Origin: Acidocella sp.
GTDB lineage: Bacteria; Pseudomonadota; Alphaproteobacteria; Acetobacterales; Acetobacteraceae
Reading direction: 5' to 3'
Length of the DNA: 64,000 nucleotides
Assembly: GCA_027308685.1 (NCBI GenBank)
Contig: DAIDEE010000005.1
Span: forward strand, 26-64,025
Positions 1 to 64,000 of the stretch are shown piece after piece (the first letter of the stretch is position 1; each line of letters begins with the position of its first letter). Under the pieces are notes generated by a model. That model did no database searches, was not told the origin of the DNA, and saw only the letters and a program-made list of their open reading frames with translations. A program made the position numbers and the translations under genes.

Positions 1-62
1 CGCCGTCATACAAGCGAAGGCGGGTATCTTCTTGCGTAAAACCATGCCTCGGAGCCACAGAC

Positions 63-2036
63 TTGAGCGACCTCTTCGCAAACGGCGGCAACCCTGACAA
101 ATACTCCGCCAAGGACATCGAGGTCCTGGAGGGGCTCGAACCCGTTCGCCGCCGCCCCGGCATGTATATCGGCGGCACCGACGAAGGCGCTTTGCACCAT
201 TTGGCCGCCGAAATCCTCGATAACTGCATGGATGAAGCCGTCGCCGGCCACGCCACCCTCATTGAAATGGCGCTAACGCCCGGCAATACCCTCACCGTGC
301 GCGACAATGGCCGCGGCATCCCTACCGATCCGCACCCGAAATTCCCGAAAAAATCCGCGCTTGAGGTGATTCTCACCACCTTGCATTCCGGCGGCAAATT
401 CTCCGGCAAAGCCTACGTCACCTCCGGCGGCCTGCATGGCGTCGGCTCTTCGGTGGTCAACGCGCTATCGTCCAGCTTCATCGCTGAAGTCGCCCGCGAC
501 AAAAAACTCTACCGCCAGGAATTTGCCCGCGGGCTCCCCACCACCAAACTCATCGACGCCGGTGCCATCCAAAACCGCCGCGGCACCAGCATCAAATTTG
601 TCCCCGACACCCAAATCTTCGGCGACAAACAATTCTCCCCCGCCCGGCTCTACCGCCTCTGCCGCAGCAAGGCGTATCTGTTCCGCGGCGTGCGCATCAA
701 ATGGTCAGTCGATCCCGCCTTATTGAAAAACGATCCCGAAACCCCCGCCGCCGCCGAACTGCATTTCCCCGGCGGCCTGCGCGACTCACTCGAAGCCGAA
801 CTTGGCACAGCGCCGCGCGTCCTGCCCGCCATCTGGGCCGGCGAAGCCAAACTGCCCGACGCCCCGGACGGCACCGCCCAAGGCAAGCTCGAATGGGCCT
901 GCGCCTGGCTGGAACGCGGCGAGTCGATGCTCGACACCTATTGCAACACTGTCCCCACCCCGCTTGGCGGCACCCATGAAGCCGGCTTTCGCGCCGCGTT
1001 ATTAAAAGGCCTGCGTGGCTGGGCCGAAAGCCGCGGCAACAAACGCGGCAACCAGATCATCGGCGAGGATGTCACCGGCGCCCTCGCCGCGAAATTTTCG
1101 CTTTTTATCCGTGAACCGCAATTTCAAGGTCAGACCAAAGAAAAACTTACAAACCCCGAAGCCGGCAAACTAACAGAGGCTTCATTACGCGACCGCTTTG
1201 ATCATTTCCTGGCCGGCGACCCCGCCGGTGCCGATAATTTATTAGCCTTCGTGATCGACCGCGCCGAAGACCGCATCCGCCGTAAGGAAGCCCGCGACAC
1301 CCCCCGCAAATCCGCCACCCGCCGCCTGCGCCTGCCCGGCAAACTGGCTGACTGCGCCACCGAAAGTGCTGAAGGCACCGAATTATTCCTCGTCGAAGGT
1401 GATTCCGCCGGCGGCTCCGCCAAACAAGCCCGCAACCGCAACACCCAGGCCATCCTGCCCCTGCGCGGCAAAATCCTCAACGTCGCTTCAGCTTCGGCTG
1501 ACAAACTCCGGCAAAACCAGGAACTGAAGGACCTCATCGAGGCACTGGGTTGCGGGGTCGGCAACAATTTCAACCGCGCCGGCTTACGTTACGAGCGCGT
1601 CATCATCATGACCGACGCCGATGTCGATGGTGCGCATATCGCCAGCCTGCTTATGACATTTTTCTATCGCGAGTTGCCCGAACTGATCCGCCACGGCCAT
1701 ATCTATCTGGCCCAGCCGCCGCTATATCGCCTCACTCAAGGTGCCAAAAGCATCTATGCGATGGATGATGCCGCGCGCGAAAAACTCATCAAAAATTTCA
1801 AACCCGGTAGTAAGGTTGAGGTCAGCCGCTTCAAAGGTCTCGGCGAAATGCCGCCCGCGATGCTGAAGGACACCACCATGGACCCCGCGAAACGCACCTT
1901 GCTACGCATCGTCGCCGCCGCCGAAGACCGCGCCGCAACATCCGAAATGGTCGAAAGCCTGATGGGCAAACGCCCCGAACTACGCTTCCAATTCATCCAG
2001 GAAAACGCAGGCACAGTCCAAGACCTCGACGTCTGA
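63..2036 (+). CDS. parE: DNA topoisomerase IV subunit B
   Basis: GHKL motifs (EILDNCMDE, GGLHGVG) and TOPRIM VEGDSAGG/IMTDADVDG. At 657 aa it lacks the long GyrB insertion. TTG start. Confidence 0.93.
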   Translation: MSDLFANGGNPDKYSAKDIEVLEGLEPVRRRPGMYIGGTDEGALHHLAAEILDNCMDEAVAGHATLIEMALTPGNTLTVRDNGRGIPTDPHPKFPKKSALEVILTTLHSGGKFSGKAYVTSGGLHGVGSSVVNALSSSFIAEVARDKKLYRQEFARGLPTTKLIDAGAIQNRRGTSIKFVPDTQIFGDKQFSPARLYRLCRSKAYLFRGVRIKWSVDPALLKNDPETPAAAELHFPGGLRDSLEAELGTAPRVLPAIWAGEAKLPDAPDGTAQGKLEWACAWLERGESMLDTYCNTVPTPLGGTHEAGFRAALLKGLRGWAESRGNKRGNQIIGEDVTGALAAKFSLFIREPQFQGQTKEKLTNPEAGKLTEASLRDRFDHFLAGDPAGADNLLAFVIDRAEDRIRRKEARDTPRKSATRRLRLPGKLADCATESAEGTELFLVEGDSAGGSAKQARNRNTQAILPLRGKILNVASASADKLRQNQELKDLIEALGCGVGNNFNRAGLRYERVIIMTDADVDGAHIASLLMTFFYRELPELIRHGHIYLAQPPLYRLTQGAKSIYAMDDAAREKLIKNFKPGSKVEVSRFKGLGEMPPAMLKDTTMDPAKRTLLRIVAAAEDRAATSEMVESLMGKRPELRFQFIQENAGTVQDLDV

Positions 2037-2077
2037 CATCCGGTCTCCGGCGCCTCGTCGTTGCAGCACCCCATTCA

Positions 2078-2100
2078 TCATTCCCGCGCGGGCGGGGGAA
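2078..2100. repeat. REP-like GC-rich palindrome (TCATTCCCGCGCGGGCGGGGGAA)
   Basis: Resembles the widespread GTCATTCCCGCGCAGGCGGGAATCC-type extragenic palindrome. Lies between convergent parE and cupin genes. Confidence 0.45.
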
Positions 2101-2136
2101 CTTCTTGTCGCGCCAGCCACACCACACTTATCTACG

Positions 2137-2451
2137 TTAACCAACTGTCGCAAAATTAACCTCAATCAGCACAGTGTCGGTATGAAACACCGCACTGTGC
2201 CAAGCCCGGGGCGCAAAATGCACCACCACACCAGGCTTTAACGCCACCTTACCCTCAGCGGTCGTCAAAATCCCTGTGCCCTCCAGCACCACAAAAAACT
2301 GCTCGAACTCATGTGCGTGACGCTCAGCCGCATATCCTGCTTTTACACAAACCCGTTTCAAATCCCCGGCGTTTCCCGCAATCACCCGGCGATCGGCGTT
2401 TGCATCGCCGTAAGGTGCTACCTCATCCCATGCGAACACACTCGTTTGCAT
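2137..2451 (-). CDS. Cupin_2 domain protein
   Basis: HAHEFEQFFVVLEG and WHS cupin motifs. ATG at 2451 has a well-spaced GGAGG RBS, so the longer ORF-track start is unlikely. Confidence 0.8.
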   Translation of the reverse strand: MQTSVFAWDEVAPYGDANADRRVIAGNAGDLKRVCVKAGYAAERHAHEFEQFFVVLEGTGILTTAEGKVALKPGVVVHFAPRAWHSAVFHTDTVLIEVNFATVG

Positions 2452-2466
2452 CAGCATTTCCTCCAT

Positions 2467-2496
2467 AAAAAAAAGCAGCCCAAAAAGGCTGCTTTT
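2467..2496 (-). terminator. Rho-independent terminator downstream of the HU gene
   Basis: Minus strand AAAAGCAGCC-loop-GGCTGCTTTTTTTT, a GC stem followed by a U tract. Confidence 0.75.
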
Positions 2497-2518
2497 CATT
2501 CAAACCTGAAAGGACAGG

Positions 2519-2788
2519 TTAGACAACCTTTTTCAAGCTCGGCGAGGCCTTGAAACGCACGGTCTTACCGGCCTTCACTTTAATTTCTTCACCGGTACGC
2601 GGGTTCACGCCCTTGCGGGCCTTGGTCTTGCGCACGGTAAAGGTGCCAAAGCTCGGCAGGGTAAACTTGCCGTTCTTTTTCAAATCCTTAACGATCGCCT
2701 CGATCAGATCAGCGGCTGCGCGGTTCGCGGCAACGCCGGTAATTTCAGCAGAATTCTGAATAACGCTTGCAATAAAAGCTTTCGACAT
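2519..2788 (-). CDS. hup: HU family DNA-binding protein
   Basis: 89 aa with FGTFTVRKTKARKGVNPRTGEEI...VRFKAS, the HU/IHF signature. Confidence 0.92.
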   Translation of the reverse strand: MSKAFIASVIQNSAEITGVAANRAAADLIEAIVKDLKKNGKFTLPSFGTFTVRKTKARKGVNPRTGEEIKVKAGKTVRFKASPSLKKVV

Positions 2789-3004
2789 GAACTAGCCTCT
2801 TTCCTGTTCGCTCAGCCGCAGGGTGCCGCCCACGCGCTGGATTCTATGATATGACGCCGACGAGCCTCCCTGAAACGAATCGGCGCGTCTGCAAACAACT
2901 AACGTGCGCCTCGCAGAAACACCATAGTAATAACTGTTTAGAATCGAATTCCCACCTTAAAAATCCGAAAATTCTGTGTTTTGGGTGGAATTTTATCAGG
3001 GAAA

Positions 3005-3080
3005 TGGTGCCCAGGACTGGAATCGAACCAGTGACACTGCAATTTTCAATCGCATGCTCTACCAACTGAGCTACCTGGGC
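3005..3080 (-). tRNA. tRNA-Phe(GAA)
   Basis: Reverse complement GCCCAGGTAGCTCAGTTGGTAGAGCATGCGATTGAAAATTGCAGTGTCACTGGTTCGATTCCAGTCCTGGGCACCA folds as a cloverleaf with anticodon GAA and encoded CCA. Confidence 0.95.
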
Positions 3081-3135
3081 GCCGAGGGATGGCGTAACCG
3101 ATACTGCCCTCGCTTTCAAGCCGCAGCCTGAAAAC

Positions 3136-3210
3136 TGGTGCTGTCACAGGGAATTGAACCCTGGACCTCTTCATTACCAATGAAGTGCTCTACCCCTGAG
3201 CTATGACAGC
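3136..3210 (-). tRNA. tRNA-Thr(GGT)
   Basis: Reverse complement GCTGTCATAGCTCAGGGGTAGAGCACTTCATTGGTAATGAAGAGGTCCAGGGTTCAATTCCCTGTGACAGCACCA, anticodon GGT, encoded CCA. Confidence 0.95.
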
Positions 3211-3225
3211 GCCGCGCGTGCCCGC

Positions 3226-3254
3226 CCTATATCTCTGTGTTGCCAATCAGGCAA
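3226..3254 (-). promoter_or_regulatory. Putative sigma70 promoter of the tRNA-Thr/tRNA-Phe pair
   Basis: Minus strand TTGCCT-17 nt-TATAGG followed by a GC-rich discriminator just before the tRNA-Thr 5' end. Confidence 0.55.
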
Positions 3255-3290
3255 CTGCCCTTGACGGCAGCCCCCTCAGGCGGCTTGAAC

Positions 3291-3470
3291 ATGCCTATGC
3301 CGACCCGCGACAACCCCACACCCACCAAAGCTGAAATCGCCGCTGCCGCCAGGGCTGCCCGCCGCGCCGCGCAGGAGGCTGAGGCCCTGCGCCTCAACCT
3401 GCTCAAGCGCAAAGCCCAAAGCCGCGCCCGCGAGGCCGCCACACCCGAAGGATCAAAAACTTGCCGGTAA
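3291..3470 (+). CDS. Small basic helical protein upstream of dcd-murA
   Basis: 59 aa ORF with [17 protein letters not shown]. Its stop overlaps the dcd 5' end. Resembles small ORFs I recall upstream of murA in alphaproteobacteria. Confidence 0.6.
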
Positions 3471-4015
3471 TGCCCGACCACTGGATCCGCCAGCAAGCCA
3501 CCCAATCGGGCATGATCGAACCCTTCGTGGAGACCCAGAAGCGCGATGGCGTGATCTCCTACGGCCTGTCCTCCTATGGCTACGACGCCCGCTGCGCGGA
3601 TCATTTCAAAATTTTCACCAACGTCGATTCCGCCATTGTGGACCCTAAATCCTTCAACCCAACCAGCTTCGTGGACCGCACCGGGCCGGTTTGTATCATC
3701 CCGCCCAACAGCTTCGCACTCACCCACACCATCGAATATTTCCGCATCCCGCGTGATATTCTGGTTATCTGCCTCGGCAAATCCACTTATGCACGCTGCG
3801 GCATCATCGTGAATGTCACGCCGCTGGAGCCCGAATGGGAAGGCCAGGTGACCATCGAGATTTCCAACACCACGCCGCTGCCAGCCAAAATCTATGCTGG
3901 CGAGGGCATCTGCCAGTTCCTATTTCTGCAGGGCTCCTCGGCGTGCGAGGTCTCCTATGCAGATAAAGCCGGCAAATACATGGGCCAGCGCGGCGTCTCC
4001 CTACCAAGAATGTAA
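3461..4015 (+). CDS. dcd: dCTP deaminase
   Basis: [19 protein letters not shown] and PLEPEWEG motifs. Confidence 0.95.
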
Positions 4016-4019
4016 AATC

Positions 4020-5279
4020 ATGGATCGTATTCGTATTATAGGCGGCACCGCGCTTTCGGGCACCATCCGCATTTCCGGCGCCAAAAACGCCGCCCTACCC
4101 CTGATGACCTGTGGCCTGCTCACCGATCAGCGTCTGGTGCTCTCAAATGTCGCCAAGCTGGCGGATTTGCAGACCATGGCTGAATTGCTCGCCCAACATG
4201 GCATCGCGGTGGAGCCCACCGGCGCCGATGGCCGCTCCCTCTCGCTCGGCGGTCACATCACCAACACCGAAGCGCCTTACGACATCGTCTCCAAAATGCG
4301 TGCCTCTATCCTGGTGCTCGGCCCCTTGCTCGCCCGAGTCGGTAACGCCCGCGTTTCACTCCCCGGCGGCTGCAACATCGGCACCAGGCCGGTGGATTTG
4401 CACCTCAAGGGCCTGGAAGCCATGGGCGCGGTCATCAAGCTCGACGCCGGCTACATCAATGCCACCGCGCCCAAGGGGCTGCATGGGGCCAACATCGTAT
4501 TCCCGTTCGTCTCGGTGGGTGCCACTGAAAACCTGTTGATGGCCGCCGCCCTCGCGCACGGCACCACCACCTTGAAAAACGCCGCCCGCGAGCCGGAAAT
4601 CTCCGATTTAGTGAAATGCCTGATCGCCATGGGCGCCAAAATCGAGGGTATCGGCTCCGATACAATTACCATCGAGGGTGTCCCCACCCTGCATGGCGCC
4701 CACCACGCCATTTTGCCCGACCGCATCGAGACCGGCACCTATGCCTGTGCCGCCGCCATCACCGGCGGTGACATCTTCCTGGAAAACGCCCGCGCTGACG
4801 ACCTCGGCGCCGTCATCCATGCGCTGCGCGACGCCGGCGTCATCGTCACCGAAGCTGACAACGGCTTCTCGGTAACACGCAAAAATGGCCTGCATGGTAT
4901 CGATATCGTGACCGAACCCTTCCCCGGCTTCCCCACCGACATGCAGGCCCAATTCATGGCCCTGATGAGCGTCGCCGAGGGTGCCTCGATGGTCACCGAG
5001 ACCATTTTCGAGAACCGCTTCATGCATGTGCCGGAACTCAACCGCATGGGGGCCCGCATCAACGCCCATGGTGCCTCGGCCATCATCCGCGGGGTGCCGC
5101 ATCTCTCCGGCGCACAAGTTATGGCTACCGACCTGCGCGCCTCGGTCTCGCTGGTGCTGGCGGGCCTCGCTGCCCAGGGCGAAACCATTATCAGCCGGGT
5201 TTACCATCTCGACCGCGGCTATGAATCAGTCGAGCAAAAACTCGCCGCCTGCGGGGCCAATATCGAACGCCTAGCCTAG
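4020..5279 (+). CDS. murA: UDP-N-acetylglucosamine 1-carboxyvinyltransferase
   Basis: [24 protein letters not shown] (catalytic Cys) and [10 protein letters not shown]. True start is ATG 4020. Confidence 0.96.
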
Positions 5280-5311
5280 CCGCCTGAAGCAGGCGGTGGT
5301 AATCCCCCGCC

Positions 5312-5974
5312 ATGTCGATCGTACTTGCTCTCCCAAAAGGCCGCATCCTTGATGAATGTGGCCCGCTCTTACAAGCTGCCGGGGTTATCCCGGCGGCTGA
5401 TTATGCTGATGAATCCAGCCGCCGCCTGCGCTTTCCCACCAACGACCCGGAATTGGACGTGATTCGGGTGCGCTCCTTCGATGTCGCCACCTTCGTCGCC
5501 TTCGGGGCGGCTGATATTGGCATTTGCGGTGGTGATGTGCTGATGGAATTTGACTACCCGGAAGTTTACGCGCCGCTCGACCTTGGCATCGGCCATTGCC
5601 GCATTTCGGTGGCCGAGCCCAAGGACGAAGCCGGAACCACTGACCTGAACGCCATTTCCCGCATCAGGGTGGCCAGCAAATACCCTAACGTCACCAAAAA
5701 ACATTTCGCCGCCCGCGGCGTACAGGCTGAAATCGTCGCACTGAACGGCTCGATGGAGCTGGCCCCCGGGCTTGGCTTGTCGCGCCTGATTGTCGATCTG
5801 GTCCAAACCGGCAGCACTTTGAAGGCCAATGGCCTGGTGGAAACCGATATCATCGCCGAGGTCTCCTCACGCCTGATCGTCAACCGCATCGCCCTGAAAA
5901 CCCGCCCCGATGAAATTTCCGGCTGGATCGAGCGCTTCCGCCATGCTCTGGCCGCCCGCAGTCTCGCTGCATGA
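5312..5974 (+). CDS. hisG: ATP phosphoribosyltransferase, short form
   Basis: ALPKGRI and IVDLVQTGSTLKANGL. At 220 aa it lacks the C-terminal regulatory domain, so it is HisZ-dependent. Confidence 0.93.
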   Translation: MSIVLALPKGRILDECGPLLQAAGVIPAADYADESSRRLRFPTNDPELDVIRVRSFDVATFVAFGAADIGICGGDVLMEFDYPEVYAPLDLGIGHCRISVAEPKDEAGTTDLNAISRIRVASKYPNVTKKHFAARGVQAEIVALNGSMELAPGLGLSRLIVDLVQTGSTLKANGLVETDIIAEVSSRLIVNRIALKTRPDEISGWIERFRHALAARSLAA

Positions 5975-7263
5975 AGCGTTTGAACAGCACCGCCGCTGAT
6001 TTTGAAACCCAGTTTCTGGGCCTGTTGAGCCGCGCCGCTGGTGCCGAGCCAGAAGTGGCCAGCACAGTGCGTGACATCATCGCCCGCGTACAGCGCGATG
6101 GTGACGCCGCCGTGGTGGAATACACCAATAAATTTGACCGGGTGGCGCTTGGGGGGAGCGACCTCCGCGTGACTGCCGAGGACATCGCGCAAGCCAGCAC
6201 CGCGACCTCCCCCGAACTGCGGACGGCTTTGGCACTGGCCGCACACCGCATCGAGGCATTTCACCGCGCCCAGATGCCGCAAAATATCAAACATACCGAC
6301 ACCGCCGGCGCGACCCTGGGGCTGCGCTGGGGACCACTGGATGCGGTGGGGATTTATGTGCCCGGCGGCAAGGCCTCCTACCCTTCCTCGGTGCTGATGA
6401 ACGCGATCCCCGCCAAAGTGGCTGGGGTATCACGCATCGCCATGTGCGTGCCAGCTCCTGATGGTGTGCTGAACCCACTGGTGCTGGCCGCCGCACAGCT
6501 CGCCGGTGTGACCGAAATTTACCGCATTGGCGGGGCGCAAGCGGTGGCAGCACTGGCTTATGGCACGGCGCTGATTCAACCGGTGGACCGCATCGTGGGG
6601 CCGGGCAACGCCTATGTGGCGGAAGCCAAAAGGCAGGTGTTTGGCCGGGTTGGGATCGATTCGATCGCTGGCCCTTCGGAAGTCCTGATCATCGCCGATG
6701 CTGATAACGACGCCAGCCAGATCGCGCTGGATCTGCTGGCCCAGGCCGAGCACGACGAGGGCGCACAATCCATCTTGATTACCAACGACGCCGGTCTGGC
6801 CGCCGCCGTTGCCGCCGCTGTGGATACCGCCCTTGAGACGCTGCCGCGGGCTGCCATTGCGGGCGCCAGTTGGCGCGACAACGGCGCGATTATTCTGGTG
6901 AGTGAGTGGGATGAAGCCGTGCATCTGGCCAACCGCATCGCGCCCGAACATTTACAATTATTACTCGCCGACCCGGCCCCGATATTCGAAAAAATCCGCC
7001 ATGCCGGGGCCGTTTTCATCGGCAAAAACTGCCCGGAAGCGATCGGCGATTATGTCGCCGGACCCAACCATGTGCTGCCAACCTCGGGCACTGCCCGCTT
7101 TGCCTCGGGGCTTTCGGTTTATGATTTCCTCAAACGCACCACCTTTGTCTCGCTCACCGACGCCGCCTTGGCGGAAATCGGCCCGGCGGCGGTAGCTCTG
7201 GCCAATGCCGAGGGCCTGACTGCCCATGCGCGATCAGTGCAGGTCAGGTTACCTAAAACTTGA
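5971..7263 (+). CDS. hisD: Histidinol dehydrogenase
   Basis: YVPGGKASYPSSVLM, GPGNAYVAEAK, QAEHD and AGPNHVLPT. Confidence 0.95.
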   Translation: MKRLNSTAADFETQFLGLLSRAAGAEPEVASTVRDIIARVQRDGDAAVVEYTNKFDRVALGGSDLRVTAEDIAQASTATSPELRTALALAAHRIEAFHRAQMPQNIKHTDTAGATLGLRWGPLDAVGIYVPGGKASYPSSVLMNAIPAKVAGVSRIAMCVPAPDGVLNPLVLAAAQLAGVTEIYRIGGAQAVAALAYGTALIQPVDRIVGPGNAYVAEAKRQVFGRVGIDSIAGPSEVLIIADADNDASQIALDLLAQAEHDEGAQSILITNDAGLAAAVAAAVDTALETLPRAAIAGASWRDNGAIILVSEWDEAVHLANRIAPEHLQLLLADPAPIFEKIRHAGAVFIGKNCPEAIGDYVAGPNHVLPTSGTARFASGLSVYDFLKRTTFVSLTDAALAEIGPAAVALANAEGLTAHARSVQVRLPKT

Positions 7264-7323
7264 CCAGACTATAAACTCGGCCCACATCGCAGCCTACCCG
7301 CAATCATTTACGAGGTTTTTTGT

Positions 7324-7542
7324 TTGTCTAAGGAAGATATGATCGAATTCAGTGGCATGGTCACTGAGCTCCTGCCTAACGCGATGTTTCGCGTCAAACT
7401 CGACAATGAACATGTGATTCTGGCCCATACTAGCGGTAAAATGCGCAAAAACCGCATTCGCGTGCTGGCCGGCGACCGGGTAAATGTCGAGATGACCCCT
7501 TACGACCTCACCAAGGGTCGGATCACATTCCGCTTCAAATAA
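7324..7542 (+). CDS. infA: Translation initiation factor IF-1
   Basis: 72 aa with [12 protein letters not shown]...[16 protein letters not shown]. Confidence 0.97.
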
Positions 7543-8102
7543 ACCGCCTGGTCCTGGCATCGGCCAGCCCGCGCCGCTTGCAGTTGCTGGCGCAGATCGG
7601 CCTGCAGCCGGACGAGGTTTTTGCTCCCAACATCGATGAATCGGCCGCCCTGCAGGAAGCCCCGCGGGTGTATGCGCAACGCATGGCCTTGGCCAAATTG
7701 GCCGCCTGCCCTGCTACTGGCCATGTGATTTCCGCCGATACTGTGGTGGCCGCCGGGGCGCGGATTTTGCCCAAAGCTGAAAATTTGCATGACGCCGAGA
7801 CCTGCCTGCGCCTGCTCGCGGGCCGCCGCCACCGGGTTTATACCGCCGTGGCGGTGCGTGCGCCCGGTGGCAAGGTGGCCGCGCGGGTGGTAGTGTCGGT
7901 GGTGGGGTTTGCCCGGTTGGAGGCAGCGCAGGTACAGGCGTATCTGGCCGCCGGCGAATGGCAGGGCAAAGCCGGCGGGTATGCAATTCAGGGTAAGGCG
8001 GCGGCCTTCATTGATTTCATCTCCGGTTCCTATTCAGGGATCGTGGGCTTGCCGCTGCATGAAACAACCCAGCTGCTGCGCGGGCTGGGGTACCGGCCTT
8101 GA
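7539..8102 (+). CDS. maf: Maf family nucleoside triphosphate pyrophosphatase (start codon uncertain, probably non-canonical)
   Basis: [10 protein letters not shown] begins at 7548, upstream of the first canonical start at 7578. ADTVV and KAGGYAIQG motifs are present. Confidence 0.88.
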
Positions 8103-8974
8103 GGCGAGTGGCGGTTTCAGTACGCGGCGATACCGCCCGGATCGCGCTGCTGGAGGGCGATGTGCTGTGCGAATATATGCTGTGGACTCTGGCGCAGCCT
8201 GATGGCGTCGGCGATGTTTATACCGGCAGGATTACCGCCAAGCTGCCTGCAATGGCGGGCAGCTTTGTTGATTTAGGCGACACGACGGGATTTTTGCCCG
8301 ACAGCGCCGCAGCACCCAGCCTAACCGAAGGTAACTATATCAGCGTGGAAGTGACGCGGGCGGCGCAAGGCGGCAAAGGCCCGCGCCTTGCGGTGCGCGC
8401 CGAGCCACCGACGGACCGGCCTGGCTTGTTGCGGCGCGGGCCGGGGCCGCTGCCGCAGATGATACAGCGTTTTCCAAAGATTCAGGTTTTTGTTGATGAT
8501 TACGCGCTGATCGCGCATTTGCGCCCGCTTCTGGGACCGCAGATGATTTATAAAGCTGATGCCTTCGATGCGGTACTGGAAGATGAAGTGGCCGGGCTGG
8601 CCGAACCCACCGCCGCCCTGGGGCAAGGTGCTAAAATGCACATCGCAGCCACCGCGGCACTCACCGCGATTGATATTGATGCAGGTGCCGCCAGCGGAGA
8701 GGGCAACACCAAACCGCAAGCCCAACTGGCGCTGAACATTGCGCTGATCCCGCAAATCGTGCGGCAAATGATATTACGCAATTTATCAGGTGCGATTTTA
8801 ATTGATTTTGCCGGGATGAAATCAAAGACTCGCATGAAACTCATCGAGCCCCTGACAACAGCGTTGAAATCTGACCCGTTGCCGAGCAAGCTGCTGGGGT
8901 TTTCCAACCTGGGATTTGCCGAAATTTCTCGGCCGCGCATTCGTCCAGCTTTGCATGAGATTTTGAACCCATGA
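8099..8974 (+). CDS. Short ribonuclease E/G family protein
   Basis: S1 region (VGDVYTGRI) plus TAIDID and RNLSGAILIDF motifs, in the infA-maf-rng-yacG context. Confidence 0.85.
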   Translation: MRRVAVSVRGDTARIALLEGDVLCEYMLWTLAQPDGVGDVYTGRITAKLPAMAGSFVDLGDTTGFLPDSAAAPSLTEGNYISVEVTRAAQGGKGPRLAVRAEPPTDRPGLLRRGPGPLPQMIQRFPKIQVFVDDYALIAHLRPLLGPQMIYKADAFDAVLEDEVAGLAEPTAALGQGAKMHIAATAALTAIDIDAGAASGEGNTKPQAQLALNIALIPQIVRQMILRNLSGAILIDFAGMKSKTRMKLIEPLTTALKSDPLPSKLLGFSNLGFAEISRPRIRPALHEILNP

Positions 8975-9126
8975 GCCAGTGCCCGATCTGCAAAAAGCCA
9001 ACCGACCCTGGACATAAGCCCTTCTGTTCACAGCGCTGTGCCGATGTCGATTTAGGCCGCTGGCTCACGGAATCCTATTCCCTGCCCGCCAAACCGGCGA
9101 TTGAAGAGGAAGAAGACGCCGAATAG
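8971..9126 (+). CDS. yacG: DNA gyrase inhibitor YacG
   Basis: Not in the ORF track. Translates MSQCPICKKPTDPGHKPFCSQRCADVDLGRWLTESYSLPAKPAIEEEEDAE with CxxC and FCSxRC. Confidence 0.93.
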   Translation: MSQCPICKKPTDPGHKPFCSQRCADVDLGRWLTESYSLPAKPAIEEEEDAE

Positions 9127-9281
9127 GCCATGTGACACGTGGCACATTCCGCCGCGAAACGGTTTATAACACAATGTTAGTAAAACATAGATTTGAAAAA
9201 ACCGCCAAAAAAACTTCGGCCGTTGCGGCGCCGCGTGCGTCAACCTCAAACGGTCAGGCTCTCATTGACGCGGCCATGAGA

Positions 9282-9731
9282 TCAGTCGTCGCGGTGGACA
9301 CGCTCCATTTTTTCGTGGCGCTCCTGGGCTTCGATCGACATCGTGGCGATCGGGCGGGCTTCGAGCCGACGCAGGCCGATGGGCTCACCAGTTTCCTCGC
9401 AATAACCGTAGGTGTTGTTCTCGATTCGTAACAGTGCCTGGTCAATTTTGGTGATCAGCTTGCGGGCGCGGTCGCGGGTACGCAGTTCGAGCGCCCGGTC
9501 GGTTTCCACACTGGCGCGGTCGGTGATGTCGGCCTCGAGAATCCCGCCCTCACCCAATGACGCCAGGGTACCATTGGCCTCCTTGACCAAGTCAGCCCGC
9601 CAGCGGAGCAATTTCTGACGGAAATATTCCACCTGCATGGGATTCATGAATTCCTCGTTATCCGAGGGCCGGTAATCCGGTGGCAGAGATAGTAGCATGC
9701 CGTCGGTATCCTTATCTTTATCCTGGACCAA
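9282..9731 (-). CDS. dksA: RNA polymerase-binding protein DksA (one-Cys type; start may be ATG 9698)
   Basis: DITDRA coiled-coil tip and YGYCEETGEPIGLRRLEARP. Confidence 0.93.
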   Translation of the reverse strand: MVQDKDKDTDGMLLSLPPDYRPSDNEEFMNPMQVEYFRQKLLRWRADLVKEANGTLASLGEGGILEADITDRASVETDRALELRTRDRARKLITKIDQALLRIENNTYGYCEETGEPIGLRRLEARPIATMSIEAQERHEKMERVHRDD

Positions 9732-9759
9732 TCACCACCGATTCCCAGGATTGGGGCGG

Positions 9760-9788
9760 CTTATAGCGATGGGTGGGCAACAAGCCAA
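9760..9788 (-). promoter_or_regulatory. Putative sigma70 promoter of dksA
   Basis: Minus strand TTGGCT-17 nt-TATAAG followed by CCGCCCC discriminator. Confidence 0.5.
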
Positions 9789-9940
9789 GCGCCTCGGCGA
9801 TGCATTTTATATTGCACTGCGGCATATTTGTCACGTTTGCCAAAAGTTAAGGCAAACCGGCTAAAAATCTGTGGCGGCAGCTCCCGCGGGGTGCCAGTTA
9901 TAAGCTGTATGGATGATAAAATCATGACGAGTGCGGTTTC

Positions 9941-11032
9941 ATGAGTTTTTACGGTCTGGCGGCGACGCTGCGGGACGCGGTGGCCCTGGCTGAGGCGCGG
10001 GGCCCTGGCTGCAAGGTAGGATTTGGGGCGGCACAGGCCGGTTTTGTTGAGGTTTTAGCGCCCGAAGGTGCTGATTTAACGCTGGCTGATGTTAGGGCCG
10101 GCGCGGCGCTGGGTCGGTCGCGCTATTTCTTCACGTTTGGCAATCACGCCGCCGCGTTCAATCTGGCCAGCATCGGCCCCATCATCGACCAATTGGCGGC
10201 GAATACTGGCGTTGGATTCATGGCGGCCTGCCTCGCTAACCCGACGATGGGCCGTACCATGTATCAGGGCCAGTTATTTGAGGCCGGGCACTTGCGCGGT
10301 GACATGGTGCGGGCGTTTGGGGCCGCCCTTGAGGGCAATGTCGGGCTGGTCACGCATGAGATTGTCGCCGCCGGGGCAGCGGCGATCCGGCGGCAGTGCA
10401 GCGGGCTGAAAGAGCAGGGCAAGAGCCTGGTGTTGATCGATGCCATCAACGAGGATGATTGCAGTGCCATTTTCAACGCTGTTGGCAATTATGCCTTGAT
10501 CGGTGGGGCGGCGTGGCTGAGCGAGCAGGCGCACGCGGCGGCGCCCTCTCAACCTGCGGGGCCCATTGCGATTTTATCGGGCGCCCTGGACCGCCAGACG
10601 ATTTTTCAAATTGGCGCGGCACGATGCGTGTTGCCGGTATTCGACCTGGAGGTGCGGGCGCCGCGGGCGGCAGAGGTGGCGCTGGAGTGGACGGCGGATA
10701 AAATTGGCAAGACGGCTTTTATCATCAGCAGTTCGGTGCCGCCCGATAAAATTGCGGAAGGTGCGCCGGTGGCTGAGATGTTTGGTGACATTGCCAGGGG
10801 CTTAGTGGCTAACGGCGTGCAGCGTATGGTGATTGCAGGAAGCGAAACCGCGCAGGCGGTGCTGCTGGCTTTAGGGATTACGCGGTTGCAGAGCGGCGCG
10901 AATTTAGGGCCGCTGGTCTGGTTGGAAAATGAAACATTGTCCATCTGCGTCAAACCCGGTGGTATTGGTGCAAAAGGGATTTTTCTGACCGAGTTTGAGC
11001 CGCAAATTTGCCGCAATGGGGCGTCTGAGTGA
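9941..11032 (+). CDS. Divergent four-carbon acid sugar kinase family (OtnK/DUF1537-like) protein
   Basis: GRTMYQGQLF, IGPIIDQL, GVQRMVIAGSET and KPGGIG align to OtnK. The N-terminal DDxTG and KYCSTFDS motifs are absent. Confidence 0.7.
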   Translation: MSFYGLAATLRDAVALAEARGPGCKVGFGAAQAGFVEVLAPEGADLTLADVRAGAALGRSRYFFTFGNHAAAFNLASIGPIIDQLAANTGVGFMAACLANPTMGRTMYQGQLFEAGHLRGDMVRAFGAALEGNVGLVTHEIVAAGAAAIRRQCSGLKEQGKSLVLIDAINEDDCSAIFNAVGNYALIGGAAWLSEQAHAAAPSQPAGPIAILSGALDRQTIFQIGAARCVLPVFDLEVRAPRAAEVALEWTADKIGKTAFIISSSVPPDKIAEGAPVAEMFGDIARGLVANGVQRMVIAGSETAQAVLLALGITRLQSGANLGPLVWLENETLSICVKPGGIGAKGIFLTEFEPQICRNGASE

Positions 11033-11811
11033 GCAGCATGATCATTGAACCACTGACCCAGACCAAACCTGAAATTGCTGCCGGAGCGCCGATGATTTCG
11101 GTGGTGGTGCCGGTGCATAACGAGGCGCCGAATATTCCGCCGTTGATCGCTGCGATCAGCGCGGCATTAGGCAGCATCGATCATGAGATCGTTTATGTCG
11201 ATGATGGCAGTTCCGATCATTCACCGGCGGTGCTGGCTGAAATTGCCGGAGGGCTGCCGACCTTGGTGCGGGTGCGCCATAAGGCCAGTTGCGGGCAGAG
11301 TGCGGCGGTGATTACCGGCGTGAAAGCGGCGCGGGGTAAATATATTGCCACGCTCGATGGCGATGGCCAGAATGACCCCAGCGATATTCCCGCCATGCTC
11401 GATGCCGCTCTGACCGCCGAAGCAGCGGGCGCGAACCCGGTGCTGATTGCCGGGCATCGCATCTCGCGCCAGGATTCCGAGGCCAAGCGCTGGGGCTCAA
11501 AAATCGCCAATGCGGTGCGCGGCCGGTTGCTGAAGGATGGCACGCCGGACACTGGGTGCGGGTTGAAATTATTCCGCCGCCAGGCATTCCTCGAACTGCC
11601 GCATTTTGATCATATCCATCGGTTTTTGCCGGCGCTGTTCATTCGCGCCGGCGGCAGGGTGGTTTCGGTCCCGGTGAAACATCATGCGCGTGCGCATGGG
11701 GCTTCGCATTACGGCACCTGGGACCGTTTGAAGGTTGGCATGGTTGATCTGCTGGGCGTGGCCTGGCTGCAACGGCGCTGGAAACTACCGCGGATTGACC
11801 CCAACCCATGA
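11029..11811 (+). CDS. GT2 polyprenyl-phosphate glycosyltransferase (Dpm1/ArnC-like)
   Basis: SVVVPVHNE, VDDGSSD, TLDGDGQNDP, PDTGCGLKLFRR and HRFLP. Confidence 0.88.
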   Translation: MSSMIIEPLTQTKPEIAAGAPMISVVVPVHNEAPNIPPLIAAISAALGSIDHEIVYVDDGSSDHSPAVLAEIAGGLPTLVRVRHKASCGQSAAVITGVKAARGKYIATLDGDGQNDPSDIPAMLDAALTAEAAGANPVLIAGHRISRQDSEAKRWGSKIANAVRGRLLKDGTPDTGCGLKLFRRQAFLELPHFDHIHRFLPALFIRAGGRVVSVPVKHHARAHGASHYGTWDRLKVGMVDLLGVAWLQRRWKLPRIDPNP

Positions 11812-12485
11812 AGGCCCCGATGAAACACGCCCGTGTCTCAGCCTTGACCCATACCGCCCTCAAGCCAGCCTTGATGGCCGGGGCGATGGTCACTGTGGCA
11901 TTATGCCTGCCCCTGCTCGGCGGCGGTGCCGCACAATCAACCCTGGTGGCTTTGGTCTCGCAAGGTGGGGTTTGGGGCCCCGCGATGTATCTGTTGGTGG
12001 CGACCATGCTCACCGCCATAGGTTTGCCCCGGCAGATCCCGGCGTTTGTGGCCGGATATGCCTTTGGTACTTGGAGCGGCGTTGCGATTGCGCTGCTCAG
12101 CCTGATGATGGCCTGCGGGCTGGATTTTATTTGGGCGCGGGCGGTGGGGCGCGCGTTCGTCACGCGCCGATTCGGTAAGGTATTGCACAAAATTGATTCG
12201 ACCCTGGCGGCACGGCCCTTTATTGCCACGCTCATGTTTCGCCTTATGCCGGTGGGCAGCAATATCCTGCTTAATCTGGCGGCTGGTCTGTCCTCGGTGC
12301 GGCCATTGCCATTTATGGCAGCATCACTGATAGGGTTCATCCCACAGACAGTGGTATTTGCGATGATGGGTCGGGGTAGCGCACCCAGCCATATGAATAT
12401 GTTGTTCATCGGAATCGCGACATTCATAGTATCTGCTTCTCTCGGAACCCTATTATTTAGAAATTATCGCCAACAAACCGCTTAA
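11808..12485 (+). CDS. TVP38/TMEM64 (VTT/DedA superfamily) membrane protein
   Basis: Hydrophobic, with LMFRLMPV and FIPQTVVF motifs of the SNARE-associated/VTT domain. Confidence 0.82.
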   Translation: MKAPMKHARVSALTHTALKPALMAGAMVTVALCLPLLGGGAAQSTLVALVSQGGVWGPAMYLLVATMLTAIGLPRQIPAFVAGYAFGTWSGVAIALLSLMMACGLDFIWARAVGRAFVTRRFGKVLHKIDSTLAARPFIATLMFRLMPVGSNILLNLAAGLSSVRPLPFMAASLIGFIPQTVVFAMMGRGSAPSHMNMLFIGIATFIVSASLGTLLFRNYRQQTA

Positions 12486-12579
12486 AATATTAAGCTGGCC
12501 TGCTACGGGCGTTGCGCGAACACTACAATTATGCAATTTGCTTATCCCAAATAAGTACACCTACTTGGGATGATTCGAT

Positions 12580-13324
12580 TTGGCTGAGACAATTCTGGAA
12601 ACATCCGGACTGACAAAGGCGTTTAATGGCTTCACCGCCGTGAGCGATGTCAATTTGCGTATTGAGACCGGCAGCATTCATGCGCTGATCGGGCCAAATG
12701 GCGCGGGTAAAACCACTTGCTTTAACCTGCTGACGAAATTTTTGCAGCCCACCTCCGGGACCATTCATTTTGATGGCCAGGACATCACCGCCCAGAAACC
12801 CGCCGACATCGCGCGGCTTGGACTGGTGCGCAGCTTCCAGATCTCCGCGGTGTTCTCGCATTTAACCACTGTTGAGAATGTTCGCATTGCGTTGCAGCGC
12901 GAACGCGGCGCCAATTTTGACTTCTGGCGCTCTGACCGGATTTTACAGCGCTACAACGACCGGGCGCATGAATTATTGCATGATGTGGGGCTGACCGATG
13001 CCATAAACACACCGGCGGGCGAGCTTTCCTATGGCCGCAAGCGGGCCCTGGAAATTGCCACGACCCTGGCACTGGAACCCAAGCTGATGCTGCTTGATGA
13101 GCCGACCGCTGGGATGACTGAAGCGGATGTGGTGCGCATCGTGACACTGATCAGCCGGTTGCGGGCGGGACGTACCATTTTGATGGTGGAGCATAATCTT
13201 TCAGTGGTCTCGGGCCTGTCAGATAAAATTACAGTATTGACGCGCGGCAAGGTTCTGGCCGAAGGCAATTATGAGACTGTTTCAAAGCATCCTGATGTGA
13301 TCACGGCTTATTTGGGAACTGACC

Positions 13325-13332
<8 letters not shown>
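12580..13332 (+). CDS. livG: LIV-type ABC transporter ATP-binding protein
   Basis: GPNGAGKTT, LSYG signature, LLDEP and VEHN. Confidence 0.88.
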
Positions 13333-14017
<685 letters not shown>

Positions 14018-14060
14018 TTTACGACGCCTACAAGCCAACACTCTAAAGGAGATTTCCAAG

Positions 14061-15296
14061 ATGAAAGTCACACGACGTAAAGTTCTCGGCACCGCCGCCG
14101 TAGCAACCGCTGCGACCGCCGCCATGCCTACCCTGCCTGCCCGCGCGGCCGGCAAGTCGCTTACCATCGGCGTTTGCAGTGATTTTTCTGGCCCTTACAG
14201 CGATGTAGGCGGCGAGACCTCAGTGGCGTGCGTCAAGCAGGCTCTTGAAGATTTTGGTGCGGCCAACAAAGGCTACGATGTCACCGTGATTAAGGGCGAC
14301 CACCAGAACAAGCCGGACGTTGGTGCTGGCCTGGCCCGCCAGTGGTTCGACAGCGGTGTGGATTTGCTGATCGACGTGCCGAACTCCGCCGTTGGCCTTG
14401 CCATCGCCGGCGTGGCCGCTGAAAAAAATAAAGCCTATATCAATTCCAATGCGGCGACCTCGCTGCTCAGCGGCGCCAAGTGCAACGCGCAGACGATCCA
14501 TTGGACCTATGACACCTACATGCTGGCGCATTCCACCGGCGGCGCGATGGTGGCAGCCGGCGGCAAAAAATGGTTCTTCATCACCGCCAACTATGCCTTC
14601 GGCCAGTTGCTGCGCGACCAGACCGAAGCCGTGGTGAAAGCCGCTGGCGGTACGGTGCTGGGCGATGCCCCGTATCCGTTCCCGCAGACCACCGACTTCT
14701 CATCCTTTCTGGTGCAGGCTCAGGCTTCCGGCGCTGACGTGCTCGGCCTCGCAAATGCCGGTAAGGATACTATCAACTCGATCAAGCAGGCTCACCAGTT
14801 CGGTATCACCGAATCCGGCATGAAAATTGCCGGTCTGCTCATCTTCCTGAACGACGTTCATGGCCTGGGCCTGGATATCGCGCAGGGGCTGATTTTGACC
14901 GAGAGCTTCTATTGGAACATGAACGACCGCACCCGCGCATTTACCAAGCGCGTGCTGCCGAAGACCCCGAACAACTACCCCTCCATGGGTCATGCCGGTT
15001 GCTATTCGGGCACCCTGCACTTCATGAAGGCGGTTGATGTTATCGGCGTGCCGGCTGCCAGCAGTGGCGCGGCGGTGGTTGAGCAGATGAAGAAAATGCC
15101 AACCGATGACGATGCGTTCGGCAAACGTTCGGTGCGTGAAGACGGCCGCTTTATGTGCCCGTCCTATCTGTTCCGCGTGAAGAAGCCGGGCGAGAGCAGC
15201 ATTGCGTGGGATTATTATGACCTGCTGCACACCACGCCAGCCGAACAAACCTTCGCGCCACTGGCGAGCGAAGGCTGCCCGCTCGTTAAAGCCTGA
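14061..15296 (+). CDS. LIV-family periplasmic substrate-binding protein with Tat signal
   Basis: TRRKVL twin-arginine leader, DHQNKPDVG and type I PBP fold motifs. Confidence 0.88.
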   Translation: MKVTRRKVLGTAAVATAATAAMPTLPARAAGKSLTIGVCSDFSGPYSDVGGETSVACVKQALEDFGAANKGYDVTVIKGDHQNKPDVGAGLARQWFDSGVDLLIDVPNSAVGLAIAGVAAEKNKAYINSNAATSLLSGAKCNAQTIHWTYDTYMLAHSTGGAMVAAGGKKWFFITANYAFGQLLRDQTEAVVKAAGGTVLGDAPYPFPQTTDFSSFLVQAQASGADVLGLANAGKDTINSIKQAHQFGITESGMKIAGLLIFLNDVHGLGLDIAQGLILTESFYWNMNDRTRAFTKRVLPKTPNNYPSMGHAGCYSGTLHFMKAVDVIGVPAASSGAAVVEQMKKMPTDDDAFGKRSVREDGRFMCPSYLFRVKKPGESSIAWDYYDLLHTTPAEQTFAPLASEGCPLVKA

Positions 15297-15342
15297 CGTT
15301 ACGGGTGTTCGCACCTGTGACTGTAATCTGACGACCACGACG

Positions 15343-15381
15343 ACGTTGCCGTTGAAACCTTAAAAAGTTTCAACGGCACGT
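15343..15381 (+). terminator. Intercistronic stem-loop after the binding-protein gene
   Basis: 12-bp perfect stem TGCCGTTGAAAC/GTTTCAACGGCA. Confidence 0.6.
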
Positions 15382-15408
15382 TATGTTTCTGCAAGGAACC
15401 AGCATCCC

Positions 15409-16296
15409 ATGACCATGATTTTCGGCAAGCCAGCGCCGTTGCTATTTGGGCAACTTGTGCTCGGCATCATCAATGGCTCTTTTTATGCCATGCTCTCGAT
15501 GGGGCTTGCGATTATTTTTGGCCTCCTGCGGATTATTAATTTCGCGCATGGGGCGATGTTCATGATCGGCGCCTTCGTGACCTGGGGACTGCTGAATTAT
15601 CTGAATATTAATTTCTGGTTTGCCCTGGTGCTGGCGCCCCTGATTGTCGGTGCGGCTGGTTATGCGCTGGAGCGCTCGGTGATCCAGCGGATTTATAAGC
15701 TCGATATTCTGTATGGGCTGCTGCTGACCTTCGGCCTGGCGCAATTGCTGCAAGGGCTGATGACAAATTATTTTGGCTCCTCGGGCGTGAGCTACAACAC
15801 GCCTGATATTTTAAGCGGCGTCATGCACCTCGGCTTTATGTATCTGCCGGTTTACCGCGCCTTCGTTATCGGGGCGGCCATACTGATTTGCTTCGGGGTC
15901 TGGTTCGCTGTTGAAAAAACCAGCCTTGGGGCGCTGCTGCGGGCCGCAACGGAAAACCCGACCCTGGTGCAATCCTTCGGTGTGAACGTGCCGCGGTTGA
16001 TCGCGCTGACCTTTGCCGGGGGCGTAGCACTGGCGGCCCTCGCCGGGGTGCTGGCCGCACCGCTTTACTCGGTCAACCCCGACATGGGCTCCGAACTCAT
16101 CAACACCGTGTTTGCCGTGGTGGTTATCGGTGGCATGGGCTCGATCGGCGGTGCCATCATCACCGGCTTTGGGCTTGGCGTGATTGTTGGTTTTACCGAT
16201 GTGTTCTACCCGCCAGGTTCCGCCGTGGTGGTGTTCGTGGTCATGGCAATTATTCTGCTGGCGCGACCCGCCGGTCTGTTCGGCAAGGTGGCTTAA
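15409..16296 (+). CDS. livH: LIV-type ABC permease
   Basis: GLAIIFGLLRIINFAHG and GGMGSIGGA. Confidence 0.88.
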   Translation: MTMIFGKPAPLLFGQLVLGIINGSFYAMLSMGLAIIFGLLRIINFAHGAMFMIGAFVTWGLLNYLNINFWFALVLAPLIVGAAGYALERSVIQRIYKLDILYGLLLTFGLAQLLQGLMTNYFGSSGVSYNTPDILSGVMHLGFMYLPVYRAFVIGAAILICFGVWFAVEKTSLGALLRAATENPTLVQSFGVNVPRLIALTFAGGVALAALAGVLAAPLYSVNPDMGSELINTVFAVVVIGGMGSIGGAIITGFGLGVIVGFTDVFYPPGSAVVVFVVMAIILLARPAGLFGKVA

Positions 16297-16297
16297 T

Positions 16298-17233
16298 ATG
16301 TTTGGTTTTTCCCGCGCCCAACTGATCGCCTTTGTGGTCCTCGTCGCCATCGTTATCATCTCGCCGTTCATTTTTTACCCGATCGTGGTGATGCAGGTGA
16401 TGTGTTTTGCCTTGTTCGCCATGGGCGCCAATTTGCTGATGGGCTCAATTGGGCTGCTCTCACTCGGACAATCAGCTTATTTCGGCCTGGGTGGCTATGT
16501 CGCCGGTTACCTCGTGCAGAGCTACGGGCTGACCCCCGACCTTGGCATCATCGCCGGTGGTCTGGCTGGCGCAGCCCTCGGCACGGTGTTCGGCTGGCTG
16601 GTGATCCGCCGCCAGACGATCTACTTCGCCATGATTACATTGGCGTTGGCGCAAATCGTGTATTTTGTGGCCGTGCAGGATACCAGCATCACCGGCGGTG
16701 AAAACGGCATCCAAGGCATTCCGCGTAGCAGCCTGTTCGGCGTGTTCTCCCTGAATAGCGACATGGCGATGTATGTAGTGGTCGCCATTGTGTTCCTTGC
16801 CGGGTTCCTGTTGGTCCATCGCACCATCCACTCGCCCTTCGGTCAGGTCATCAAAGCCATCCGCGAAAACGAACCCCGCGCTATCTCACTCGGCTATAAA
16901 ACCGACCAATATAAATGGATCGTGTTCATTATCGCAGCCACCCTCGCCGGGGTGGCCGGTGCCACCAAAGCCATGGTCATGGGGATCGAGACCCTCACCG
17001 ATGTGGGTACCGCAACCTCCGGCCTGGTGGTGCTGATGGTGCTGCTGGGTGGGATTGGAACCATCTTCGGACCCATCGTTGGTGCCCTCATCGTCGTCGC
17101 CATGCAATACTACCTCGCCCCGTTCGGTGCTTGGGTCGTGGTCATCCAAGGCGCTATTTTCATGCTGTGCGTCCTCACCTTCCGCCGCGGCGTCATCGGC
17201 GAACTCGCACACCGGCTGAAAACGCAGCTCTGA
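16298..17233 (+). CDS. livM: LIV-type ABC permease
   Basis: GLLSLGQSAYFGLGGY, TGGENG and SPFGQVIKAIRENE. ATG at 16298. Confidence 0.88.
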   Translation: MFGFSRAQLIAFVVLVAIVIISPFIFYPIVVMQVMCFALFAMGANLLMGSIGLLSLGQSAYFGLGGYVAGYLVQSYGLTPDLGIIAGGLAGAALGTVFGWLVIRRQTIYFAMITLALAQIVYFVAVQDTSITGGENGIQGIPRSSLFGVFSLNSDMAMYVVVAIVFLAGFLLVHRTIHSPFGQVIKAIRENEPRAISLGYKTDQYKWIVFIIAATLAGVAGATKAMVMGIETLTDVGTATSGLVVLMVLLGGIGTIFGPIVGALIVVAMQYYLAPFGAWVVVIQGAIFMLCVLTFRRGVIGELAHRLKTQL

Positions 17234-17425
17234 GGGTGGGTAGGTAAAACCCCGCTCAGGGCACGGCCCCTAGAGCCATTAAAGTTAAAGAAAAGGGCCG
17301 CTCGCTGGTGTTGAAACACCAATGAGCGGCCCCTTTTTTTAACGTCACTAATAGTTTCCAAAGGCTGAGCCTTTGGCGGGGGTTTAAGGGGGCAGAGCCC
17401 CTTGACCTTACCTACCCCACCTTCA
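17231..17425. repeat. ~195 bp imperfect-palindrome (REP/MITE-like) element with a central bidirectional terminator
   Basis: Ends are TGAGGGTGGGTAGGTAA and (reverse complement) TGAAGGTGGGGTAGGTAA. Centre is AAAAGGGCCGCTC...GAGCGGCCCTTTTTTTT. Confidence 0.7.
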
Positions 17426-17968
17426 GGGCAGCCGTTCACCGGCGGGTGGCGGGGTTTGGGCGATGTTCATGATCATGGCGAGGGTGGCGTAGTAGCCGGC
17501 GATGGTTGTGAGGTCGATAACGCCTTGTTCGGAGAAATGCTCGGCGGCGGCGGCGAAGGTGGGGGTGCTGACGGTGCGGCTGGCTTCAAGCTCGGTGAGG
17601 AAGTCCCACGCGGCTTGTTCGGAGGCGGATAGCTCAGGTGGGCGGCGGCCTTGGCCGATGGCGATGATGGTATCGGGGTTGAGGCCGGTTTTGAGGGCGA
17701 TGGGGTGATGGATGGCCCATTCGGTTTGCTGGTGGTAGGCGCGCGCCACCATCAGGATCGCGAGTTCGCGGATCGTGGGGGGCAGGACGCTGCCAAAGCG
17801 GAGGTATTCGCCGACTTTTTCGAGGCGGTTCATCAGGTCGGGGCTGCGCAGCAGCGGGATGAAGGGGCCTTCAAAAGTGCCGCGCGGGCCGTTGATGATT
17901 TCAGCCTTGGCGTCCCGCTGCGCGGGCGTGAGATGCGCGTCGGGGAGTGGGGGCAGACGGTCGGTCAT
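17423..17968 (-). CDS. Carboxymuconolactone decarboxylase (AhpD-like) family protein
   Basis: GPRG...GPFIPLLRSP, RELAILMVAR and EWAIH. Confidence 0.82.
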   Translation of the reverse strand: MTDRLPPLPDAHLTPAQRDAKAEIINGPRGTFEGPFIPLLRSPDLMNRLEKVGEYLRFGSVLPPTIRELAILMVARAYHQQTEWAIHHPIALKTGLNPDTIIAIGQGRRPPELSASEQAAWDFLTELEASRTVSTPTFAAAAEHFSEQGVIDLTTIAGYYATLAMIMNIAQTPPPAGERLP

Positions 17969-17970
17969 GG

Positions 17971-19386
17971 TTATCCTCGGAGTTTGGCCAGGGCCGCGGT
18001 GAGGCGCGGGCGATTTGAAGTGACGACGTGGGTGGCGGGGTCGGCGAGCAGCGCTTCGACCGCGTCGGAACGGGCGATGATGCCCTCGCGCACGAAGGCT
18101 TCGTGGTTGGCCTCGATGCTGGCGAGGTCGTAAAGATAGTTGACCATGATGCCGTAGGATTCCGCCATGCCGCGCTCAGCAGGGTTGCCAAGCCAGTTGA
18201 TGCGCTCGAGGCGGGCACCATTGCCGAGGTGAAATTTGGCGACCGGGTCGCGGCCGGCTCCCGTGAGGTATCTGGCGCAGTGGCGAAGTGTGGTGGCTTG
18301 CAGGGCGGCGGAGGCTTGCGCGTCCAGCCACCAGCCTGGTTCGGCCAAGGCGGCTTTTTCGTCGTCGGGGAGGTGCTTTTCAGCCCAGGCACGCAAGCCC
18401 GGCACCGGTGAGAGGGTGGAGAATTGCGTGAGGTTAGGTAGTTCGGCTTTTAGCTCCTCGACCACCTGTTTGATGAGGAAATTGCCGAACGAGATGCCGC
18501 GCAAGCCGTCCTGGCAGTTGGAGATGGAGTAGAAAATCGCGGTGTCGGCGCCAGTGGCGCGGGCGCGTTGTTCGGCCTCATCGGTGTCGCGGGCCAGTAG
18601 GCTTTGCACGGAAGCGGCCAAGCCTTGCACCAAAGCGACCTCAACGAAGATCAGCGGCTCACCGGGCAAAGCCGGGTGGAAGAAGGCGAAGCAGCGGCGG
18701 TCCGCCGAGAGGCGGCGGCGCAAATCCTCCCAGCCGGCGATTTCATGCACGGCTTCGTAGGTGATGAGTTTTTCCAGCACGGCAGCGGGGGTTTGCCAGT
18801 CTATCCGGCGCAATTGCAAAAAGCCGCGGTTGAACCACGAGGAGAACAAATGCCGCAGGTCTGAATCGAGCGGTTTGAGGTCTGGGTGGGCACGCAGATA
18901 GGTTTGCATTTCCTTGCGCATGGCCACCAGCATGGCGGTGCCGCCGGGGGACATATTCATCCGGCGCAGTAATTCCTGGCGCAAAGGTTCGGCGGCGTCG
19001 GCCAGTTGGGTGGCGGTTTGAGAATCGGGGTTCGCGAGGTAGGCGCGGGCGGCCGCGGCGAGTTTTTCATCGTCCGGGGCGAAGTGGCTGGCGAGATATT
19101 TGTAAAAATCCAGCCGCTCGGTGGCTTCCAGCGTCGAGATGACGGCGTGTAATTCACGGGCGATGGCAGCGCCGGAGGCTTCGCCACGGCCTGAAATTAA
19201 CGCATCGGCCAGCATGGTGGCGCGTTGGCTGGGTTTGAGGGACGTAGGCGGCAGCGAGACGAAGCCACGCCCTCGGTCGGCGATGTTGGACCAGAAGCGG
19301 TTGACGCCGAGGCGATCGAGCCAGGAGCGGCCAAAGGCCTGTTTTTCCTTTGGTTTATCATTGGTGACGGTGCGCGATTCGGGCAT
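17971..19386 (-). CDS. Malonyl-CoA decarboxylase
   Basis: SWFNRGFL, YEAVHEI, DRRCFAFFHP, FYSISNCQ and DPVAKFHLGNGA. Confidence 0.92.
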   Translation of the reverse strand: MPESRTVTNDKPKEKQAFGRSWLDRLGVNRFWSNIADRGRGFVSLPPTSLKPSQRATMLADALISGRGEASGAAIARELHAVISTLEATERLDFYKYLASHFAPDDEKLAAAARAYLANPDSQTATQLADAAEPLRQELLRRMNMSPGGTAMLVAMRKEMQTYLRAHPDLKPLDSDLRHLFSSWFNRGFLQLRRIDWQTPAAVLEKLITYEAVHEIAGWEDLRRRLSADRRCFAFFHPALPGEPLIFVEVALVQGLAASVQSLLARDTDEAEQRARATGADTAIFYSISNCQDGLRGISFGNFLIKQVVEELKAELPNLTQFSTLSPVPGLRAWAEKHLPDDEKAALAEPGWWLDAQASAALQATTLRHCARYLTGAGRDPVAKFHLGNGARLERINWLGNPAERGMAESYGIMVNYLYDLASIEANHEAFVREGIIARSDAVEALLADPATHVVTSNRPRLTAALAKLRG

Positions 19387-19477
19387 CGGCTGGTTCCTTC
19401 GGTATTCAGACGCTTGATAGCGCCTCGTCAGATGTTTACGGAATCTACCTAAGAATCAGGCGTATGAACAGGCTGCG

Positions 19478-19690
19478 TTAGGTGAGGCTGGCAATGCGGT
19501 CTGGCCCATAGTGGTTGGGGCCGGGGGTGCCGCGCGAGCACCACTAGACCAGCAGGATGATCCAGCCGACGACAGGGATAAAGCCCAGCAGGAGCCACCA
19601 GCCGGATTTATCCAGATCGTGCAAACGGCGCACCTGCACGGTCAAGCCCGGCAGGAAGAGCGCGACCGCAAGCAAAAACTCCGGTTGCAA
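19478..19690 (-). pseudogene. DUF805 (YhaH/YhaI-like) membrane protein remnant
   Basis: Translates LFLPGLTVQVRRLHDLDKSGWWLLLGFIPVVGWIILLV*WCSRGTPGPNHYG. In-frame TAG at 19544-19546 and no N-terminal half. Confidence 0.82.
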
Positions 19691-19700
19691 ACGTTGTTAT

Positions 19701-19752
19701 AAAACATCCGCGCCCTGAAACATCCGCGCCCTGGGCGGGACGCGGATGTTTT
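19701..19752 (-). terminator. Terminator of the autotransporter gene with a 16-bp tandem duplication
   Basis: AAACATCCGCGCCCTG occurs twice (19702-19733) and pairs with GGGACGCGGATGTTTT. Confidence 0.6.
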
Positions 19753-19766
19753 GTGATGACGGTTCG

Positions 19767-21740
19767 TTAAAAGCTGTAGCGCAAATTCGCTGAAAGCTGA
19801 TGATCCTCACCGTCTGATTTTGCAACGGTTGTGGCGAAATCAGCGCTTAATGAGAGCCTTGGGCTTAACGCCGCGGTGACACCACCACGGAGTTCCGCCC
19901 AGACATGGGTGGTTTTGGGGTATGACGAGGTCAGGCTCACGCCGGGTTCGTCGGTGAACACGCTGGTGAAATTGCCGCCGTTTCCTGAAACCAGGTCATT
20001 GATGGTGACGTTGACATGAGGACGAAGCACCGCACGACCCAGCGTTAGCTCGGTGGAACCTGCGAGGCCGGCATCGGCGATGACGCGCTGGTAATCCTGG
20101 GCGCTCACTGATTGGATCAGAGCAGCGTCACCGGATTCGGTGTAGGCGTTGATATGCGCGTTGGCGGCGTCGATGCCCGCAATCGGGCCGAAGGCGAAGT
20201 TGCGAACATGCATGACATAGCCGGTATCCATACCAAAATCATAGGTGCTGCCGCCGGGTTTGGCGGTGATGTTGCCGGCCAGCACGCCGGGGCGGGTGTT
20301 GTTGTAGCTATCAATACCGTAGGCGAATTTCAGGTTCAGGAAAAAGCTCGGCTGATAGAAGGTGGCATAGGCGCCGAACTGATAGGCATTGGAGGAAACC
20401 TTGCTGCCATATTGCACAGTGCCGTTGTTGGTGCCGTAACCCAGTGCCGCGCCGATGGCGATACCATTGGCGATGCGGTCATCCACACCGAGCGCGAAGC
20501 TAGCGACGTTGTAGGTGAAGCTGCTGGTGACAGCGGTTTGGTTGCGATTACCAAAACCGTAACTTCCTGAGAGAAAGCCTGAGAGTTTACCAACTTGGGC
20601 GGCCGGTGCGGCGTCATTGGCGCCGAGTTCGGCCACCATGTTCTGCTGCGGTAAATTCAACGCAAAGCCACTGGCACCGGCTTGCAAATCATCCATCCGC
20701 GCACCGAGTTGGGAGGAGAATGCCGCCTGGCCGTCGGCGGCGATCTGCGCCGGGGCCGTTAGGGCACGCAATGCATTCAAATCAGCGGCGGCATATTCGG
20801 CGATGAATTGATGAATGCCGGCGGTGGGGTGCACGCCGTCCCAGAACAGGTAAGTATCCTGTGTGGCCGTAGTGCCGGTGAGGCAGGCGGTGACGGTGAC
20901 GCAGGCGGTGGTGGTGTTGGTGATGCCATAAGCGGCAGGATTAGCCAGCACCTCGTTGAACAACTGCTGTTCATTCACCACGATGATGTTGGCACCTGTG
21001 GCGCTATGAAGTGCGCCCATCGCGAATGATAGACCTTGGTCATGCGCGATTGAAATACCGTCAACCGCCTGAATGGTTGGCAGCGGCGCGGTGTTGAAAT
21101 TCGGCGTGAAGCCCAGCAATGGCAGGTCTTGCACGATAAGGGTTTTGGCCCCGAGAGAGATTAACCCGGCGACGCCGGTTTGGATCTGGGTAATATCCTG
21201 CGTCACTGCCGCTGTGATGATCGCGGTGGCAGCAGCCTGCGAGGTTGCCGTGGCGAGCGCTTTAGCCGCAACGAAATAATTATTGGCCCCCACCCAGACA
21301 CCCACCACATCGCCCGCGCCGAAATGGCCGCCGGCGGCAGCGAAATTAGTGACCTCCTCATCGAAGCTGGGCAATGCTGCGGGCACTGTAGGTGACCCAT
21401 AAGATACGTTTGTAAGATTATTGAACGTAACACCGCCAAGTACCAGTGGCCCGGCGAAGGCACCGCCGACCGCGACATCATTGGCGGCGGTGAAGGACAG
21501 GCCCGTCAGCCCCGGCAGTATTTCCGCCCAGGTGGGGCCGTTGGAAAACCGGCCATTGTCGTAATAGGGCGCCAAAGCGCCCTCGATCGCAGAGAAGGGT
21601 ACGCCATAAACCCGGGGGATATTGCCGTTATCGACCAGACTATCACCAAACCCATAAAAACTGCCGGCGTGGGCGGCAACCGGCGACAGGCAAGTGGCGG
21701 CAAACAGCAGGGGCGCAAAATGGCGCGAGATTTTTTTCAT
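19767..21740 (-). CDS. GDSL esterase autotransporter (EstA/ApeE-like)
   Basis: Signal peptide, FGDSL, GRFSNG, GANNY, WDGVHPT catalytic blocks, and a C-terminal beta-barrel ending in YSF. Confidence 0.9.
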   Translation of the reverse strand: MKKISRHFAPLLFAATCLSPVAAHAGSFYGFGDSLVDNGNIPRVYGVPFSAIEGALAPYYDNGRFSNGPTWAEILPGLTGLSFTAANDVAVGGAFAGPLVLGGVTFNNLTNVSYGSPTVPAALPSFDEEVTNFAAAGGHFGAGDVVGVWVGANNYFVAAKALATATSQAAATAIITAAVTQDITQIQTGVAGLISLGAKTLIVQDLPLLGFTPNFNTAPLPTIQAVDGISIAHDQGLSFAMGALHSATGANIIVVNEQQLFNEVLANPAAYGITNTTTACVTVTACLTGTTATQDTYLFWDGVHPTAGIHQFIAEYAAADLNALRALTAPAQIAADGQAAFSSQLGARMDDLQAGASGFALNLPQQNMVAELGANDAAPAAQVGKLSGFLSGSYGFGNRNQTAVTSSFTYNVASFALGVDDRIANGIAIGAALGYGTNNGTVQYGSKVSSNAYQFGAYATFYQPSFFLNLKFAYGIDSYNNTRPGVLAGNITAKPGGSTYDFGMDTGYVMHVRNFAFGPIAGIDAANAHINAYTESGDAALIQSVSAQDYQRVIADAGLAGSTELTLGRAVLRPHVNVTINDLVSGNGGNFTSVFTDEPGVSLTSSYPKTTHVWAELRGGVTAALSPRLSLSADFATTVAKSDGEDHQLSANLRYSF

Positions 21741-21841
21741 GACGACATCCCTATTTCGTACGTTTATTTAATATAACGCTTACGTAAGATAAGGTATGCG
21801 AACGTCAATATGTTCGTCAATGAAATAATGCGGAGATGTGA

Positions 21842-24646
21842 TTACGCGGCGTTGGCCCGGCGTTTTGGGGTTGCCAGCGGCGGCGGGTCTTCGGCGGTCG
21901 GGGTTAGGGCCTCCAGCAGGGCGTTGCGTAACTGCGCCAGTTTACGCTCGTTCTCGATCTTCATGCCGAACACGTCTTTGACATAGAATACGTCAACGGC
22001 ACGAACACCGTAGGTGGTAACATGCGCCGAGGCGATTTGCAGGCCCTCATCGCTGATCGCGGCGGTGACATCGTGGAGCAGGCCAGGCCGGTCACGGCCG
22101 TTGACCTCGATGACGGTATGGCGGTTCGAGGCGCGGTTATCGACCACCACGCGGGGCGGCACATGAATAGCGCGCATCCGGCCCGGCAGCAGGCTGCGGG
22201 TGGCTTTGCGAATTTCGGCGCTGAGTTTGAGGCGGCCTTCAAGAGCCTGTTCCACCAGGGTGGAAAGCCGGGCCAGACGGTGCGGGGCATCGTAGGGGCC
22301 GCCTGCGGCGTCCTGAATCCAGAAGGTGTCCAGCGCCATGCCATCAGTGAGGGTATGGATACGCGCATCGACGATTGAGGCACCCGCGATGGCCAGTGCG
22401 CCGGCGATACGGCTGAACAGCCCCGCATGGTCGGCGGTGTAAACCACCACTTCGGTCACGGCGCGGGCGGGCAATGGCTCGGCGTGCACGGTGAGTTGCG
22501 CGTTGCGGGATTTAGCATCGCGGATCATGCGGGCATGGCGCTCGATGCTTTCGGGGTCGAACCCGAGCCAGTAGCTAGGGTAGCCGAGCGAGAGAAATTC
22601 CTCGCGCGCGGCGGCGGGCCAATCGGCCAGCATGTCGCCCACAACATCCTTGACGCGGCTGATACGAGCGTCGCGCTCGGTGGTGGACAGCCCGCCTTCG
22701 AGCACTTCCGCCACCCTTGCGTAGAGTTCGCGCAACAGCGTGGCTTTCCAGCCGTTCCAGACTTTCGGGGAAACCGCACGGATATCCGAGACAGTAAGGA
22801 TGAGGAGCAAGCGCAACCGCTCGGGCGACTGGATGGTGTCGGCGAGGTCGAGGATGGTTTTGGGGTCGTCGATGTCGCGGGAGAAGGCGGTTTGGCTGAG
22901 GAGTAAATGGTGCAAAATCAGCCAGGAGGCCATTTCGGTCTCCTCGGCGGTGAGGCCCAGGGTGGGGCCGACATGCAAAGCGATTTCGGCACCGAGCTCG
23001 GAATGGTCACCGCCCCGGCCTTTGGCGATATCGTGCAGGAGCAGTGCCACATATAAAGCGCGGCGCGATTGCACCTGCTCCATCAGCTCGCTCGCCACTG
23101 GGGCAATTTGCGAGAGGTCGCCAGCTTCGATGGTGTTGAGGACTTTGATGGCCTGCACGGTATGAACATCGACGGTATAGACATGGTACGTGTCGAACTG
23201 CATTTGCCCGACGATGCGCCGCCAGTCAGGCAGATAGCGCCCAAGCACGCCGGTTTCGTTCAACAATGTCAGCCAACGGGCGGAATCACAGGAACGCGCG
23301 CTGCCGTCTTTGTCCTCGCCGCCGCACAGCAGGTTGAGGAACAAGGCGGCGGCTTGCTTGTTGCCACGCAAATCAGCCGCCAGGTTGGAACTGCGGATCA
23401 GCATCCGCAGCGCCAGCGGGTGCAATTCCAGATGGCGATCACGCGCGTTCAACAAAATGCGGAAAATACTGGTGGGGTCGGATTCCGGCTCGTGCCCCGG
23501 GGCGAATAAAATTTTGCCGTCGGCCAGCACAAAGCCGGTTTCCAGTAAGGCGGCATCGGTGGTTTTGGCGATCGCGGGCGGGCCGAGGGCGGCGCGGATC
23601 AAGGCAGGTTCCAGCACGCCTGTCACCCGCGCCACTTCACGCACCACCAGGAAGTAATGACGCATGAAACGCTCAACACCATCCTGGCGGCCATGCTTGG
23701 TGTAGCCCATGCGGGCACCCACCACCGGCTGAAAGTCGAACGTTAGACGTTCCTCGGCGCGGCCGGCGACGTAATGCAGGTGGAACCGCACGGTCCAGAG
23801 ATATTCCCAGGCGCGTTTGCAGGCGCGGGCTTCGGTTTCAGTGAGAATCCCGCCGCCGGGGGCGTCCTTGCCGACCAATTCGGTCATGGCGAAGGTGTTG
23901 AAGACATAGCGCGACAGCCAATACAGGGTTTGCAAATCCCTGAGCCCCCCCCTGCCCTCCTTCACATTGGGCTCGACCATGAAAGGGGTTTCGCCGAAGC
24001 GGCGATGGCGGGCCGCGCGCTCGGATTGCTTGGCTGTGATGTATTCCGCCGGACCATCGGCGGCGCAGTCAGCACGGAAGGCTTTCTGGAAGTCGGCGAA
24101 CAGCGGACGGTCGCCACATAAGCAGCGGGCATCGAGCAGGCTGGTGCGGATGGTCACATCGCCCTTGGCTTCCGCCAGACATTCCTGGATCGAGCGGGTG
24201 GCGTGGCCGACCTTCAACCCGAGGTCCCACAGGAAATACAAAATAAACTCGACCGCGCGTTCCACCCGCTCGGGGGCTTTGGTGTCGGTGAGGAACAGCA
24301 GGTCGATATCAGAGAACGGCGCTAAGGTTGCGCGGCCATAACCGCCGGTGGCGGCCATCGCCAGACGGTCGGATTTTTCGATCGGCAGGATCGCCAGGGC
24401 GTAACCGAACAAGGATTGCAGCAGCTCATCCATCAGCCCGGCGTGCAAACGCCCGGCGGCGAGGCCGTTGATGTTGTCGCGCTCAAAACGGATTTGGACG
24501 TGCGACTGGATGCGGCCCAATTGGCGGCGGAACACCGAGAGAGCCATTTCGCGCGTTGGAGGGGCGGTCAGTGGCACCAACTCCGCCAGGGCGAGGGCAA
24601 TTTCGGGCGGCTTGTGCGACACAGCGGTTGAATTTGGCATGTCCAT
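21842..24646 (-). CDS. glnD: [Protein-PII] uridylyltransferase
   Basis: GGYGR...SDIDLLF, NVKEGRGGLRD, HD domain (LLHDIAKG) and two ACT domains. Confidence 0.96.
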   Translation of the reverse strand: MDMPNSTAVSHKPPEIALALAELVPLTAPPTREMALSVFRRQLGRIQSHVQIRFERDNINGLAAGRLHAGLMDELLQSLFGYALAILPIEKSDRLAMAATGGYGRATLAPFSDIDLLFLTDTKAPERVERAVEFILYFLWDLGLKVGHATRSIQECLAEAKGDVTIRTSLLDARCLCGDRPLFADFQKAFRADCAADGPAEYITAKQSERAARHRRFGETPFMVEPNVKEGRGGLRDLQTLYWLSRYVFNTFAMTELVGKDAPGGGILTETEARACKRAWEYLWTVRFHLHYVAGRAEERLTFDFQPVVGARMGYTKHGRQDGVERFMRHYFLVVREVARVTGVLEPALIRAALGPPAIAKTTDAALLETGFVLADGKILFAPGHEPESDPTSIFRILLNARDRHLELHPLALRMLIRSSNLAADLRGNKQAAALFLNLLCGGEDKDGSARSCDSARWLTLLNETGVLGRYLPDWRRIVGQMQFDTYHVYTVDVHTVQAIKVLNTIEAGDLSQIAPVASELMEQVQSRRALYVALLLHDIAKGRGGDHSELGAEIALHVGPTLGLTAEETEMASWLILHHLLLSQTAFSRDIDDPKTILDLADTIQSPERLRLLLILTVSDIRAVSPKVWNGWKATLLRELYARVAEVLEGGLSTTERDARISRVKDVVGDMLADWPAAAREEFLSLGYPSYWLGFDPESIERHARMIRDAKSRNAQLTVHAEPLPARAVTEVVVYTADHAGLFSRIAGALAIAGASIVDARIHTLTDGMALDTFWIQDAAGGPYDAPHRLARLSTLVEQALEGRLKLSAEIRKATRSLLPGRMRAIHVPPRVVVDNRASNRHTVIEVNGRDRPGLLHDVTAAISDEGLQIASAHVTTYGVRAVDVFYVKDVFGMKIENERKLAQLRNALLEALTPTAEDPPPLATPKRRANAA

Positions 24647-24650
24647 TATT

Positions 24651-27248
24651 TTAGCTTGCCTTATCCCGAAGCGCCATCAACTTCGCGCGTAGCTCATATA
24701 ACGCGGCGTGGGCCTCACGCGGGGTCATCTGATCGGGGTCGAGTGCTGCAAGTTCGGTTTCTATGGCTGTATCCGCCGCTGTTTCAGTGGAGGCAAAGAG
24801 TGGCAACATTCCAGGGGCAGGTCCAGTACGTTCCGCTGCTTTTAATAACAATTCTGCGCGTTTTGCGACACTTTCGGGCACCCCGGCCAAGCGCGCCACA
24901 TGTACACCCCAGCTTCGCTGCGCGGCCCCAGCCGCCACTTCATGCATGAATACCACTTCGCCCCGCCATTCTTTCACCCGCATCGTGCACGCCTGCAAAC
25001 GCGGCAATGCTTCAGAAAACTGACTTAGCTCATGGAAATGTGTGGCAAATATGGCGCGGCAACGGATGTTACCGTGCAACGCTTCCAATACCGCCTGGGC
25101 GATGGCCAAACCGTCGCGCGTGCCGGTGCCGCGGCCGATCTCATCGACGATGACAAAGCTTTTGGGACCAGCCTGATGCAGAATGGCGGCGGCCTCGATC
25201 ATCTCGACCATGAAAGTGGAGCGGCCGCTGGCGAGGTCATCGGCCCCGCCGACGCGCGAGAATAGACGATCAACGAGGCCGAGGCGCATGGCCTCAGCAG
25301 GGACCGGCAGGCCAGACTGGGCGAGGATGGTCAGCAACGCATTTTGGCGCAGAAACGTGGATTTACCGGCCATGTTGGGGCCGGTCAGCAGCATCAGCCG
25401 CTGCGGGGGGGAGAGGTCGCAATGGTTGGGCACAAAGCCGACGCCGGGGAGAAGGGCGGCTTCCACCACCGGATGCCGGCCAGCGGTGATCTCAAAGGCT
25501 TCATCATCGGATAGCGTGGGCTGGCACCAGCGGTTGTTGGCGGCCAGGGATGCTGCGGATTGTAAAACATCCAACAGTGCCAGCGCCTCGGCGCAGCCAG
25601 CCAGGGCTTCGGCGACGGCCAGGACTTGTTTGATCAGCCAGTGAAATACCAGCTTTTCACGCAGCATGGCGCGGCTGGCGGCTTCCGAAATGCGCTGGTC
25701 GAGGGCCGATAGTTCCGGGTGGGTGAAGCGGGCACCGTTGGCCATGCCCTGCCGCAGTATGAGCTCGGGGTTTTCACGCAATTTTTCAACCGCCACGGCG
25801 GGGGCTTCCACAACATAGCCTAACTGCGCGTGGTGACGGATTTTTAAGGAGGCCACGCCGTAGCGGGTGGCAAGCTCGGTCTGGAACGCAGCGATCACCT
25901 GCCTGGTGTCGTCGCGCAGAGAGCGCTCGGCGTCGAGTTCGGCATCAAAGCCGGGTTTGACGGCGGTGCCTTCCTCGAGTTTGAGGGGAGCCGGTTCAGC
26001 CAGGGCGGTCGCCAAGGTTTCGGCGAGGCCGGGGGCGGGGGCCAGGGCTTTTGCCGCGCTGTCAAACAACCCGACGCCGGTGGGCAGGAGCGCGGCGGCC
26101 TGGGCAGCGGCCTCCAGCGCCCCGCGCACGGCGGCCAGATCCCGCGGTCCGGCGCGGTGGAGGGCGATGCGAGCCAGAGCGCGGGCGAGGTCGGGCGCGC
26201 CGCGCAGGCAAAGCCGCAGCCCCTCAAGCGCGGCCGGGGCATCGCGCAAGGCCAGCCAGCCGGTCTGGCGTGATTGCAAGGCCGCGAGGTCGGTGATCGG
26301 GGCGGCCAACCACGAGGCTAATTTGCGCGCCCCCGCCGCGCTGACCGTGCGTTTGACCGCGCCCAGCAAGCTGCCTGCCTCGGCCCCGCTGCGGGCGCGG
26401 GTGATTTCCAGGCTGGCGCGGGTGGCGGCGTCCATCAGCAAATAGCCGGACCCGCCCGCTGAAACCGGGCGCGACAGCCGGGGCATGGCACCCATCTGGG
26501 TGGCTTTGACATAGGCCAACGCGGTGGCGGCGGCCAGCGCCTCGGCATCGGTGAACACCCCGAACGCCTCCAGGCTGGCGGCCCCGAAGGCTGCTGCCAG
26601 ATCGCGCCGCGCGGTGGCGGGTTGGCTGGGCGTTTGCATGGCAAGGCCGCCAGAGGCCACCCGGCGGCGGGCATAATGGCCCAAATCCACGCTCTCCGGG
26701 GCCAGAATTTCAGCGGGTTCAACCCGGCCCAGCAACGCCGCCAGACTGCCCGCATCGCAAGCCTGGGTTTCAAACAGCCCGGTGGAAATATCCAGCCAGG
26801 CCAGCGCCATTTCAGCGGTTGTTTGCGCCACCACCGCCAGAAAATTCGCCTGGCCGGCTTCCAGCAAACTCTCCTCTGTCAACGTGCCCGGCGTGACCAG
26901 CCGGACCACCGCGCGCGCCAGCGGCCCCTTGGCCCCCCGGGCCTTGGCCGCCGCCGGGTCCTCCATCTGCTCGACAATCGCCACCCTGAAGCCGCGCCGG
27001 ATCAGCCGCGCCAGATACACTTCGGCCTGCGAAACCGGCACCCCGCACATCGCAACCGGCACCCCCTGGTGACTGCCCCTTGCGGTCAGCGCGATGTCCA
27101 GCGCTGCCGAGGCCGCCTGCGCATCCTCGAAAAACAGCTCGTAAAAATCCCCCATCCGGAAAAACAGCAGCGCATCTGCATGGTCCGCCTTGATGGCAAA
27201 CCATTGCGCCATCGCCGGACTGGCACCCAAGGCAAGGTCTTTGTTCAT
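24651..27248 (-). CDS. mutS: DNA mismatch repair protein MutS
   Basis: FFRMGDFYELF, TGPNMAGKST, GRSTFMVEM and DEIGRGT. Likely start ATG 27248. Confidence 0.96.
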   Translation of the reverse strand: MNKDLALGASPAMAQWFAIKADHADALLFFRMGDFYELFFEDAQAASAALDIALTARGSHQGVPVAMCGVPVSQAEVYLARLIRRGFRVAIVEQMEDPAAAKARGAKGPLARAVVRLVTPGTLTEESLLEAGQANFLAVVAQTTAEMALAWLDISTGLFETQACDAGSLAALLGRVEPAEILAPESVDLGHYARRRVASGGLAMQTPSQPATARRDLAAAFGAASLEAFGVFTDAEALAAATALAYVKATQMGAMPRLSRPVSAGGSGYLLMDAATRASLEITRARSGAEAGSLLGAVKRTVSAAGARKLASWLAAPITDLAALQSRQTGWLALRDAPAALEGLRLCLRGAPDLARALARIALHRAGPRDLAAVRGALEAAAQAAALLPTGVGLFDSAAKALAPAPGLAETLATALAEPAPLKLEEGTAVKPGFDAELDAERSLRDDTRQVIAAFQTELATRYGVASLKIRHHAQLGYVVEAPAVAVEKLRENPELILRQGMANGARFTHPELSALDQRISEAASRAMLREKLVFHWLIKQVLAVAEALAGCAEALALLDVLQSAASLAANNRWCQPTLSDDEAFEITAGRHPVVEAALLPGVGFVPNHCDLSPPQRLMLLTGPNMAGKSTFLRQNALLTILAQSGLPVPAEAMRLGLVDRLFSRVGGADDLASGRSTFMVEMIEAAAILHQAGPKSFVIVDEIGRGTGTRDGLAIAQAVLEALHGNIRCRAIFATHFHELSQFSEALPRLQACTMRVKEWRGEVVFMHEVAAGAAQRSWGVHVARLAGVPESVAKRAELLLKAAERTGPAPGMLPLFASTETAADTAIETELAALDPDQMTPREAHAALYELRAKLMALRDKAS

Positions 27249-27499
27249 AAAAATGACTATACAAGTCAGGCGGCGTTGCGGAAGGGTGGCCAACCGGGCC
27301 GAGGGGCCTGGGCCCGTTTGCCACAATATTGAAGCGACACCCCGCACGGGACGGCAGTTAGACGCAGATAAGGCCCTTCATCATGCACGCGGCTGGAGTT
27401 GGTTTGCTGTTCATCAATTAAACTCTGGCCTTATTTTGGTGAGCCCAACCGGCGGGGGCATGGCGCAAGTGTTGCCATCACGCTCTGAGAGCCGATACA

Positions 27500-29077
27500 T
27501 TACGTTCTGAGCCTGTTCAGATGCGCAACAAGCCCGCGGGTGGAGACATCCTGTGCTGGATCATCAACCCCGGACGCCACCACCGGCAAAAGCTGGGTTG
27601 CCAATTCCTTGCCAAGCTCCACGCCCCATTGGTCAAACGCATTGATGTTCCAAATGGCGGCCTCAACGAATACCCGATGTTCGTAAAGCGCAATGATTTT
27701 ACCGAGCGTGGCGGGGTCTAGTTTGCGGTAGGCCAGCGTGATGGAGGGGCGGTTGCCGGAAAATACGCGGTGCGGGTTCGCGTTGGCCTGCGCAAGATTA
27801 CGCCCCAACATTAAGGCCTGCGCTTGCGCCAAGCAGTTTGCCATCAGCAAATCATGGTGCTGTTGCAAATCTGGTTCATGGCTTTGCGCCGCGATAAGAA
27901 ATTCGCACGGCACAATATTCGTGCCCTGGTGCAATAATTGGTAGAAAGCGTGTTGCCCGTTGGTGCCTGGTTCACCGAACACGAGCGGGCCGGTGGCGTG
28001 CAACACGGCGGCGCCGTTGCGCTGTACGCTCTTGCCGTTGGATTCCATATCAAGCTGTTGCAAGTAAGCTGGCAAGCGTGACAACCGCTGATCATACGGC
28101 AGCACAGCGCGGGCGGCATAGCCACATGCATTACGGTGCCATACGCCGACCAGCGCCATCAGTACCGGTAAATTTTTAGCCAGCGGCGCTTCACGGAAAT
28201 GCGTATCCATATCATACGCGCCGGCTAGAAATTTTTGGAAATTTTTGGCGCCGACCGCGATCATCACAGGCAGGCCGACCGCGCACCACACCGAATAGCG
28301 GCCGCCCACCCAATCCCAGAATCCGAATATTTTATCTGCGGCAATGCCAAAAGCGACGACTTTATCGACAGCCGTCGAGACCGCCGCAAAATGCGCCGCC
28401 ACCGCCGCCTCCCCCAACGCAGCCACCAACCAGCGCCGCGCCGTGTGGGCATTGGTCATGGTCTCGATCGTCACGAAGGTTTTAGATGCGATGATGAATA
28501 AGGTACGGGCCGGGTTCAAACCACGCAGCGTATCAGTGATATGCGCGCCATCGACGTTCGAGACAAAATGCAGACGCGGGCCGTCATGATACGGTGCCAG
28601 CGCACCCGTTACCATCACGGGCCCCAGGTCTGAGCCGCCGATGCCGATATTCACCACATCGGTGAAGGCTTGGCCGTCCGCCGCGGCAATTTTGCCAGTC
28701 CGCACAAAGTCAGCAAATTCATAAAGCCGCAAAAAACTGGCCCGAATTTCAGGCATCACATCCTGGCCATCCAACAGCACGGACGTGCCGGAGATATTAC
28801 GTAACGCGGTATGCAGCACCGCGCGATTTTCGGTGATATTTATTTTTTCGCCAGCGAACATCGCATCACGTCTGGCGGCAACATTTGTGACGGCAGCCAG
28901 CCGCAACAGCGCCTGCAGGCTGACTTCGGATAGCGATGTTTTTGAATAATCGAGCAACAAATCATCGCATGTGGCAGAAAATTTTGCGAAGCGGTCAGCA
29001 TCATGGGCGCATAAATCAGCAATATTAGGCTGCGTATCGGCAAACGCCAGGACATCCGACCAGGCATCTTGGCTCAT
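27500..29077 (-). CDS. pgi: Glucose-6-phosphate isomerase
   Basis: [29 protein letters not shown] and [13 protein letters not shown] 29077 overlaps the eda stop. Confidence 0.95.
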
Positions 29078-29730
29078 TTGGTTTGCTCCTGGCGATGAAT
29101 GTTCAATGCAGCCGCCTGAGCCGCCAGCTTTGTGATCCCCGCCCAATCACCAGCCGCCATCGCGGCGCGGCTCACCATCCATGATCCGCCGACACAAATG
29201 ACATTTGGGAGTTTGAGATATTTCGGTGCTGATTCCAGCGTAATTCCGCCGGTGGGGCAGAAAGTGAGCTGCGGCAACGGCGATGCAATGGCAGACAAGA
29301 ACGGCGCACCGCCGGCTGGCTCGGCTGGAAAAAATTTTGCGAACTGATAGCCGCGCTCGATCAACAGCATCGCCTCGGAGGCCGTGGAAATTCCTGGCAA
29401 TGGCGCCAAGCCTGACTGGAACGCCGCGTCGAGAAGTGCTGGTGTGCTGCCGGGCGATACCGCAAACCGGGCCCCGGCTTTCGCAGCTTCGCGATAGTGC
29501 GCGGGCTCCAGCACGGTTCCCACCCCCACCAGCGCCCCGGGCACGTCTGCGGCAATCGCCCGGATCGATTCCAAAGCTGCCGGCGTGCGCAATGTAATTT
29601 CAATGACCGGCAAGCCGCCTGCCAGCAAAGCGCGCGCCAGCGGGATTGCATGCGCCATATCATCGATCATCACCACCGGAATGACTGGTGCGGCGCGCAG
29701 AATGTCGCTCAAGCCTTGTTGCATGTTCAT
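29074..29730 (-). CDS. eda: KDPG/KHG aldolase
   Basis: IEITLRT, VGVGTV, AKFFPA and FCPTGGI. Confidence 0.95.
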
Positions 29731-31553
29731 GCTGTCACCTTATTAAAAATACTCGCACCTGTGTCGGCCGAACTGACTGCGGCGCGGAACGCACTGAATA
29801 ACTCCCGCCCTACACCGGCATGGTTGGCCGACAAATCAGCCACCGCTTGCGGCCGCGCCGCCCATTCCGGCGCATCCACCAGAACGGTCAAATGGCCATT
29901 GATGCCATCGATACGAATGATGTCGCCGTCTTTAATTTTTCCGATCGGCCCACCATCGACAGCTTCGGGTGTGACATGGATCGCGGCTGGCACTTTGCCC
30001 GAGGCGCCGGATAACCGACCGTCCGTCACCAGTGCCACCTTAAAACCTTTATCTTGCAACACGCCGAGTGGTGGGATCAGCTTATGCAGTTCTGGCATGC
30101 CATTAGCCTTCGGCCCCTGGAAACGCACCACCGCGACCATGTCATGGTTCAGCGCGCCGGCTTTGAATGCGGCCTGCACGTCTTCCTGACTGTTAAATAT
30201 TTTTGCCGGGGCTTCAATAATATGCCGATCTGCTGCCACAGCCGACGTTTTGATCACTGCGCGGCCTAAATCGCCATCCAGGACGCGCAACCCGCCCGTT
30301 GGCTGAAACGGATTTTTAACACCACGCAGCACATTTTCATCACCACTCGCTGTCGCCGCCGGAAGCCACTTTACCTGGCCCTGACCATCCAGCATCGGTT
30401 CAGTGGCGTAGGCGGCAAGCCCCTGCCCTGCCACAGTCTGCACATCCTCATGCAGCAGGCCGGCCTCCAGCAATTCACGGATCACAAACCCCATGCCGCC
30501 GGCCGCATGAAAATGATTCACATCCGCAGCGCCATTCGGATAAATCCGGGCAAGCAAAGGCGTTACCGCCGCGAGGTCGGAAATATCATCCCAGGTCAGC
30601 AAAATTCCGCCCGCTGCGGCCATCGCCAGAATATGCAGCGTATGGTTGGTTGACCCCCCTGTGGCGTGCAGCCCCACAATTCCATTTACGAACGCTTTTT
30701 CGTCCAGCATCGCGCCAACCGGCGTGTATTCATTGCCTGCCGCGCTCATCGCCACCGCGCGCTTGGCCGCCGCGGTCGTTAGCGCATCGCGTAGTGGCGT
30801 ATTCGGGTTGATAAAGGCGGCACCAGGCAAGTGCAGGCCCATCATCTCCATCATCATCTGGTTGGTATTGGCGGTGCCGTAAAATGTGCAGGTGCCGGGG
30901 CCATGGTAGGATTTTGCTTCAGCTTCCAGCAAATCCGCCCGGCTGACCTTGCCTTCCGCGTAGAGTTGGCGGATTATTGACTTCTCGTTGTTCGGCAGAC
31001 CCGATGTCATGGGGCCGGCCGGAATAAACACCGCAGGCAGATGCCCGAAAGCCAGCGCACCGATGACCAGCCCTGGTACGATTTTGTCACAAATTCCCAA
31101 AAATACCGCGGCATCAAAGGTCTGGTGCGAAAGGGCGACTGCCGTGGCGAGCGCGATGACATCGCGCGAGAACAGCGATAATTCCATCCCGGCCTCGCCT
31201 TGTGTAATGCCGTCACACATCGCAGGCACGCCGCCCGCCACCAGCGCCACACTGCCCGCTTCACGGGCGGCGGCGCGGATTAGATCGGGGAAGCGTTCAT
31301 AGGGCTGATGGGCGGAGAGCATATCATTATAGGCTGTCACAATCCCTAAGCTGGCGCCGTTGCCAGAGCGTAGCGCCGCTTTATCGCCGGGCGCACAAGC
31401 GGCAAAACCATGCGCCTGGTTCGCGCAACCCAGCGCCTGCCGGTGCGGCGTGGGTTGTGCCGCCGCCGCCATGCGCTCCAGATACGCCAAACGCGCTGCT
31501 TTGCTGCGGGCGATGATGCGCTCAGTGACAGACTGAACTTGTGGGTGAACCAT
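29727..31553 (-). CDS. edd: 6-phosphogluconate dehydratase
   Basis: [26 protein letters not shown] and GMPELHKL. Confidence 0.95.
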
Positions 31554-31555
31554 AT

Positions 31556-32224
31556 TTATGGACTCCAAAAAACATCAGGGGCTGGCTGACGCACCAGCAC
31601 CGCCGCGACAGGCATGAGAGGAGACAGAGTTTCCAGCACGCGCCGCTTGGCCTCACCTTCAATATGGAGTGCCAGATAGCCCGCCGCCAGCAATACCGGC
31701 AATGTCAGCGTGATGCGTGGCTCGACCGCCGCTTCGGTGCGCATGGTTTCCACCATAGCGCCATCGGCTGGCGCGAGTGCCGCGCTAAGCCGGTCACCGC
31801 CTGGAAAGAACGAGGCGGTATGGCCGTCGATGCCCATGCCAAGCACCGCTGCCGCCAATGGCAACGCCAGCCCGGCGATGGCAAGATGAGCGGCGTTGCG
31901 GCCATCCTCAGGCGTTGCGGCGGCATTCACCAGCGGTAAAAAACGCGCGGCGGCGGCTTTATTTTGCAAAAGAAATTGCCGCACCAAACCCTCATTGGAA
32001 CGCGGTGAGCTTGCCGGTACCCAGCGATCATCCACCAAGGTCACTGTTACCGCCGCCCAGTTCACATCGCGCGTGGCGAGTTTTGTGAAAAATCGTAGCG
32101 GCGTGGTGCCGCCGGAGACCGCCAAGGCGGCGGCACCGTCACGGCTGATGCGTGCCTGCAACGCCGCCGCCACGGTGTCAGCCAGAGACTCTGCCAGCGC
32201 ATCCGAGGACGCAAAAATCTTCAC
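31556..32224 (-). CDS. pgl: 6-phosphogluconolactonase
   Basis: [15 protein letters not shown] and [14 protein letters not shown]. Confidence 0.92.
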
Positions 32225-33702
32225 GAGCCGCCATCAAGCCAGGTGCGCCCATCACGCTCGATCAACGCAATGGCAGCCGAGGGCCCCCATGTGCCGGCCG
32301 TGTAAGGCTTCGGCGATTCGGCGGAGTCCGACCAGGCTTTCAAAATCGGGTCGATCCACACCCAGGCGGCCTCGACCTCGTCACGCCGCATGAATAGCGT
32401 CTGGTCACCGCGCACCACATCCAACACCAGACGCTCATAGGCATCGGGGTTGCGCACTTGAAAGGTTGTGGCGAAACTCATATCCAGCGGCACCTGCCGC
32501 AAGCGCATGCCGCCCGGGCCAGGGTCTTTGGTCATCAACCATAATTTCACGCCCTCATCGGGTTGCAGGCGGATGACCAGACGGTTGGCCACAATGGTGC
32601 CCGCCGATTCATCGAATACCGAGTGCGGGATAGGCCGGAACGCGATCACAATCTCCGAGACACGCTCTGCCAGACGCTTGCCCGTGCGCAGATAAAACGG
32701 CACCCCCGCCCAGCGCCAATTCTCGATTTCGGCTTTCAGCGCCACAAAAGTTTCGGTGGTGCTGGTGTTGGCGCCCAACTCCTCGAGATAACCCGGCACG
32801 GCGCCACCCGCCGATGCCCCCGGCCGGTATTGGCCGCGCACCACGATATGGGTGGAAAGCGCATCAATCACCGGCTTGAGGGCCCGCAGCACTTTCAGCT
32901 TTTCGTCACGCACCGCATCGGCATTCAGTTGCGCCGGCGGTTCCATCGCCACCAGGCACAGCAATTGCAAAATATGGTTCTGCACCATGTCGCGCAGCGC
33001 GCCGGCGGTGTCGTAATATCCGGCCCGGCCTTCCACGCCCAAACTCTCAGCCACCGTTATCTGCACATGGTCGATATGGGCAGCATTCCAGAGTGGTTCA
33101 AACAGCCCGTTGGCAAAGCGTAGCGCCATCAAATTCTGCACGGCTTCTTTACCGAGATAATGGTCGATACGGTAAACCCGGTCTTCCGGGAATATTTTTC
33201 CAACATCCTCATTTACAAGCCGGGCCGAGGCGAGGTCTTTGCCGATGGGTTTTTCAACCACCACGCGGGCCTGGCTATGGGCCAGACCAAACCGTCCCAA
33301 ACGCTCACAAATGGGGCCAAACAGAGCCGGCCCGGTGGCGAGGTAAAACACATGCACGCGGTTGGGGATGGCCTGCAAAGCGGCGGCCAGCGCCTCCCAT
33401 CCGGCATCGCTATCGGCATCAGCGGCCACGTAGCGCAGGCGGGCAATGAAATGCGCCACCTCTGCGTCGGTGCGCTCGGCAGAGGGCACATGGTCCAGCA
33501 CCGACTGCCGAGCCATTTCGATATAGGCGGCTTCGGTCAACGGGCCGCGCGAGACCCCCATAATGGTGGCGTCTTTCGGCAATTGCCCCGCCACGTCACG
33601 TTGAAACATTGCGGGGATCAGCTTGCGGCGGGCGAGATCTCCGGTTGCACCGAATACCACCAGCACAAAAGGCACCACAGGGATCACACGGCTCGTCATC
33701 AT
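32221..33702 (-). CDS. zwf: Glucose-6-phosphate 1-dehydrogenase
   Basis: FGATGDLA, RIDHYLGKE and WAGVPFYLRTGK. ATG 33702 overlaps the pfkB stop. Confidence 0.96.
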   Translation of the reverse strand: MMTSRVIPVVPFVLVVFGATGDLARRKLIPAMFQRDVAGQLPKDATIMGVSRGPLTEAAYIEMARQSVLDHVPSAERTDAEVAHFIARLRYVAADADSDAGWEALAAALQAIPNRVHVFYLATGPALFGPICERLGRFGLAHSQARVVVEKPIGKDLASARLVNEDVGKIFPEDRVYRIDHYLGKEAVQNLMALRFANGLFEPLWNAAHIDHVQITVAESLGVEGRAGYYDTAGALRDMVQNHILQLLCLVAMEPPAQLNADAVRDEKLKVLRALKPVIDALSTHIVVRGQYRPGASAGGAVPGYLEELGANTSTTETFVALKAEIENWRWAGVPFYLRTGKRLAERVSEIVIAFRPIPHSVFDESAGTIVANRLVIRLQPDEGVKLWLMTKDPGPGGMRLRQVPLDMSFATTFQVRNPDAYERLVLDVVRGDQTLFMRRDEVEAAWVWIDPILKAWSDSAESPKPYTAGTWGPSAAIALIERDGRTWLDGGS

Positions 33703-34640
33703 CGCTCCAATGCTTTCAAAATCTCTTCGGCTCGTGGCAGGTCTGCTCCCTGGCGGGTGCAGGCTAACCCACCTGCCATGCAAGCGAACCGCAGGATAGA
33801 CTCCAAATCAGGCCCGGATAGGGCTTTTAACTGCAATGCTCCCGTGCAGCCCCTTACATAAAGCTGGTGTAGCAAGGCTGCCTGAAATGCATCGCCCGCG
33901 CCAACGGTATCGATAACGGTCACGACCGGGGCCAGCGTTTCCACGGTCATGGTTGCCGTGACCGCGACAGCGCCATCGCCGCCCTTTGTTATCACCACCA
34001 GAGCTGGCCTCTCAACCAGCCAGGCGCGGGCAATGGTGAGCATATCAACCCCCGGATAGAGGCGCTCTAGATCCTCAACACTAACTTTTACAACATCTGC
34101 ACATCGCACCCACGCGATAACCCGGTCACGCCAAAGCGTCACGTCCGGCTCAACATTCAGCCGCACATTGGGGTCAATACTGATCAGCCGCCGACCAGCC
34201 TCCCGCTGCGCGAGCGCAAAGTAACAACTTGCCGCCGGTTCGCAGACCAGCGCGTAGGAGCCGAAATGCAGCCCGGCCACATCATCGGCCAACACCGGCA
34301 AATCCTCTGGCGTTAGCGCCCGGTCTGCCGCGCCATCGCCGTAAAACGCATATGAGGGCACACCGGCGTCTCCCAGCATCACCAGGCTGAGCGTTGTAGG
34401 GGCAGCTTTACGGACGATATAGGATGTTGACACGTTTTCCAGGGTCAACGCCGCCGCGATCTGCTGACCGAGGCGGTCGTATGAAATGCCTGAAAAAAAC
34501 CCAACCGATGTGCCAAGCCGTGCGATACCCACCGCTACATTGTAGGGCGACCCACCATGGCGCGCCTTGAACATGTCAATATATTCGGGTGTTCCGGTCA
34601 TGAAAAGGTCGAACAGCGCCTCACCGCACACCAGAAACAT
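33699..34640 (-). CDS. PfkB family carbohydrate kinase, probable fructokinase
   Basis: GEALFD, GGSPYNVA, DPNVR and DTVGAGDAF, typical of ScrK/FrcK-type fructokinases. Confidence 0.85.
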   Translation of the reverse strand: MFLVCGEALFDLFMTGTPEYIDMFKARHGGSPYNVAVGIARLGTSVGFFSGISYDRLGQQIAAALTLENVSTSYIVRKAAPTTLSLVMLGDAGVPSYAFYGDGAADRALTPEDLPVLADDVAGLHFGSYALVCEPAASCYFALAQREAGRRLISIDPNVRLNVEPDVTLWRDRVIAWVRCADVVKVSVEDLERLYPGVDMLTIARAWLVERPALVVITKGGDGAVAVTATMTVETLAPVVTVIDTVGAGDAFQAALLHQLYVRGCTGALQLKALSGPDLESILRFACMAGGLACTRQGADLPRAEEILKALER

Positions 34641-35821
34641 CAGCGAGTGACCAAATATGCTTGGTTGCCATTTAAGGCGATTTTGAAAAATGGCGCCGGC
34701 ACGCCCCCAAACTGGCGGCGCACCAAGTCTGGATGTTCAGCTAATGTGCGCCCGGCCATGCCCCAATAATCAACAAAGCTGGTGACGCTTAAATCTCCCA
34801 ACACACACCAGCTATAGGCTTGCAGAGGCTCGGCTGCCGGGTTGGCCACGACCAGCCCGCTACCATTGAGGGGGGTGTAGTCGCCAAACAGGCTTGGTGC
34901 CGACATTCCATACATGCCTGTTGGGCCAGCTTCCAACCCTTCAGCAAATACATGCGACTGGGTGGACCAGACGACATAATAAATGCCCTTGGCATATACG
35001 AGTTGCGGACGTTCAAGCTCGTTATTGATCCCGTCGGCGCTGAGGAGTGGCGGCAGCAGTTCCCAATGCGCCAGAGTATCATCGCTCGCCCGCGCGATAC
35101 CCACCGCGCCATTGGCTTCATGCGGCGAGTTTTTCAATGAGGCCGCAAACACGACATAATTTTTGCCATCTGCGGGGTCGCGGAAATATGCAGGGTCACG
35201 AAAGGCCTTTAATTTACCGGGCAGACCTTCAGCATGATTGACCAGCATATAGATGTTATCATCGCTGACAAACATTTCCCGCGGCGTTACCCAGTTACGG
35301 ATGACAGGCAGGGGCGCGCCTAAATCAAGGGTTCCGGTTGTTTGAAAAAGCCTTTGTTCAACGGTGAGTTTTTCTTCGCCACGGCGGCCGGCCGCGGTAA
35401 AAAATAATGTTATGTCACGGGTCAAAAAATCGTAAATCGCCGAACCTGACCAATCGCGGCTGCCAGGCGCAAAACCGTCAGGCATGGCATCGCCACAATC
35501 GAACCACTTGCGATCGCGCTGTAACAATAGCCGAATACGGGCAAAACCATGCCGCATGATCGGGTCTGGTTGGATCGGTGCGGCCAAAGCAAACCATAAT
35601 ACACCGCCCGCGATCGCGGCGGTTGAACCATCACGTAAATTCAGCGGCCACATATCCCATATATCCAGCCCGGGTAGTCCTGGCTGCAAATCGGCCGGCC
35701 CGATGACGGGAATACGCGGCACGTCGGTTACATGGATTTTTGCAACATGTTCGGCGGTCCAGACAGCGCGCGTGCCTGCTGGTACCGTTTGCGGCATAGT
35801 TTGCTTCAACATATATCTCAC
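34640..35821 (-). CDS. Glycoside hydrolase family 68 (beta-fructofuranosidase/levansucrase-like); start between 35821 and 35797
   Basis: IWDMWP (nucleophile), WSGSA, FRDP and NELERP (acid/base). No signal peptide. Confidence 0.87.
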   Translation of the reverse strand: MRYMLKQTMPQTVPAGTRAVWTAEHVAKIHVTDVPRIPVIGPADLQPGLPGLDIWDMWPLNLRDGSTAAIAGGVLWFALAAPIQPDPIMRHGFARIRLLLQRDRKWFDCGDAMPDGFAPGSRDWSGSAIYDFLTRDITLFFTAAGRRGEEKLTVEQRLFQTTGTLDLGAPLPVIRNWVTPREMFVSDDNIYMLVNHAEGLPGKLKAFRDPAYFRDPADGKNYVVFAASLKNSPHEANGAVGIARASDDTLAHWELLPPLLSADGINNELERPQLVYAKGIYYVVWSTQSHVFAEGLEAGPTGMYGMSAPSLFGDYTPLNGSGLVVANPAAEPLQAYSWCVLGDLSVTSFVDYWGMAGRTLAEHPDLVRRQFGGVPAPFFKIALNGNQAYLVTR

Positions 35822-35837
35822 TTATTCTAAAATCGTT

Positions 35838-37163
35838 TCAACCTGCCACAGCAAGACCGCGCGGCACGGCACGGATACGCAGGGTGGCAAACGCCCCGGC
35901 AAACATTAAAATCCCGCCTAGCATCAGCACATTGCGCGGGTCACTCGCCAGCACATGGCCGTAGAGCAGTGGCATGGTGACCCCGAATAACAGCATGGGG
36001 AGCACAATAAACATATTGAAAATACCCATATAAACACCGGTGCGGGCCGCCGGGATGGAGTTGGCCAGCATCACATACGGGTTACCCATAATACTGCCCC
36101 AGCCGAGACCTATGCCAATGACTGCGGGAAACAAAAAAAGTTTTTGATGCACAAGCGGAATTATCAGCATTGCAACACCAGATGCGGCGAGGCTGACGGC
36201 ATGCACATTGCGGGCGCCATAACGCCGGCTGATCGGCACCATGGCAAATGCGGCGATGAACGCAACGAAATTGTAAAATGCCCCGATCTGACCATTGGTT
36301 AACACGGCTTCACGGAAGCCGGCACTATCGGCTGTTGCCGTGGCATAGACCGATCGGCCAATGGAATAGGCCACGTAACTCCAATAACACATCATGGCAT
36401 ACCATTGACACAGGCTCATCAGCGCCATGCGGCGCATGGTGTCAGGCATTTCCACCACAGCGTCTCGAATGTCACGCAGCATGGTGGTGAAGCCGATTTT
36501 TTTGTGCCGCATTTCAGCAATTTCATCGCTGGAGAGCGGCAATTCAGGGACCGCCAGCACCGACCATAGAATGGTACCGATCGATAAAAATGCCCCGATG
36601 ATAAACGCGATATGGGTGACGAACGGTATGCCGTTGGACGCCAACGCGTCACGGCTGACCCCCAGCATCACAAAAATCGTCGGGGTGACGTAAGCCAGGG
36701 TCTGCGCCAGACCTGTGAAAGAACTTTGCGTTAAAAAACCTAACTCGCGCTGCGCGGGCGCTAATCTGTCGCTCACATAAGCGCGGTAAGGTTCCATCGT
36801 GACGTTGTTGGCGGCATCCAAAGCCCATAGCAGCAGCACCGCCGCCCCTATCGATCCGCTGTAAGGCATCGCAAACAAGCTGAGGCTGCAAATAATTGCA
36901 CCGGCAATGAAATACGGCACCCGCCGTCCCCAGCGGGTTGTGGTCCGGTCGCTCAGGGCGCCAATTATCGGCTGCACCAGTAAGCCGGTGATGGGACCGG
37001 CCAGTTGCAGCAGCGGCAACGATGCTTCGCTGGCGCCTAGATAGCTGTAGATCGGCCCCATATTACCTTGCTGCAAGCCAAAACTGAATTGCAGGCCCAG
37101 GAAGCCGATATTCATCAGAATAATTTTCCGCATGGTGAGATGCGGTTTAAGCGGCGTTCCCAT
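35838..37163 (-). CDS. MFS/GPH sugar:H+ symporter (SuxC/MalT-like)
   Basis: [29 protein letters not shown]...GRRVPY and [10 protein letters not shown]. Confidence 0.87.
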
Positions 37164-37229
37164 TTAGATCCTGCGCGACTGTTTTTGTTCTGCGGTATCG
37201 GGTACTTTATGGCATATTGATTCAGGTGT

Positions 37230-37243
37230 TGCAATCGATTGCA
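37230..37243. promoter_or_regulatory. LacI-family operator 1
   Basis: Perfect 14-bp palindrome TGCAATCGATTGCA in the divergent MFS/glk intergenic region. Confidence 0.78.
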
Positions 37244-37276
37244 TTAGTGTCCAGAAAAAGAAAACGGAGGGCGATC

Positions 37277-38260
37277 ATGATTAACAAAGCGCAGGAAATC
37301 GTTGCTGTCGATATAGGCGGCACCCATGCTCGTTTTGCGATCGCGGCCATTGCCGGGGGCAGAGTTCTCCGCCTTTCAGCGCCTGTCACATTACTGACCA
37401 GCGACTATGCGAGCTTCACCAGCAGCTGGGACGCATTTGGCCGCAGCCTGGACCAGCCGTTGCCGCGGGCAGCCAGCATCGCCGTTGCCAGCCCGATTGT
37501 GGGCGATGTGTTGAAACTAACCAACAACCCCTGGGTGATCCGCCCCGCCAGTTTGCAACAGGAATTGCACCTGGACGCATTGATGCTGCTGAATGATTTT
37601 GGTGCCATGGGGCATGCGGTCAGCCATATGACAGCCGCGGATTTGCACCATCTGACCGGGCCAGACATTGCGCTGCCGGAAACGGGCATTATCACCGTGA
37701 TTGGCCCGGGGACCGGCTTTGGTGTCGCGCATGTGTTGCGCCAGGGTGGAACAGCACATGTCATCGCCTGCGAGGGCGGGCATATTGATTTCGCGCCGTT
37801 GGATCGTTTGGAAGACGCCATTCTGGTGCATCTGCGCAAACGCTATCGACGTGTTTCAGTGGAACGGCTGGTCTCGGGGCCTGGCCTTGCGAATATTTAC
37901 GAAGCCCTGGCGGCCATTGAAGGCCAGGCCGTGCAAACCGGCGATGATAAATCGCTCTGGACCCGTGCGATAGCGGGAACAGATCGGTTGGCGCGCGCTG
38001 CTCTGGACCGGTTTTGCCTGAGCCTGGGGGCGGTTGCGGGTGACCTGGCGCTGGCGCACGGCGCATCCGCGGTGGTGATTACCGGCGGGATCGGCCCGCG
38101 CATTGCAGAGCTACTGCCACATTCCGGCTTTGCTGACCGCTTTGTCGCCAAAGGCCGTTTTGAACGGATGATGGCTGACATACCGGTAAAACTAATCACC
38201 CACCCCCAACCGGGGCTGCTGGGTGTGGCAGCCGCGTTTGCCGCCGCCCACCCGGGCTAA
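37277..38260 (+). CDS. glk: Glucokinase
   Basis: VDIGGTHARFA, LNDF, GPGTGFG, EGGH and ERLVSGPGL. ATG 37277 follows a GGAGG RBS. Confidence 0.92.
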   Translation: MINKAQEIVAVDIGGTHARFAIAAIAGGRVLRLSAPVTLLTSDYASFTSSWDAFGRSLDQPLPRAASIAVASPIVGDVLKLTNNPWVIRPASLQQELHLDALMLLNDFGAMGHAVSHMTAADLHHLTGPDIALPETGIITVIGPGTGFGVAHVLRQGGTAHVIACEGGHIDFAPLDRLEDAILVHLRKRYRRVSVERLVSGPGLANIYEALAAIEGQAVQTGDDKSLWTRAIAGTDRLARAALDRFCLSLGAVAGDLALAHGASAVVITGGIGPRIAELLPHSGFADRFVAKGRFERMMADIPVKLITHPQPGLLGVAAAFAAAHPG

Positions 38261-39450
38261 TTACGAAGAAAGGTCCACAGCATTGCCAATTGCGCGGCGC
38301 CATCACCACCGCCCACGGCCCGCCACATCGGGATCGCCTTATTTGGCTCACCAGCCATTGCATAGGCCATGCCCATTTCCAGCTCGGCCTGGTCGATCTG
38401 CCTGAGCGCACCGCTGCGGATGGATTGCTCCATCAGGCCGATGCCGGCGTTATCGCCGCCAGCCACATCGTTAAACCCGATGTCAAACAAAGTTTGAAAA
38501 TCCTTGGCAGCTAGAGCCTGAGTTGCCTGCTGGGAGGCCTCCGCTTTGGCGGCATCACGGCGCTTATCCACCAAAGCCTTCAAACGATTCTGCCGGTCCA
38601 GGTCTGCTCCACTGCCGAGCAAGCCATTTTTTTGGCCGGTAGCAAAAATCTGCTCGGCGGTGTTGGGCAAACCAGTCTGCAAAGCCTCCTGCGTATATTC
38701 CATATAATCGGGTTCTGGTGCCGCAACGCCAGCCGCCAGCTTCAACCGGAAAAAATCCAGCGCCAGGCGGTCGCTATAGGCCGGGTTTGACTGCAACTGG
38801 CCCAACAGCCCGCTCCAATAAGTAGGATTTGGATAAAACTGCACCAGCAGGCTCATATCTGCCACGTAGCCGGTCATGTTTTTGGCGTTTGTGTCGCAAT
38901 AGGCCAGCATTTGCAGTTCGTTTTCTGCCGGTGCGTGGCCGCCGTGCGTCGCTGACTTGATGGCTGGCGCCATATCCGCGCTGATCGATTTACAATCGCC
39001 CATCTGATAATAGGATTGCAGCAAAATCGGGTGAAAGCGCTGATCGCCAGCCAAATAGGCCTTAATGGTTTGCACCGTTTTGGCGTATTCGCCAGCCTGG
39101 TATTGCGAACTTGCCAGGGATTCAGCGATGGTTTGGGTTTGCGCTGGCGGCAGTGCGCCAGTTGCCAGAATGGCGGCATAGTCATTGGAGGCCGCCGCAT
39201 GATTACCCGACCCTGTGTCGATCGCCGCCCGCAACTGTGCGATGGTAAGCTGCTCGTCCGGGGTTTTGTTCGGCACCGCTTCCGCCTGCGCCACCGCGGC
39301 GAGTGCCGCCGCATATTTGTGGGCGCTCAGCAAATGTTCGGCATTCAGCAACGGCGTTGCAAGCGCCGCCGGCATCGGGTCGGCGGCGGCGGTTGTCGCC
39401 AGTAGGGTTACGAACCCCGCGACACAGCACATTGTATTCAGCATTTTCAT
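38257..39450 (-). CDS. Exported TPR-like alpha-helical protein at the end of the tonB-exbBDD cluster
   Basis: Signal peptide ending AAA-D, with repeated helical Ala/Tyr/Gln patterns. Confidence 0.7.
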   Translation of the reverse strand: MKMLNTMCCVAGFVTLLATTAAADPMPAALATPLLNAEHLLSAHKYAAALAAVAQAEAVPNKTPDEQLTIAQLRAAIDTGSGNHAAASNDYAAILATGALPPAQTQTIAESLASSQYQAGEYAKTVQTIKAYLAGDQRFHPILLQSYYQMGDCKSISADMAPAIKSATHGGHAPAENELQMLAYCDTNAKNMTGYVADMSLLVQFYPNPTYWSGLLGQLQSNPAYSDRLALDFFRLKLAAGVAAPEPDYMEYTQEALQTGLPNTAEQIFATGQKNGLLGSGADLDRQNRLKALVDKRRDAAKAEASQQATQALAAKDFQTLFDIGFNDVAGGDNAGIGLMEQSIRSGALRQIDQAELEMGMAYAMAGEPNKAIPMWRAVGGGDGAAQLAMLWTFLRN

Positions 39451-39466
39451 GCCCGTCTCCGGTCGT

Positions 39467-39898
39467 TTACTGCGCATATTGCTCGTTACCTACAATCCCA
39501 ATTTTGGTCACACCCAGACGCTGGGCCGCGGCCATCACCGCAATCACGGCGCTGTAATTGGCCAGTTTGTTCGGGTTGATATGTACTTCCGCCTGGGTTG
39601 GTTCGGAGGCAATGGCGGACAGCTTTTGCGCGAGCGTGGCGCTGTCGGGCACCACCACGCCATTCCAGGAAACCGTACCGTCAAAATCGATATCGATCTG
39701 CACCACTTCCGGCTGCACCAAAGGCGGTGGCGGGTTACCGGAAGGTAAATTCAAATTCACCGCATGTAACTGAATGGGAATGGTAATAATCAGCATCACC
39801 AGCAGAACCAACATCACGTCGATTAAAGGCGTGGTGTTGATATCCACCATTTCTTCCGGTTCATCCGACCCGCCACGCGAGCCAATATTCATACCCAT
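39467..39898 (-). CDS. exbD: Biopolymer transport protein ExbD
   Basis: DINTTPLIDVMLVLLVMLII. Confidence 0.92.
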   Translation of the reverse strand: MGMNIGSRGGSDEPEEMVDINTTPLIDVMLVLLVMLIITIPIQLHAVNLNLPSGNPPPPLVQPEVVQIDIDFDGTVSWNGVVVPDSATLAQKLSAIASEPTQAEVHINPNKLANYSAVIAVMAAAQRLGVTKIGIVGNEQYAQ

Positions 39899-39912
39899 AC
39901 TGCGTACCCCCG

Positions 39913-40347
39913 TTAGTTTCCCGCACCATGCGGCGGTGGTTCGGTAATGAAACCTACTTTGAGAATGCCCACATGCTGGCAGGCATACATTACCTCACCG
40001 ATAAATTTATATTGCACATTGGCATCGCCACGAATTTCAATCGTCGGCTGCGGGGTTATCACCGCCACCTTCGTCAGGTCGTCCACCAACGTTGGCAGGT
40101 CCTTTACATATGTCTGGTTCCAGAAAATATCGCCATTTTTATTGACAGAGATGTTGATATTCTGCGGCGTGGTTTGCAGCGGCTGGTTGCGCTCCTTCGG
40201 CAGCACAACCGGCACCGTGTGCGTCACCACCGGAATGGTGATGAGGAAGATGATGAGCAGCACCAGCATCACGTCCACCAGAGGCGTGGTGTTAATGGTG
40301 GAGACAACCTCATCCTCATCGGCTGAGCTACCAATTTGCATCGCCAT
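39913..40347 (-). CDS. exbD: Biopolymer transport protein ExbD
   Basis: TINTTPLVDVMLVLLIIFLI and IRGD. Confidence 0.92.
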   Translation of the reverse strand: MAMQIGSSADEDEVVSTINTTPLVDVMLVLLIIFLITIPVVTHTVPVVLPKERNQPLQTTPQNINISVNKNGDIFWNQTYVKDLPTLVDDLTKVAVITPQPTIEIRGDANVQYKFIGEVMYACQHVGILKVGFITEPPPHGAGN

Positions 40348-40350
40348 AGA

Positions 40351-41265
40351 TCAGGCTCCGCGTGGTGTTGGGTTGGTGCTTAGCAGCACGAATAATAGTT
40401 TTTTGGCAAATTTGCGGGTTAGCTCCATCACTTTTTTATTGCGGCGAACCAGGAAGTTATAGCCCAGCACCGCCGGCACCGCGACAGCAAGACCGATGGC
40501 TGTCATGATCAGGGCTTCACCCACTGGGCCTGCGACTTTGTCGATACTGGCCTGGCCAGCGATGCCAATGGCGGTGAGCGCATGGTAAATACCCCAGACA
40601 GTGCCAAACAACCCGACAAACGGTGCGGTGGAGCCAACGGTGCCCAGCAATGCCAGGCCTTCCTGCATCCGGCTCTGCACGGCCTCAACGCCGTCTTGAA
40701 TCTGGCTTTCAGCGAAGCTGTGAATATCGATTTTATCCAGCAAGCCAGTGTGCTTATCGAGTGATTCCACGCCGCAACTGGCGACATATTGTAACGCTGT
40801 GCCTTTTTTGAGGGTATCCGCAGCGGCCTGAACCGAACTGGCATTCCAGAAGGTTTTGTCAGCGACCTTGGCTTCTTTGATCAATTTGCTCTGGCTGAAT
40901 GCCTTGGTGATCAGCACATACCAACTGCTCATCGACATGATCACCAAAATCAGCAGCGTGCCACGGGCGACGAAATCACCGCCAGCCCATAGGGCGCCCA
41001 AACCATACGGGTTGGCTACATTTTCAATGGTGGTGGCCGCAACCGGTGGCGGTGCCACCGGCGGCGCAGCCGCGCTGGCGTCAGCCGGTGCCGCCGCTGG
41101 AGCAGCGGCAGGGGCGGCGGCAGGGGCGGCGGTTGCATCAGGAGCGGCTGGTGCCGACATCGCCGCCGGGGGCTGGGTTTGTGCGTGGGCGATATGACCC
41201 AGAGCAACCGCAGCTGTGCTGAAGGCCGCCAGTGTTAACGCAATATGAAGTTTGGAGTTTTTCAT
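40351..41265 (-). CDS. exbB: ExbB (MotA/TolQ/ExbB) with N-terminal signal and Ala/Pro-rich extension
   Basis: LGTVGSTAPFVGLFGTVWGI and EALIMTAIGLAVAVPA. Start ATG 41265. Confidence 0.92.
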   Translation of the reverse strand: MKNSKLHIALTLAAFSTAAVALGHIAHAQTQPPAAMSAPAAPDATAAPAAAPAAAPAAAPADASAAAPPVAPPPVAATTIENVANPYGLGALWAGGDFVARGTLLILVIMSMSSWYVLITKAFSQSKLIKEAKVADKTFWNASSVQAAADTLKKGTALQYVASCGVESLDKHTGLLDKIDIHSFAESQIQDGVEAVQSRMQEGLALLGTVGSTAPFVGLFGTVWGIYHALTAIGIAGQASIDKVAGPVGEALIMTAIGLAVAVPAVLGYNFLVRRNKKVMELTRKFAKKLLFVLLSTNPTPRGA

Positions 41266-41323
41266 GGCTTTTCTCTCAGAAAAAACGAAAGGACGGTTAA
41301 ATGAAACAGCAATGTCAACGGCA

Positions 41324-41941
41324 CTAATTAGCTTGGAACTCAAACGGTGCACGCACCTGCACATCCTGCCCCTGCCCCTTGCAGGACAATGCCGCCACCC
41401 CAGCCAAGGCCAGTGCATTTACGCCCTGGAAGTTGGAGGACACGATGGTGGCGTTACTCACCTGGCCGGTGGCGCTCACGGTGAACTGAACCACAACATC
41501 AGCGGTATTCACGCCAGATGTATCGGCGATATCCTGAAAGGCTGACGATAATTTTTTCGCTACGGCCACCACATTCGGACACACCACACCCACGCTGGTA
41601 TTGGGCGTCTGCGGCGCTGTGCTTTGCGGCGCGCTCGGCTTGGCGCTGGTAACAGCAAAGACTTGTTGCGGCGGTGCCTGGACCTGAATAATCGGCGGCG
41701 GCACGTAAGGCGGCGGCGGTGCGGCCAGCAAAGGCGGCGGCGGTAGAACGACCTGCGGTGGCGGCGGCGGCGGTGTGGTCTGCTGAATGATTTTAATTTC
41801 GAGCGGCTTCTTGATCATCTCAACGGCGCTTGTCGCGAGCCCGCTGACCAGCGCGTACACCAGAAACACATGCAGCAGAATGACAACACCAATTCCGATG
41901 ATGGTATTGCGGCTCGGTCCTTGGCTGTCACTAAAATCCAT
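41324..41941 (-). CDS. tonB: TonB family energy transducer
   Basis: N-terminal TM helix with conserved His (LLHVFLV), Pro-rich spacer, and C-terminal VVVQFTVSATGQV. Confidence 0.85.
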   Translation of the reverse strand: MDFSDSQGPSRNTIIGIGVVILLHVFLVYALVSGLATSAVEMIKKPLEIKIIQQTTPPPPPPQVVLPPPPLLAAPPPPYVPPPIIQVQAPPQQVFAVTSAKPSAPQSTAPQTPNTSVGVVCPNVVAVAKKLSSAFQDIADTSGVNTADVVVQFTVSATGQVSNATIVSSNFQGVNALALAGVAALSCKGQGQDVQVRAPFEFQAN

Positions 41942-42050
41942 TGTCGTTCCTATCCCATCGATCCCTGCCTGAGGCCGGTATTTTTACCGTGGCCAGGGAG
42001 GGAGTTTTTAAGGCACGTATAATCGCTTGAGTATATCTTGTCTTTAGGGG

Positions 42051-42080
42051 CCGCCAGACCGGCTTGCGCCAGACCGGCGG
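42051..42080 (-). terminator. Stem-loop with GCAA tetraloop after the TBDR gene
   Basis: Minus strand CCGCCGGTCTGGC-GCAA-GCCGGTCTGGCGG, containing a 12-bp direct repeat. Confidence 0.45.
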
Positions 42081-42095
42081 TTATTGATCAGTCCT

Positions 42096-44510
42096 TTAGA
42101 ACGTGTATTTCAAAGTACCTTTGAACGTCTGGCCGTCGAACGCACGGGCCGAAGTACCTGATGCCGGGGCACCTGGCAGACCATTGCTGGTACCGTCATA
42201 TTCGGTGTAGGCCAGGGTGTTCAGAATATTGTTGCCTGTGAATAGCAGCGCCAGATGCGGTGTAATTTGGTAATTCACGAAAGCATTGAACAACACATAG
42301 CCCGGCATCACGATGTTATTCTGGTCGTTGGCAAAGGATGATGTTGTTCCAATCGCGCTACCGCCCACGGTAATCGCACCGTATGTGTAGGATGGCGCCA
42401 CCTGGAATATCCAGTCAGCCTGACGTTGCGGTACGTTGCCCTTAACGCTGCCGCCGGTACCGTAGGTTTCAGTCGTCGCGGTGATCCGTGAATGCGTATA
42501 GGTTGCACCGCCGGTCACCCGGAAGCCTCCATACACATAACCCAATTCAATTTCCGTACCATAAGCGTCGTACTTATTGGCAGAAGAAACCTGCGTGGTC
42601 GCACTGTAGTTTGATTCAGCCGTCTGGGCATCAAAGAGCGTTACAAATGCGTTGAAGTTGCCATAACGCGCCTTCACGCCGCCTTCATACTGCATAACCG
42701 TATTGATCGGCACCGGCACCGAGCCGTTTAGCTGTTGCGCTCCCGGACCATTGATCACGCGGTCGGCGTTAAAGGAGGAGCCGTCGCTGACACGAGCAAA
42801 CACCGCGAGGTCGCGGTTGAACTGATAGTTCGTACCGATTGAATAAGACGTGTGCTTCACAGTGTAGTTGATCGGCGACGAGCCATTTTGATAAACGGCG
42901 TTGTTATTCGGCGCAGGATTGCCGTTGGCACTTGCGAATGAGTACGAACCGCTCGCCTGCTGAATATCCTCACGAACGCTGGCATCTGACGTGAAATTAC
43001 CAATCGACCAGCCCAAATCAAAATAGGGCGACATCGTAAGGTAAGAGCCGTTGATGACGCGCTCACAGCAATGACCGAAGCCGCTGCCGAGGCCACCAGC
43101 CTGCAAGTTGGCGCCGGTGGGACCATAAGGGCCATTCACCGCGTTCAAAAACTGTGGGTTATTGCCTGATAAGGTTGCATAATACTGGTTGAAGTCCCAG
43201 GTCAGATTGACCTTCTGCTGCGCCACGTAAAAGCCGACCGTCGGGGTGAAAGTGCCAAACGAACCTTCATCCAAAGGCGGTGCGGAAATTTTCAGATCGT
43301 TCGCAATGTTGCTGAGGTCATTCAGCTTGGTGTCAAACGTAATCAAACCAAAAGCCGCGCCATTGTAGGCCTGGCCAGCATTGGGGCCGGTGCCATAGGT
43401 GGCGCCGGTTAATGTCACACCATTATCGGACGGGTAAAGACCAAGGAAATTTCCGGTATTATCGGAATAGCGGAAATTATCGTCGATATTGATGCCGTTA
43501 TCAAAGGTCTTGTTGAACTCCCCACCGACCGACTTGGTTTCAGCGTAGTTACCGGTGCCTATATTGGTCGAACGCAGACCGTTTGCGCCGGTTAACGTGG
43601 TGTCTGTGCCGAAATATTTTGAGTAAAAGCTGGCCGTACGCGGGTCGATACCCGGCAAGGCGGTAATGGTATTGTTCACGATACTGACCGGTACCGGCAA
43701 GTCGGTCGGGGTGATGTCGTTCAAATATTTAAAGTTCAGACGAACGAAGCCACCTTCGATATCGTGGGTGAAGTTGCCGTGAATCTGGCCACCGTTGACG
43801 ATCGTTGTGCCGGCGTTGCGGGTGCCATTGCCGGTATTGTAAAAGCCAGCAATTTCGTAACGATTATTGGCATCGATCGGACCACCGTAGTCGAAATCGA
43901 GGCGCTGTTCGTTATAGCCGAGACCACTGGTAGCAGACACGCTGCCGCCCTGGGTCTTACCGGTCTTATCGATGAAGTTGATGATGCCGCCTGGCGCATT
44001 GGTGGCCAGCGTGGAGGCGGAACCGCCGCGCACAACCTGCACCTGGTCAAGCATCCCGTCGATGCGAATAAAGCTATCCGGCGTGGCAAACGCGATGTCG
44101 CCAAAGTCCAGAACCGGCAAACCGTTCTCCTGGAATTGCACATAGCGCGAACCGCCAGCCGAAATTGGCAGGCCGCGGACGGTCACGTTAGCGTTGCTTT
44201 CGCCGCCGGAAGCCTGCGATTGCACACCCGGTATGTTACGGATCACATCGGCAGCACTGGAAGCACCCGACACGGCAATGGCCTGCGCTCCCAATGTGGA
44301 GACCGAAACCGAAGATTTCATCTTGGTGACTTTACGGGCGGTACCCGTCACCACGATTTTGTCAAGGCTGAGCGGAGATGCCTGGGTGGTTGCAGAGGCG
44401 GCGGTTTGCGCGTGAGCAACAGCCAGCGGCACCAGCGCGGCCGTCATCGCGCCTAATACAATATAACTAGACCGCAAACCACGGCCATGCAGACGTCGAA
44501 TACTCGCCAT
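42096..44510 (-). CDS. TonB-dependent outer membrane receptor (putative sugar transporter)
   Basis: Signal peptide, TonB box DKIVVTGT, plug domain (IPGVQ...VRGL...VVRGGSAS...PGGIINFI) and C-terminal KYTF. Confidence 0.93.
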   Translation of the reverse strand: MASIRRLHGRGLRSSYIVLGAMTAALVPLAVAHAQTAASATTQASPLSLDKIVVTGTARKVTKMKSSVSVSTLGAQAIAVSGASSAADVIRNIPGVQSQASGGESNANVTVRGLPISAGGSRYVQFQENGLPVLDFGDIAFATPDSFIRIDGMLDQVQVVRGGSASTLATNAPGGIINFIDKTGKTQGGSVSATSGLGYNEQRLDFDYGGPIDANNRYEIAGFYNTGNGTRNAGTTIVNGGQIHGNFTHDIEGGFVRLNFKYLNDITPTDLPVPVSIVNNTITALPGIDPRTASFYSKYFGTDTTLTGANGLRSTNIGTGNYAETKSVGGEFNKTFDNGINIDDNFRYSDNTGNFLGLYPSDNGVTLTGATYGTGPNAGQAYNGAAFGLITFDTKLNDLSNIANDLKISAPPLDEGSFGTFTPTVGFYVAQQKVNLTWDFNQYYATLSGNNPQFLNAVNGPYGPTGANLQAGGLGSGFGHCCERVINGSYLTMSPYFDLGWSIGNFTSDASVREDIQQASGSYSFASANGNPAPNNNAVYQNGSSPINYTVKHTSYSIGTNYQFNRDLAVFARVSDGSSFNADRVINGPGAQQLNGSVPVPINTVMQYEGGVKARYGNFNAFVTLFDAQTAESNYSATTQVSSANKYDAYGTEIELGYVYGGFRVTGGATYTHSRITATTETYGTGGSVKGNVPQRQADWIFQVAPSYTYGAITVGGSAIGTTSSFANDQNNIVMPGYVLFNAFVNYQITPHLALLFTGNNILNTLAYTEYDGTSNGLPGAPASGTSARAFDGQTFKGTLKYTF

Positions 44511-44596
44511 TTTGTTTCCTCTCTGTTGATAAGAGGTTTCACGGCGGTATCGCCGCGCCCCCCTCTTTTTGTTAACAAGGGTGTTTTGAACTAAAA

Positions 44597-44610
44597 TGCA
44601 ATCGATTGCA
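44597..44610. promoter_or_regulatory. LacI-family operator 2
   Basis: Second perfect TGCAATCGATTGCA, 87 bp upstream of the TBDR start. Confidence 0.78.
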
Positions 44611-44744
44611 ATAACTATGTATGAAAATATTTCCGCGGCGGTTGACGCGGTAAACCACCAGCTTCACGTCAGGAATTTTTTTCTACAGGTTTGTTTTTTC
44701 AACAATTTTTCTAAATGGGTGTATTAACCACGCCCTTGAGGCGG

Positions 44745-45782
44745 CTATTTTGCGCCGCAAGACGCCCGCACAACCAATGAGGTTGGTAATATTGTTGACT
44801 GCGTTGGCGTGCCGTTCAAGCGATGAAACAACGTTTCAACCAGCGCTTTGGCCCCCCCTCCGATATCTTGCCGCACGGTTGTCAATGCCGGCGTGTAGGC
44901 GGCTGCAAGCATAATGTCGTCGAATCCGACGATTGAGACGTCCACCGGGACCCGGATACCGCGCTGGTCGAACACGTTGATCGCTGCAATCGCCACGAGG
45001 TCTGACGCTGCAAACACCGCATCGAACGGCAATTTTTTGTCAAGAAATCCGTTCATCGCCTTGCGGGCGCCTAGCCGGTCGAACGGCACGCGGCATTCCA
45101 AGGAGGGGTCCAGGGCAATATCAGCCTTTTCGAGGGCCGCGACATAGCCTGCATAGCGCTCACCGATTTCAGGCAAAATTTTATCACCAAAAAACGCGAT
45201 GCGCCGATGGCCCAGCGCCACCAGATGCTGCACGGCCATCACAGCCCCATTGTAATTATCCGACCCTACCGTGAGATAATGATTATCCGGTAGCGCCGCC
45301 CCCCACACCACCAGCGGTTCGTAGCGTGAGGCCAGCTCATTGATGACGGCATTCTGGGTGGACTGGCCGATCACAACCACCCCATCCGAACGGCGCTCAT
45401 TGATCAATTCAACCAAGCCGCGTGGCTCGCCGGGGGCGATTTTATGCAGCAGCAAATCATAATGGCGGTCTGACAATTCATCGGCCAGATACCCAAGCAT
45501 TTCCAGAAAAAACGGGTCTGAAAACCCCGAATCAACTTCATGCAACAGCGGGAACACCACACTGATTGTGCCGGTTTTTTGCAAGCGCAAATTACGGGCG
45601 CGCAAATCCAGCACATAGCCGTGGTCTTCGGCGATTTTTTTAATCCGCAGGCGGGTTGCTTCGTTAATCAGCGGATTATCAGAAAGGGCCCGCGAAACAG
45701 TCGATTCTGAGACGCCCGCTAAACTGGCAATGTCTGACATTTTAACATTCGCCATACTGCGGGCACCGTCCATTTTTTCCAT
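44745..45782 (-). CDS. LacI family transcriptional regulator (start may be ATG 45752)
   Basis: KMSDIASLAGVSESTVSRAL HTH, hinge ARNLR, and VSIVGFDD...LTTVRQ. Confidence 0.94.
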   Translation of the reverse strand: MEKMDGARSMANVKMSDIASLAGVSESTVSRALSDNPLINEATRLRIKKIAEDHGYVLDLRARNLRLQKTGTISVVFPLLHEVDSGFSDPFFLEMLGYLADELSDRHYDLLLHKIAPGEPRGLVELINERRSDGVVVIGQSTQNAVINELASRYEPLVVWGAALPDNHYLTVGSDNYNGAVMAVQHLVALGHRRIAFFGDKILPEIGERYAGYVAALEKADIALDPSLECRVPFDRLGARKAMNGFLDKKLPFDAVFAASDLVAIAAINVFDQRGIRVPVDVSIVGFDDIMLAAAYTPALTTVRQDIGGGAKALVETLFHRLNGTPTQSTILPTSLVVRASCGAK

Positions 45783-45884
45783 GGTTTTTATAGAGCATCA
45801 ATGCTGCGCGATCAATTATGGTGCAGGTTGGCAGCGCTGTGCAGGCGCTTATGCCTGTAGAATTGTAAAGATCTGGCCCCTTTT

Positions 45885-45993
45885 GAAGCCGCCCTGCCTG
45901 CCGGGTTTGGCTCCGCATCGGGCGCAAAACCCGTCGGGAAACCCCGGGCGGTTCAGGCGTGGTCCAGGGGCGAGCCCCTTGGCCTTACTTACC
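45885..45993. repeat. REP-like hairpin repeat related to the 17231-17425 element
   Basis: 45972-45993 matches 17395-17416 at 20 of 22 nt, preceded by a long GC hairpin at 45885-45954. Confidence 0.6.
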
Positions 45994-46031
45994 GCTTCCG
46001 AAACACCCCCCCGGCAGTGTATCATCACCCT

Positions 46032-46505
46032 ATGACAAAGGCGGATGGGTTTTGGCGGGTTAAGTCGTTGGCGGCGATGTCCAGGGCTGAATGGGAGTCG
46101 TTGTGTGATGGCTGTGGGCGATGTTGCCTGCATAAGCTGCGCGATGAGGACACTGACGAGATTAGCTTTACCAACGTGGCGTGCCGGTTGCTGGATTTGA
46201 AAACCAGCCAGTGTTCGGATTATCCAAACCGGCGCAAAAAAATACCTGATTGTGTGCAATTGACGCCAGCGAAGTTGAAGACGGTGGATTGGCTGCCGCC
46301 AACCTGTGCGTACCGGCTGCTCGGCGAGGGCAAGGATTTGTACCCCTGGCATCCTCTGATTTCAGGACGTGCTGAGAGCGTGCAGGAAGCGGGGGTTTCG
46401 GTGGCGGGGCGAGCGTTGAGCGAGCGCGACGCCGGGCCGCTGGAGCATCATTTGGTGGAATGGCCGGGCCAGGTGCCAAAGCGCAAACGGGCCGTAGGCA
46501 CATGA
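46032..46505 (+). CDS. YcgN family cysteine cluster protein
   Basis: [17 protein letters not shown]...CSDY..R...PDC and WLPPTCAYR. Confidence 0.9.
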
Positions 46506-47203
46506 ATGAACTGGTGACCGAACTGGTGCCGGTGCGGGGCGAGTTGGCCAGTGTGGCGTTTAAGCGCAGCGCGCGGGCGCGAAAAATATCGCTCAGGGTT
46601 GATGCAGCGCAGGGCGGGATTGTGATTACGCTGCCGATGCGGGCCTCGCGCAAGGCGGGGTTATCGTTATTGCAGACCCATGAGGATTGGGTGGCGGAGC
46701 GGCTGGCCTCGTTGCCGCAGGCGCTGCCATTTGTCGCGGGTGCGGTGGTGCCGATTTGCGACGTGGGGCATGTCATTACGCCGGTGAGCAATGCCCGCGG
46801 TGGCGCGTGGGTGGCGGAGGGCCGGATTTATGTGACAGGTGGCCCAGAGTTTTTGAGCCGGCGGGTGGCGGATTGTTTGAAGCGTCTGGCCAAGCAAAAG
46901 CTCACCGCGATGGCGGCGGAAAAAGCCAAGCAAGCGGGGGTAAATCCAAAAAACGTGCGGATGAAGGATACGCGCACGCGCTGGGGCAGTTGTGCGCCGG
47001 ACGGCACGCTGGCGTTTTGCTGGCGGTTGATTTTGGCGCCGGAATTTGTGCAGGATTACGTGGTGGGTCATGAGGTGGCGCATTTGCGGCACATGAATCA
47101 TGGCAAGCATTTTTGGGCCTTGACGGAAACCCTCACGGTGCATCGTGCCGCTGCCAGCGCATGGCTGGGTGTCAACGGCCAGGCGCTATTGAGGATTGGT
47201 TAG
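46502..47203 (+). CDS. M48/SprT-like (DUF45/YgjP) metal-dependent hydrolase
   Basis: [23 protein letters not shown] and FWAL. Confidence 0.87.
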
Positions 47204-47249
47204 AGCGGACCATTTATGAAGTGAGTTTGAGGTTTTACTGGGGGTCATC

Positions 47250-48257
47250 ATGAAAGCCGTTGCATTTACCCATTCCCATCCCACCACCCATGAAGACGCG
47301 CTGCGAGATATTGAAATTCCAGCACCCAGCCCGAAGGGCCGCGATTTGCTGGTGGAGATCAAGGCGGTTTCAGTGAACCCGGTGGATACCAAAGTCCGCC
47401 GTAACGATGAGCCGCTGGGGGAGACCCGTATATTGGGGTTCGATGCCGCTGGCACGGTACGCAGCGTGGGTTCGGAGGTGCGCGATTTCGGGCCGGGCGA
47501 TGATGTTTATTACGCCGGGGTGATCAACCGCCCCGGCACCAATGCGGAGTTTCATCTGGTGGATGAGCGCATTGTAGGCCACAAGCCGAAAAGCCTTACG
47601 TTTGCTGAAGCCGCGGCACTGCCGCTGACCTCGCTGACCGCCTGGGAAATGTTGTTTGATCGTTTCAAAATTCCGCGTGATCAGGCGGTGGGCGGGTCAT
47701 TATTGATTGTGGGTGGTGCTGGCGGGGTTGGATCGATGGCGATTCAACTGGCGTCCAAGCTGACAGATTTAACGGTGATCGCCACCGCCTCACGGCCTGA
47801 GACGATCGAATGGTGCAAGTCGCTCGGGGCGCACCATGTTATCAACCATCATCATAACATGGAAAGCCAGATTGCCGATATGGGGTTGGCAGCACCCGAG
47901 TATGTATTCTGCACCACCCATGAAGCCGTGCATTGGAATGCGATCGGGCATCTGGTGGCGCCGGAGGGCGCGATTGGGATTATTGAAACCGGAAAACCCC
48001 TGGATTTTTCAGTGATCATGCGGAAATGCGTGTCGGTGCATCCGGAATATATGTTTGCCCGGCCGCTGCTGCACACCAAGTCGATGGCAGCGCAGCACCG
48101 GACATTGGAGGCGATTGCGCATCTGGTGGATCATGGAACGTTACGCTCGACGATGACGGAGAATTACGGCACCATCAACGCCGCTAATCTGATCCGGGCG
48201 CATGCGGCGGTTGAGGCGCACGCGGTGCGTGGCAAGATTGTACTGGGTGGATTTTAA
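47250..48257 (+). CDS. Zinc-binding alcohol dehydrogenase/quinone oxidoreductase family protein
   Basis: VSVNPVDTKVR, GTNAEFHLVDERIVG and GGAGGVGS. Confidence 0.88.
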   Translation: MKAVAFTHSHPTTHEDALRDIEIPAPSPKGRDLLVEIKAVSVNPVDTKVRRNDEPLGETRILGFDAAGTVRSVGSEVRDFGPGDDVYYAGVINRPGTNAEFHLVDERIVGHKPKSLTFAEAAALPLTSLTAWEMLFDRFKIPRDQAVGGSLLIVGGAGGVGSMAIQLASKLTDLTVIATASRPETIEWCKSLGAHHVINHHHNMESQIADMGLAAPEYVFCTTHEAVHWNAIGHLVAPEGAIGIIETGKPLDFSVIMRKCVSVHPEYMFARPLLHTKSMAAQHRTLEAIAHLVDHGTLRSTMTENYGTINAANLIRAHAAVEAHAVRGKIVLGGF

Positions 48258-48955
48258 GCGCCGCGCTCGGCGCGCATCGCCGCCAGTGATTGCCGCGCTG
48301 TGCCGTCTGGCGCAAAATTCTCGGGCGCCAGCCAAGCGGTGAGAGCCGCCCGGCGGCTTGGCCATTCTGCAGCGGTTATACTGAACATTACGGAATCACG
48401 CTGGCGTCCTTTGACGATTTTATGGGCCCGCAAAATGCCCTCATGGGTGAAGCCCAGGCGCTGGGCGGCGCGGATTGAAGCGGCGTTCAGGGTGTCGCAC
48501 TTCCACACGATCCGGCGGTAGCCCAACTCGTCAGCGCAGCGTTTGAGGAGCAAAAACACTGCCTCGGTGGCGGCGCGGGTGCGTTGCAGGCGGGGTGAAA
48601 ACCAGACGCGGCCAAGCTCGATGGCGGCGTTCTCGGGTTGAATATCCATCAGGCCCAACCAGCCGGATACAACCCCAGACGCGACCGGCCGGATCGCCCA
48701 CATCATCGGGTCGTGCCTGGCGGCAGCGGTGGCGATAAAGCTGGCCAGAGACTCACGGGTGGGGAATGGGCCGTAGGGCACGTAGGTGAACGAGGCCTCT
48801 GCCCCGCTGGCCGCTTCAAACAGTTCGGCGGCATGGCGGCGATGCAGAGGCTCCAGCACGGCATGGGTGCCCATGATGGCGGTGCGGGCCGGTAGCGGGC
48901 GTGGCCAGGCATCGACCTCCGGCCCAACCGGCGGCCCCGCGAACGTATCAGCCAC
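48254..48955 (-). CDS. GNAT family N-acetyltransferase (RimJ/RimL-like)
   Basis: IELGRVWFSPRLQRT, GYRRIVWKCD and RLGFTHEG. Confidence 0.87.
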   Translation of the reverse strand: MADTFAGPPVGPEVDAWPRPLPARTAIMGTHAVLEPLHRRHAAELFEAASGAEASFTYVPYGPFPTRESLASFIATAAARHDPMMWAIRPVASGVVSGWLGLMDIQPENAAIELGRVWFSPRLQRTRAATEAVFLLLKRCADELGYRRIVWKCDTLNAASIRAAQRLGFTHEGILRAHKIVKGRQRDSVMFSITAAEWPSRRAALTAWLAPENFAPDGTARQSLAAMRAERGA

Positions 48956-50414
48956 GCAGGCGGGCCAGCGTGGCGGTGGTGGAATGGCCGGGCAGCAGTT
49001 CGGCGAGCGCTACCGTGCCACCCCAGGATTCCACTTCAGCCGCACCCACTACGGTTTCGCGCGTGTAGTCAGCGCCTTTGATCAGAATATCCGGCTTGAT
49101 GAGGCTTAGCGTGTTCAAAGGGGTGTCCTCCTCGAACATGCATACCAAATCGACACTGGCGAGCGAGGCCAGCACAGCGGCGCGGGCGGCTTCAGGCTGC
49201 ACCGGGCGGGTAGGGCCTTTGAGGCGCTTCACCGAGGCATCGGAATTCATCCCCACGATCAAGCGGTCGCACATGGCGCGGCATTGCTCGAGCAGATGCA
49301 CATGGCCGGGGTGGAGTAAGTCAAAACAGCCGTTGGTGAAGCCGACCTTGTAGCCGCGCATGTGCCAGCGCTCGGCGGCTTCAGCGGCGGCGGCGGCGGT
49401 GACGATTTTGCGCAATGCGCCGGTGACCGGGGTGATGGCGGCCAGCAATTCATTTGGGCGGGCGACCGCGGTGCCGACCTTGCCGACCACAATACCGCCG
49501 GCGATATTGGCCAGCCGTGCGGCCTCAAACAACGGCACCTGCACCGCCATCGCCGCGGCCAAAGTGGCAACCACGGTGTCGCCGGCGCCGGAGACGTCGA
49601 ACACGTCCTTGGCTTCGCCGGGGTAGTGGCGAACCGCGTGTGGTGTGACGAGCGTCATGCCGTCCTCGGCGCGGGTGACCAGCACCGCGCCGAACTGGTA
49701 GCGCTGAATTAACTCATGCGCGGCGGCAACGATGTTGGCTTCGGTGGCGACTGGCATGCCGGTGGCTTCGGCCAGTTCACGCCGGTTGGGCGTGACGATA
49801 TCGGCACCGTGGTAGCGTGAATAATCCGAGCCTTTGGGGTCCACGATCACCGGGCGGTTCATCGCCTTGGCGGCGGCGATCAGGCGCTGTGCGATCTCGG
49901 TGCTCAACACGCCCTTGCGGTAGTCGGAGAGCACCGTGACGGAGGTGGCGGCCATCGCGTCGGTGGCGATGCGGACTAGCCGTTCACTGAGTTTGGCGGG
50001 CAGCTCGACGGTTTCCTCGCGGTCAGCGCGGATGAGGTGCTGGCCGAGCGCGATGTAGCGGGTCTTCAGGGTGGTGGTGCGCCCGCCTTGCACCAGCAGC
50101 CAGGGCTCAACGCCCTGCTGGCCGCCAATTAAACCGGTGAGGTCGGACCCGGCCTGGTCATCGCCCACCACTGAGACAAACGCCGCCGCACCATCGAGCG
50201 CGGTGATGTTGCGGACCACATTGCCGGCACCGCCTGGCATCGCCACTTCGCGCGAGACGGTGAGGATGGGCACCGGGGCTTCCGGGGAAATCCGGGTGAC
50301 ATCGCCGTAAACGTAACGGTCCAGCATGACATCGCCCACCACCAGCACGCTGGCGCGGGCGAGTTGTTTTACATAGTTGCTGAGTTCGTTCAGGCTGGCG
50401 TCGGGTGCGGTCAT
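48948..50414 (-). CDS. hldE: Bifunctional heptose-7-phosphate kinase / heptose-1-phosphate adenylyltransferase
   Basis: RISPEAPVP, DVSGAGDTV, FTNGCFDLLHPGH and KGADY. Confidence 0.94.
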   Translation of the reverse strand: MTAPDASLNELSNYVKQLARASVLVVGDVMLDRYVYGDVTRISPEAPVPILTVSREVAMPGGAGNVVRNITALDGAAAFVSVVGDDQAGSDLTGLIGGQQGVEPWLLVQGGRTTTLKTRYIALGQHLIRADREETVELPAKLSERLVRIATDAMAATSVTVLSDYRKGVLSTEIAQRLIAAAKAMNRPVIVDPKGSDYSRYHGADIVTPNRRELAEATGMPVATEANIVAAAHELIQRYQFGAVLVTRAEDGMTLVTPHAVRHYPGEAKDVFDVSGAGDTVVATLAAAMAVQVPLFEAARLANIAGGIVVGKVGTAVARPNELLAAITPVTGALRKIVTAAAAAEAAERWHMRGYKVGFTNGCFDLLHPGHVHLLEQCRAMCDRLIVGMNSDASVKRLKGPTRPVQPEAARAAVLASLASVDLVCMFEEDTPLNTLSLIKPDILIKGADYTRETVVGAAEVESWGGTVALAELLPGHSTTATLARLRG

Positions 50415-50490
50415 GACAAAGCGCTAACCTCACGGCGCGATTTCGGCAAGCCGTATGGCACCGGCGCGGTTTCCTGCTTATGTTAAATTC

Positions 50491-51450
50491 ATGACGCCCC
50501 TTCCCGCTTTTCTCGACTCAAACCGGCCCGACGTGCCGGATCTCGCGGTTTCCCGCGGTATTACCCCGTTTTTTCTGCCAAACCAGCCGGTGCGCGGCCG
50601 GTTGATACGGCTGGGGCCGTTGGCCAACACGCTGCTGACCCGCCATGACCACCCGGAGCCGGTGCGGCGGCTGCTGGGGGAGGCGCTGGCATTGGCAGCC
50701 TCATTGGCGGCGGCGCTGAAGTTTTCCGGCTCGTTTTCGGTGCAGGCGAAGGGCGATGGCGCGGTTTCGATGCTGCTGGCCGACTGCACGGATATCGGCG
50801 CGCTGCGCGGTTACGCACGGGTGAACATGGAGCGTTTTGCCGCTTTGCCCGCCGATGAGCCTATCACTGCACGGACATTGCTGGGCGATGGGTATCTGGC
50901 TTTTACGGTGGACCAGGGGCCTGAGCGCGAGCCGCAGCAGGGGATTGTGGCTCTTGAGGGCGGCAGCCTCTCGCAAATGGCCGAACATTATTTTGAGACC
51001 AGCGAGCAACTGGCCTGCCAGGTGCATCTGGCGGCGGCGGAAACGCCGAATGGCTGGCGGGCTTCGGCGCTGGTGCTGGAGAAGATTGCTGGGGCGGGCG
51101 GGATAGACCCGGAGCTTAGCCATGCCGAGCAAGAGGAATCCTGGCGCACGGCCTGTATTCTGGCTGATACGATTACTGAAACGGAACTACTGAACGACGA
51201 GTTGCTGCCCGAGCGGGTGCTGTACCGGCTGTTTCATGGTGAGGGCGTGGCGGTGGACCGGCCACGAACGCTGGCATACGGCTGCCGGTGTTCACGGGCG
51301 CGGCTGGCGGATATTCTGGAAGGCTTCTCGCATGATGACCTGGACCACATGGCGATTGATGGTGATATTGTGATGACCTGTGAATTTTGTAATTTCGATT
51401 TCCGGTTCCCACGCGGCAGCGTCACCGGTAAGGAAGGTTTAACGCCATGA
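50491..51450 (+). CDS. hslO: Hsp33 redox-regulated chaperone
   Basis: YGCRCSR and MTCEFC zinc motifs, plus SVQAKGDG. Confidence 0.93.
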   Translation: MTPLPAFLDSNRPDVPDLAVSRGITPFFLPNQPVRGRLIRLGPLANTLLTRHDHPEPVRRLLGEALALAASLAAALKFSGSFSVQAKGDGAVSMLLADCTDIGALRGYARVNMERFAALPADEPITARTLLGDGYLAFTVDQGPEREPQQGIVALEGGSLSQMAEHYFETSEQLACQVHLAAAETPNGWRASALVLEKIAGAGGIDPELSHAEQEESWRTACILADTITETELLNDELLPERVLYRLFHGEGVAVDRPRTLAYGCRCSRARLADILEGFSHDDLDHMAIDGDIVMTCEFCNFDFRFPRGSVTGKEGLTP

Positions 51451-52166
51451 AGCGGCTACGATTTTTACTCCCCATGGCGGTGCTGGCGTTGAGCGCGTGC
51501 AGTGGCGATTCCAGCCCGCCGGTAACGTATGCACCGCTGAATTATTCCTATCTGCCGCCGATCAATTTGAAGGTGGTGACGGTGAATATCCAGAACAACT
51601 ACGTGCCGGATGCCGGTGCCCAGGCGTTGCTGGCGCAAGACCCCGAAACCCCCGCCGATGCGATGCTGGCGGTGGCGCGGCAGCGGTTGGTGGCGAACGG
51701 CACGCCGGGGACCGCAACCTTTACCGTGGAGACTGCCTCGATCGAGCCGGAGAACGGTAATTTGGTGGGGACACTGAGCGTGCGGCTGGATGTGGTGAGC
51801 GCCGATGGCCGGGCGAAGGGTTATACGGAGGCTTCGGTGAACCACAGCGAGACCGCGCCGGATTCCAATGACCAGGGTAAAATGCAGGCAGCCTTGTATG
51901 ACATCACCAAACAGCTGATGGATTCGATGAATGTCGAGTTGCAATACCAGATTCAGCATAATCTCGGCAGTTGGATTGCCTATTCCACCAGCGCGGCAGC
52001 CGCCCCGGTGACAAGTCATGGCGGCGTGGTGGGTGGTATTGTGGCAACGCCGCTGGCGGGGCCGCCGGGTGGAACGGTACCGGCGATGGCCCCACCCGCA
52101 CCGGTGGGGCCAAATGGGCTGGCACCTGGTGTGCATAATATGGTGCCACCGGGCATGCAGCATTGA
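51447..52166 (+). CDS. Putative lipoprotein
   Basis: Lipobox LSAC after a short signal, with a Pro/Gly-rich C-terminal tail. Confidence 0.72.
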   Translation: MKRLRFLLPMAVLALSACSGDSSPPVTYAPLNYSYLPPINLKVVTVNIQNNYVPDAGAQALLAQDPETPADAMLAVARQRLVANGTPGTATFTVETASIEPENGNLVGTLSVRLDVVSADGRAKGYTEASVNHSETAPDSNDQGKMQAALYDITKQLMDSMNVELQYQIQHNLGSWIAYSTSAAAAPVTSHGGVVGGIVATPLAGPPGGTVPAMAPPAPVGPNGLAPGVHNMVPPGMQH

Positions 52167-52513
52167 AGCTGCATCTTATGAGCCCCCCGCAGGCCACCGA
52201 GGCGGTGCCGATTGCGGCTGACAAATTGCTGAGCGGCGCGCCGGTTACGCGCACCTGGGTTCATTATGAGGAACCCGGCGGTAAATTGGCAGCCGGGCAA
52301 TGGGAAGCCAGCGTTGGCAAATGGCGGATTGCATATGCCGAGTGGGAATATGTGGTGATGATCTCGGGCCGCTGTGTTGTAAGCGGCGATGACGGCAGCG
52401 TTATTCATGCCGGGCCTGGGGATTGTTTTGTGATCGAACCGGGATTTACCGGCACCTGGGAGGTGCTGGAGACGATGCGCAAGCATTGGGTGATCGAGGA
52501 TCGGCCTGCTTAA
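52163..52513 (+). CDS. Cupin DUF861 (EutQ-like) protein
   Basis: GQWEASVGKW, EYVVMISG and GFTGTWEVLETMRKHW. Confidence 0.85.
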   Translation: MKLHLMSPPQATEAVPIAADKLLSGAPVTRTWVHYEEPGGKLAAGQWEASVGKWRIAYAEWEYVVMISGRCVVSGDDGSVIHAGPGDCFVIEPGFTGTWEVLETMRKHWVIEDRPA

Positions 52514-53406
52514 AACATGCAAAAATCCATGAAGCTGGTGTCCATGGGGGCGGACGGCAGCGTGTTGCGGTGGCGGGTTAGGGCGGCGGCGGCGGCATGC
52601 AGGCGTAACGCCAGCGCCATGTCATAAGTTTGCAGGCGGTCGCCTAAAATACCCATCCAGGCGATGTAGCCTTCGAGATGCGCTTCAACCATTTTGCGCC
52701 ATTGGATGGCGGTTTGGTTGTCATCATGCCAGCGGCCGGCGGCGATGGCTTCGAGCACGCCAAGTTTGGGGCCGTGGAAATGCAACATTGCAGCACTGCG
52801 CTCGTAGCCCCAATAGGGCTTCCAGTTCAGCCGAGGGTCCAGATGATCCCAATGGCCGCGATAGGCTTCGTTGAGCGCGATCTGGTCATCGTAGCTATGC
52901 GGTGTGGGCGCTGCAATCCGGCGGCGGATGAGTGATTCAAAATCATGGTAGCTGGCACGCATTGCGGGAACATTGAGGACCATGCTGCCGGAGTTGAAAT
53001 AGTTCCAGTTGTCGCGCTTAAATTCCGGGGCCGCTGCGAAAATTTTAGGCCGGATGGCGGGCCAGTTCACCGGCTGTAAAAAAATCATGTCGCAATCAGT
53101 ATAAAGCACAAACTCCGCTGAGGTTTCGACCTGCGGAATCGCGATCCGCAGCCAGTGGCCGATAGAGTAGGCTTTGAAGGTGCCGGCAGCTTGGGCGGCT
53201 TTGATGCTCTCGAGGAAGCTGGGCGCGGTGTTGATGATCTCAACGCCGCGCCTTTGCATCCAGGTGGTAAAATCGTTGGGCGCACCATAGTACAATAGGC
53301 GCGGCTCCAGCCCGCCAACGTTCAGTGCGGTATGCACCGCCAGTTTGGCATCCTCGCCGGTCTGGCCCGCAGCGCCTTGTTCGTCGATGGCGAAGTACCA
53401 GCGCAT
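52510..53406 (-). CDS. Glycosyltransferase family 8-like protein
   Basis: LYTDCDM (DxD), YFNSGSMVLN, DQIALN, NWKPYW and HFHGPK. Confidence 0.8.
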   Translation of the reverse strand: MRWYFAIDEQGAAGQTGEDAKLAVHTALNVGGLEPRLLYYGAPNDFTTWMQRRGVEIINTAPSFLESIKAAQAAGTFKAYSIGHWLRIAIPQVETSAEFVLYTDCDMIFLQPVNWPAIRPKIFAAAPEFKRDNWNYFNSGSMVLNVPAMRASYHDFESLIRRRIAAPTPHSYDDQIALNEAYRGHWDHLDPRLNWKPYWGYERSAAMLHFHGPKLGVLEAIAAGRWHDDNQTAIQWRKMVEAHLEGYIAWMGILGDRLQTYDMALALRLHAAAAALTRHRNTLPSAPMDTSFMDFCMF

Positions 53407-53415
53407 GAAACGGCG

Positions 53416-53876
<461 letters not shown>

Positions 53877-53880
<4 letters not shown>

Positions 53881-56729
53881 GGGTTTTCATCTCCTTGGGT
53901 TAGCGGGCCGATGATGCGGATGAAACAATCCCGCACTGCGGCCCGGTGCTGCTCTATGGTGAGGGTTAACTGTGTAACGTCAATGGTGCTGCTGGCGCGT
54001 AATAATGATGCCAGCGTGGCGGCTTGCGGGTGCTCGTCACGCTCATGCAGGCCGGTGATGCGGGCAATACCCTGGATGGTGCGCCATAACAGGTCCGCCG
54101 CCAGCAGGGTTACGGCATCGGTGCTGGTTAAATGCCCGGCTTCGGCCAAGGCCCGCAGGGCGGCAGCGGTGTTGGCGCGGAATAATGCCGGGTTGGCGGG
54201 ACCGTGGATGAGTTGCAGCGCCTCGGCGATGAAGGCCAGTTCAATCAAACCGCCAATGCAATGCTTCACATCCCACGGGCCTTCAGGCGGTATCTCAAGG
54301 TTGATGCGGGCCAGCATGGCGCTGGCATCGGCGCGGATGGTGGCGGCGGGCTCGGGGCGCGACAGAGCGATGAGGATTTCATCGGATAAAATCGGCTCAA
54401 ATTTCGGCGTGGCGGCCAGCACGCTGGCGCGGGTCAGGGCCATGCGCTCCCAGGTCCAGGATTCGGCAGCGTGGTAGCGTTTGAACGAGGCCAGCGAGAC
54501 CGCCACCGGCCCCTGATTGCCCGAAGGTCGCAGCCGCATATCGACATGATAGATCGGCCCTTCCGGCCCAGGCGCGGTGAGTGCGGCGGTGAGCGCGTGG
54601 GCCAGACGGACAAAATAATGCGTGGGCGGGGTATCCATGGGCGCGTGGTCGTAGATCAGCATCAAGTCGAGGTCGGAACCCGCCAGCATTTCGGCGCTGC
54701 CGGTTTTGCCCAATGCGACGATGCCGAATTTCATTCCACGGATGCGGCCGAATCGGGCGATGTGCTGAACCACGACATGCGGCAGCAAGGCGCCGAGTGC
54801 GGCTTTGGCGAGGTTGCTGCGCAGCCGGCCGGCCTCGTTGGCATCCAGCCGGCCTTCCAGCGTGGCGACCGAAAGATGAAATTCCTCGCGCCTGACGAAC
54901 CGGCGGGTGATGCTGACCACGCCTTCGAGGTCGGCAGCTTCATGCAGCAGGCGGCGAAGCGCTGGACGCGGCGCGGCAAAGCGGGCGGCGGGGCTGAGCA
55001 GCGCTTCGAGCGCCTGGGCGTCTTGCGCCAGATGCTCGGCCAGCACCGGGGCGGCACCCAGCACCGCCGCCAGACGGTCCAGCAGCGCGGGGTTGCGGGC
55101 GAACAACGAAAGTAATTGCACCCCGGCGCGTTGGCGCGAAATGAGGGTGTCAAAATGCAGGAAGGCGCGATCCGGGTCTTTTTGCCGCCCGAGCGCTTCG
55201 AGCAGGTGCGGCACTAATGAATCGAGCAGTTCGCGGGCGCGCTCAGAGCGCAGTGCTGGGATGCCGCCGCTCGACCAGGCACGCAGGCGCTCGGCCATGT
55301 GTTGAAAATCCGTGAAGCCGAGGGCCTTGAGCTTGATGGTGAAATCCAGCGGCGGCTTGCCGGTGTCGCCAGGGTCGATGACGGTGGCGGGGCCGGAATC
55401 GGCGTCGAAAAACGCCAGGAAATGCCGGTGCACGCGGTTGAGGCGTTTTGGGAAGGTTTTCAAAAAACCTGGATCATTCAAAAATATTGTGAATTGCTGC
55501 AAGCTCTCCGGGTTGGCGGGCAATGAGTGGGTCTGGCGGTCGGCCACCATTTGCAGCCGGTGCTCGACCCGGCGCAGGGTTTGGTAGTCAGCTGCCAGTT
55601 CCCGCGCCGCGGCTTCCGGCAGGTGGCGGGCGCGGGCCAGGGCGGGTAATGCTTTGAGAGTTTGCGGGATCCGCAAAGCTGGGTCTTCGCCGCCCCACAC
55701 CAGGCTGAGGGTTTGCACGATGAATTCGATTTCGCGGATGCCACCCCGGCCAAGTTTCACATCGTGGTCCAGCAGGCCGTTGGCGGCTTGGCGGGCATCG
55801 ATCTGGCGCTTCATGCCGCGAATATCCGCAATCGCCGCGAAATCGAGGTGGCGGCGCCAAATGAACGGACGGATGGCGGCCAGGAACATCTCACCCAGCG
55901 CAATATCGCCGGCCAGCGGGCGGGCTTTCGAGAACGCAGCACGTTCCCAGGTGCGGCCATGGCTTTCATAGTAGGTGAGTGCCGCGGCCAGTGAGATTAC
56001 CGGTGGGGTGGCGGCGGGGTCCGGCCGCAGCCGCAAATCGACCCGGAAGACGTAGCCGTGCTCGTCGCGGGTTGCAAATAAACTCACCAGATCGCGGGCC
56101 AGACGCGCCATGATGACTTGCGCATCGGGTGGATACACCGGACTTTGCGGGTCGTAGATGAGAACGAGGTCGATGTCGGATGAGTAGTTCAGTTCAAAGG
56201 CGCCGAGCTTGCCGAGCGCCAGTGCGACGAAGCCACATTTTTGGTCTGGTTCCGCTGGGTTCGGGAGCATGATACTGGTTTGATCATGCAGACTACGCAG
56301 CAGATGACGAAACGCCACCTTGAGGCTGGTCTCGGCCAGGGCGGAGAGCGCCAGGGTGACCTGGGTCAGCGGCCAGGCGCCGCCAATGTCTGCGACGGCG
56401 ATGGTGAGTGCTGCCTGACGTTTGGCGATGCGGAGTTTTTTGGAAATTTCAACGCGGCTGACGGTGGGCGGAATTTTCCCCAGGCGGGCCAGCAGGCCGT
56501 CGATAAGCGCTTGCGGATGAGCCAGCGCCTGCATCAGAATTTTTGGCTCCGCCAAAGCGAGGTCGGCAAGGTAGGGCGCGTTGCCGCCGAGAGCCCTCAG
56601 CACTGCCGCCCCTTGGGCCGTGTGAGCGAACTTAGCCTCGGCACGGCCCAACCCCGCAAAATCAGTGAGCAGCCGCGCGGCAGCTTGGGCGTCAGCGGGG
56701 GGTGGCCAGTGGGCGTCGGTGCTTTTCAT
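53877..56729 (-). CDS. glnE: Glutamine synthetase adenylyltransferase/adenylyl-removing enzyme
   Basis: Two nucleotidyltransferase domains (GKLGAFELNYSSDIDL and GKTGSAEMLAGSDLDL) and RVDLRLRP. Confidence 0.94.
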
Positions 56730-56746
56730 GTGCGGGACAAGACAGG

Positions 56747-59518
56747 ATGAAGCGGCTTCCGGGTCAAGCCGGGCGGACCATCGGGTATTTTTTGCACCAT
56801 ACCGGCGTGCTGATGCTTGAAATATGCCTCGTGCTGGCGCTCGGCATGGGGGGGCTGGCGTACCGGCTGTCGGAGGGGCCGATTCAGATACCCTGGGTGA
56901 CCGCCAAGCTCGCCAATCTGGTGTCCGGCCAGGGGCTGGATATTCAGATCAAGCAGGCCGCCCTGGCGTGGGGCGGCTTCAAAAACGGCCCTGGCGTGCC
57001 GCTGTATTTTCAACTTGGTGACGTTACCGCCCGTAACGCTGCCGGGGTGACGCTGTTAACCATCCCCTCCGCCCGACTGGTATTTTTGCCCGCGGCACTG
57101 GTGGGGGCTGGGGCACCGATTGCGGTGACCAGCCAGGATGCGCTGCTCGCAGGGTCAAACGTGCCGGTTTCATTGCAGGCAAACATCACCCTGGGGTTTT
57201 TACGGGTTGCTGCGGCCGATTTGAATTTCAGCCTGGGGAGCGGTTTGCTAGGGGCGGGTGATATCACCTTTCCGATCAGTGGCGGCAGCTTTAATGCGGT
57301 GATTTCGCCGGGTCATGTGGTCGTGCAGCGCGGCAAAGTGGCATTGCTGCCGGTGGGTGGCAGCGCCCCGGTGGTTGGCTTCAGTGGCAGCGCCATACTG
57401 AAAAATTCCTGGGAGGCGCAGGTCAACGCCACAGTGGACCAGGTACAAGCGGCGCAACTGCCCAGCTACTGGCCGGCGGCGCTGGTGCCGATGACGCGCA
57501 CCTGGGTCACCCGCAATATCACCGCAGGGCTGGCCAAGGCTGCTGATTTTACTTTCGGTTTACGTGCGGCGGCGGATTTGACCAGCGTGAAGCTCACGCA
57601 GGCAAGCGGGCATTTTAACGGCGAGCATGTAACGGTGGGCTGGGTGCCGAAGGCCGCGCCGATTACCGGGGTGAACGGCGTTTTTACGCTGGTTGATATG
57701 AACGATATTCTGATCTCGGCCACTGCGGGTCAGTTAGGCGGCATCGCGCTCACGGGTGGTCAGATGAAAATCGGCGAGCTCATGCAGAAGGACCAGCCCG
57801 CCGAGGTGAGCGTGCCGGTGAGCGCGAGCGTGGCCGACACATTGGCGGTGTTGAATGCGCCGCCACTGAATTTGCTGAAAACCGCACCCCCGATATTGCT
57901 GCAGGCCAACGGGGCGGTAGTTGCCAATGTGACTGCGAATTTTCCGCTTAAAAACGATTTGAAACTCGACGAGGTTGATCTGCATGTGGCCGCTCATCTG
58001 ACCGGTGTGAGCCTGCCAACGCCCCTGGACGGCCTGGAATTCAAGCAGGGGGATATAGCACTGCAGGCTACCATCGCCGGCCTGCAAGCGAAGGGCACTG
58101 CGACGCTGGACGGGCAGGCCGCGAACATCACGGCGACCGCGGGGTTTGATTCCAAACAGCCGGCGATCAATTTCAGCCTGCAAACGACGGCCGGTAACAC
58201 CATGCTGCGCCGCTTCGGGCTGGAGTCCGGCAGCGGTGCAAAGCAGGGAATTACTGGGACGGTGCCGTTGAACGTGCTGATTGCACAGGACACCCACGGC
58301 AAGTCCACAATAAGCCTGAAAGCCGACTTAACCAATGCAGCACTGGGCGTGACGGCACTGAGCTGGTCAAAAAATTCCGGCAGTGCGGGGCGTCTCGATG
58401 TGGCGGCGCGGCTTGATGAACCGGCGGGTTTTACGATCCAAAAAATCTCAGCCCACGCGCCGGGGTTGGCGATTGAGGCTGTCAGTGATGGCGCTGCGCC
58501 AGGACGATTGGATATCAGCCAGTTACAAATTGGGGGCACTGTTGGCAGCGGGTATATTTTGGCACCAGAACGCAGCCAGGGCGCCTGGTTGATCGACCTG
58601 AGCGGGACAGCGCTGGATGTGACCGGCATTGTTAACCCGAGCGAGGTTCGTGGCGCGGATAAGGCTGCTACAGCCACGCCCGCCACCGCGACCGCCGCCG
58701 CCAAAGCCGCGCCGGCGAAAGCCGCCCCCCCGCGTGGGCCATTGTGGCGGGCAACGCTGAAGTTTGACCGGCTGGTGATGGCGGCACCGCCGGCGCCAGT
58801 ATTGGAGAATCTGATATTCACCGGCGATGGCCAGGGATATGCGCTGTTTGACGGGCAAGCCAGTGCGACCGGCGAGGCCAAGCAGGCCATGAAATTCAGT
58901 CTGATCCGAACCGCGGGTCCACCACATCTCGAAACGCTGCATGCCGAGACCGATGATGGTGGTTACCTGCTGCGCTGCCTGGATGAATACCAAAATCTAC
59001 AGGGTGGCGTTACCAGCATTGATGCCACCTATGATGACCAGACCGATTTGAACGGACAAATTACGATCCATAAATTCCGACTGCTCAAGGCGCCGATTTT
59101 GGGCAAAATTTTACAGGGACTCTCGCTGTACGGCATGCTGGAGGCCACTTCCGGCCCAGGCTTGGCCTTTGACCAACTGACCGCGCCGTTTGCAATCAGC
59201 AACGGGGTACTGACGCTCAAGAACGCCCGCGCGTTTTCCGACTCGCTGGGCCTGACGGCATCGGGCACCATTGGTTTGGATGATGGGACGATCGATTTGG
59301 ATACGACAGTGATCCCGGCTTATGCGCTGAATTCAGCGCCGGGTAAAATCCCGATCCTGGGTAAATTATTCAGCGCCGAGACTGGCGGCGGATTATTCGC
59401 CGTCAGCGCTACCCTGACCGGACAGCGGCGTGATCCATCCGTGACCGTGAACCCGTTATCGGCGCTCACGCCAGGGCTGCTGCGCAGCCTGTTCGGGCTT
59501 GGCAGCAGTAAGCCGTAA
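56747..59518 (+). CDS. AsmA-like/YhdP (DUF3971) protein
   Basis: N-terminal TM anchor, beta-rich body and AsmA_2 C-terminus (GLTASGTI...PAYALN...IPILG...GLFA). Confidence 0.82.
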   Translation: MKRLPGQAGRTIGYFLHHTGVLMLEICLVLALGMGGLAYRLSEGPIQIPWVTAKLANLVSGQGLDIQIKQAALAWGGFKNGPGVPLYFQLGDVTARNAAGVTLLTIPSARLVFLPAALVGAGAPIAVTSQDALLAGSNVPVSLQANITLGFLRVAAADLNFSLGSGLLGAGDITFPISGGSFNAVISPGHVVVQRGKVALLPVGGSAPVVGFSGSAILKNSWEAQVNATVDQVQAAQLPSYWPAALVPMTRTWVTRNITAGLAKAADFTFGLRAAADLTSVKLTQASGHFNGEHVTVGWVPKAAPITGVNGVFTLVDMNDILISATAGQLGGIALTGGQMKIGELMQKDQPAEVSVPVSASVADTLAVLNAPPLNLLKTAPPILLQANGAVVANVTANFPLKNDLKLDEVDLHVAAHLTGVSLPTPLDGLEFKQGDIALQATIAGLQAKGTATLDGQAANITATAGFDSKQPAINFSLQTTAGNTMLRRFGLESGSGAKQGITGTVPLNVLIAQDTHGKSTISLKADLTNAALGVTALSWSKNSGSAGRLDVAARLDEPAGFTIQKISAHAPGLAIEAVSDGAAPGRLDISQLQIGGTVGSGYILAPERSQGAWLIDLSGTALDVTGIVNPSEVRGADKAATATPATATAAAKAAPAKAAPPRGPLWRATLKFDRLVMAAPPAPVLENLIFTGDGQGYALFDGQASATGEAKQAMKFSLIRTAGPPHLETLHAETDDGGYLLRCLDEYQNLQGGVTSIDATYDDQTDLNGQITIHKFRLLKAPILGKILQGLSLYGMLEATSGPGLAFDQLTAPFAISNGVLTLKNARAFSDSLGLTASGTIGLDDGTIDLDTTVIPAYALNSAPGKIPILGKLFSAETGGGLFAVSATLTGQRRDPSVTVNPLSALTPGLLRSLFGLGSSKP

Positions 59519-59532
59519 AATGACCTTTTATT

Positions 59533-59554
59533 GCTGACGCTGCGATGCGTCAGC
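59533..59554. terminator. Hairpin between convergent yhdP-like and grpE genes
   Basis: GCTGACGC/GCGTCAGC inverted repeat. Confidence 0.5.
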
Positions 59555-59577
59555 GTCTGATGATCAAATTTCGAGGC

Positions 59578-60150
59578 CTACTGGTTGTTATACACCGAGT
59601 TTGACTCGGGGGCTTTAGCAACCACCACCATCGCCGGGCGCAATAACCTGCCATTCAGCATCCAGGTCTGGCTCCAGGCTTGCAGCACCGTGCCGGGCGG
59701 GTAGTTGGTGGTTGCTTGTTCGGCCATCGCCTGATGCATTTCAGGGTTGAAGTTGGAACCGGTGGGGTCGATTCGCAGGATACCGTTACGTTCCAGCAAC
59801 CCCACGAACGAACGTTCGATGCCTTCAAACCCATCACGGATTTTGGTAACGATTTCGGGTTCGCCGTAAGAGCGCGGCGGCAGGCTTTCGATGCCACGGC
59901 GCAGATTTTCGGCAGCTTCCACCACATCCTTGGCGAATTTCTGCACCGCGTAGGCGCGGCCATCTTCGATCTGGCGTTTGGTTCGCTGGCGCAGGTTGGC
60001 CTGCTCAGCCTCCGAGCGCATCCATTTATCCTTCATATCCTGCAACTCGGCTTCGAGCGCAGCGATGCGCTGGGCGGGGTCGAGCGAGGCGCTCACCTCG
60101 GCGTCAGAGGTTGTTTCGCTGGCAGTCATGTTATCTGGTTCTTCGATCAT
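59578..60150 (-). CDS. grpE: Nucleotide exchange factor GrpE
   Basis: AEQANLRQR, KFAKDVVEAAENL, FNPEMHQAM and LLRPAMVVV. Confidence 0.9.
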   Translation of the reverse strand: MIEEPDNMTASETTSDAEVSASLDPAQRIAALEAELQDMKDKWMRSEAEQANLRQRTKRQIEDGRAYAVQKFAKDVVEAAENLRRGIESLPPRSYGEPEIVTKIRDGFEGIERSFVGLLERNGILRIDPTGSNFNPEMHQAMAEQATTNYPPGTVLQAWSQTWMLNGRLLRPAMVVVAKAPESNSVYNNQ

Positions 60151-60206
60151 GCGTTAGAATTAAGCCAGCCTGACCGCCGAAACAAGAGTGAGCGCTGTGA
60201 TACAAG

Positions 60207-61118
60207 CTACACCTTGTGATGGCTCTGCCAAACATGCCAGCTTGCGGTGTTGTCGCGCGCCGTGATGACCTCGGCCGTGTGCAGGGCAGCCATGGCGCGG
60301 GTTAGCAAAACTTCAGGATCATCGGCGCTGCCTGGCCAGCGGGTGGCAAGGCCGAGTGAGAGCAGGCTTTGGCCCGGCGTGGCGGAGGGCAGGTATTTGC
60401 ACAGCCGGGTGGCGCGCTCGGCACCGGTGAGATGGTCCATGCCGTCGCACCATAACGCGATGACAACGGGGGTGATGCGTCCCAGCAGGTCGGTAGGGCG
60501 AATAATCTCGCGCATTTCCTCGGCAATGCTGATCGCGATGGGCGTGTGAAAAACTGCCTCTGCCTCGCCAAAGCCGAGCAGGATGAGAGTGCCGGGGCGG
60601 CCTTCAACATCCAGGCGGTCGAACCGGCGGGCGGCTTGCTCGGCAAAGCTGGCAAGCAGCCACAAGCCAGTATCAGGGCAGAGCAGCGCGGCAGAGGCGC
60701 TGCGCCGGGTTGCATCAGGCTGGGTGTTCGCCCCCGCCTCAAGATTGATCAACAGGCCTGTCACCGCCGTTTGGGTCAGGAGACGACCCGCCCGCAATGC
60801 CAAGGCCAGGCGATACGGGTGCGGCTCAGCATCGGCGCGGCGCAGCGTGAGTTGACCTTGCCACTGGCCGCCGGCGGCGGGGAGCCCGGCAATGATCCCG
60901 GCCAGGTACCCTGAAAACCCGAACAGCGAATCGATAGCGGTGCCAAGCAGTTGACGCGCCTCAAAGCCAAGAAACCGGGCGTCGCCAAAGGCGGTGAAAT
61001 TACCGCGCAGGTCTGTCTCGAACACCGCATCCGCCAGCCAGGCGGCGGAGGCCAGCCAAGGCGAGGAAGCAAAGCCGCGTTTCGTGACGGGACGCGGGAC
61101 GCGGTTTTGGGTTGCCAT
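60207..61118 (-). CDS. PAS-like plus degenerate GGDEF-domain protein
   Basis: VFETDLRGNF (PAS), CPDTGL, IRPTDLLGR-ITPVV in place of GGDEF, and SLGLA...LLTRAMAALHTA. Confidence 0.65.
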   Translation of the reverse strand: MATQNRVPRPVTKRGFASSPWLASAAWLADAVFETDLRGNFTAFGDARFLGFEARQLLGTAIDSLFGFSGYLAGIIAGLPAAGGQWQGQLTLRRADAEPHPYRLALALRAGRLLTQTAVTGLLINLEAGANTQPDATRRSASAALLCPDTGLWLLASFAEQAARRFDRLDVEGRPGTLILLGFGEAEAVFHTPIAISIAEEMREIIRPTDLLGRITPVVIALWCDGMDHLTGAERATRLCKYLPSATPGQSLLSLGLATRWPGSADDPEVLLTRAMAALHTAEVITARDNTASWHVWQSHHKV

Positions 61119-61243
61119 GCGCGAAGCTGTATGACGGATAGGTAAAGATGCGGTTACGCAGAGCCAGGCGGATTATTTGACAGGCCGGGTGGGGCTTGAG
61201 CATGGTCCGGCGCATTCGACGAAACAGCCTTAAGGATAGGTTT

Positions 61244-62089
61244 ATGAACAGCATCACCGCGCATTCGCCCTTGCAAACCGCTATTGAAACCGCCTGGGAA
61301 CGACGGACGGAACTGAGCCCCGCCACCAAGGGCGCCGACCGCGATGCCGTGGAGGCGGCTCTGGAAATGCTGGATGCCGGAACCGCGCGGGTGGCTGAGC
61401 CGGGGCCGGCCGGCTGGCAGGTTCATCAATGGTTGAAGCAGGCGGTGCTGCTGTCTTTCCGGCTGTATGCCAATGCGCCGTTGGAGGGCTCCCTGCCCGC
61501 CTATGATAAGGTGGCGCTGAAATTTGCCGGTTGGGATGAGGCACGCTTTGCCGCCGCCGGGGTGCGGGCGGTGCCGGGTGCGGTGGTGCGGCGCTCTGCC
61601 TTCATCGCGCCGGGCGTGGTGTTGATGCCGTGCTTTGTGAATGTCGGCGCGCGGGTGGGCGAAGGCACCATGATCGACACCTGGTCGACCGTTGGCTCCT
61701 GTGCGCAGGTGGGCAAGAATTGCCATATCAGCGGCGGCGTGGGGCTGGGCGGCGTGCTAGAGCCGTTGCAGGCGAACCCTGTGGTAATTGAGGATGACTG
61801 CTTTATCGGGGCGCGCTCTGAAGTGGCTGAGGGCGTGATTGTGGAGCGCGGCGCGGTGCTTTCGATGGGCGTGTTCCTGGGCGCCTCCACCAAAATTATC
61901 GACCGTGACACCGGCGAGATTATCTATGGCCGGGTGCCGGCCTATTCCGTGGTGGTGCCGGGCAGCCTGCCGGGCAAAGCATTGCCGGATGGCACGCCGG
62001 GGCCGAGCCTGAATTGCGCGGTGATCGTGAAGCGGGTGGACGCGCAGACCCGCAGCAAGACCTCGATCAATGAGTTGCTCCGCGCATGA
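61244..62089 (+). CDS. dapD: Tetrahydrodipicolinate N-succinyltransferase
   Basis: [27 protein letters not shown] and [13 protein letters not shown] 61244. Confidence 0.95.
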
Positions 62090-63192
62090 TTGACCCGCTA
62101 CCGCTGGCACAGGCGTTGTTGCGGTGTCCTTCCGTGACACCGCAGGATGCCGGAGCGCAAGCCTATCTGGCGGGGGAATTGGAAAGCTACGGGTTTAACG
62201 TGACCCGGCTGACATTTGGCGGAATTGAAAATCTCTATGCCGAACGCGGGACAATGGGGCCGCGCTTATGTTTCGCCGGGCATACCGATGTGGTGCCGCC
62301 GGGCAGCGGCGCGTGGCGGCATGACCCATTTGGCGGCGTGGTGGACAACGGCGTGCTGTACGGGCGCGGCGCTTGCGACATGAAGGGCGCGGTGGCGGCC
62401 TTCGTGACGGCGGCAGCGCAGGCTGACCAGCGCCAGCGGTTGTCATTCCTGATCACCGGCGATGAAGAAGGCGATGCGGTGGATGGCACCGTGCGGGTGC
62501 TCGACTGGATGCAGACCAACGATAAAATTCCGGATTTTTGTATTGTTGGAGAGCCGACCTGTAAAGTTAAGCTCGGTGACGTTGTTAAAATTGGCCGCCG
62601 CGGCAGTTTGAATGCCCGCATCACGTTAGCGGGCCGGCAGGGCCATGCGGCGTATCCGCATTTGGCGGATAACCCGATTCATAAATTGCTTCCTGCCCTG
62701 GCCGCAATGGCGGCGCACCGGCTGGATGCAGGCACCGAATGGTTTGAGCCTTCATCATTGCAGATCACGAGCGTGGATGTGGGCAATATCGCGAGCAATG
62801 TGATCCCGGCCCTGATGAGCGCGAAATTGAATATCCGCTTCAATGATCTGCATAACGCAGCCAGCCTGAGTGATTGGCTGACCGAGACGCTGGCCGCGTT
62901 TGCGCCGCAGGCGGATTTGCAAATTCATTGTTCTGGTGAAGCGTTTTTGACAGCGCCCGGACCTGCCGTTACGCAATTGGTAACTGCTATTACGAATGCC
63001 ACAGGTGTTGCGCCAAAGCTCGATACCGGCGGCGGAACATCGGACGCACGGTTTATTTCACGTTATTGTCCGGTGGCGGAGTTTGGGCTGGTGGGGACGA
63101 GCATGCATCAGGTGGATGAATGTGTGCCGGTGAGCGAACTACGGCAGTTGAGCGATATTTATTTGGCGATCATTGAAAGTTTTACCGCGTGA
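62086..63192 (+). CDS. dapE: Succinyl-diaminopimelate desuccinylase
   Basis: [35 protein letters not shown] and HQVDE. Confidence 0.94.
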
Positions 63193-63773
63193 CATCAGGC
63201 ACCAAAGTTTTACGCGGATTATTTTTACTGGCGCGCGGGCGGGCAACGGGGATGGCGGATTTTGCCAATACCAGCAACAGCCTGACCGCCTCGATGGCGC
63301 CGCTAATCGCGTTTCCGTTGGTGGGCGCGTTGCTGTTAGCCATAAAGGGCGATGTGACCGACGCCCTCGTTTCATTTACCGCGCAGCTTTGCGTGGCGCT
63401 GGCCCCCTCGTTGATCACCTATGAATTTGCTCGTGGCTGGGGCCGCGAAGATGTTTGGCTGCGAACCGCCAGCGCCTTGAACTGGTCGTTCTGGATCGTG
63501 CTGCCGTTGCTCATGCTGGCGGCGGTGCTCGGCGCGATGCTGGTGACGCTGGGGGTTCATGATAACATCGTCGAAGCGATTATGATTGCGGTGATGGGTG
63601 CCTATATCATGTGGCTGCATTGGTTCACCGTCCGCACCGGGCTGAACATCAGCATCTGGCAGGCGATATTGCTTGTGGTTGTCACGAACATCGTGATCGG
63701 TTTGCTCGCACTCGGGCCGGATTTGATCGACATGGCGATGGGCGGCAAAATGACCATATTCCTGCCTGGCTGA
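63189..63773 (+). CDS. Hypothetical multi-pass membrane protein
   Basis: GTG start overlaps the dapE stop, with about five hydrophobic segments. Confidence 0.7.
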   Translation: MTSGTKVLRGLFLLARGRATGMADFANTSNSLTASMAPLIAFPLVGALLLAIKGDVTDALVSFTAQLCVALAPSLITYEFARGWGREDVWLRTASALNWSFWIVLPLLMLAAVLGAMLVTLGVHDNIVEAIMIAVMGAYIMWLHWFTVRTGLNISIWQAILLVVVTNIVIGLLALGPDLIDMAMGGKMTIFLPG

Positions 63774-63776
63774 GAC

Positions 63777-64000
63777 TTACTCCGCCATCGCTGAGGCATC
63801 GGAGCGGGTGGCGCCGACGCGGGCCGCCAATGAGGCGGCCATGAAGGGGTCGAGGTTGCCGTCAAGCACTGCCGCCGGGTTGCCGGTTTCGTGCCCGGTG
63901 CGTAAATCCTTCACCAGCTGATACGGCGCCAGCACGTAAGAGCGGATTTGGTGGCCCCAGCCGATGTCGGTTTTAGCGGCTTCAATAGTGGCTGATGCCG
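63777..64000 (-). CDS. prfB: Peptide chain release factor 2, 3' end (truncated by window)
   Basis: Translates ...[50 protein letters not shown]...*. Confidence 0.95.

Follow-up and report, generated by a model that had tools for sequence, protein, structure and literature searches.

Among described systems, the closest to the locus analysed here is the sux locus of Xanthomonas, in which a TonB-dependent receptor (TBDR), an MFS transporter, a cytosolic hydrolase and a LacI regulator form an experimentally established paradigm. SuxR is the LacI repressor, SuxA the TBDR, SuxC the MFS symporter and SuxB a cytosolic sucrose hydrolase of family GH13_4 (Blanvillain et al. 2007, PMC1790865; X. oryzae 2026, PMC12798719). 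Partly conserved sux loci are also known from Sphingomonas SKA58 and Erythrobacter litoralis; their enzyme is uncharacterised in the study that described them, the main text of which contains no mention of 'levansucrase' (Blanvillain et al., PMC1790865).

We analysed a 64,000-nt stretch of Acidocella sp. DNA (the window) and found an ~18-kb block that is likely a sux-type carbohydrate-utilisation (CUT) locus, combining repressor-controlled uptake of sucrose across both membranes with intracellular cleavage by a GH68 enzyme and a feed into glycolysis (Table 1). Other small beta-fructosides are possibly further substrates. Pfam and NCBIfam scans recovered each of the 17 genes of the initial annotation where it had been placed. 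The limits of the block are genuine, since an 18.3-kb stretch of a congeneric genome (G008) with an identical order of the 17 genes aligns with it, at 79.8% identity, over the lacI-pgi span and not beyond. At the level of gene families, the locus shares with the Xanthomonas sux system a TBDR, a sucrose-type MFS, a LacI regulator, a signal-less hydrolase and the logic of import followed by cleavage, with which the gene set is consistent. The proposed analogy to sux thus holds, with GH68, a five-bladed propeller, standing where sux has the GH13 hydrolase SuxB. Unlike sux, the locus also encodes a kinase for each of the two hexoses, the whole Entner-Doudoroff (ED) trunk and pgi, and it includes a TonB-ExbB-ExbD-ExbD cluster extended by a fifth gene.

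Table 1. Features of the locus, with positions in the window; all genes except glk are on the minus strand.
Feature	Position	Strand	Evidence or remark
lacI, LacI-family repressor (SuxR-like)	44745..45782	-	Pfam LacI + Peripla_BP_3
Operator O1, TGCAATCGATTGCA	44597..44610	.	86 nt from TBDR start codon
TBDR, outer-membrane receptor	42096..44510	-	Pfam Plug + beta-barrel
tonB-like	41324..41941	-	N-terminal membrane anchor, Pro-rich spacer, divergent C-terminal domain
exbB, long N-terminal extension	40351..41418	-	Pfam MotA_ExbB
exbD, first copy	39913..40347	-	Pfam ExbD, 96.8 bits
exbD, second copy	39467..39898	-	Pfam ExbD, 90 bits
Fifth TonB-cluster gene, exported Ala-rich helical protein, 406 aa	38257..39477	-	Visible signal peptide; no Pfam match
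glk, glucokinase	37277..38260	+	Pfam Glucokinase; TIGR00749, 252 bits (cut-off 225)
Operator O2, TGCAATCGATTGCA	37230..37243	.	Divergent MFS/glk region, 113 nt
MFS symporter, inner membrane, sucrose/H+ (GPH/SUT) type, SuxC analogue	35838..37163	-	Pfam MFS_1 + MFS_2
GH68 beta-fructofuranosidase, short, signal-less	34640..35809	-	Pfam PF02435
PfkB-family sugar kinase (frk)	33699..34640	-	Pfam PfkB
zwf	32221..33703	-	Pfam/NCBIfam scan
pgl, 6-phosphogluconolactonase	31556..32224	-	Pfam/NCBIfam scan
edd, 6-phosphogluconate dehydratase	29727..31568	-	Pfam/NCBIfam scan
eda, KDPG aldolase	29074..29730	-	Pfam/NCBIfam scan
pgi, last gene of the operon	27500..29146	-	Pfam/NCBIfam scan

The four-gene core of TBDR, sucrose-type MFS, LacI and GH68 recurs in hundreds of alphaproteobacterial genomes, and at least 565 related loci were found in Sphingomonadales, Caulobacterales and Acetobacteraceae. 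A set of 80 of them (1.26 Mb) was studied in detail. All four core genes are present in 38 of the 40 loci with full 10-kb flanks, the MFS gene is co-located with GH68 in all 40, and in 32 a gene for a sugar kinase comes after GH68. The SKA58 and E. litoralis sux loci probably belong to the same alphaproteobacterial family as the 80; in loci of this type the kinase is usually of the ROK family, GH36-galT-galK is often present and, in contrast to ours, there is no TonB cluster.

The LacI protein is 40-64% identical to those encoded in related GH68 loci. The two operators, initially annotated as identical, are indeed exact copies of a 14-bp palindrome, both inside the locus, and no third exact copy exists in the 2.86-Mb genome. 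O2, which lies 66 nt from the ATG of the MFS gene and 33 nt from that of glk, has a counterpart at the identical place in G008 and in the related loci L003, L004 and L013, and O1-like sites are found 5' of TBDR genes in related loci, frequently as tandem pairs. Moreover, the palindrome is present in 74 of the 80 related loci, where it precedes GH68, MFS and TBDR genes; its 221 matches in 1.26 Mb compare with 2-4 expected by chance, and 29 of the 40 full-flank loci have it within 250 nt upstream of GH68. It is, therefore, a good candidate for the LacI operator. A terminator-like hairpin (44633-44650) is found between lacI and the TBDR promoter region, and there is no operator upstream of lacI itself. 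The initial annotation had placed the whole block in one LacI regulon. This is likely for the TBDR and MFS/glk promoters with their operators; for the TonB genes and the ED trunk the indication is operon geometry, and an exact-copy search of the whole genome detected no operator ahead of tonB or zwf. LacI control of the ED and TonB genes is thus only weakly indicated.

The GH68 gene starts at ATG 35809 or 35797, and its product has intact catalytic residues, namely Asp (WDMW), Asp (RDP) and Glu (ERP). In a census of 120 homologues, the clade is characterised by a length of ~385 aa and an invariant catalytic triad. A median of only 12 residues precedes the first conserved Trp, leaving no room for a signal peptide, and this signal-less state is uniform across the clade. 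At the transfructosylation site, where levansucrases need His/Arg for polymerisation, the locus enzyme has Gln, as do 114 of the 120 homologues. The AlphaFold model (pLDDT 90) resembles InuHj, the inulosucrase of Halalkalicoccus jeotgali (PDB 7BJ4, 7BJC), with a TM of 0.89 to 7bjc; at 38% identity, InuHj is the nearest relative of known structure. Both are compact single-domain enzymes with the same triad, but InuHj is archaeal and polymer-forming, and its His aligns with the Gln of the locus clade. The related haloarchaeal inulosucrase HmcIsc is described as extracellular and as having an HXHT motif at the His/Gln site (PMC8066391). Taken together, the missing signal peptide, the intact triad and the replacement of His/Arg by Gln favour hydrolysis in the cytoplasm.

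The TBDR is one of only five in the genome; its sequence shows a TonB box (DKIVVTG) as well as a signal peptide (...AVAHA/Q). The C-terminal domain of the TonB-like protein is borderline, scoring 27.9 bits against TIGR01352 (cut-off 27.1) and 19-20 bits against Pfam TonB_C (cut-off 24.6). For exbB, the G008 alignment starts past the tonB stop codon, and the gene itself probably begins further downstream than the longest ORF. The fifth gene of the cluster, whose 3' end shares 4 nt with the convergent glk, had been labelled TPR. This label is weak, since the 406-aa protein has no significant Pfam TPR match (E = 0.11); it has only 49 homologues, and TPR Pfam domains are confined to distant ones, at 36-37% identity. 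Elsewhere, the genome encodes another ExbB-ExbD pair and five further proteins with a TonB_C domain, so that the motor may serve more than the receptor of the locus.

The best NCBIfam match of the MFS protein is TIGR01301 (GPH_sucrose, sucrose/H+ symporter), below its cut-off. Of the two kinases assigned to the cleavage products, glucokinase is confirmed; glk is a single-copy gene divergent from the MFS operon, and a TTG start at 37217 was rejected in favour of ATG 37277 with GGAGG ahead of it. The PfkB kinase, also encoded by a single-copy gene, is probably a fructokinase, judging from a sub-threshold match to NF006957, its best in NCBIfam, and from context; in related loci a ROK kinase is found in its place. 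The frk start and the GH68 stop share 1 nt, and the frk stop and the zwf ATG overlap as ATGA with GGAG ahead, indicating translational coupling. Further overlaps of 1-13 nt follow along the operon. Its last gene, pgi, probably has a later start than the longest ORF, and G008 homology ends within ~10 nt of its stop codon. The genome contains one copy each of zwf, pgl, edd, eda and pgi; a second edd candidate was rejected as ilvD-like (29%).

In the mechanism that we propose, the TBDR would move sucrose over the outer membrane, powered by the adjacent TonB-ExbB-ExbD-ExbD motor, and the SUT-like symporter would bring it intact to the cytoplasm, where the signal-less GH68 enzyme would split it into glucose and fructose. 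Glk and the PfkB kinase would phosphorylate both hexoses, Pgi would convert fructose-6-P to glucose-6-P, and the glucose-6-P would be broken down by Zwf-Pgl-Edd-Eda, yielding pyruvate and glyceraldehyde-3-P. The repressor of LacI type would act on the palindrome at the TBDR promoter and in the divergent MFS/glk region, probably being released by the imported sugar.

That the GH68 enzyme is instead exported without a signal peptide, to act as an extracytoplasmic levansucrase, inulosucrase or invertase while the TBDR and MFS import short fructo-oligosaccharides or leftover sucrose, appears improbable to us. Its structural neighbours are secreted fructansucrases, its nearest solved relative forms polymer, and acetic acid bacteria are known as levan producers. 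Moreover, the signal-less GH68 enzymes best known in Gram-negatives, SacB of Zymomonas and Lsc of Erwinia and Pseudomonas syringae, make levan and are exported all the same, so that a missing signal peptide does not prove a cytoplasmic location. These enzymes share with ours the GH68 fold, a length of ~400 aa and the lack of a classical signal peptide; the locus clade, however, is just 28-29% identical to exported Gram-negative levansucrases, and we know of no linkage of the Zymomonas, Erwinia and P. syringae genes to TBDR, MFS or LacI genes. Further points against export are the Gln at the polymerisation site, the sucrose-symporter type of the transporter with no hexose transporter in the locus, and the position of the gene, which has the symporter on one side and a kinase of the cytoplasm on the other, a linkage kept in 38 of 40 loci. 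The substrate could also be another beta-fructoside (raffinose, kestose or levanbiose) from which GH68 takes off the terminal fructose. High activity on raffinose has been reported for one GH68 invertase (PMC8060482), and GH36 alpha-galactosidase is found in 19 of the 40 related loci and galT and galK in 13-14, sphingomonad versions among them, which suggests that the native substrate of the family may be raffinose-type sugars, not sucrose alone. Yet GH36 is missing from about half of the related loci too, and our locus has neither GH36 nor Leloir genes, but glk and a fructokinase, the two kinases that sucrose needs. We therefore consider this reading unlikely here.

A more serious possibility, although we lean against it, is that the sucrose module came to lie beside the ED operon by an accident of insertion, with zwf-pgl-edd-eda-pgi, and perhaps tonB-exbBD, on internal promoters of their own outside the LacI regulon. 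The lack of an operator before zwf and tonB fits this, as do congeners in which the ED operon is found alone or behind other modules. The TBDR and tonB are separated by 154 nt, and an internal promoter could lie in this gap or inside frk. Moreover, the ED genes are sole copies and no PFK was found in the genome (99.8% complete), so that constitutive expression seems necessary; growth on glucose would suffer if the sole glycolytic operon were repressed without sucrose, a point in favour of additional promoters or of leaky control. On the other hand, the frk/zwf ATGA behind GGAG leaves no space for an intergenic promoter, the same junction is retained in G008 and in L102, and ED genes directly follow GH68 or its kinase also in Acidiphilium (L013) and in a member of the Caulobacteraceae (L073). 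Read-through from the regulated promoter would in any case add sucrose-dependent expression.

No published description of the full architecture, nor of the four-gene core, was found in the literature, in line with the novelty suspected for Acetobacteraceae; the core itself, however, is widespread in Alphaproteobacteria and peculiar neither to this genome nor to the family. What is rare here is the TonB-ExbB-ExbD-ExbD cluster with its fifth helical gene, the PfkB kinase, the divergent glk and the coupling to the sole zwf-pgl-edd-eda-pgi genes. GC content gives no hint of the island status raised initially (module 55.7%, genome 57.2%). GH68 and the TBDR are present in two of 31 genomes of the genus, that is, one of the 30 others carries the module, and a close homologue of the fifth TonB-cluster gene is confined to the same two. 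Within the genus, the TonB cluster is thus co-inherited with the sucrose genes. In this lineage, an accessory module of 11 genes (lacI to frk) is joined head-to-tail to the core ED operon of the genus, which encodes the only glycolytic route of the cell.

The 18.3-kb block running from lacI to pgi contains every gene that the initial annotation had claimed for it, as judged from an ORF listing together with Pfam and NCBIfam scans. The identity of the two operators is also borne out: O1 and O2 are exact copies of the 14-bp palindrome TGCAATCGATTGCA, and the 2.86-Mb genome holds no further exact copies.

Features of the putative sucrose utilisation block, listed from lacI to pgi (positions in the window)
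Feature	Position	Strand	Basis
lacI, repressor gene	44745-45782	-	Pfam
Operator O1	44597-44610		exact TGCAATCGATTGCA
TonB-dependent receptor	42096-44510	-	Pfam Plug and beta-barrel; TonB box and signal peptide in sequence
TonB-like protein	41324-41941	-	profile scans and sequence
ExbB, long	40351-41418	-	PF01618
ExbD, two genes	39913-40347 and 39467-39898	-	two PF02472 matches
406-aa exported helical protein	38257-39477	-	
glk	real start ATG 37277, preceded by GGAGG	+	sequence
Operator O2	37230-37243		exact TGCAATCGATTGCA
MFS symporter	35838-37163	-	MFS_1 and MFS_2; top NCBIfam match TIGR01301 (sucrose/H+ symporter), sub-threshold
GH68 (385-389 aa)	34640-35809	-	PF02435
PfkB kinase (frk)	33699-34640	-	Pfam/NCBIfam scans
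zwf, pgl, edd, eda, pgi	as far as 27500	-	Pfam/NCBIfam scans

O2 lies within the 113-nt divergent region between the MFS and glk genes, 66 nt from the MFS ATG and 33 nt from the glk ATG. O1 is found 86 nt from the receptor ATG; lacI is followed by a terminator-like hairpin, and O1 lies downstream of it. This hairpin is the one exception kept from promoter and terminator scans in which the number of sites did not exceed that in shuffled sequence. The MFS and GH68 genes are spaced by only ~28 nt, the start of frk overlaps the GH68 stop by 1 nt, the zwf start and the frk stop share ATGA, with GGAG immediately before it, and overlaps of 4 to 13 nt join zwf to pgl, pgl to edd and edd to eda. Because of these overlaps and the short MFS-GH68 spacing, MFS-GH68-frk-zwf-pgl-edd-eda-pgi looks like a single eight-gene operon, the sole intergenic promoter region of which would be the divergent MFS/glk region with O2. 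No operator is found in the 154-nt gap between the receptor gene and tonB. Given these positions, control of the Entner-Doudoroff (ED) and TonB genes by LacI is a prediction. At the far end of the TonB cluster, the convergent glk and 406-aa genes share 4 nt at their 3' ends (38257-38260), which leaves no space for terminators between these two transcription units.

For the sux locus of Xanthomonas, experiments have established a receptor (SuxA), a symporter (SuxC), a GH13_4 hydrolase in the cytosol (SuxB) and a repressor (SuxR) (PMC1790865, PMC12798719). Like sux, the block has a receptor, an MFS transporter, typed by profile match, and a LacI protein with operators at the transport genes. However, SuxB is an amylosucrase-like GH13_4 enzyme, whereas the sole glycoside hydrolase in the block belongs to GH68. 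Because a GH13 enzyme is missing, the block would work like sux but, strictly speaking, is no sux locus. Blanvillain et al. (PMC1790865) noted that a partly conserved sux locus in Sphingomonas SKA58 and Erythrobacter seems to use a 'more classical' sucrose degradation, and a survey of LacI regulons (PMC4052901) lists SuxR for Xanthomonadales only, besides several ScrR groups. Our literature searches on GH68 and levansucrase turned up no paper in which the GH68 enzyme of such loci is named or characterised, or in which the architecture is described.

A scan of species-representative genomes yielded at least 565 related stretches, mostly from Sphingomonadales, but also from Caulobacterales, Acetobacteraceae (Acidiphilium) and others. 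Among the carriers are cultured strains such as Sphingomonas sp. PAMC 26621, Novosphingobium umbonatum FSY-9, Sphingorhabdus buctiana CGMCC 1.12929 and Chakrabartia godavariana PRB40. The suggestion that the system is unique to Acetobacteraceae was rejected, since related loci occur in Sphingomonadales and Caulobacterales as well. Gene features were counted in the 40 best related loci with full 10-kb flanks, operators in 80 loci comprising 1.26 Mb. GH68, MFS, LacI and the receptor occur together in 38 of the 40 best full-flank loci. In the same set, a ROK kinase follows GH68 in 32 loci and 24 have a Trp-halogenase-like gene after the receptor; a GH36 alpha-galactosidase is present in 19, and galT and galK are found in 14 and 13, respectively. 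ED genes are adjacent in only three to five of the 40, and neither a TonB cluster nor a PfkB kinase is present in any of them; among the 80 loci, a TonB cluster was detected in a single one (L003). The order typical of sphingomonads is exemplified by locus L017 (4240-19560), which reads MFS-GH36-galT-galK-operator-GH68-ROK kinase-lacI-operators-receptor-Trp-halogenase-like gene-zwf-pgl-edd and in which GH36, galT and galK sit between MFS and GH68. Loci of this type are predicted to serve the use of sucrose and raffinose, and the GH36-galT-galK additions suggest utilisation of raffinose-family sugars.

The palindrome TGCAATCGATTGCA is itself conserved. Allowing up to two mismatches, it occurs 221 times in the 1.26 Mb of related loci, where 2-4 occurrences are expected by chance, and it is found in 74 of the 80 loci. 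In 29 of the 40 best full-flank loci a copy lies within the 250 nt that precede GH68, and 38 loci carry it as tandem pairs, which in the examples read mostly stand ahead of the receptor gene. Since such recurrence amounts to strong phylogenetic footprinting, it argues strongly for a predicted conserved SuxR-like regulon. One related locus differs: in the cultured strain Acidiphilium sp. C61 (L004) an IS21-type element, consisting of an istA-like transposase and an IstB ATPase gene (5345-7704), lies between lacI and glk-MFS-GH68. The element occupies the place of the window's receptor and TonB cluster, and the receptor seems to have been lost from this strain, or never to have been present in it.

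The GH68 protein scores 181.6 bits against PF02435 (cut-off 27) and contains the motifs WDMW, FRDP and ELERP, which supply the Asp nucleophile, the RDP Asp and the Glu acid/base. The latter two residues are invariant in 120 homologues; the nucleophile is present in 117, which is every sequence covering that column, the other 3 being gapped. The AlphaFold model (pLDDT 90) shows a five-bladed beta-propeller, and a Foldseek search with it retrieved the Halalkalicoccus inulosucrase InuHj (7BJC; TM 0.89, 38% identity) and Gram-negative levansucrases (TM 0.84-0.85, 28-29% identity). The protein belongs to a large clade of ~385-aa proteins (1949 matches). To our knowledge, the literature treats the GH68 family almost entirely as one of secreted enzymes that form levan or inulin, and most GH68 genes are automatically named 'levansucrase'. 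In polymerising enzymes, His296 (Zymomonas SacB) or Arg360 (Bacillus SacB) at the +1 subsite is required for transfructosylation. We take these residues to correspond to the column of the InuHj His, at which Gln is found in 114 of the 120 clade members and also, as Gln280, in the window's enzyme; in the alignment with InuHj, the latter has neither the His nor the Arg of polymerising enzymes at this subsite.

The location of the enzyme has to be weighed separately. The homologues have a median of only 12 residues ahead of the first conserved Trp, and the clade therefore has no signal peptide. The gene is invariably linked to those of a symporter of the sucrose type and of a kinase that acts in the cytoplasm; the locus encodes no hexose transporter; and GH68 enzymes generally tend to hydrolyse when sucrose is low. 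From these three points, the most economical reading of GH68 is that of a cytoplasmic beta-fructofuranosidase. However, signal-less GH68 enzymes of Gram-negative bacteria are exported elsewhere, which is why we infer rather than assert a cytoplasmic location. A secreted GH68 invertase with activity on raffinose has been described (PMC8060482).

The block also carries a complete ED set (zwf, pgl, edd and eda). These four genes, pgi, glk and frk each occur once genome-wide, and the sole copies of zwf, pgl, edd, eda, pgi and glk all lie in this single block. The phosphofructokinase domain PF00365 was not found in the genome, the assembly of which is 99.8% complete. Because the genes are single copy and PF00365 is absent, the zwf-to-pgi operon is predicted to be the sole glycolytic trunk of the cell.

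The nearest homologues that bear a name come from Acidocella, which is probably the genus of the organism. Among 31 sampled genomes of the genus, edd is present in 22, GH68 and the receptor in two, and the 406-aa gene, fifth in the TonB cluster, has a close homologue in the same two alone. The congener G008 has the identical 17-gene order. At 79.8% identity, its DNA can be aligned with an 18.3-kb part of the window that begins a little inside lacI and ends a little beyond pgi. The sequences on either side of this part in G008 correspond to other contigs of the window's genome, so that the neighbours differ on both sides, and mutS adjoins the ED operon in none of eight congeners examined. A synteny comparison across the two borders, mutS and ycgN, as had been proposed, thus recovers the shared block but says little on whether it is an island. 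The right flank of the window (46032-47203) encodes a YcgN-like CxxCxxCC protein and a protein with a YgjP-like metallopeptidase domain, whose ORFs overlap by ~45 nt; no homologue of the YgjP-like gene was found beside the block in G008. Five other congeners have zwf-pgl-edd-eda only, followed by pgi in three of these. Directly upstream of zwf, one of the five (G015) has a divergent aldehyde dehydrogenase gene, and another, G014 (L091, contig C7, 10418-18504), has an OprB porin and a fructose PTS, fruB-fruK-fruA (EI-HPr-EIIA fusion, 1-phosphofructokinase and EIIBC), ahead of zwf-pgl-edd-eda-pgi. Thus, different uptake modules precede the same core ED operon, PTS/OprB in G014 and the sucrose receptor module here. 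The presence and absence of genes and the contexts of the ED operon across congeners point to the lacI-to-frk stretch of 11 genes as a predicted accessory module added to a core ED operon, with the TonB cluster travelling along. A recent horizontal transfer recognisable by composition was considered and rejected, the module having a GC content of 55.7% compared to 57.2% for the genome, which places it at the 29th percentile among 12-kb windows. Nor is the block flanked by repeats, direct or inverted, of at least 10 nt.

Within the TonB cluster, the TonB-like protein has a membrane anchor and a Pro-rich spacer that are plain in its sequence, and its TonB C-terminal domain is borderline (NCBIfam 27.9 versus a cut-off of 27.1; Pfam 19-20 versus 24.6). 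The 'TPR' label given to the 406-aa product of the fifth gene is weaker than in the initial annotation, as its best Pfam match, TPR_6, is not significant (E = 0.11). The family of this protein is small, with 49 members, and TPR Pfam domains appear only in distant homologues (36-37% identity). The genome encodes only five TonB-dependent receptors in all. A second exbB-exbD pair adjoins another receptor on contig C6, and five other TonB_C proteins are found in the genome; the motor of the block is therefore not the only one in the genome. The pair on contig C20 is tolQ-tolR. On contig C6 (L083, 3613-10196), exbB-exbD and the receptor lie just 3' of genes for a type III polyketide synthase, a methyltransferase and an FAD oxidoreductase, with no tonB seen beside them up to the contig end.

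The earlier observation is confirmed and its interpretation supported in part; its cytoplasmic GH68 is a matter of prediction. The core of the block represents a GH68 form of the sux-type CUT locus that is widespread but, as far as we found, has not been described. What is rare in the window's version is the co-inherited TonB-ExbB-ExbD-ExbD cluster with its fifth gene, the PfkB kinase where related loci use a ROK kinase, the divergent glk, and the translational joining of frk to the only ED-plus-pgi operon. It is conceivable, at a little short of an even chance in our estimate, that the ~385-aa, signal-less, Gln-bearing GH68 clade constitutes an uncharacterised functional class of cytoplasmic, strictly hydrolytic sucrose/raffinose beta-fructofuranosidases, which would take the part of SuxB in more than 500 TonB-dependent loci of Alphaproteobacteria under one conserved operator, and that in this lineage the module brings a TonB motor of its own and puts the only glycolytic trunk under sucrose control.

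If this is true, a large clade of intracellular hydrolytic GH68 enzymes would alter the annotation of GH68 genes, and the inference of fructan production from genomes would change as well. The conserved 14-bp operator offers a ready handle for regulon prediction. With respect to the evolution of catabolic operons, the genus shows a modular pattern, in which varied sugar-uptake modules are placed upstream of one core ED operon. Finally, the loci of this family suggest that sucrose and raffinose are commonly scavenged by TonB-dependent uptake among Sphingomonadales of freshwater and soil, Caulobacterales and acidophilic Acetobacteraceae.
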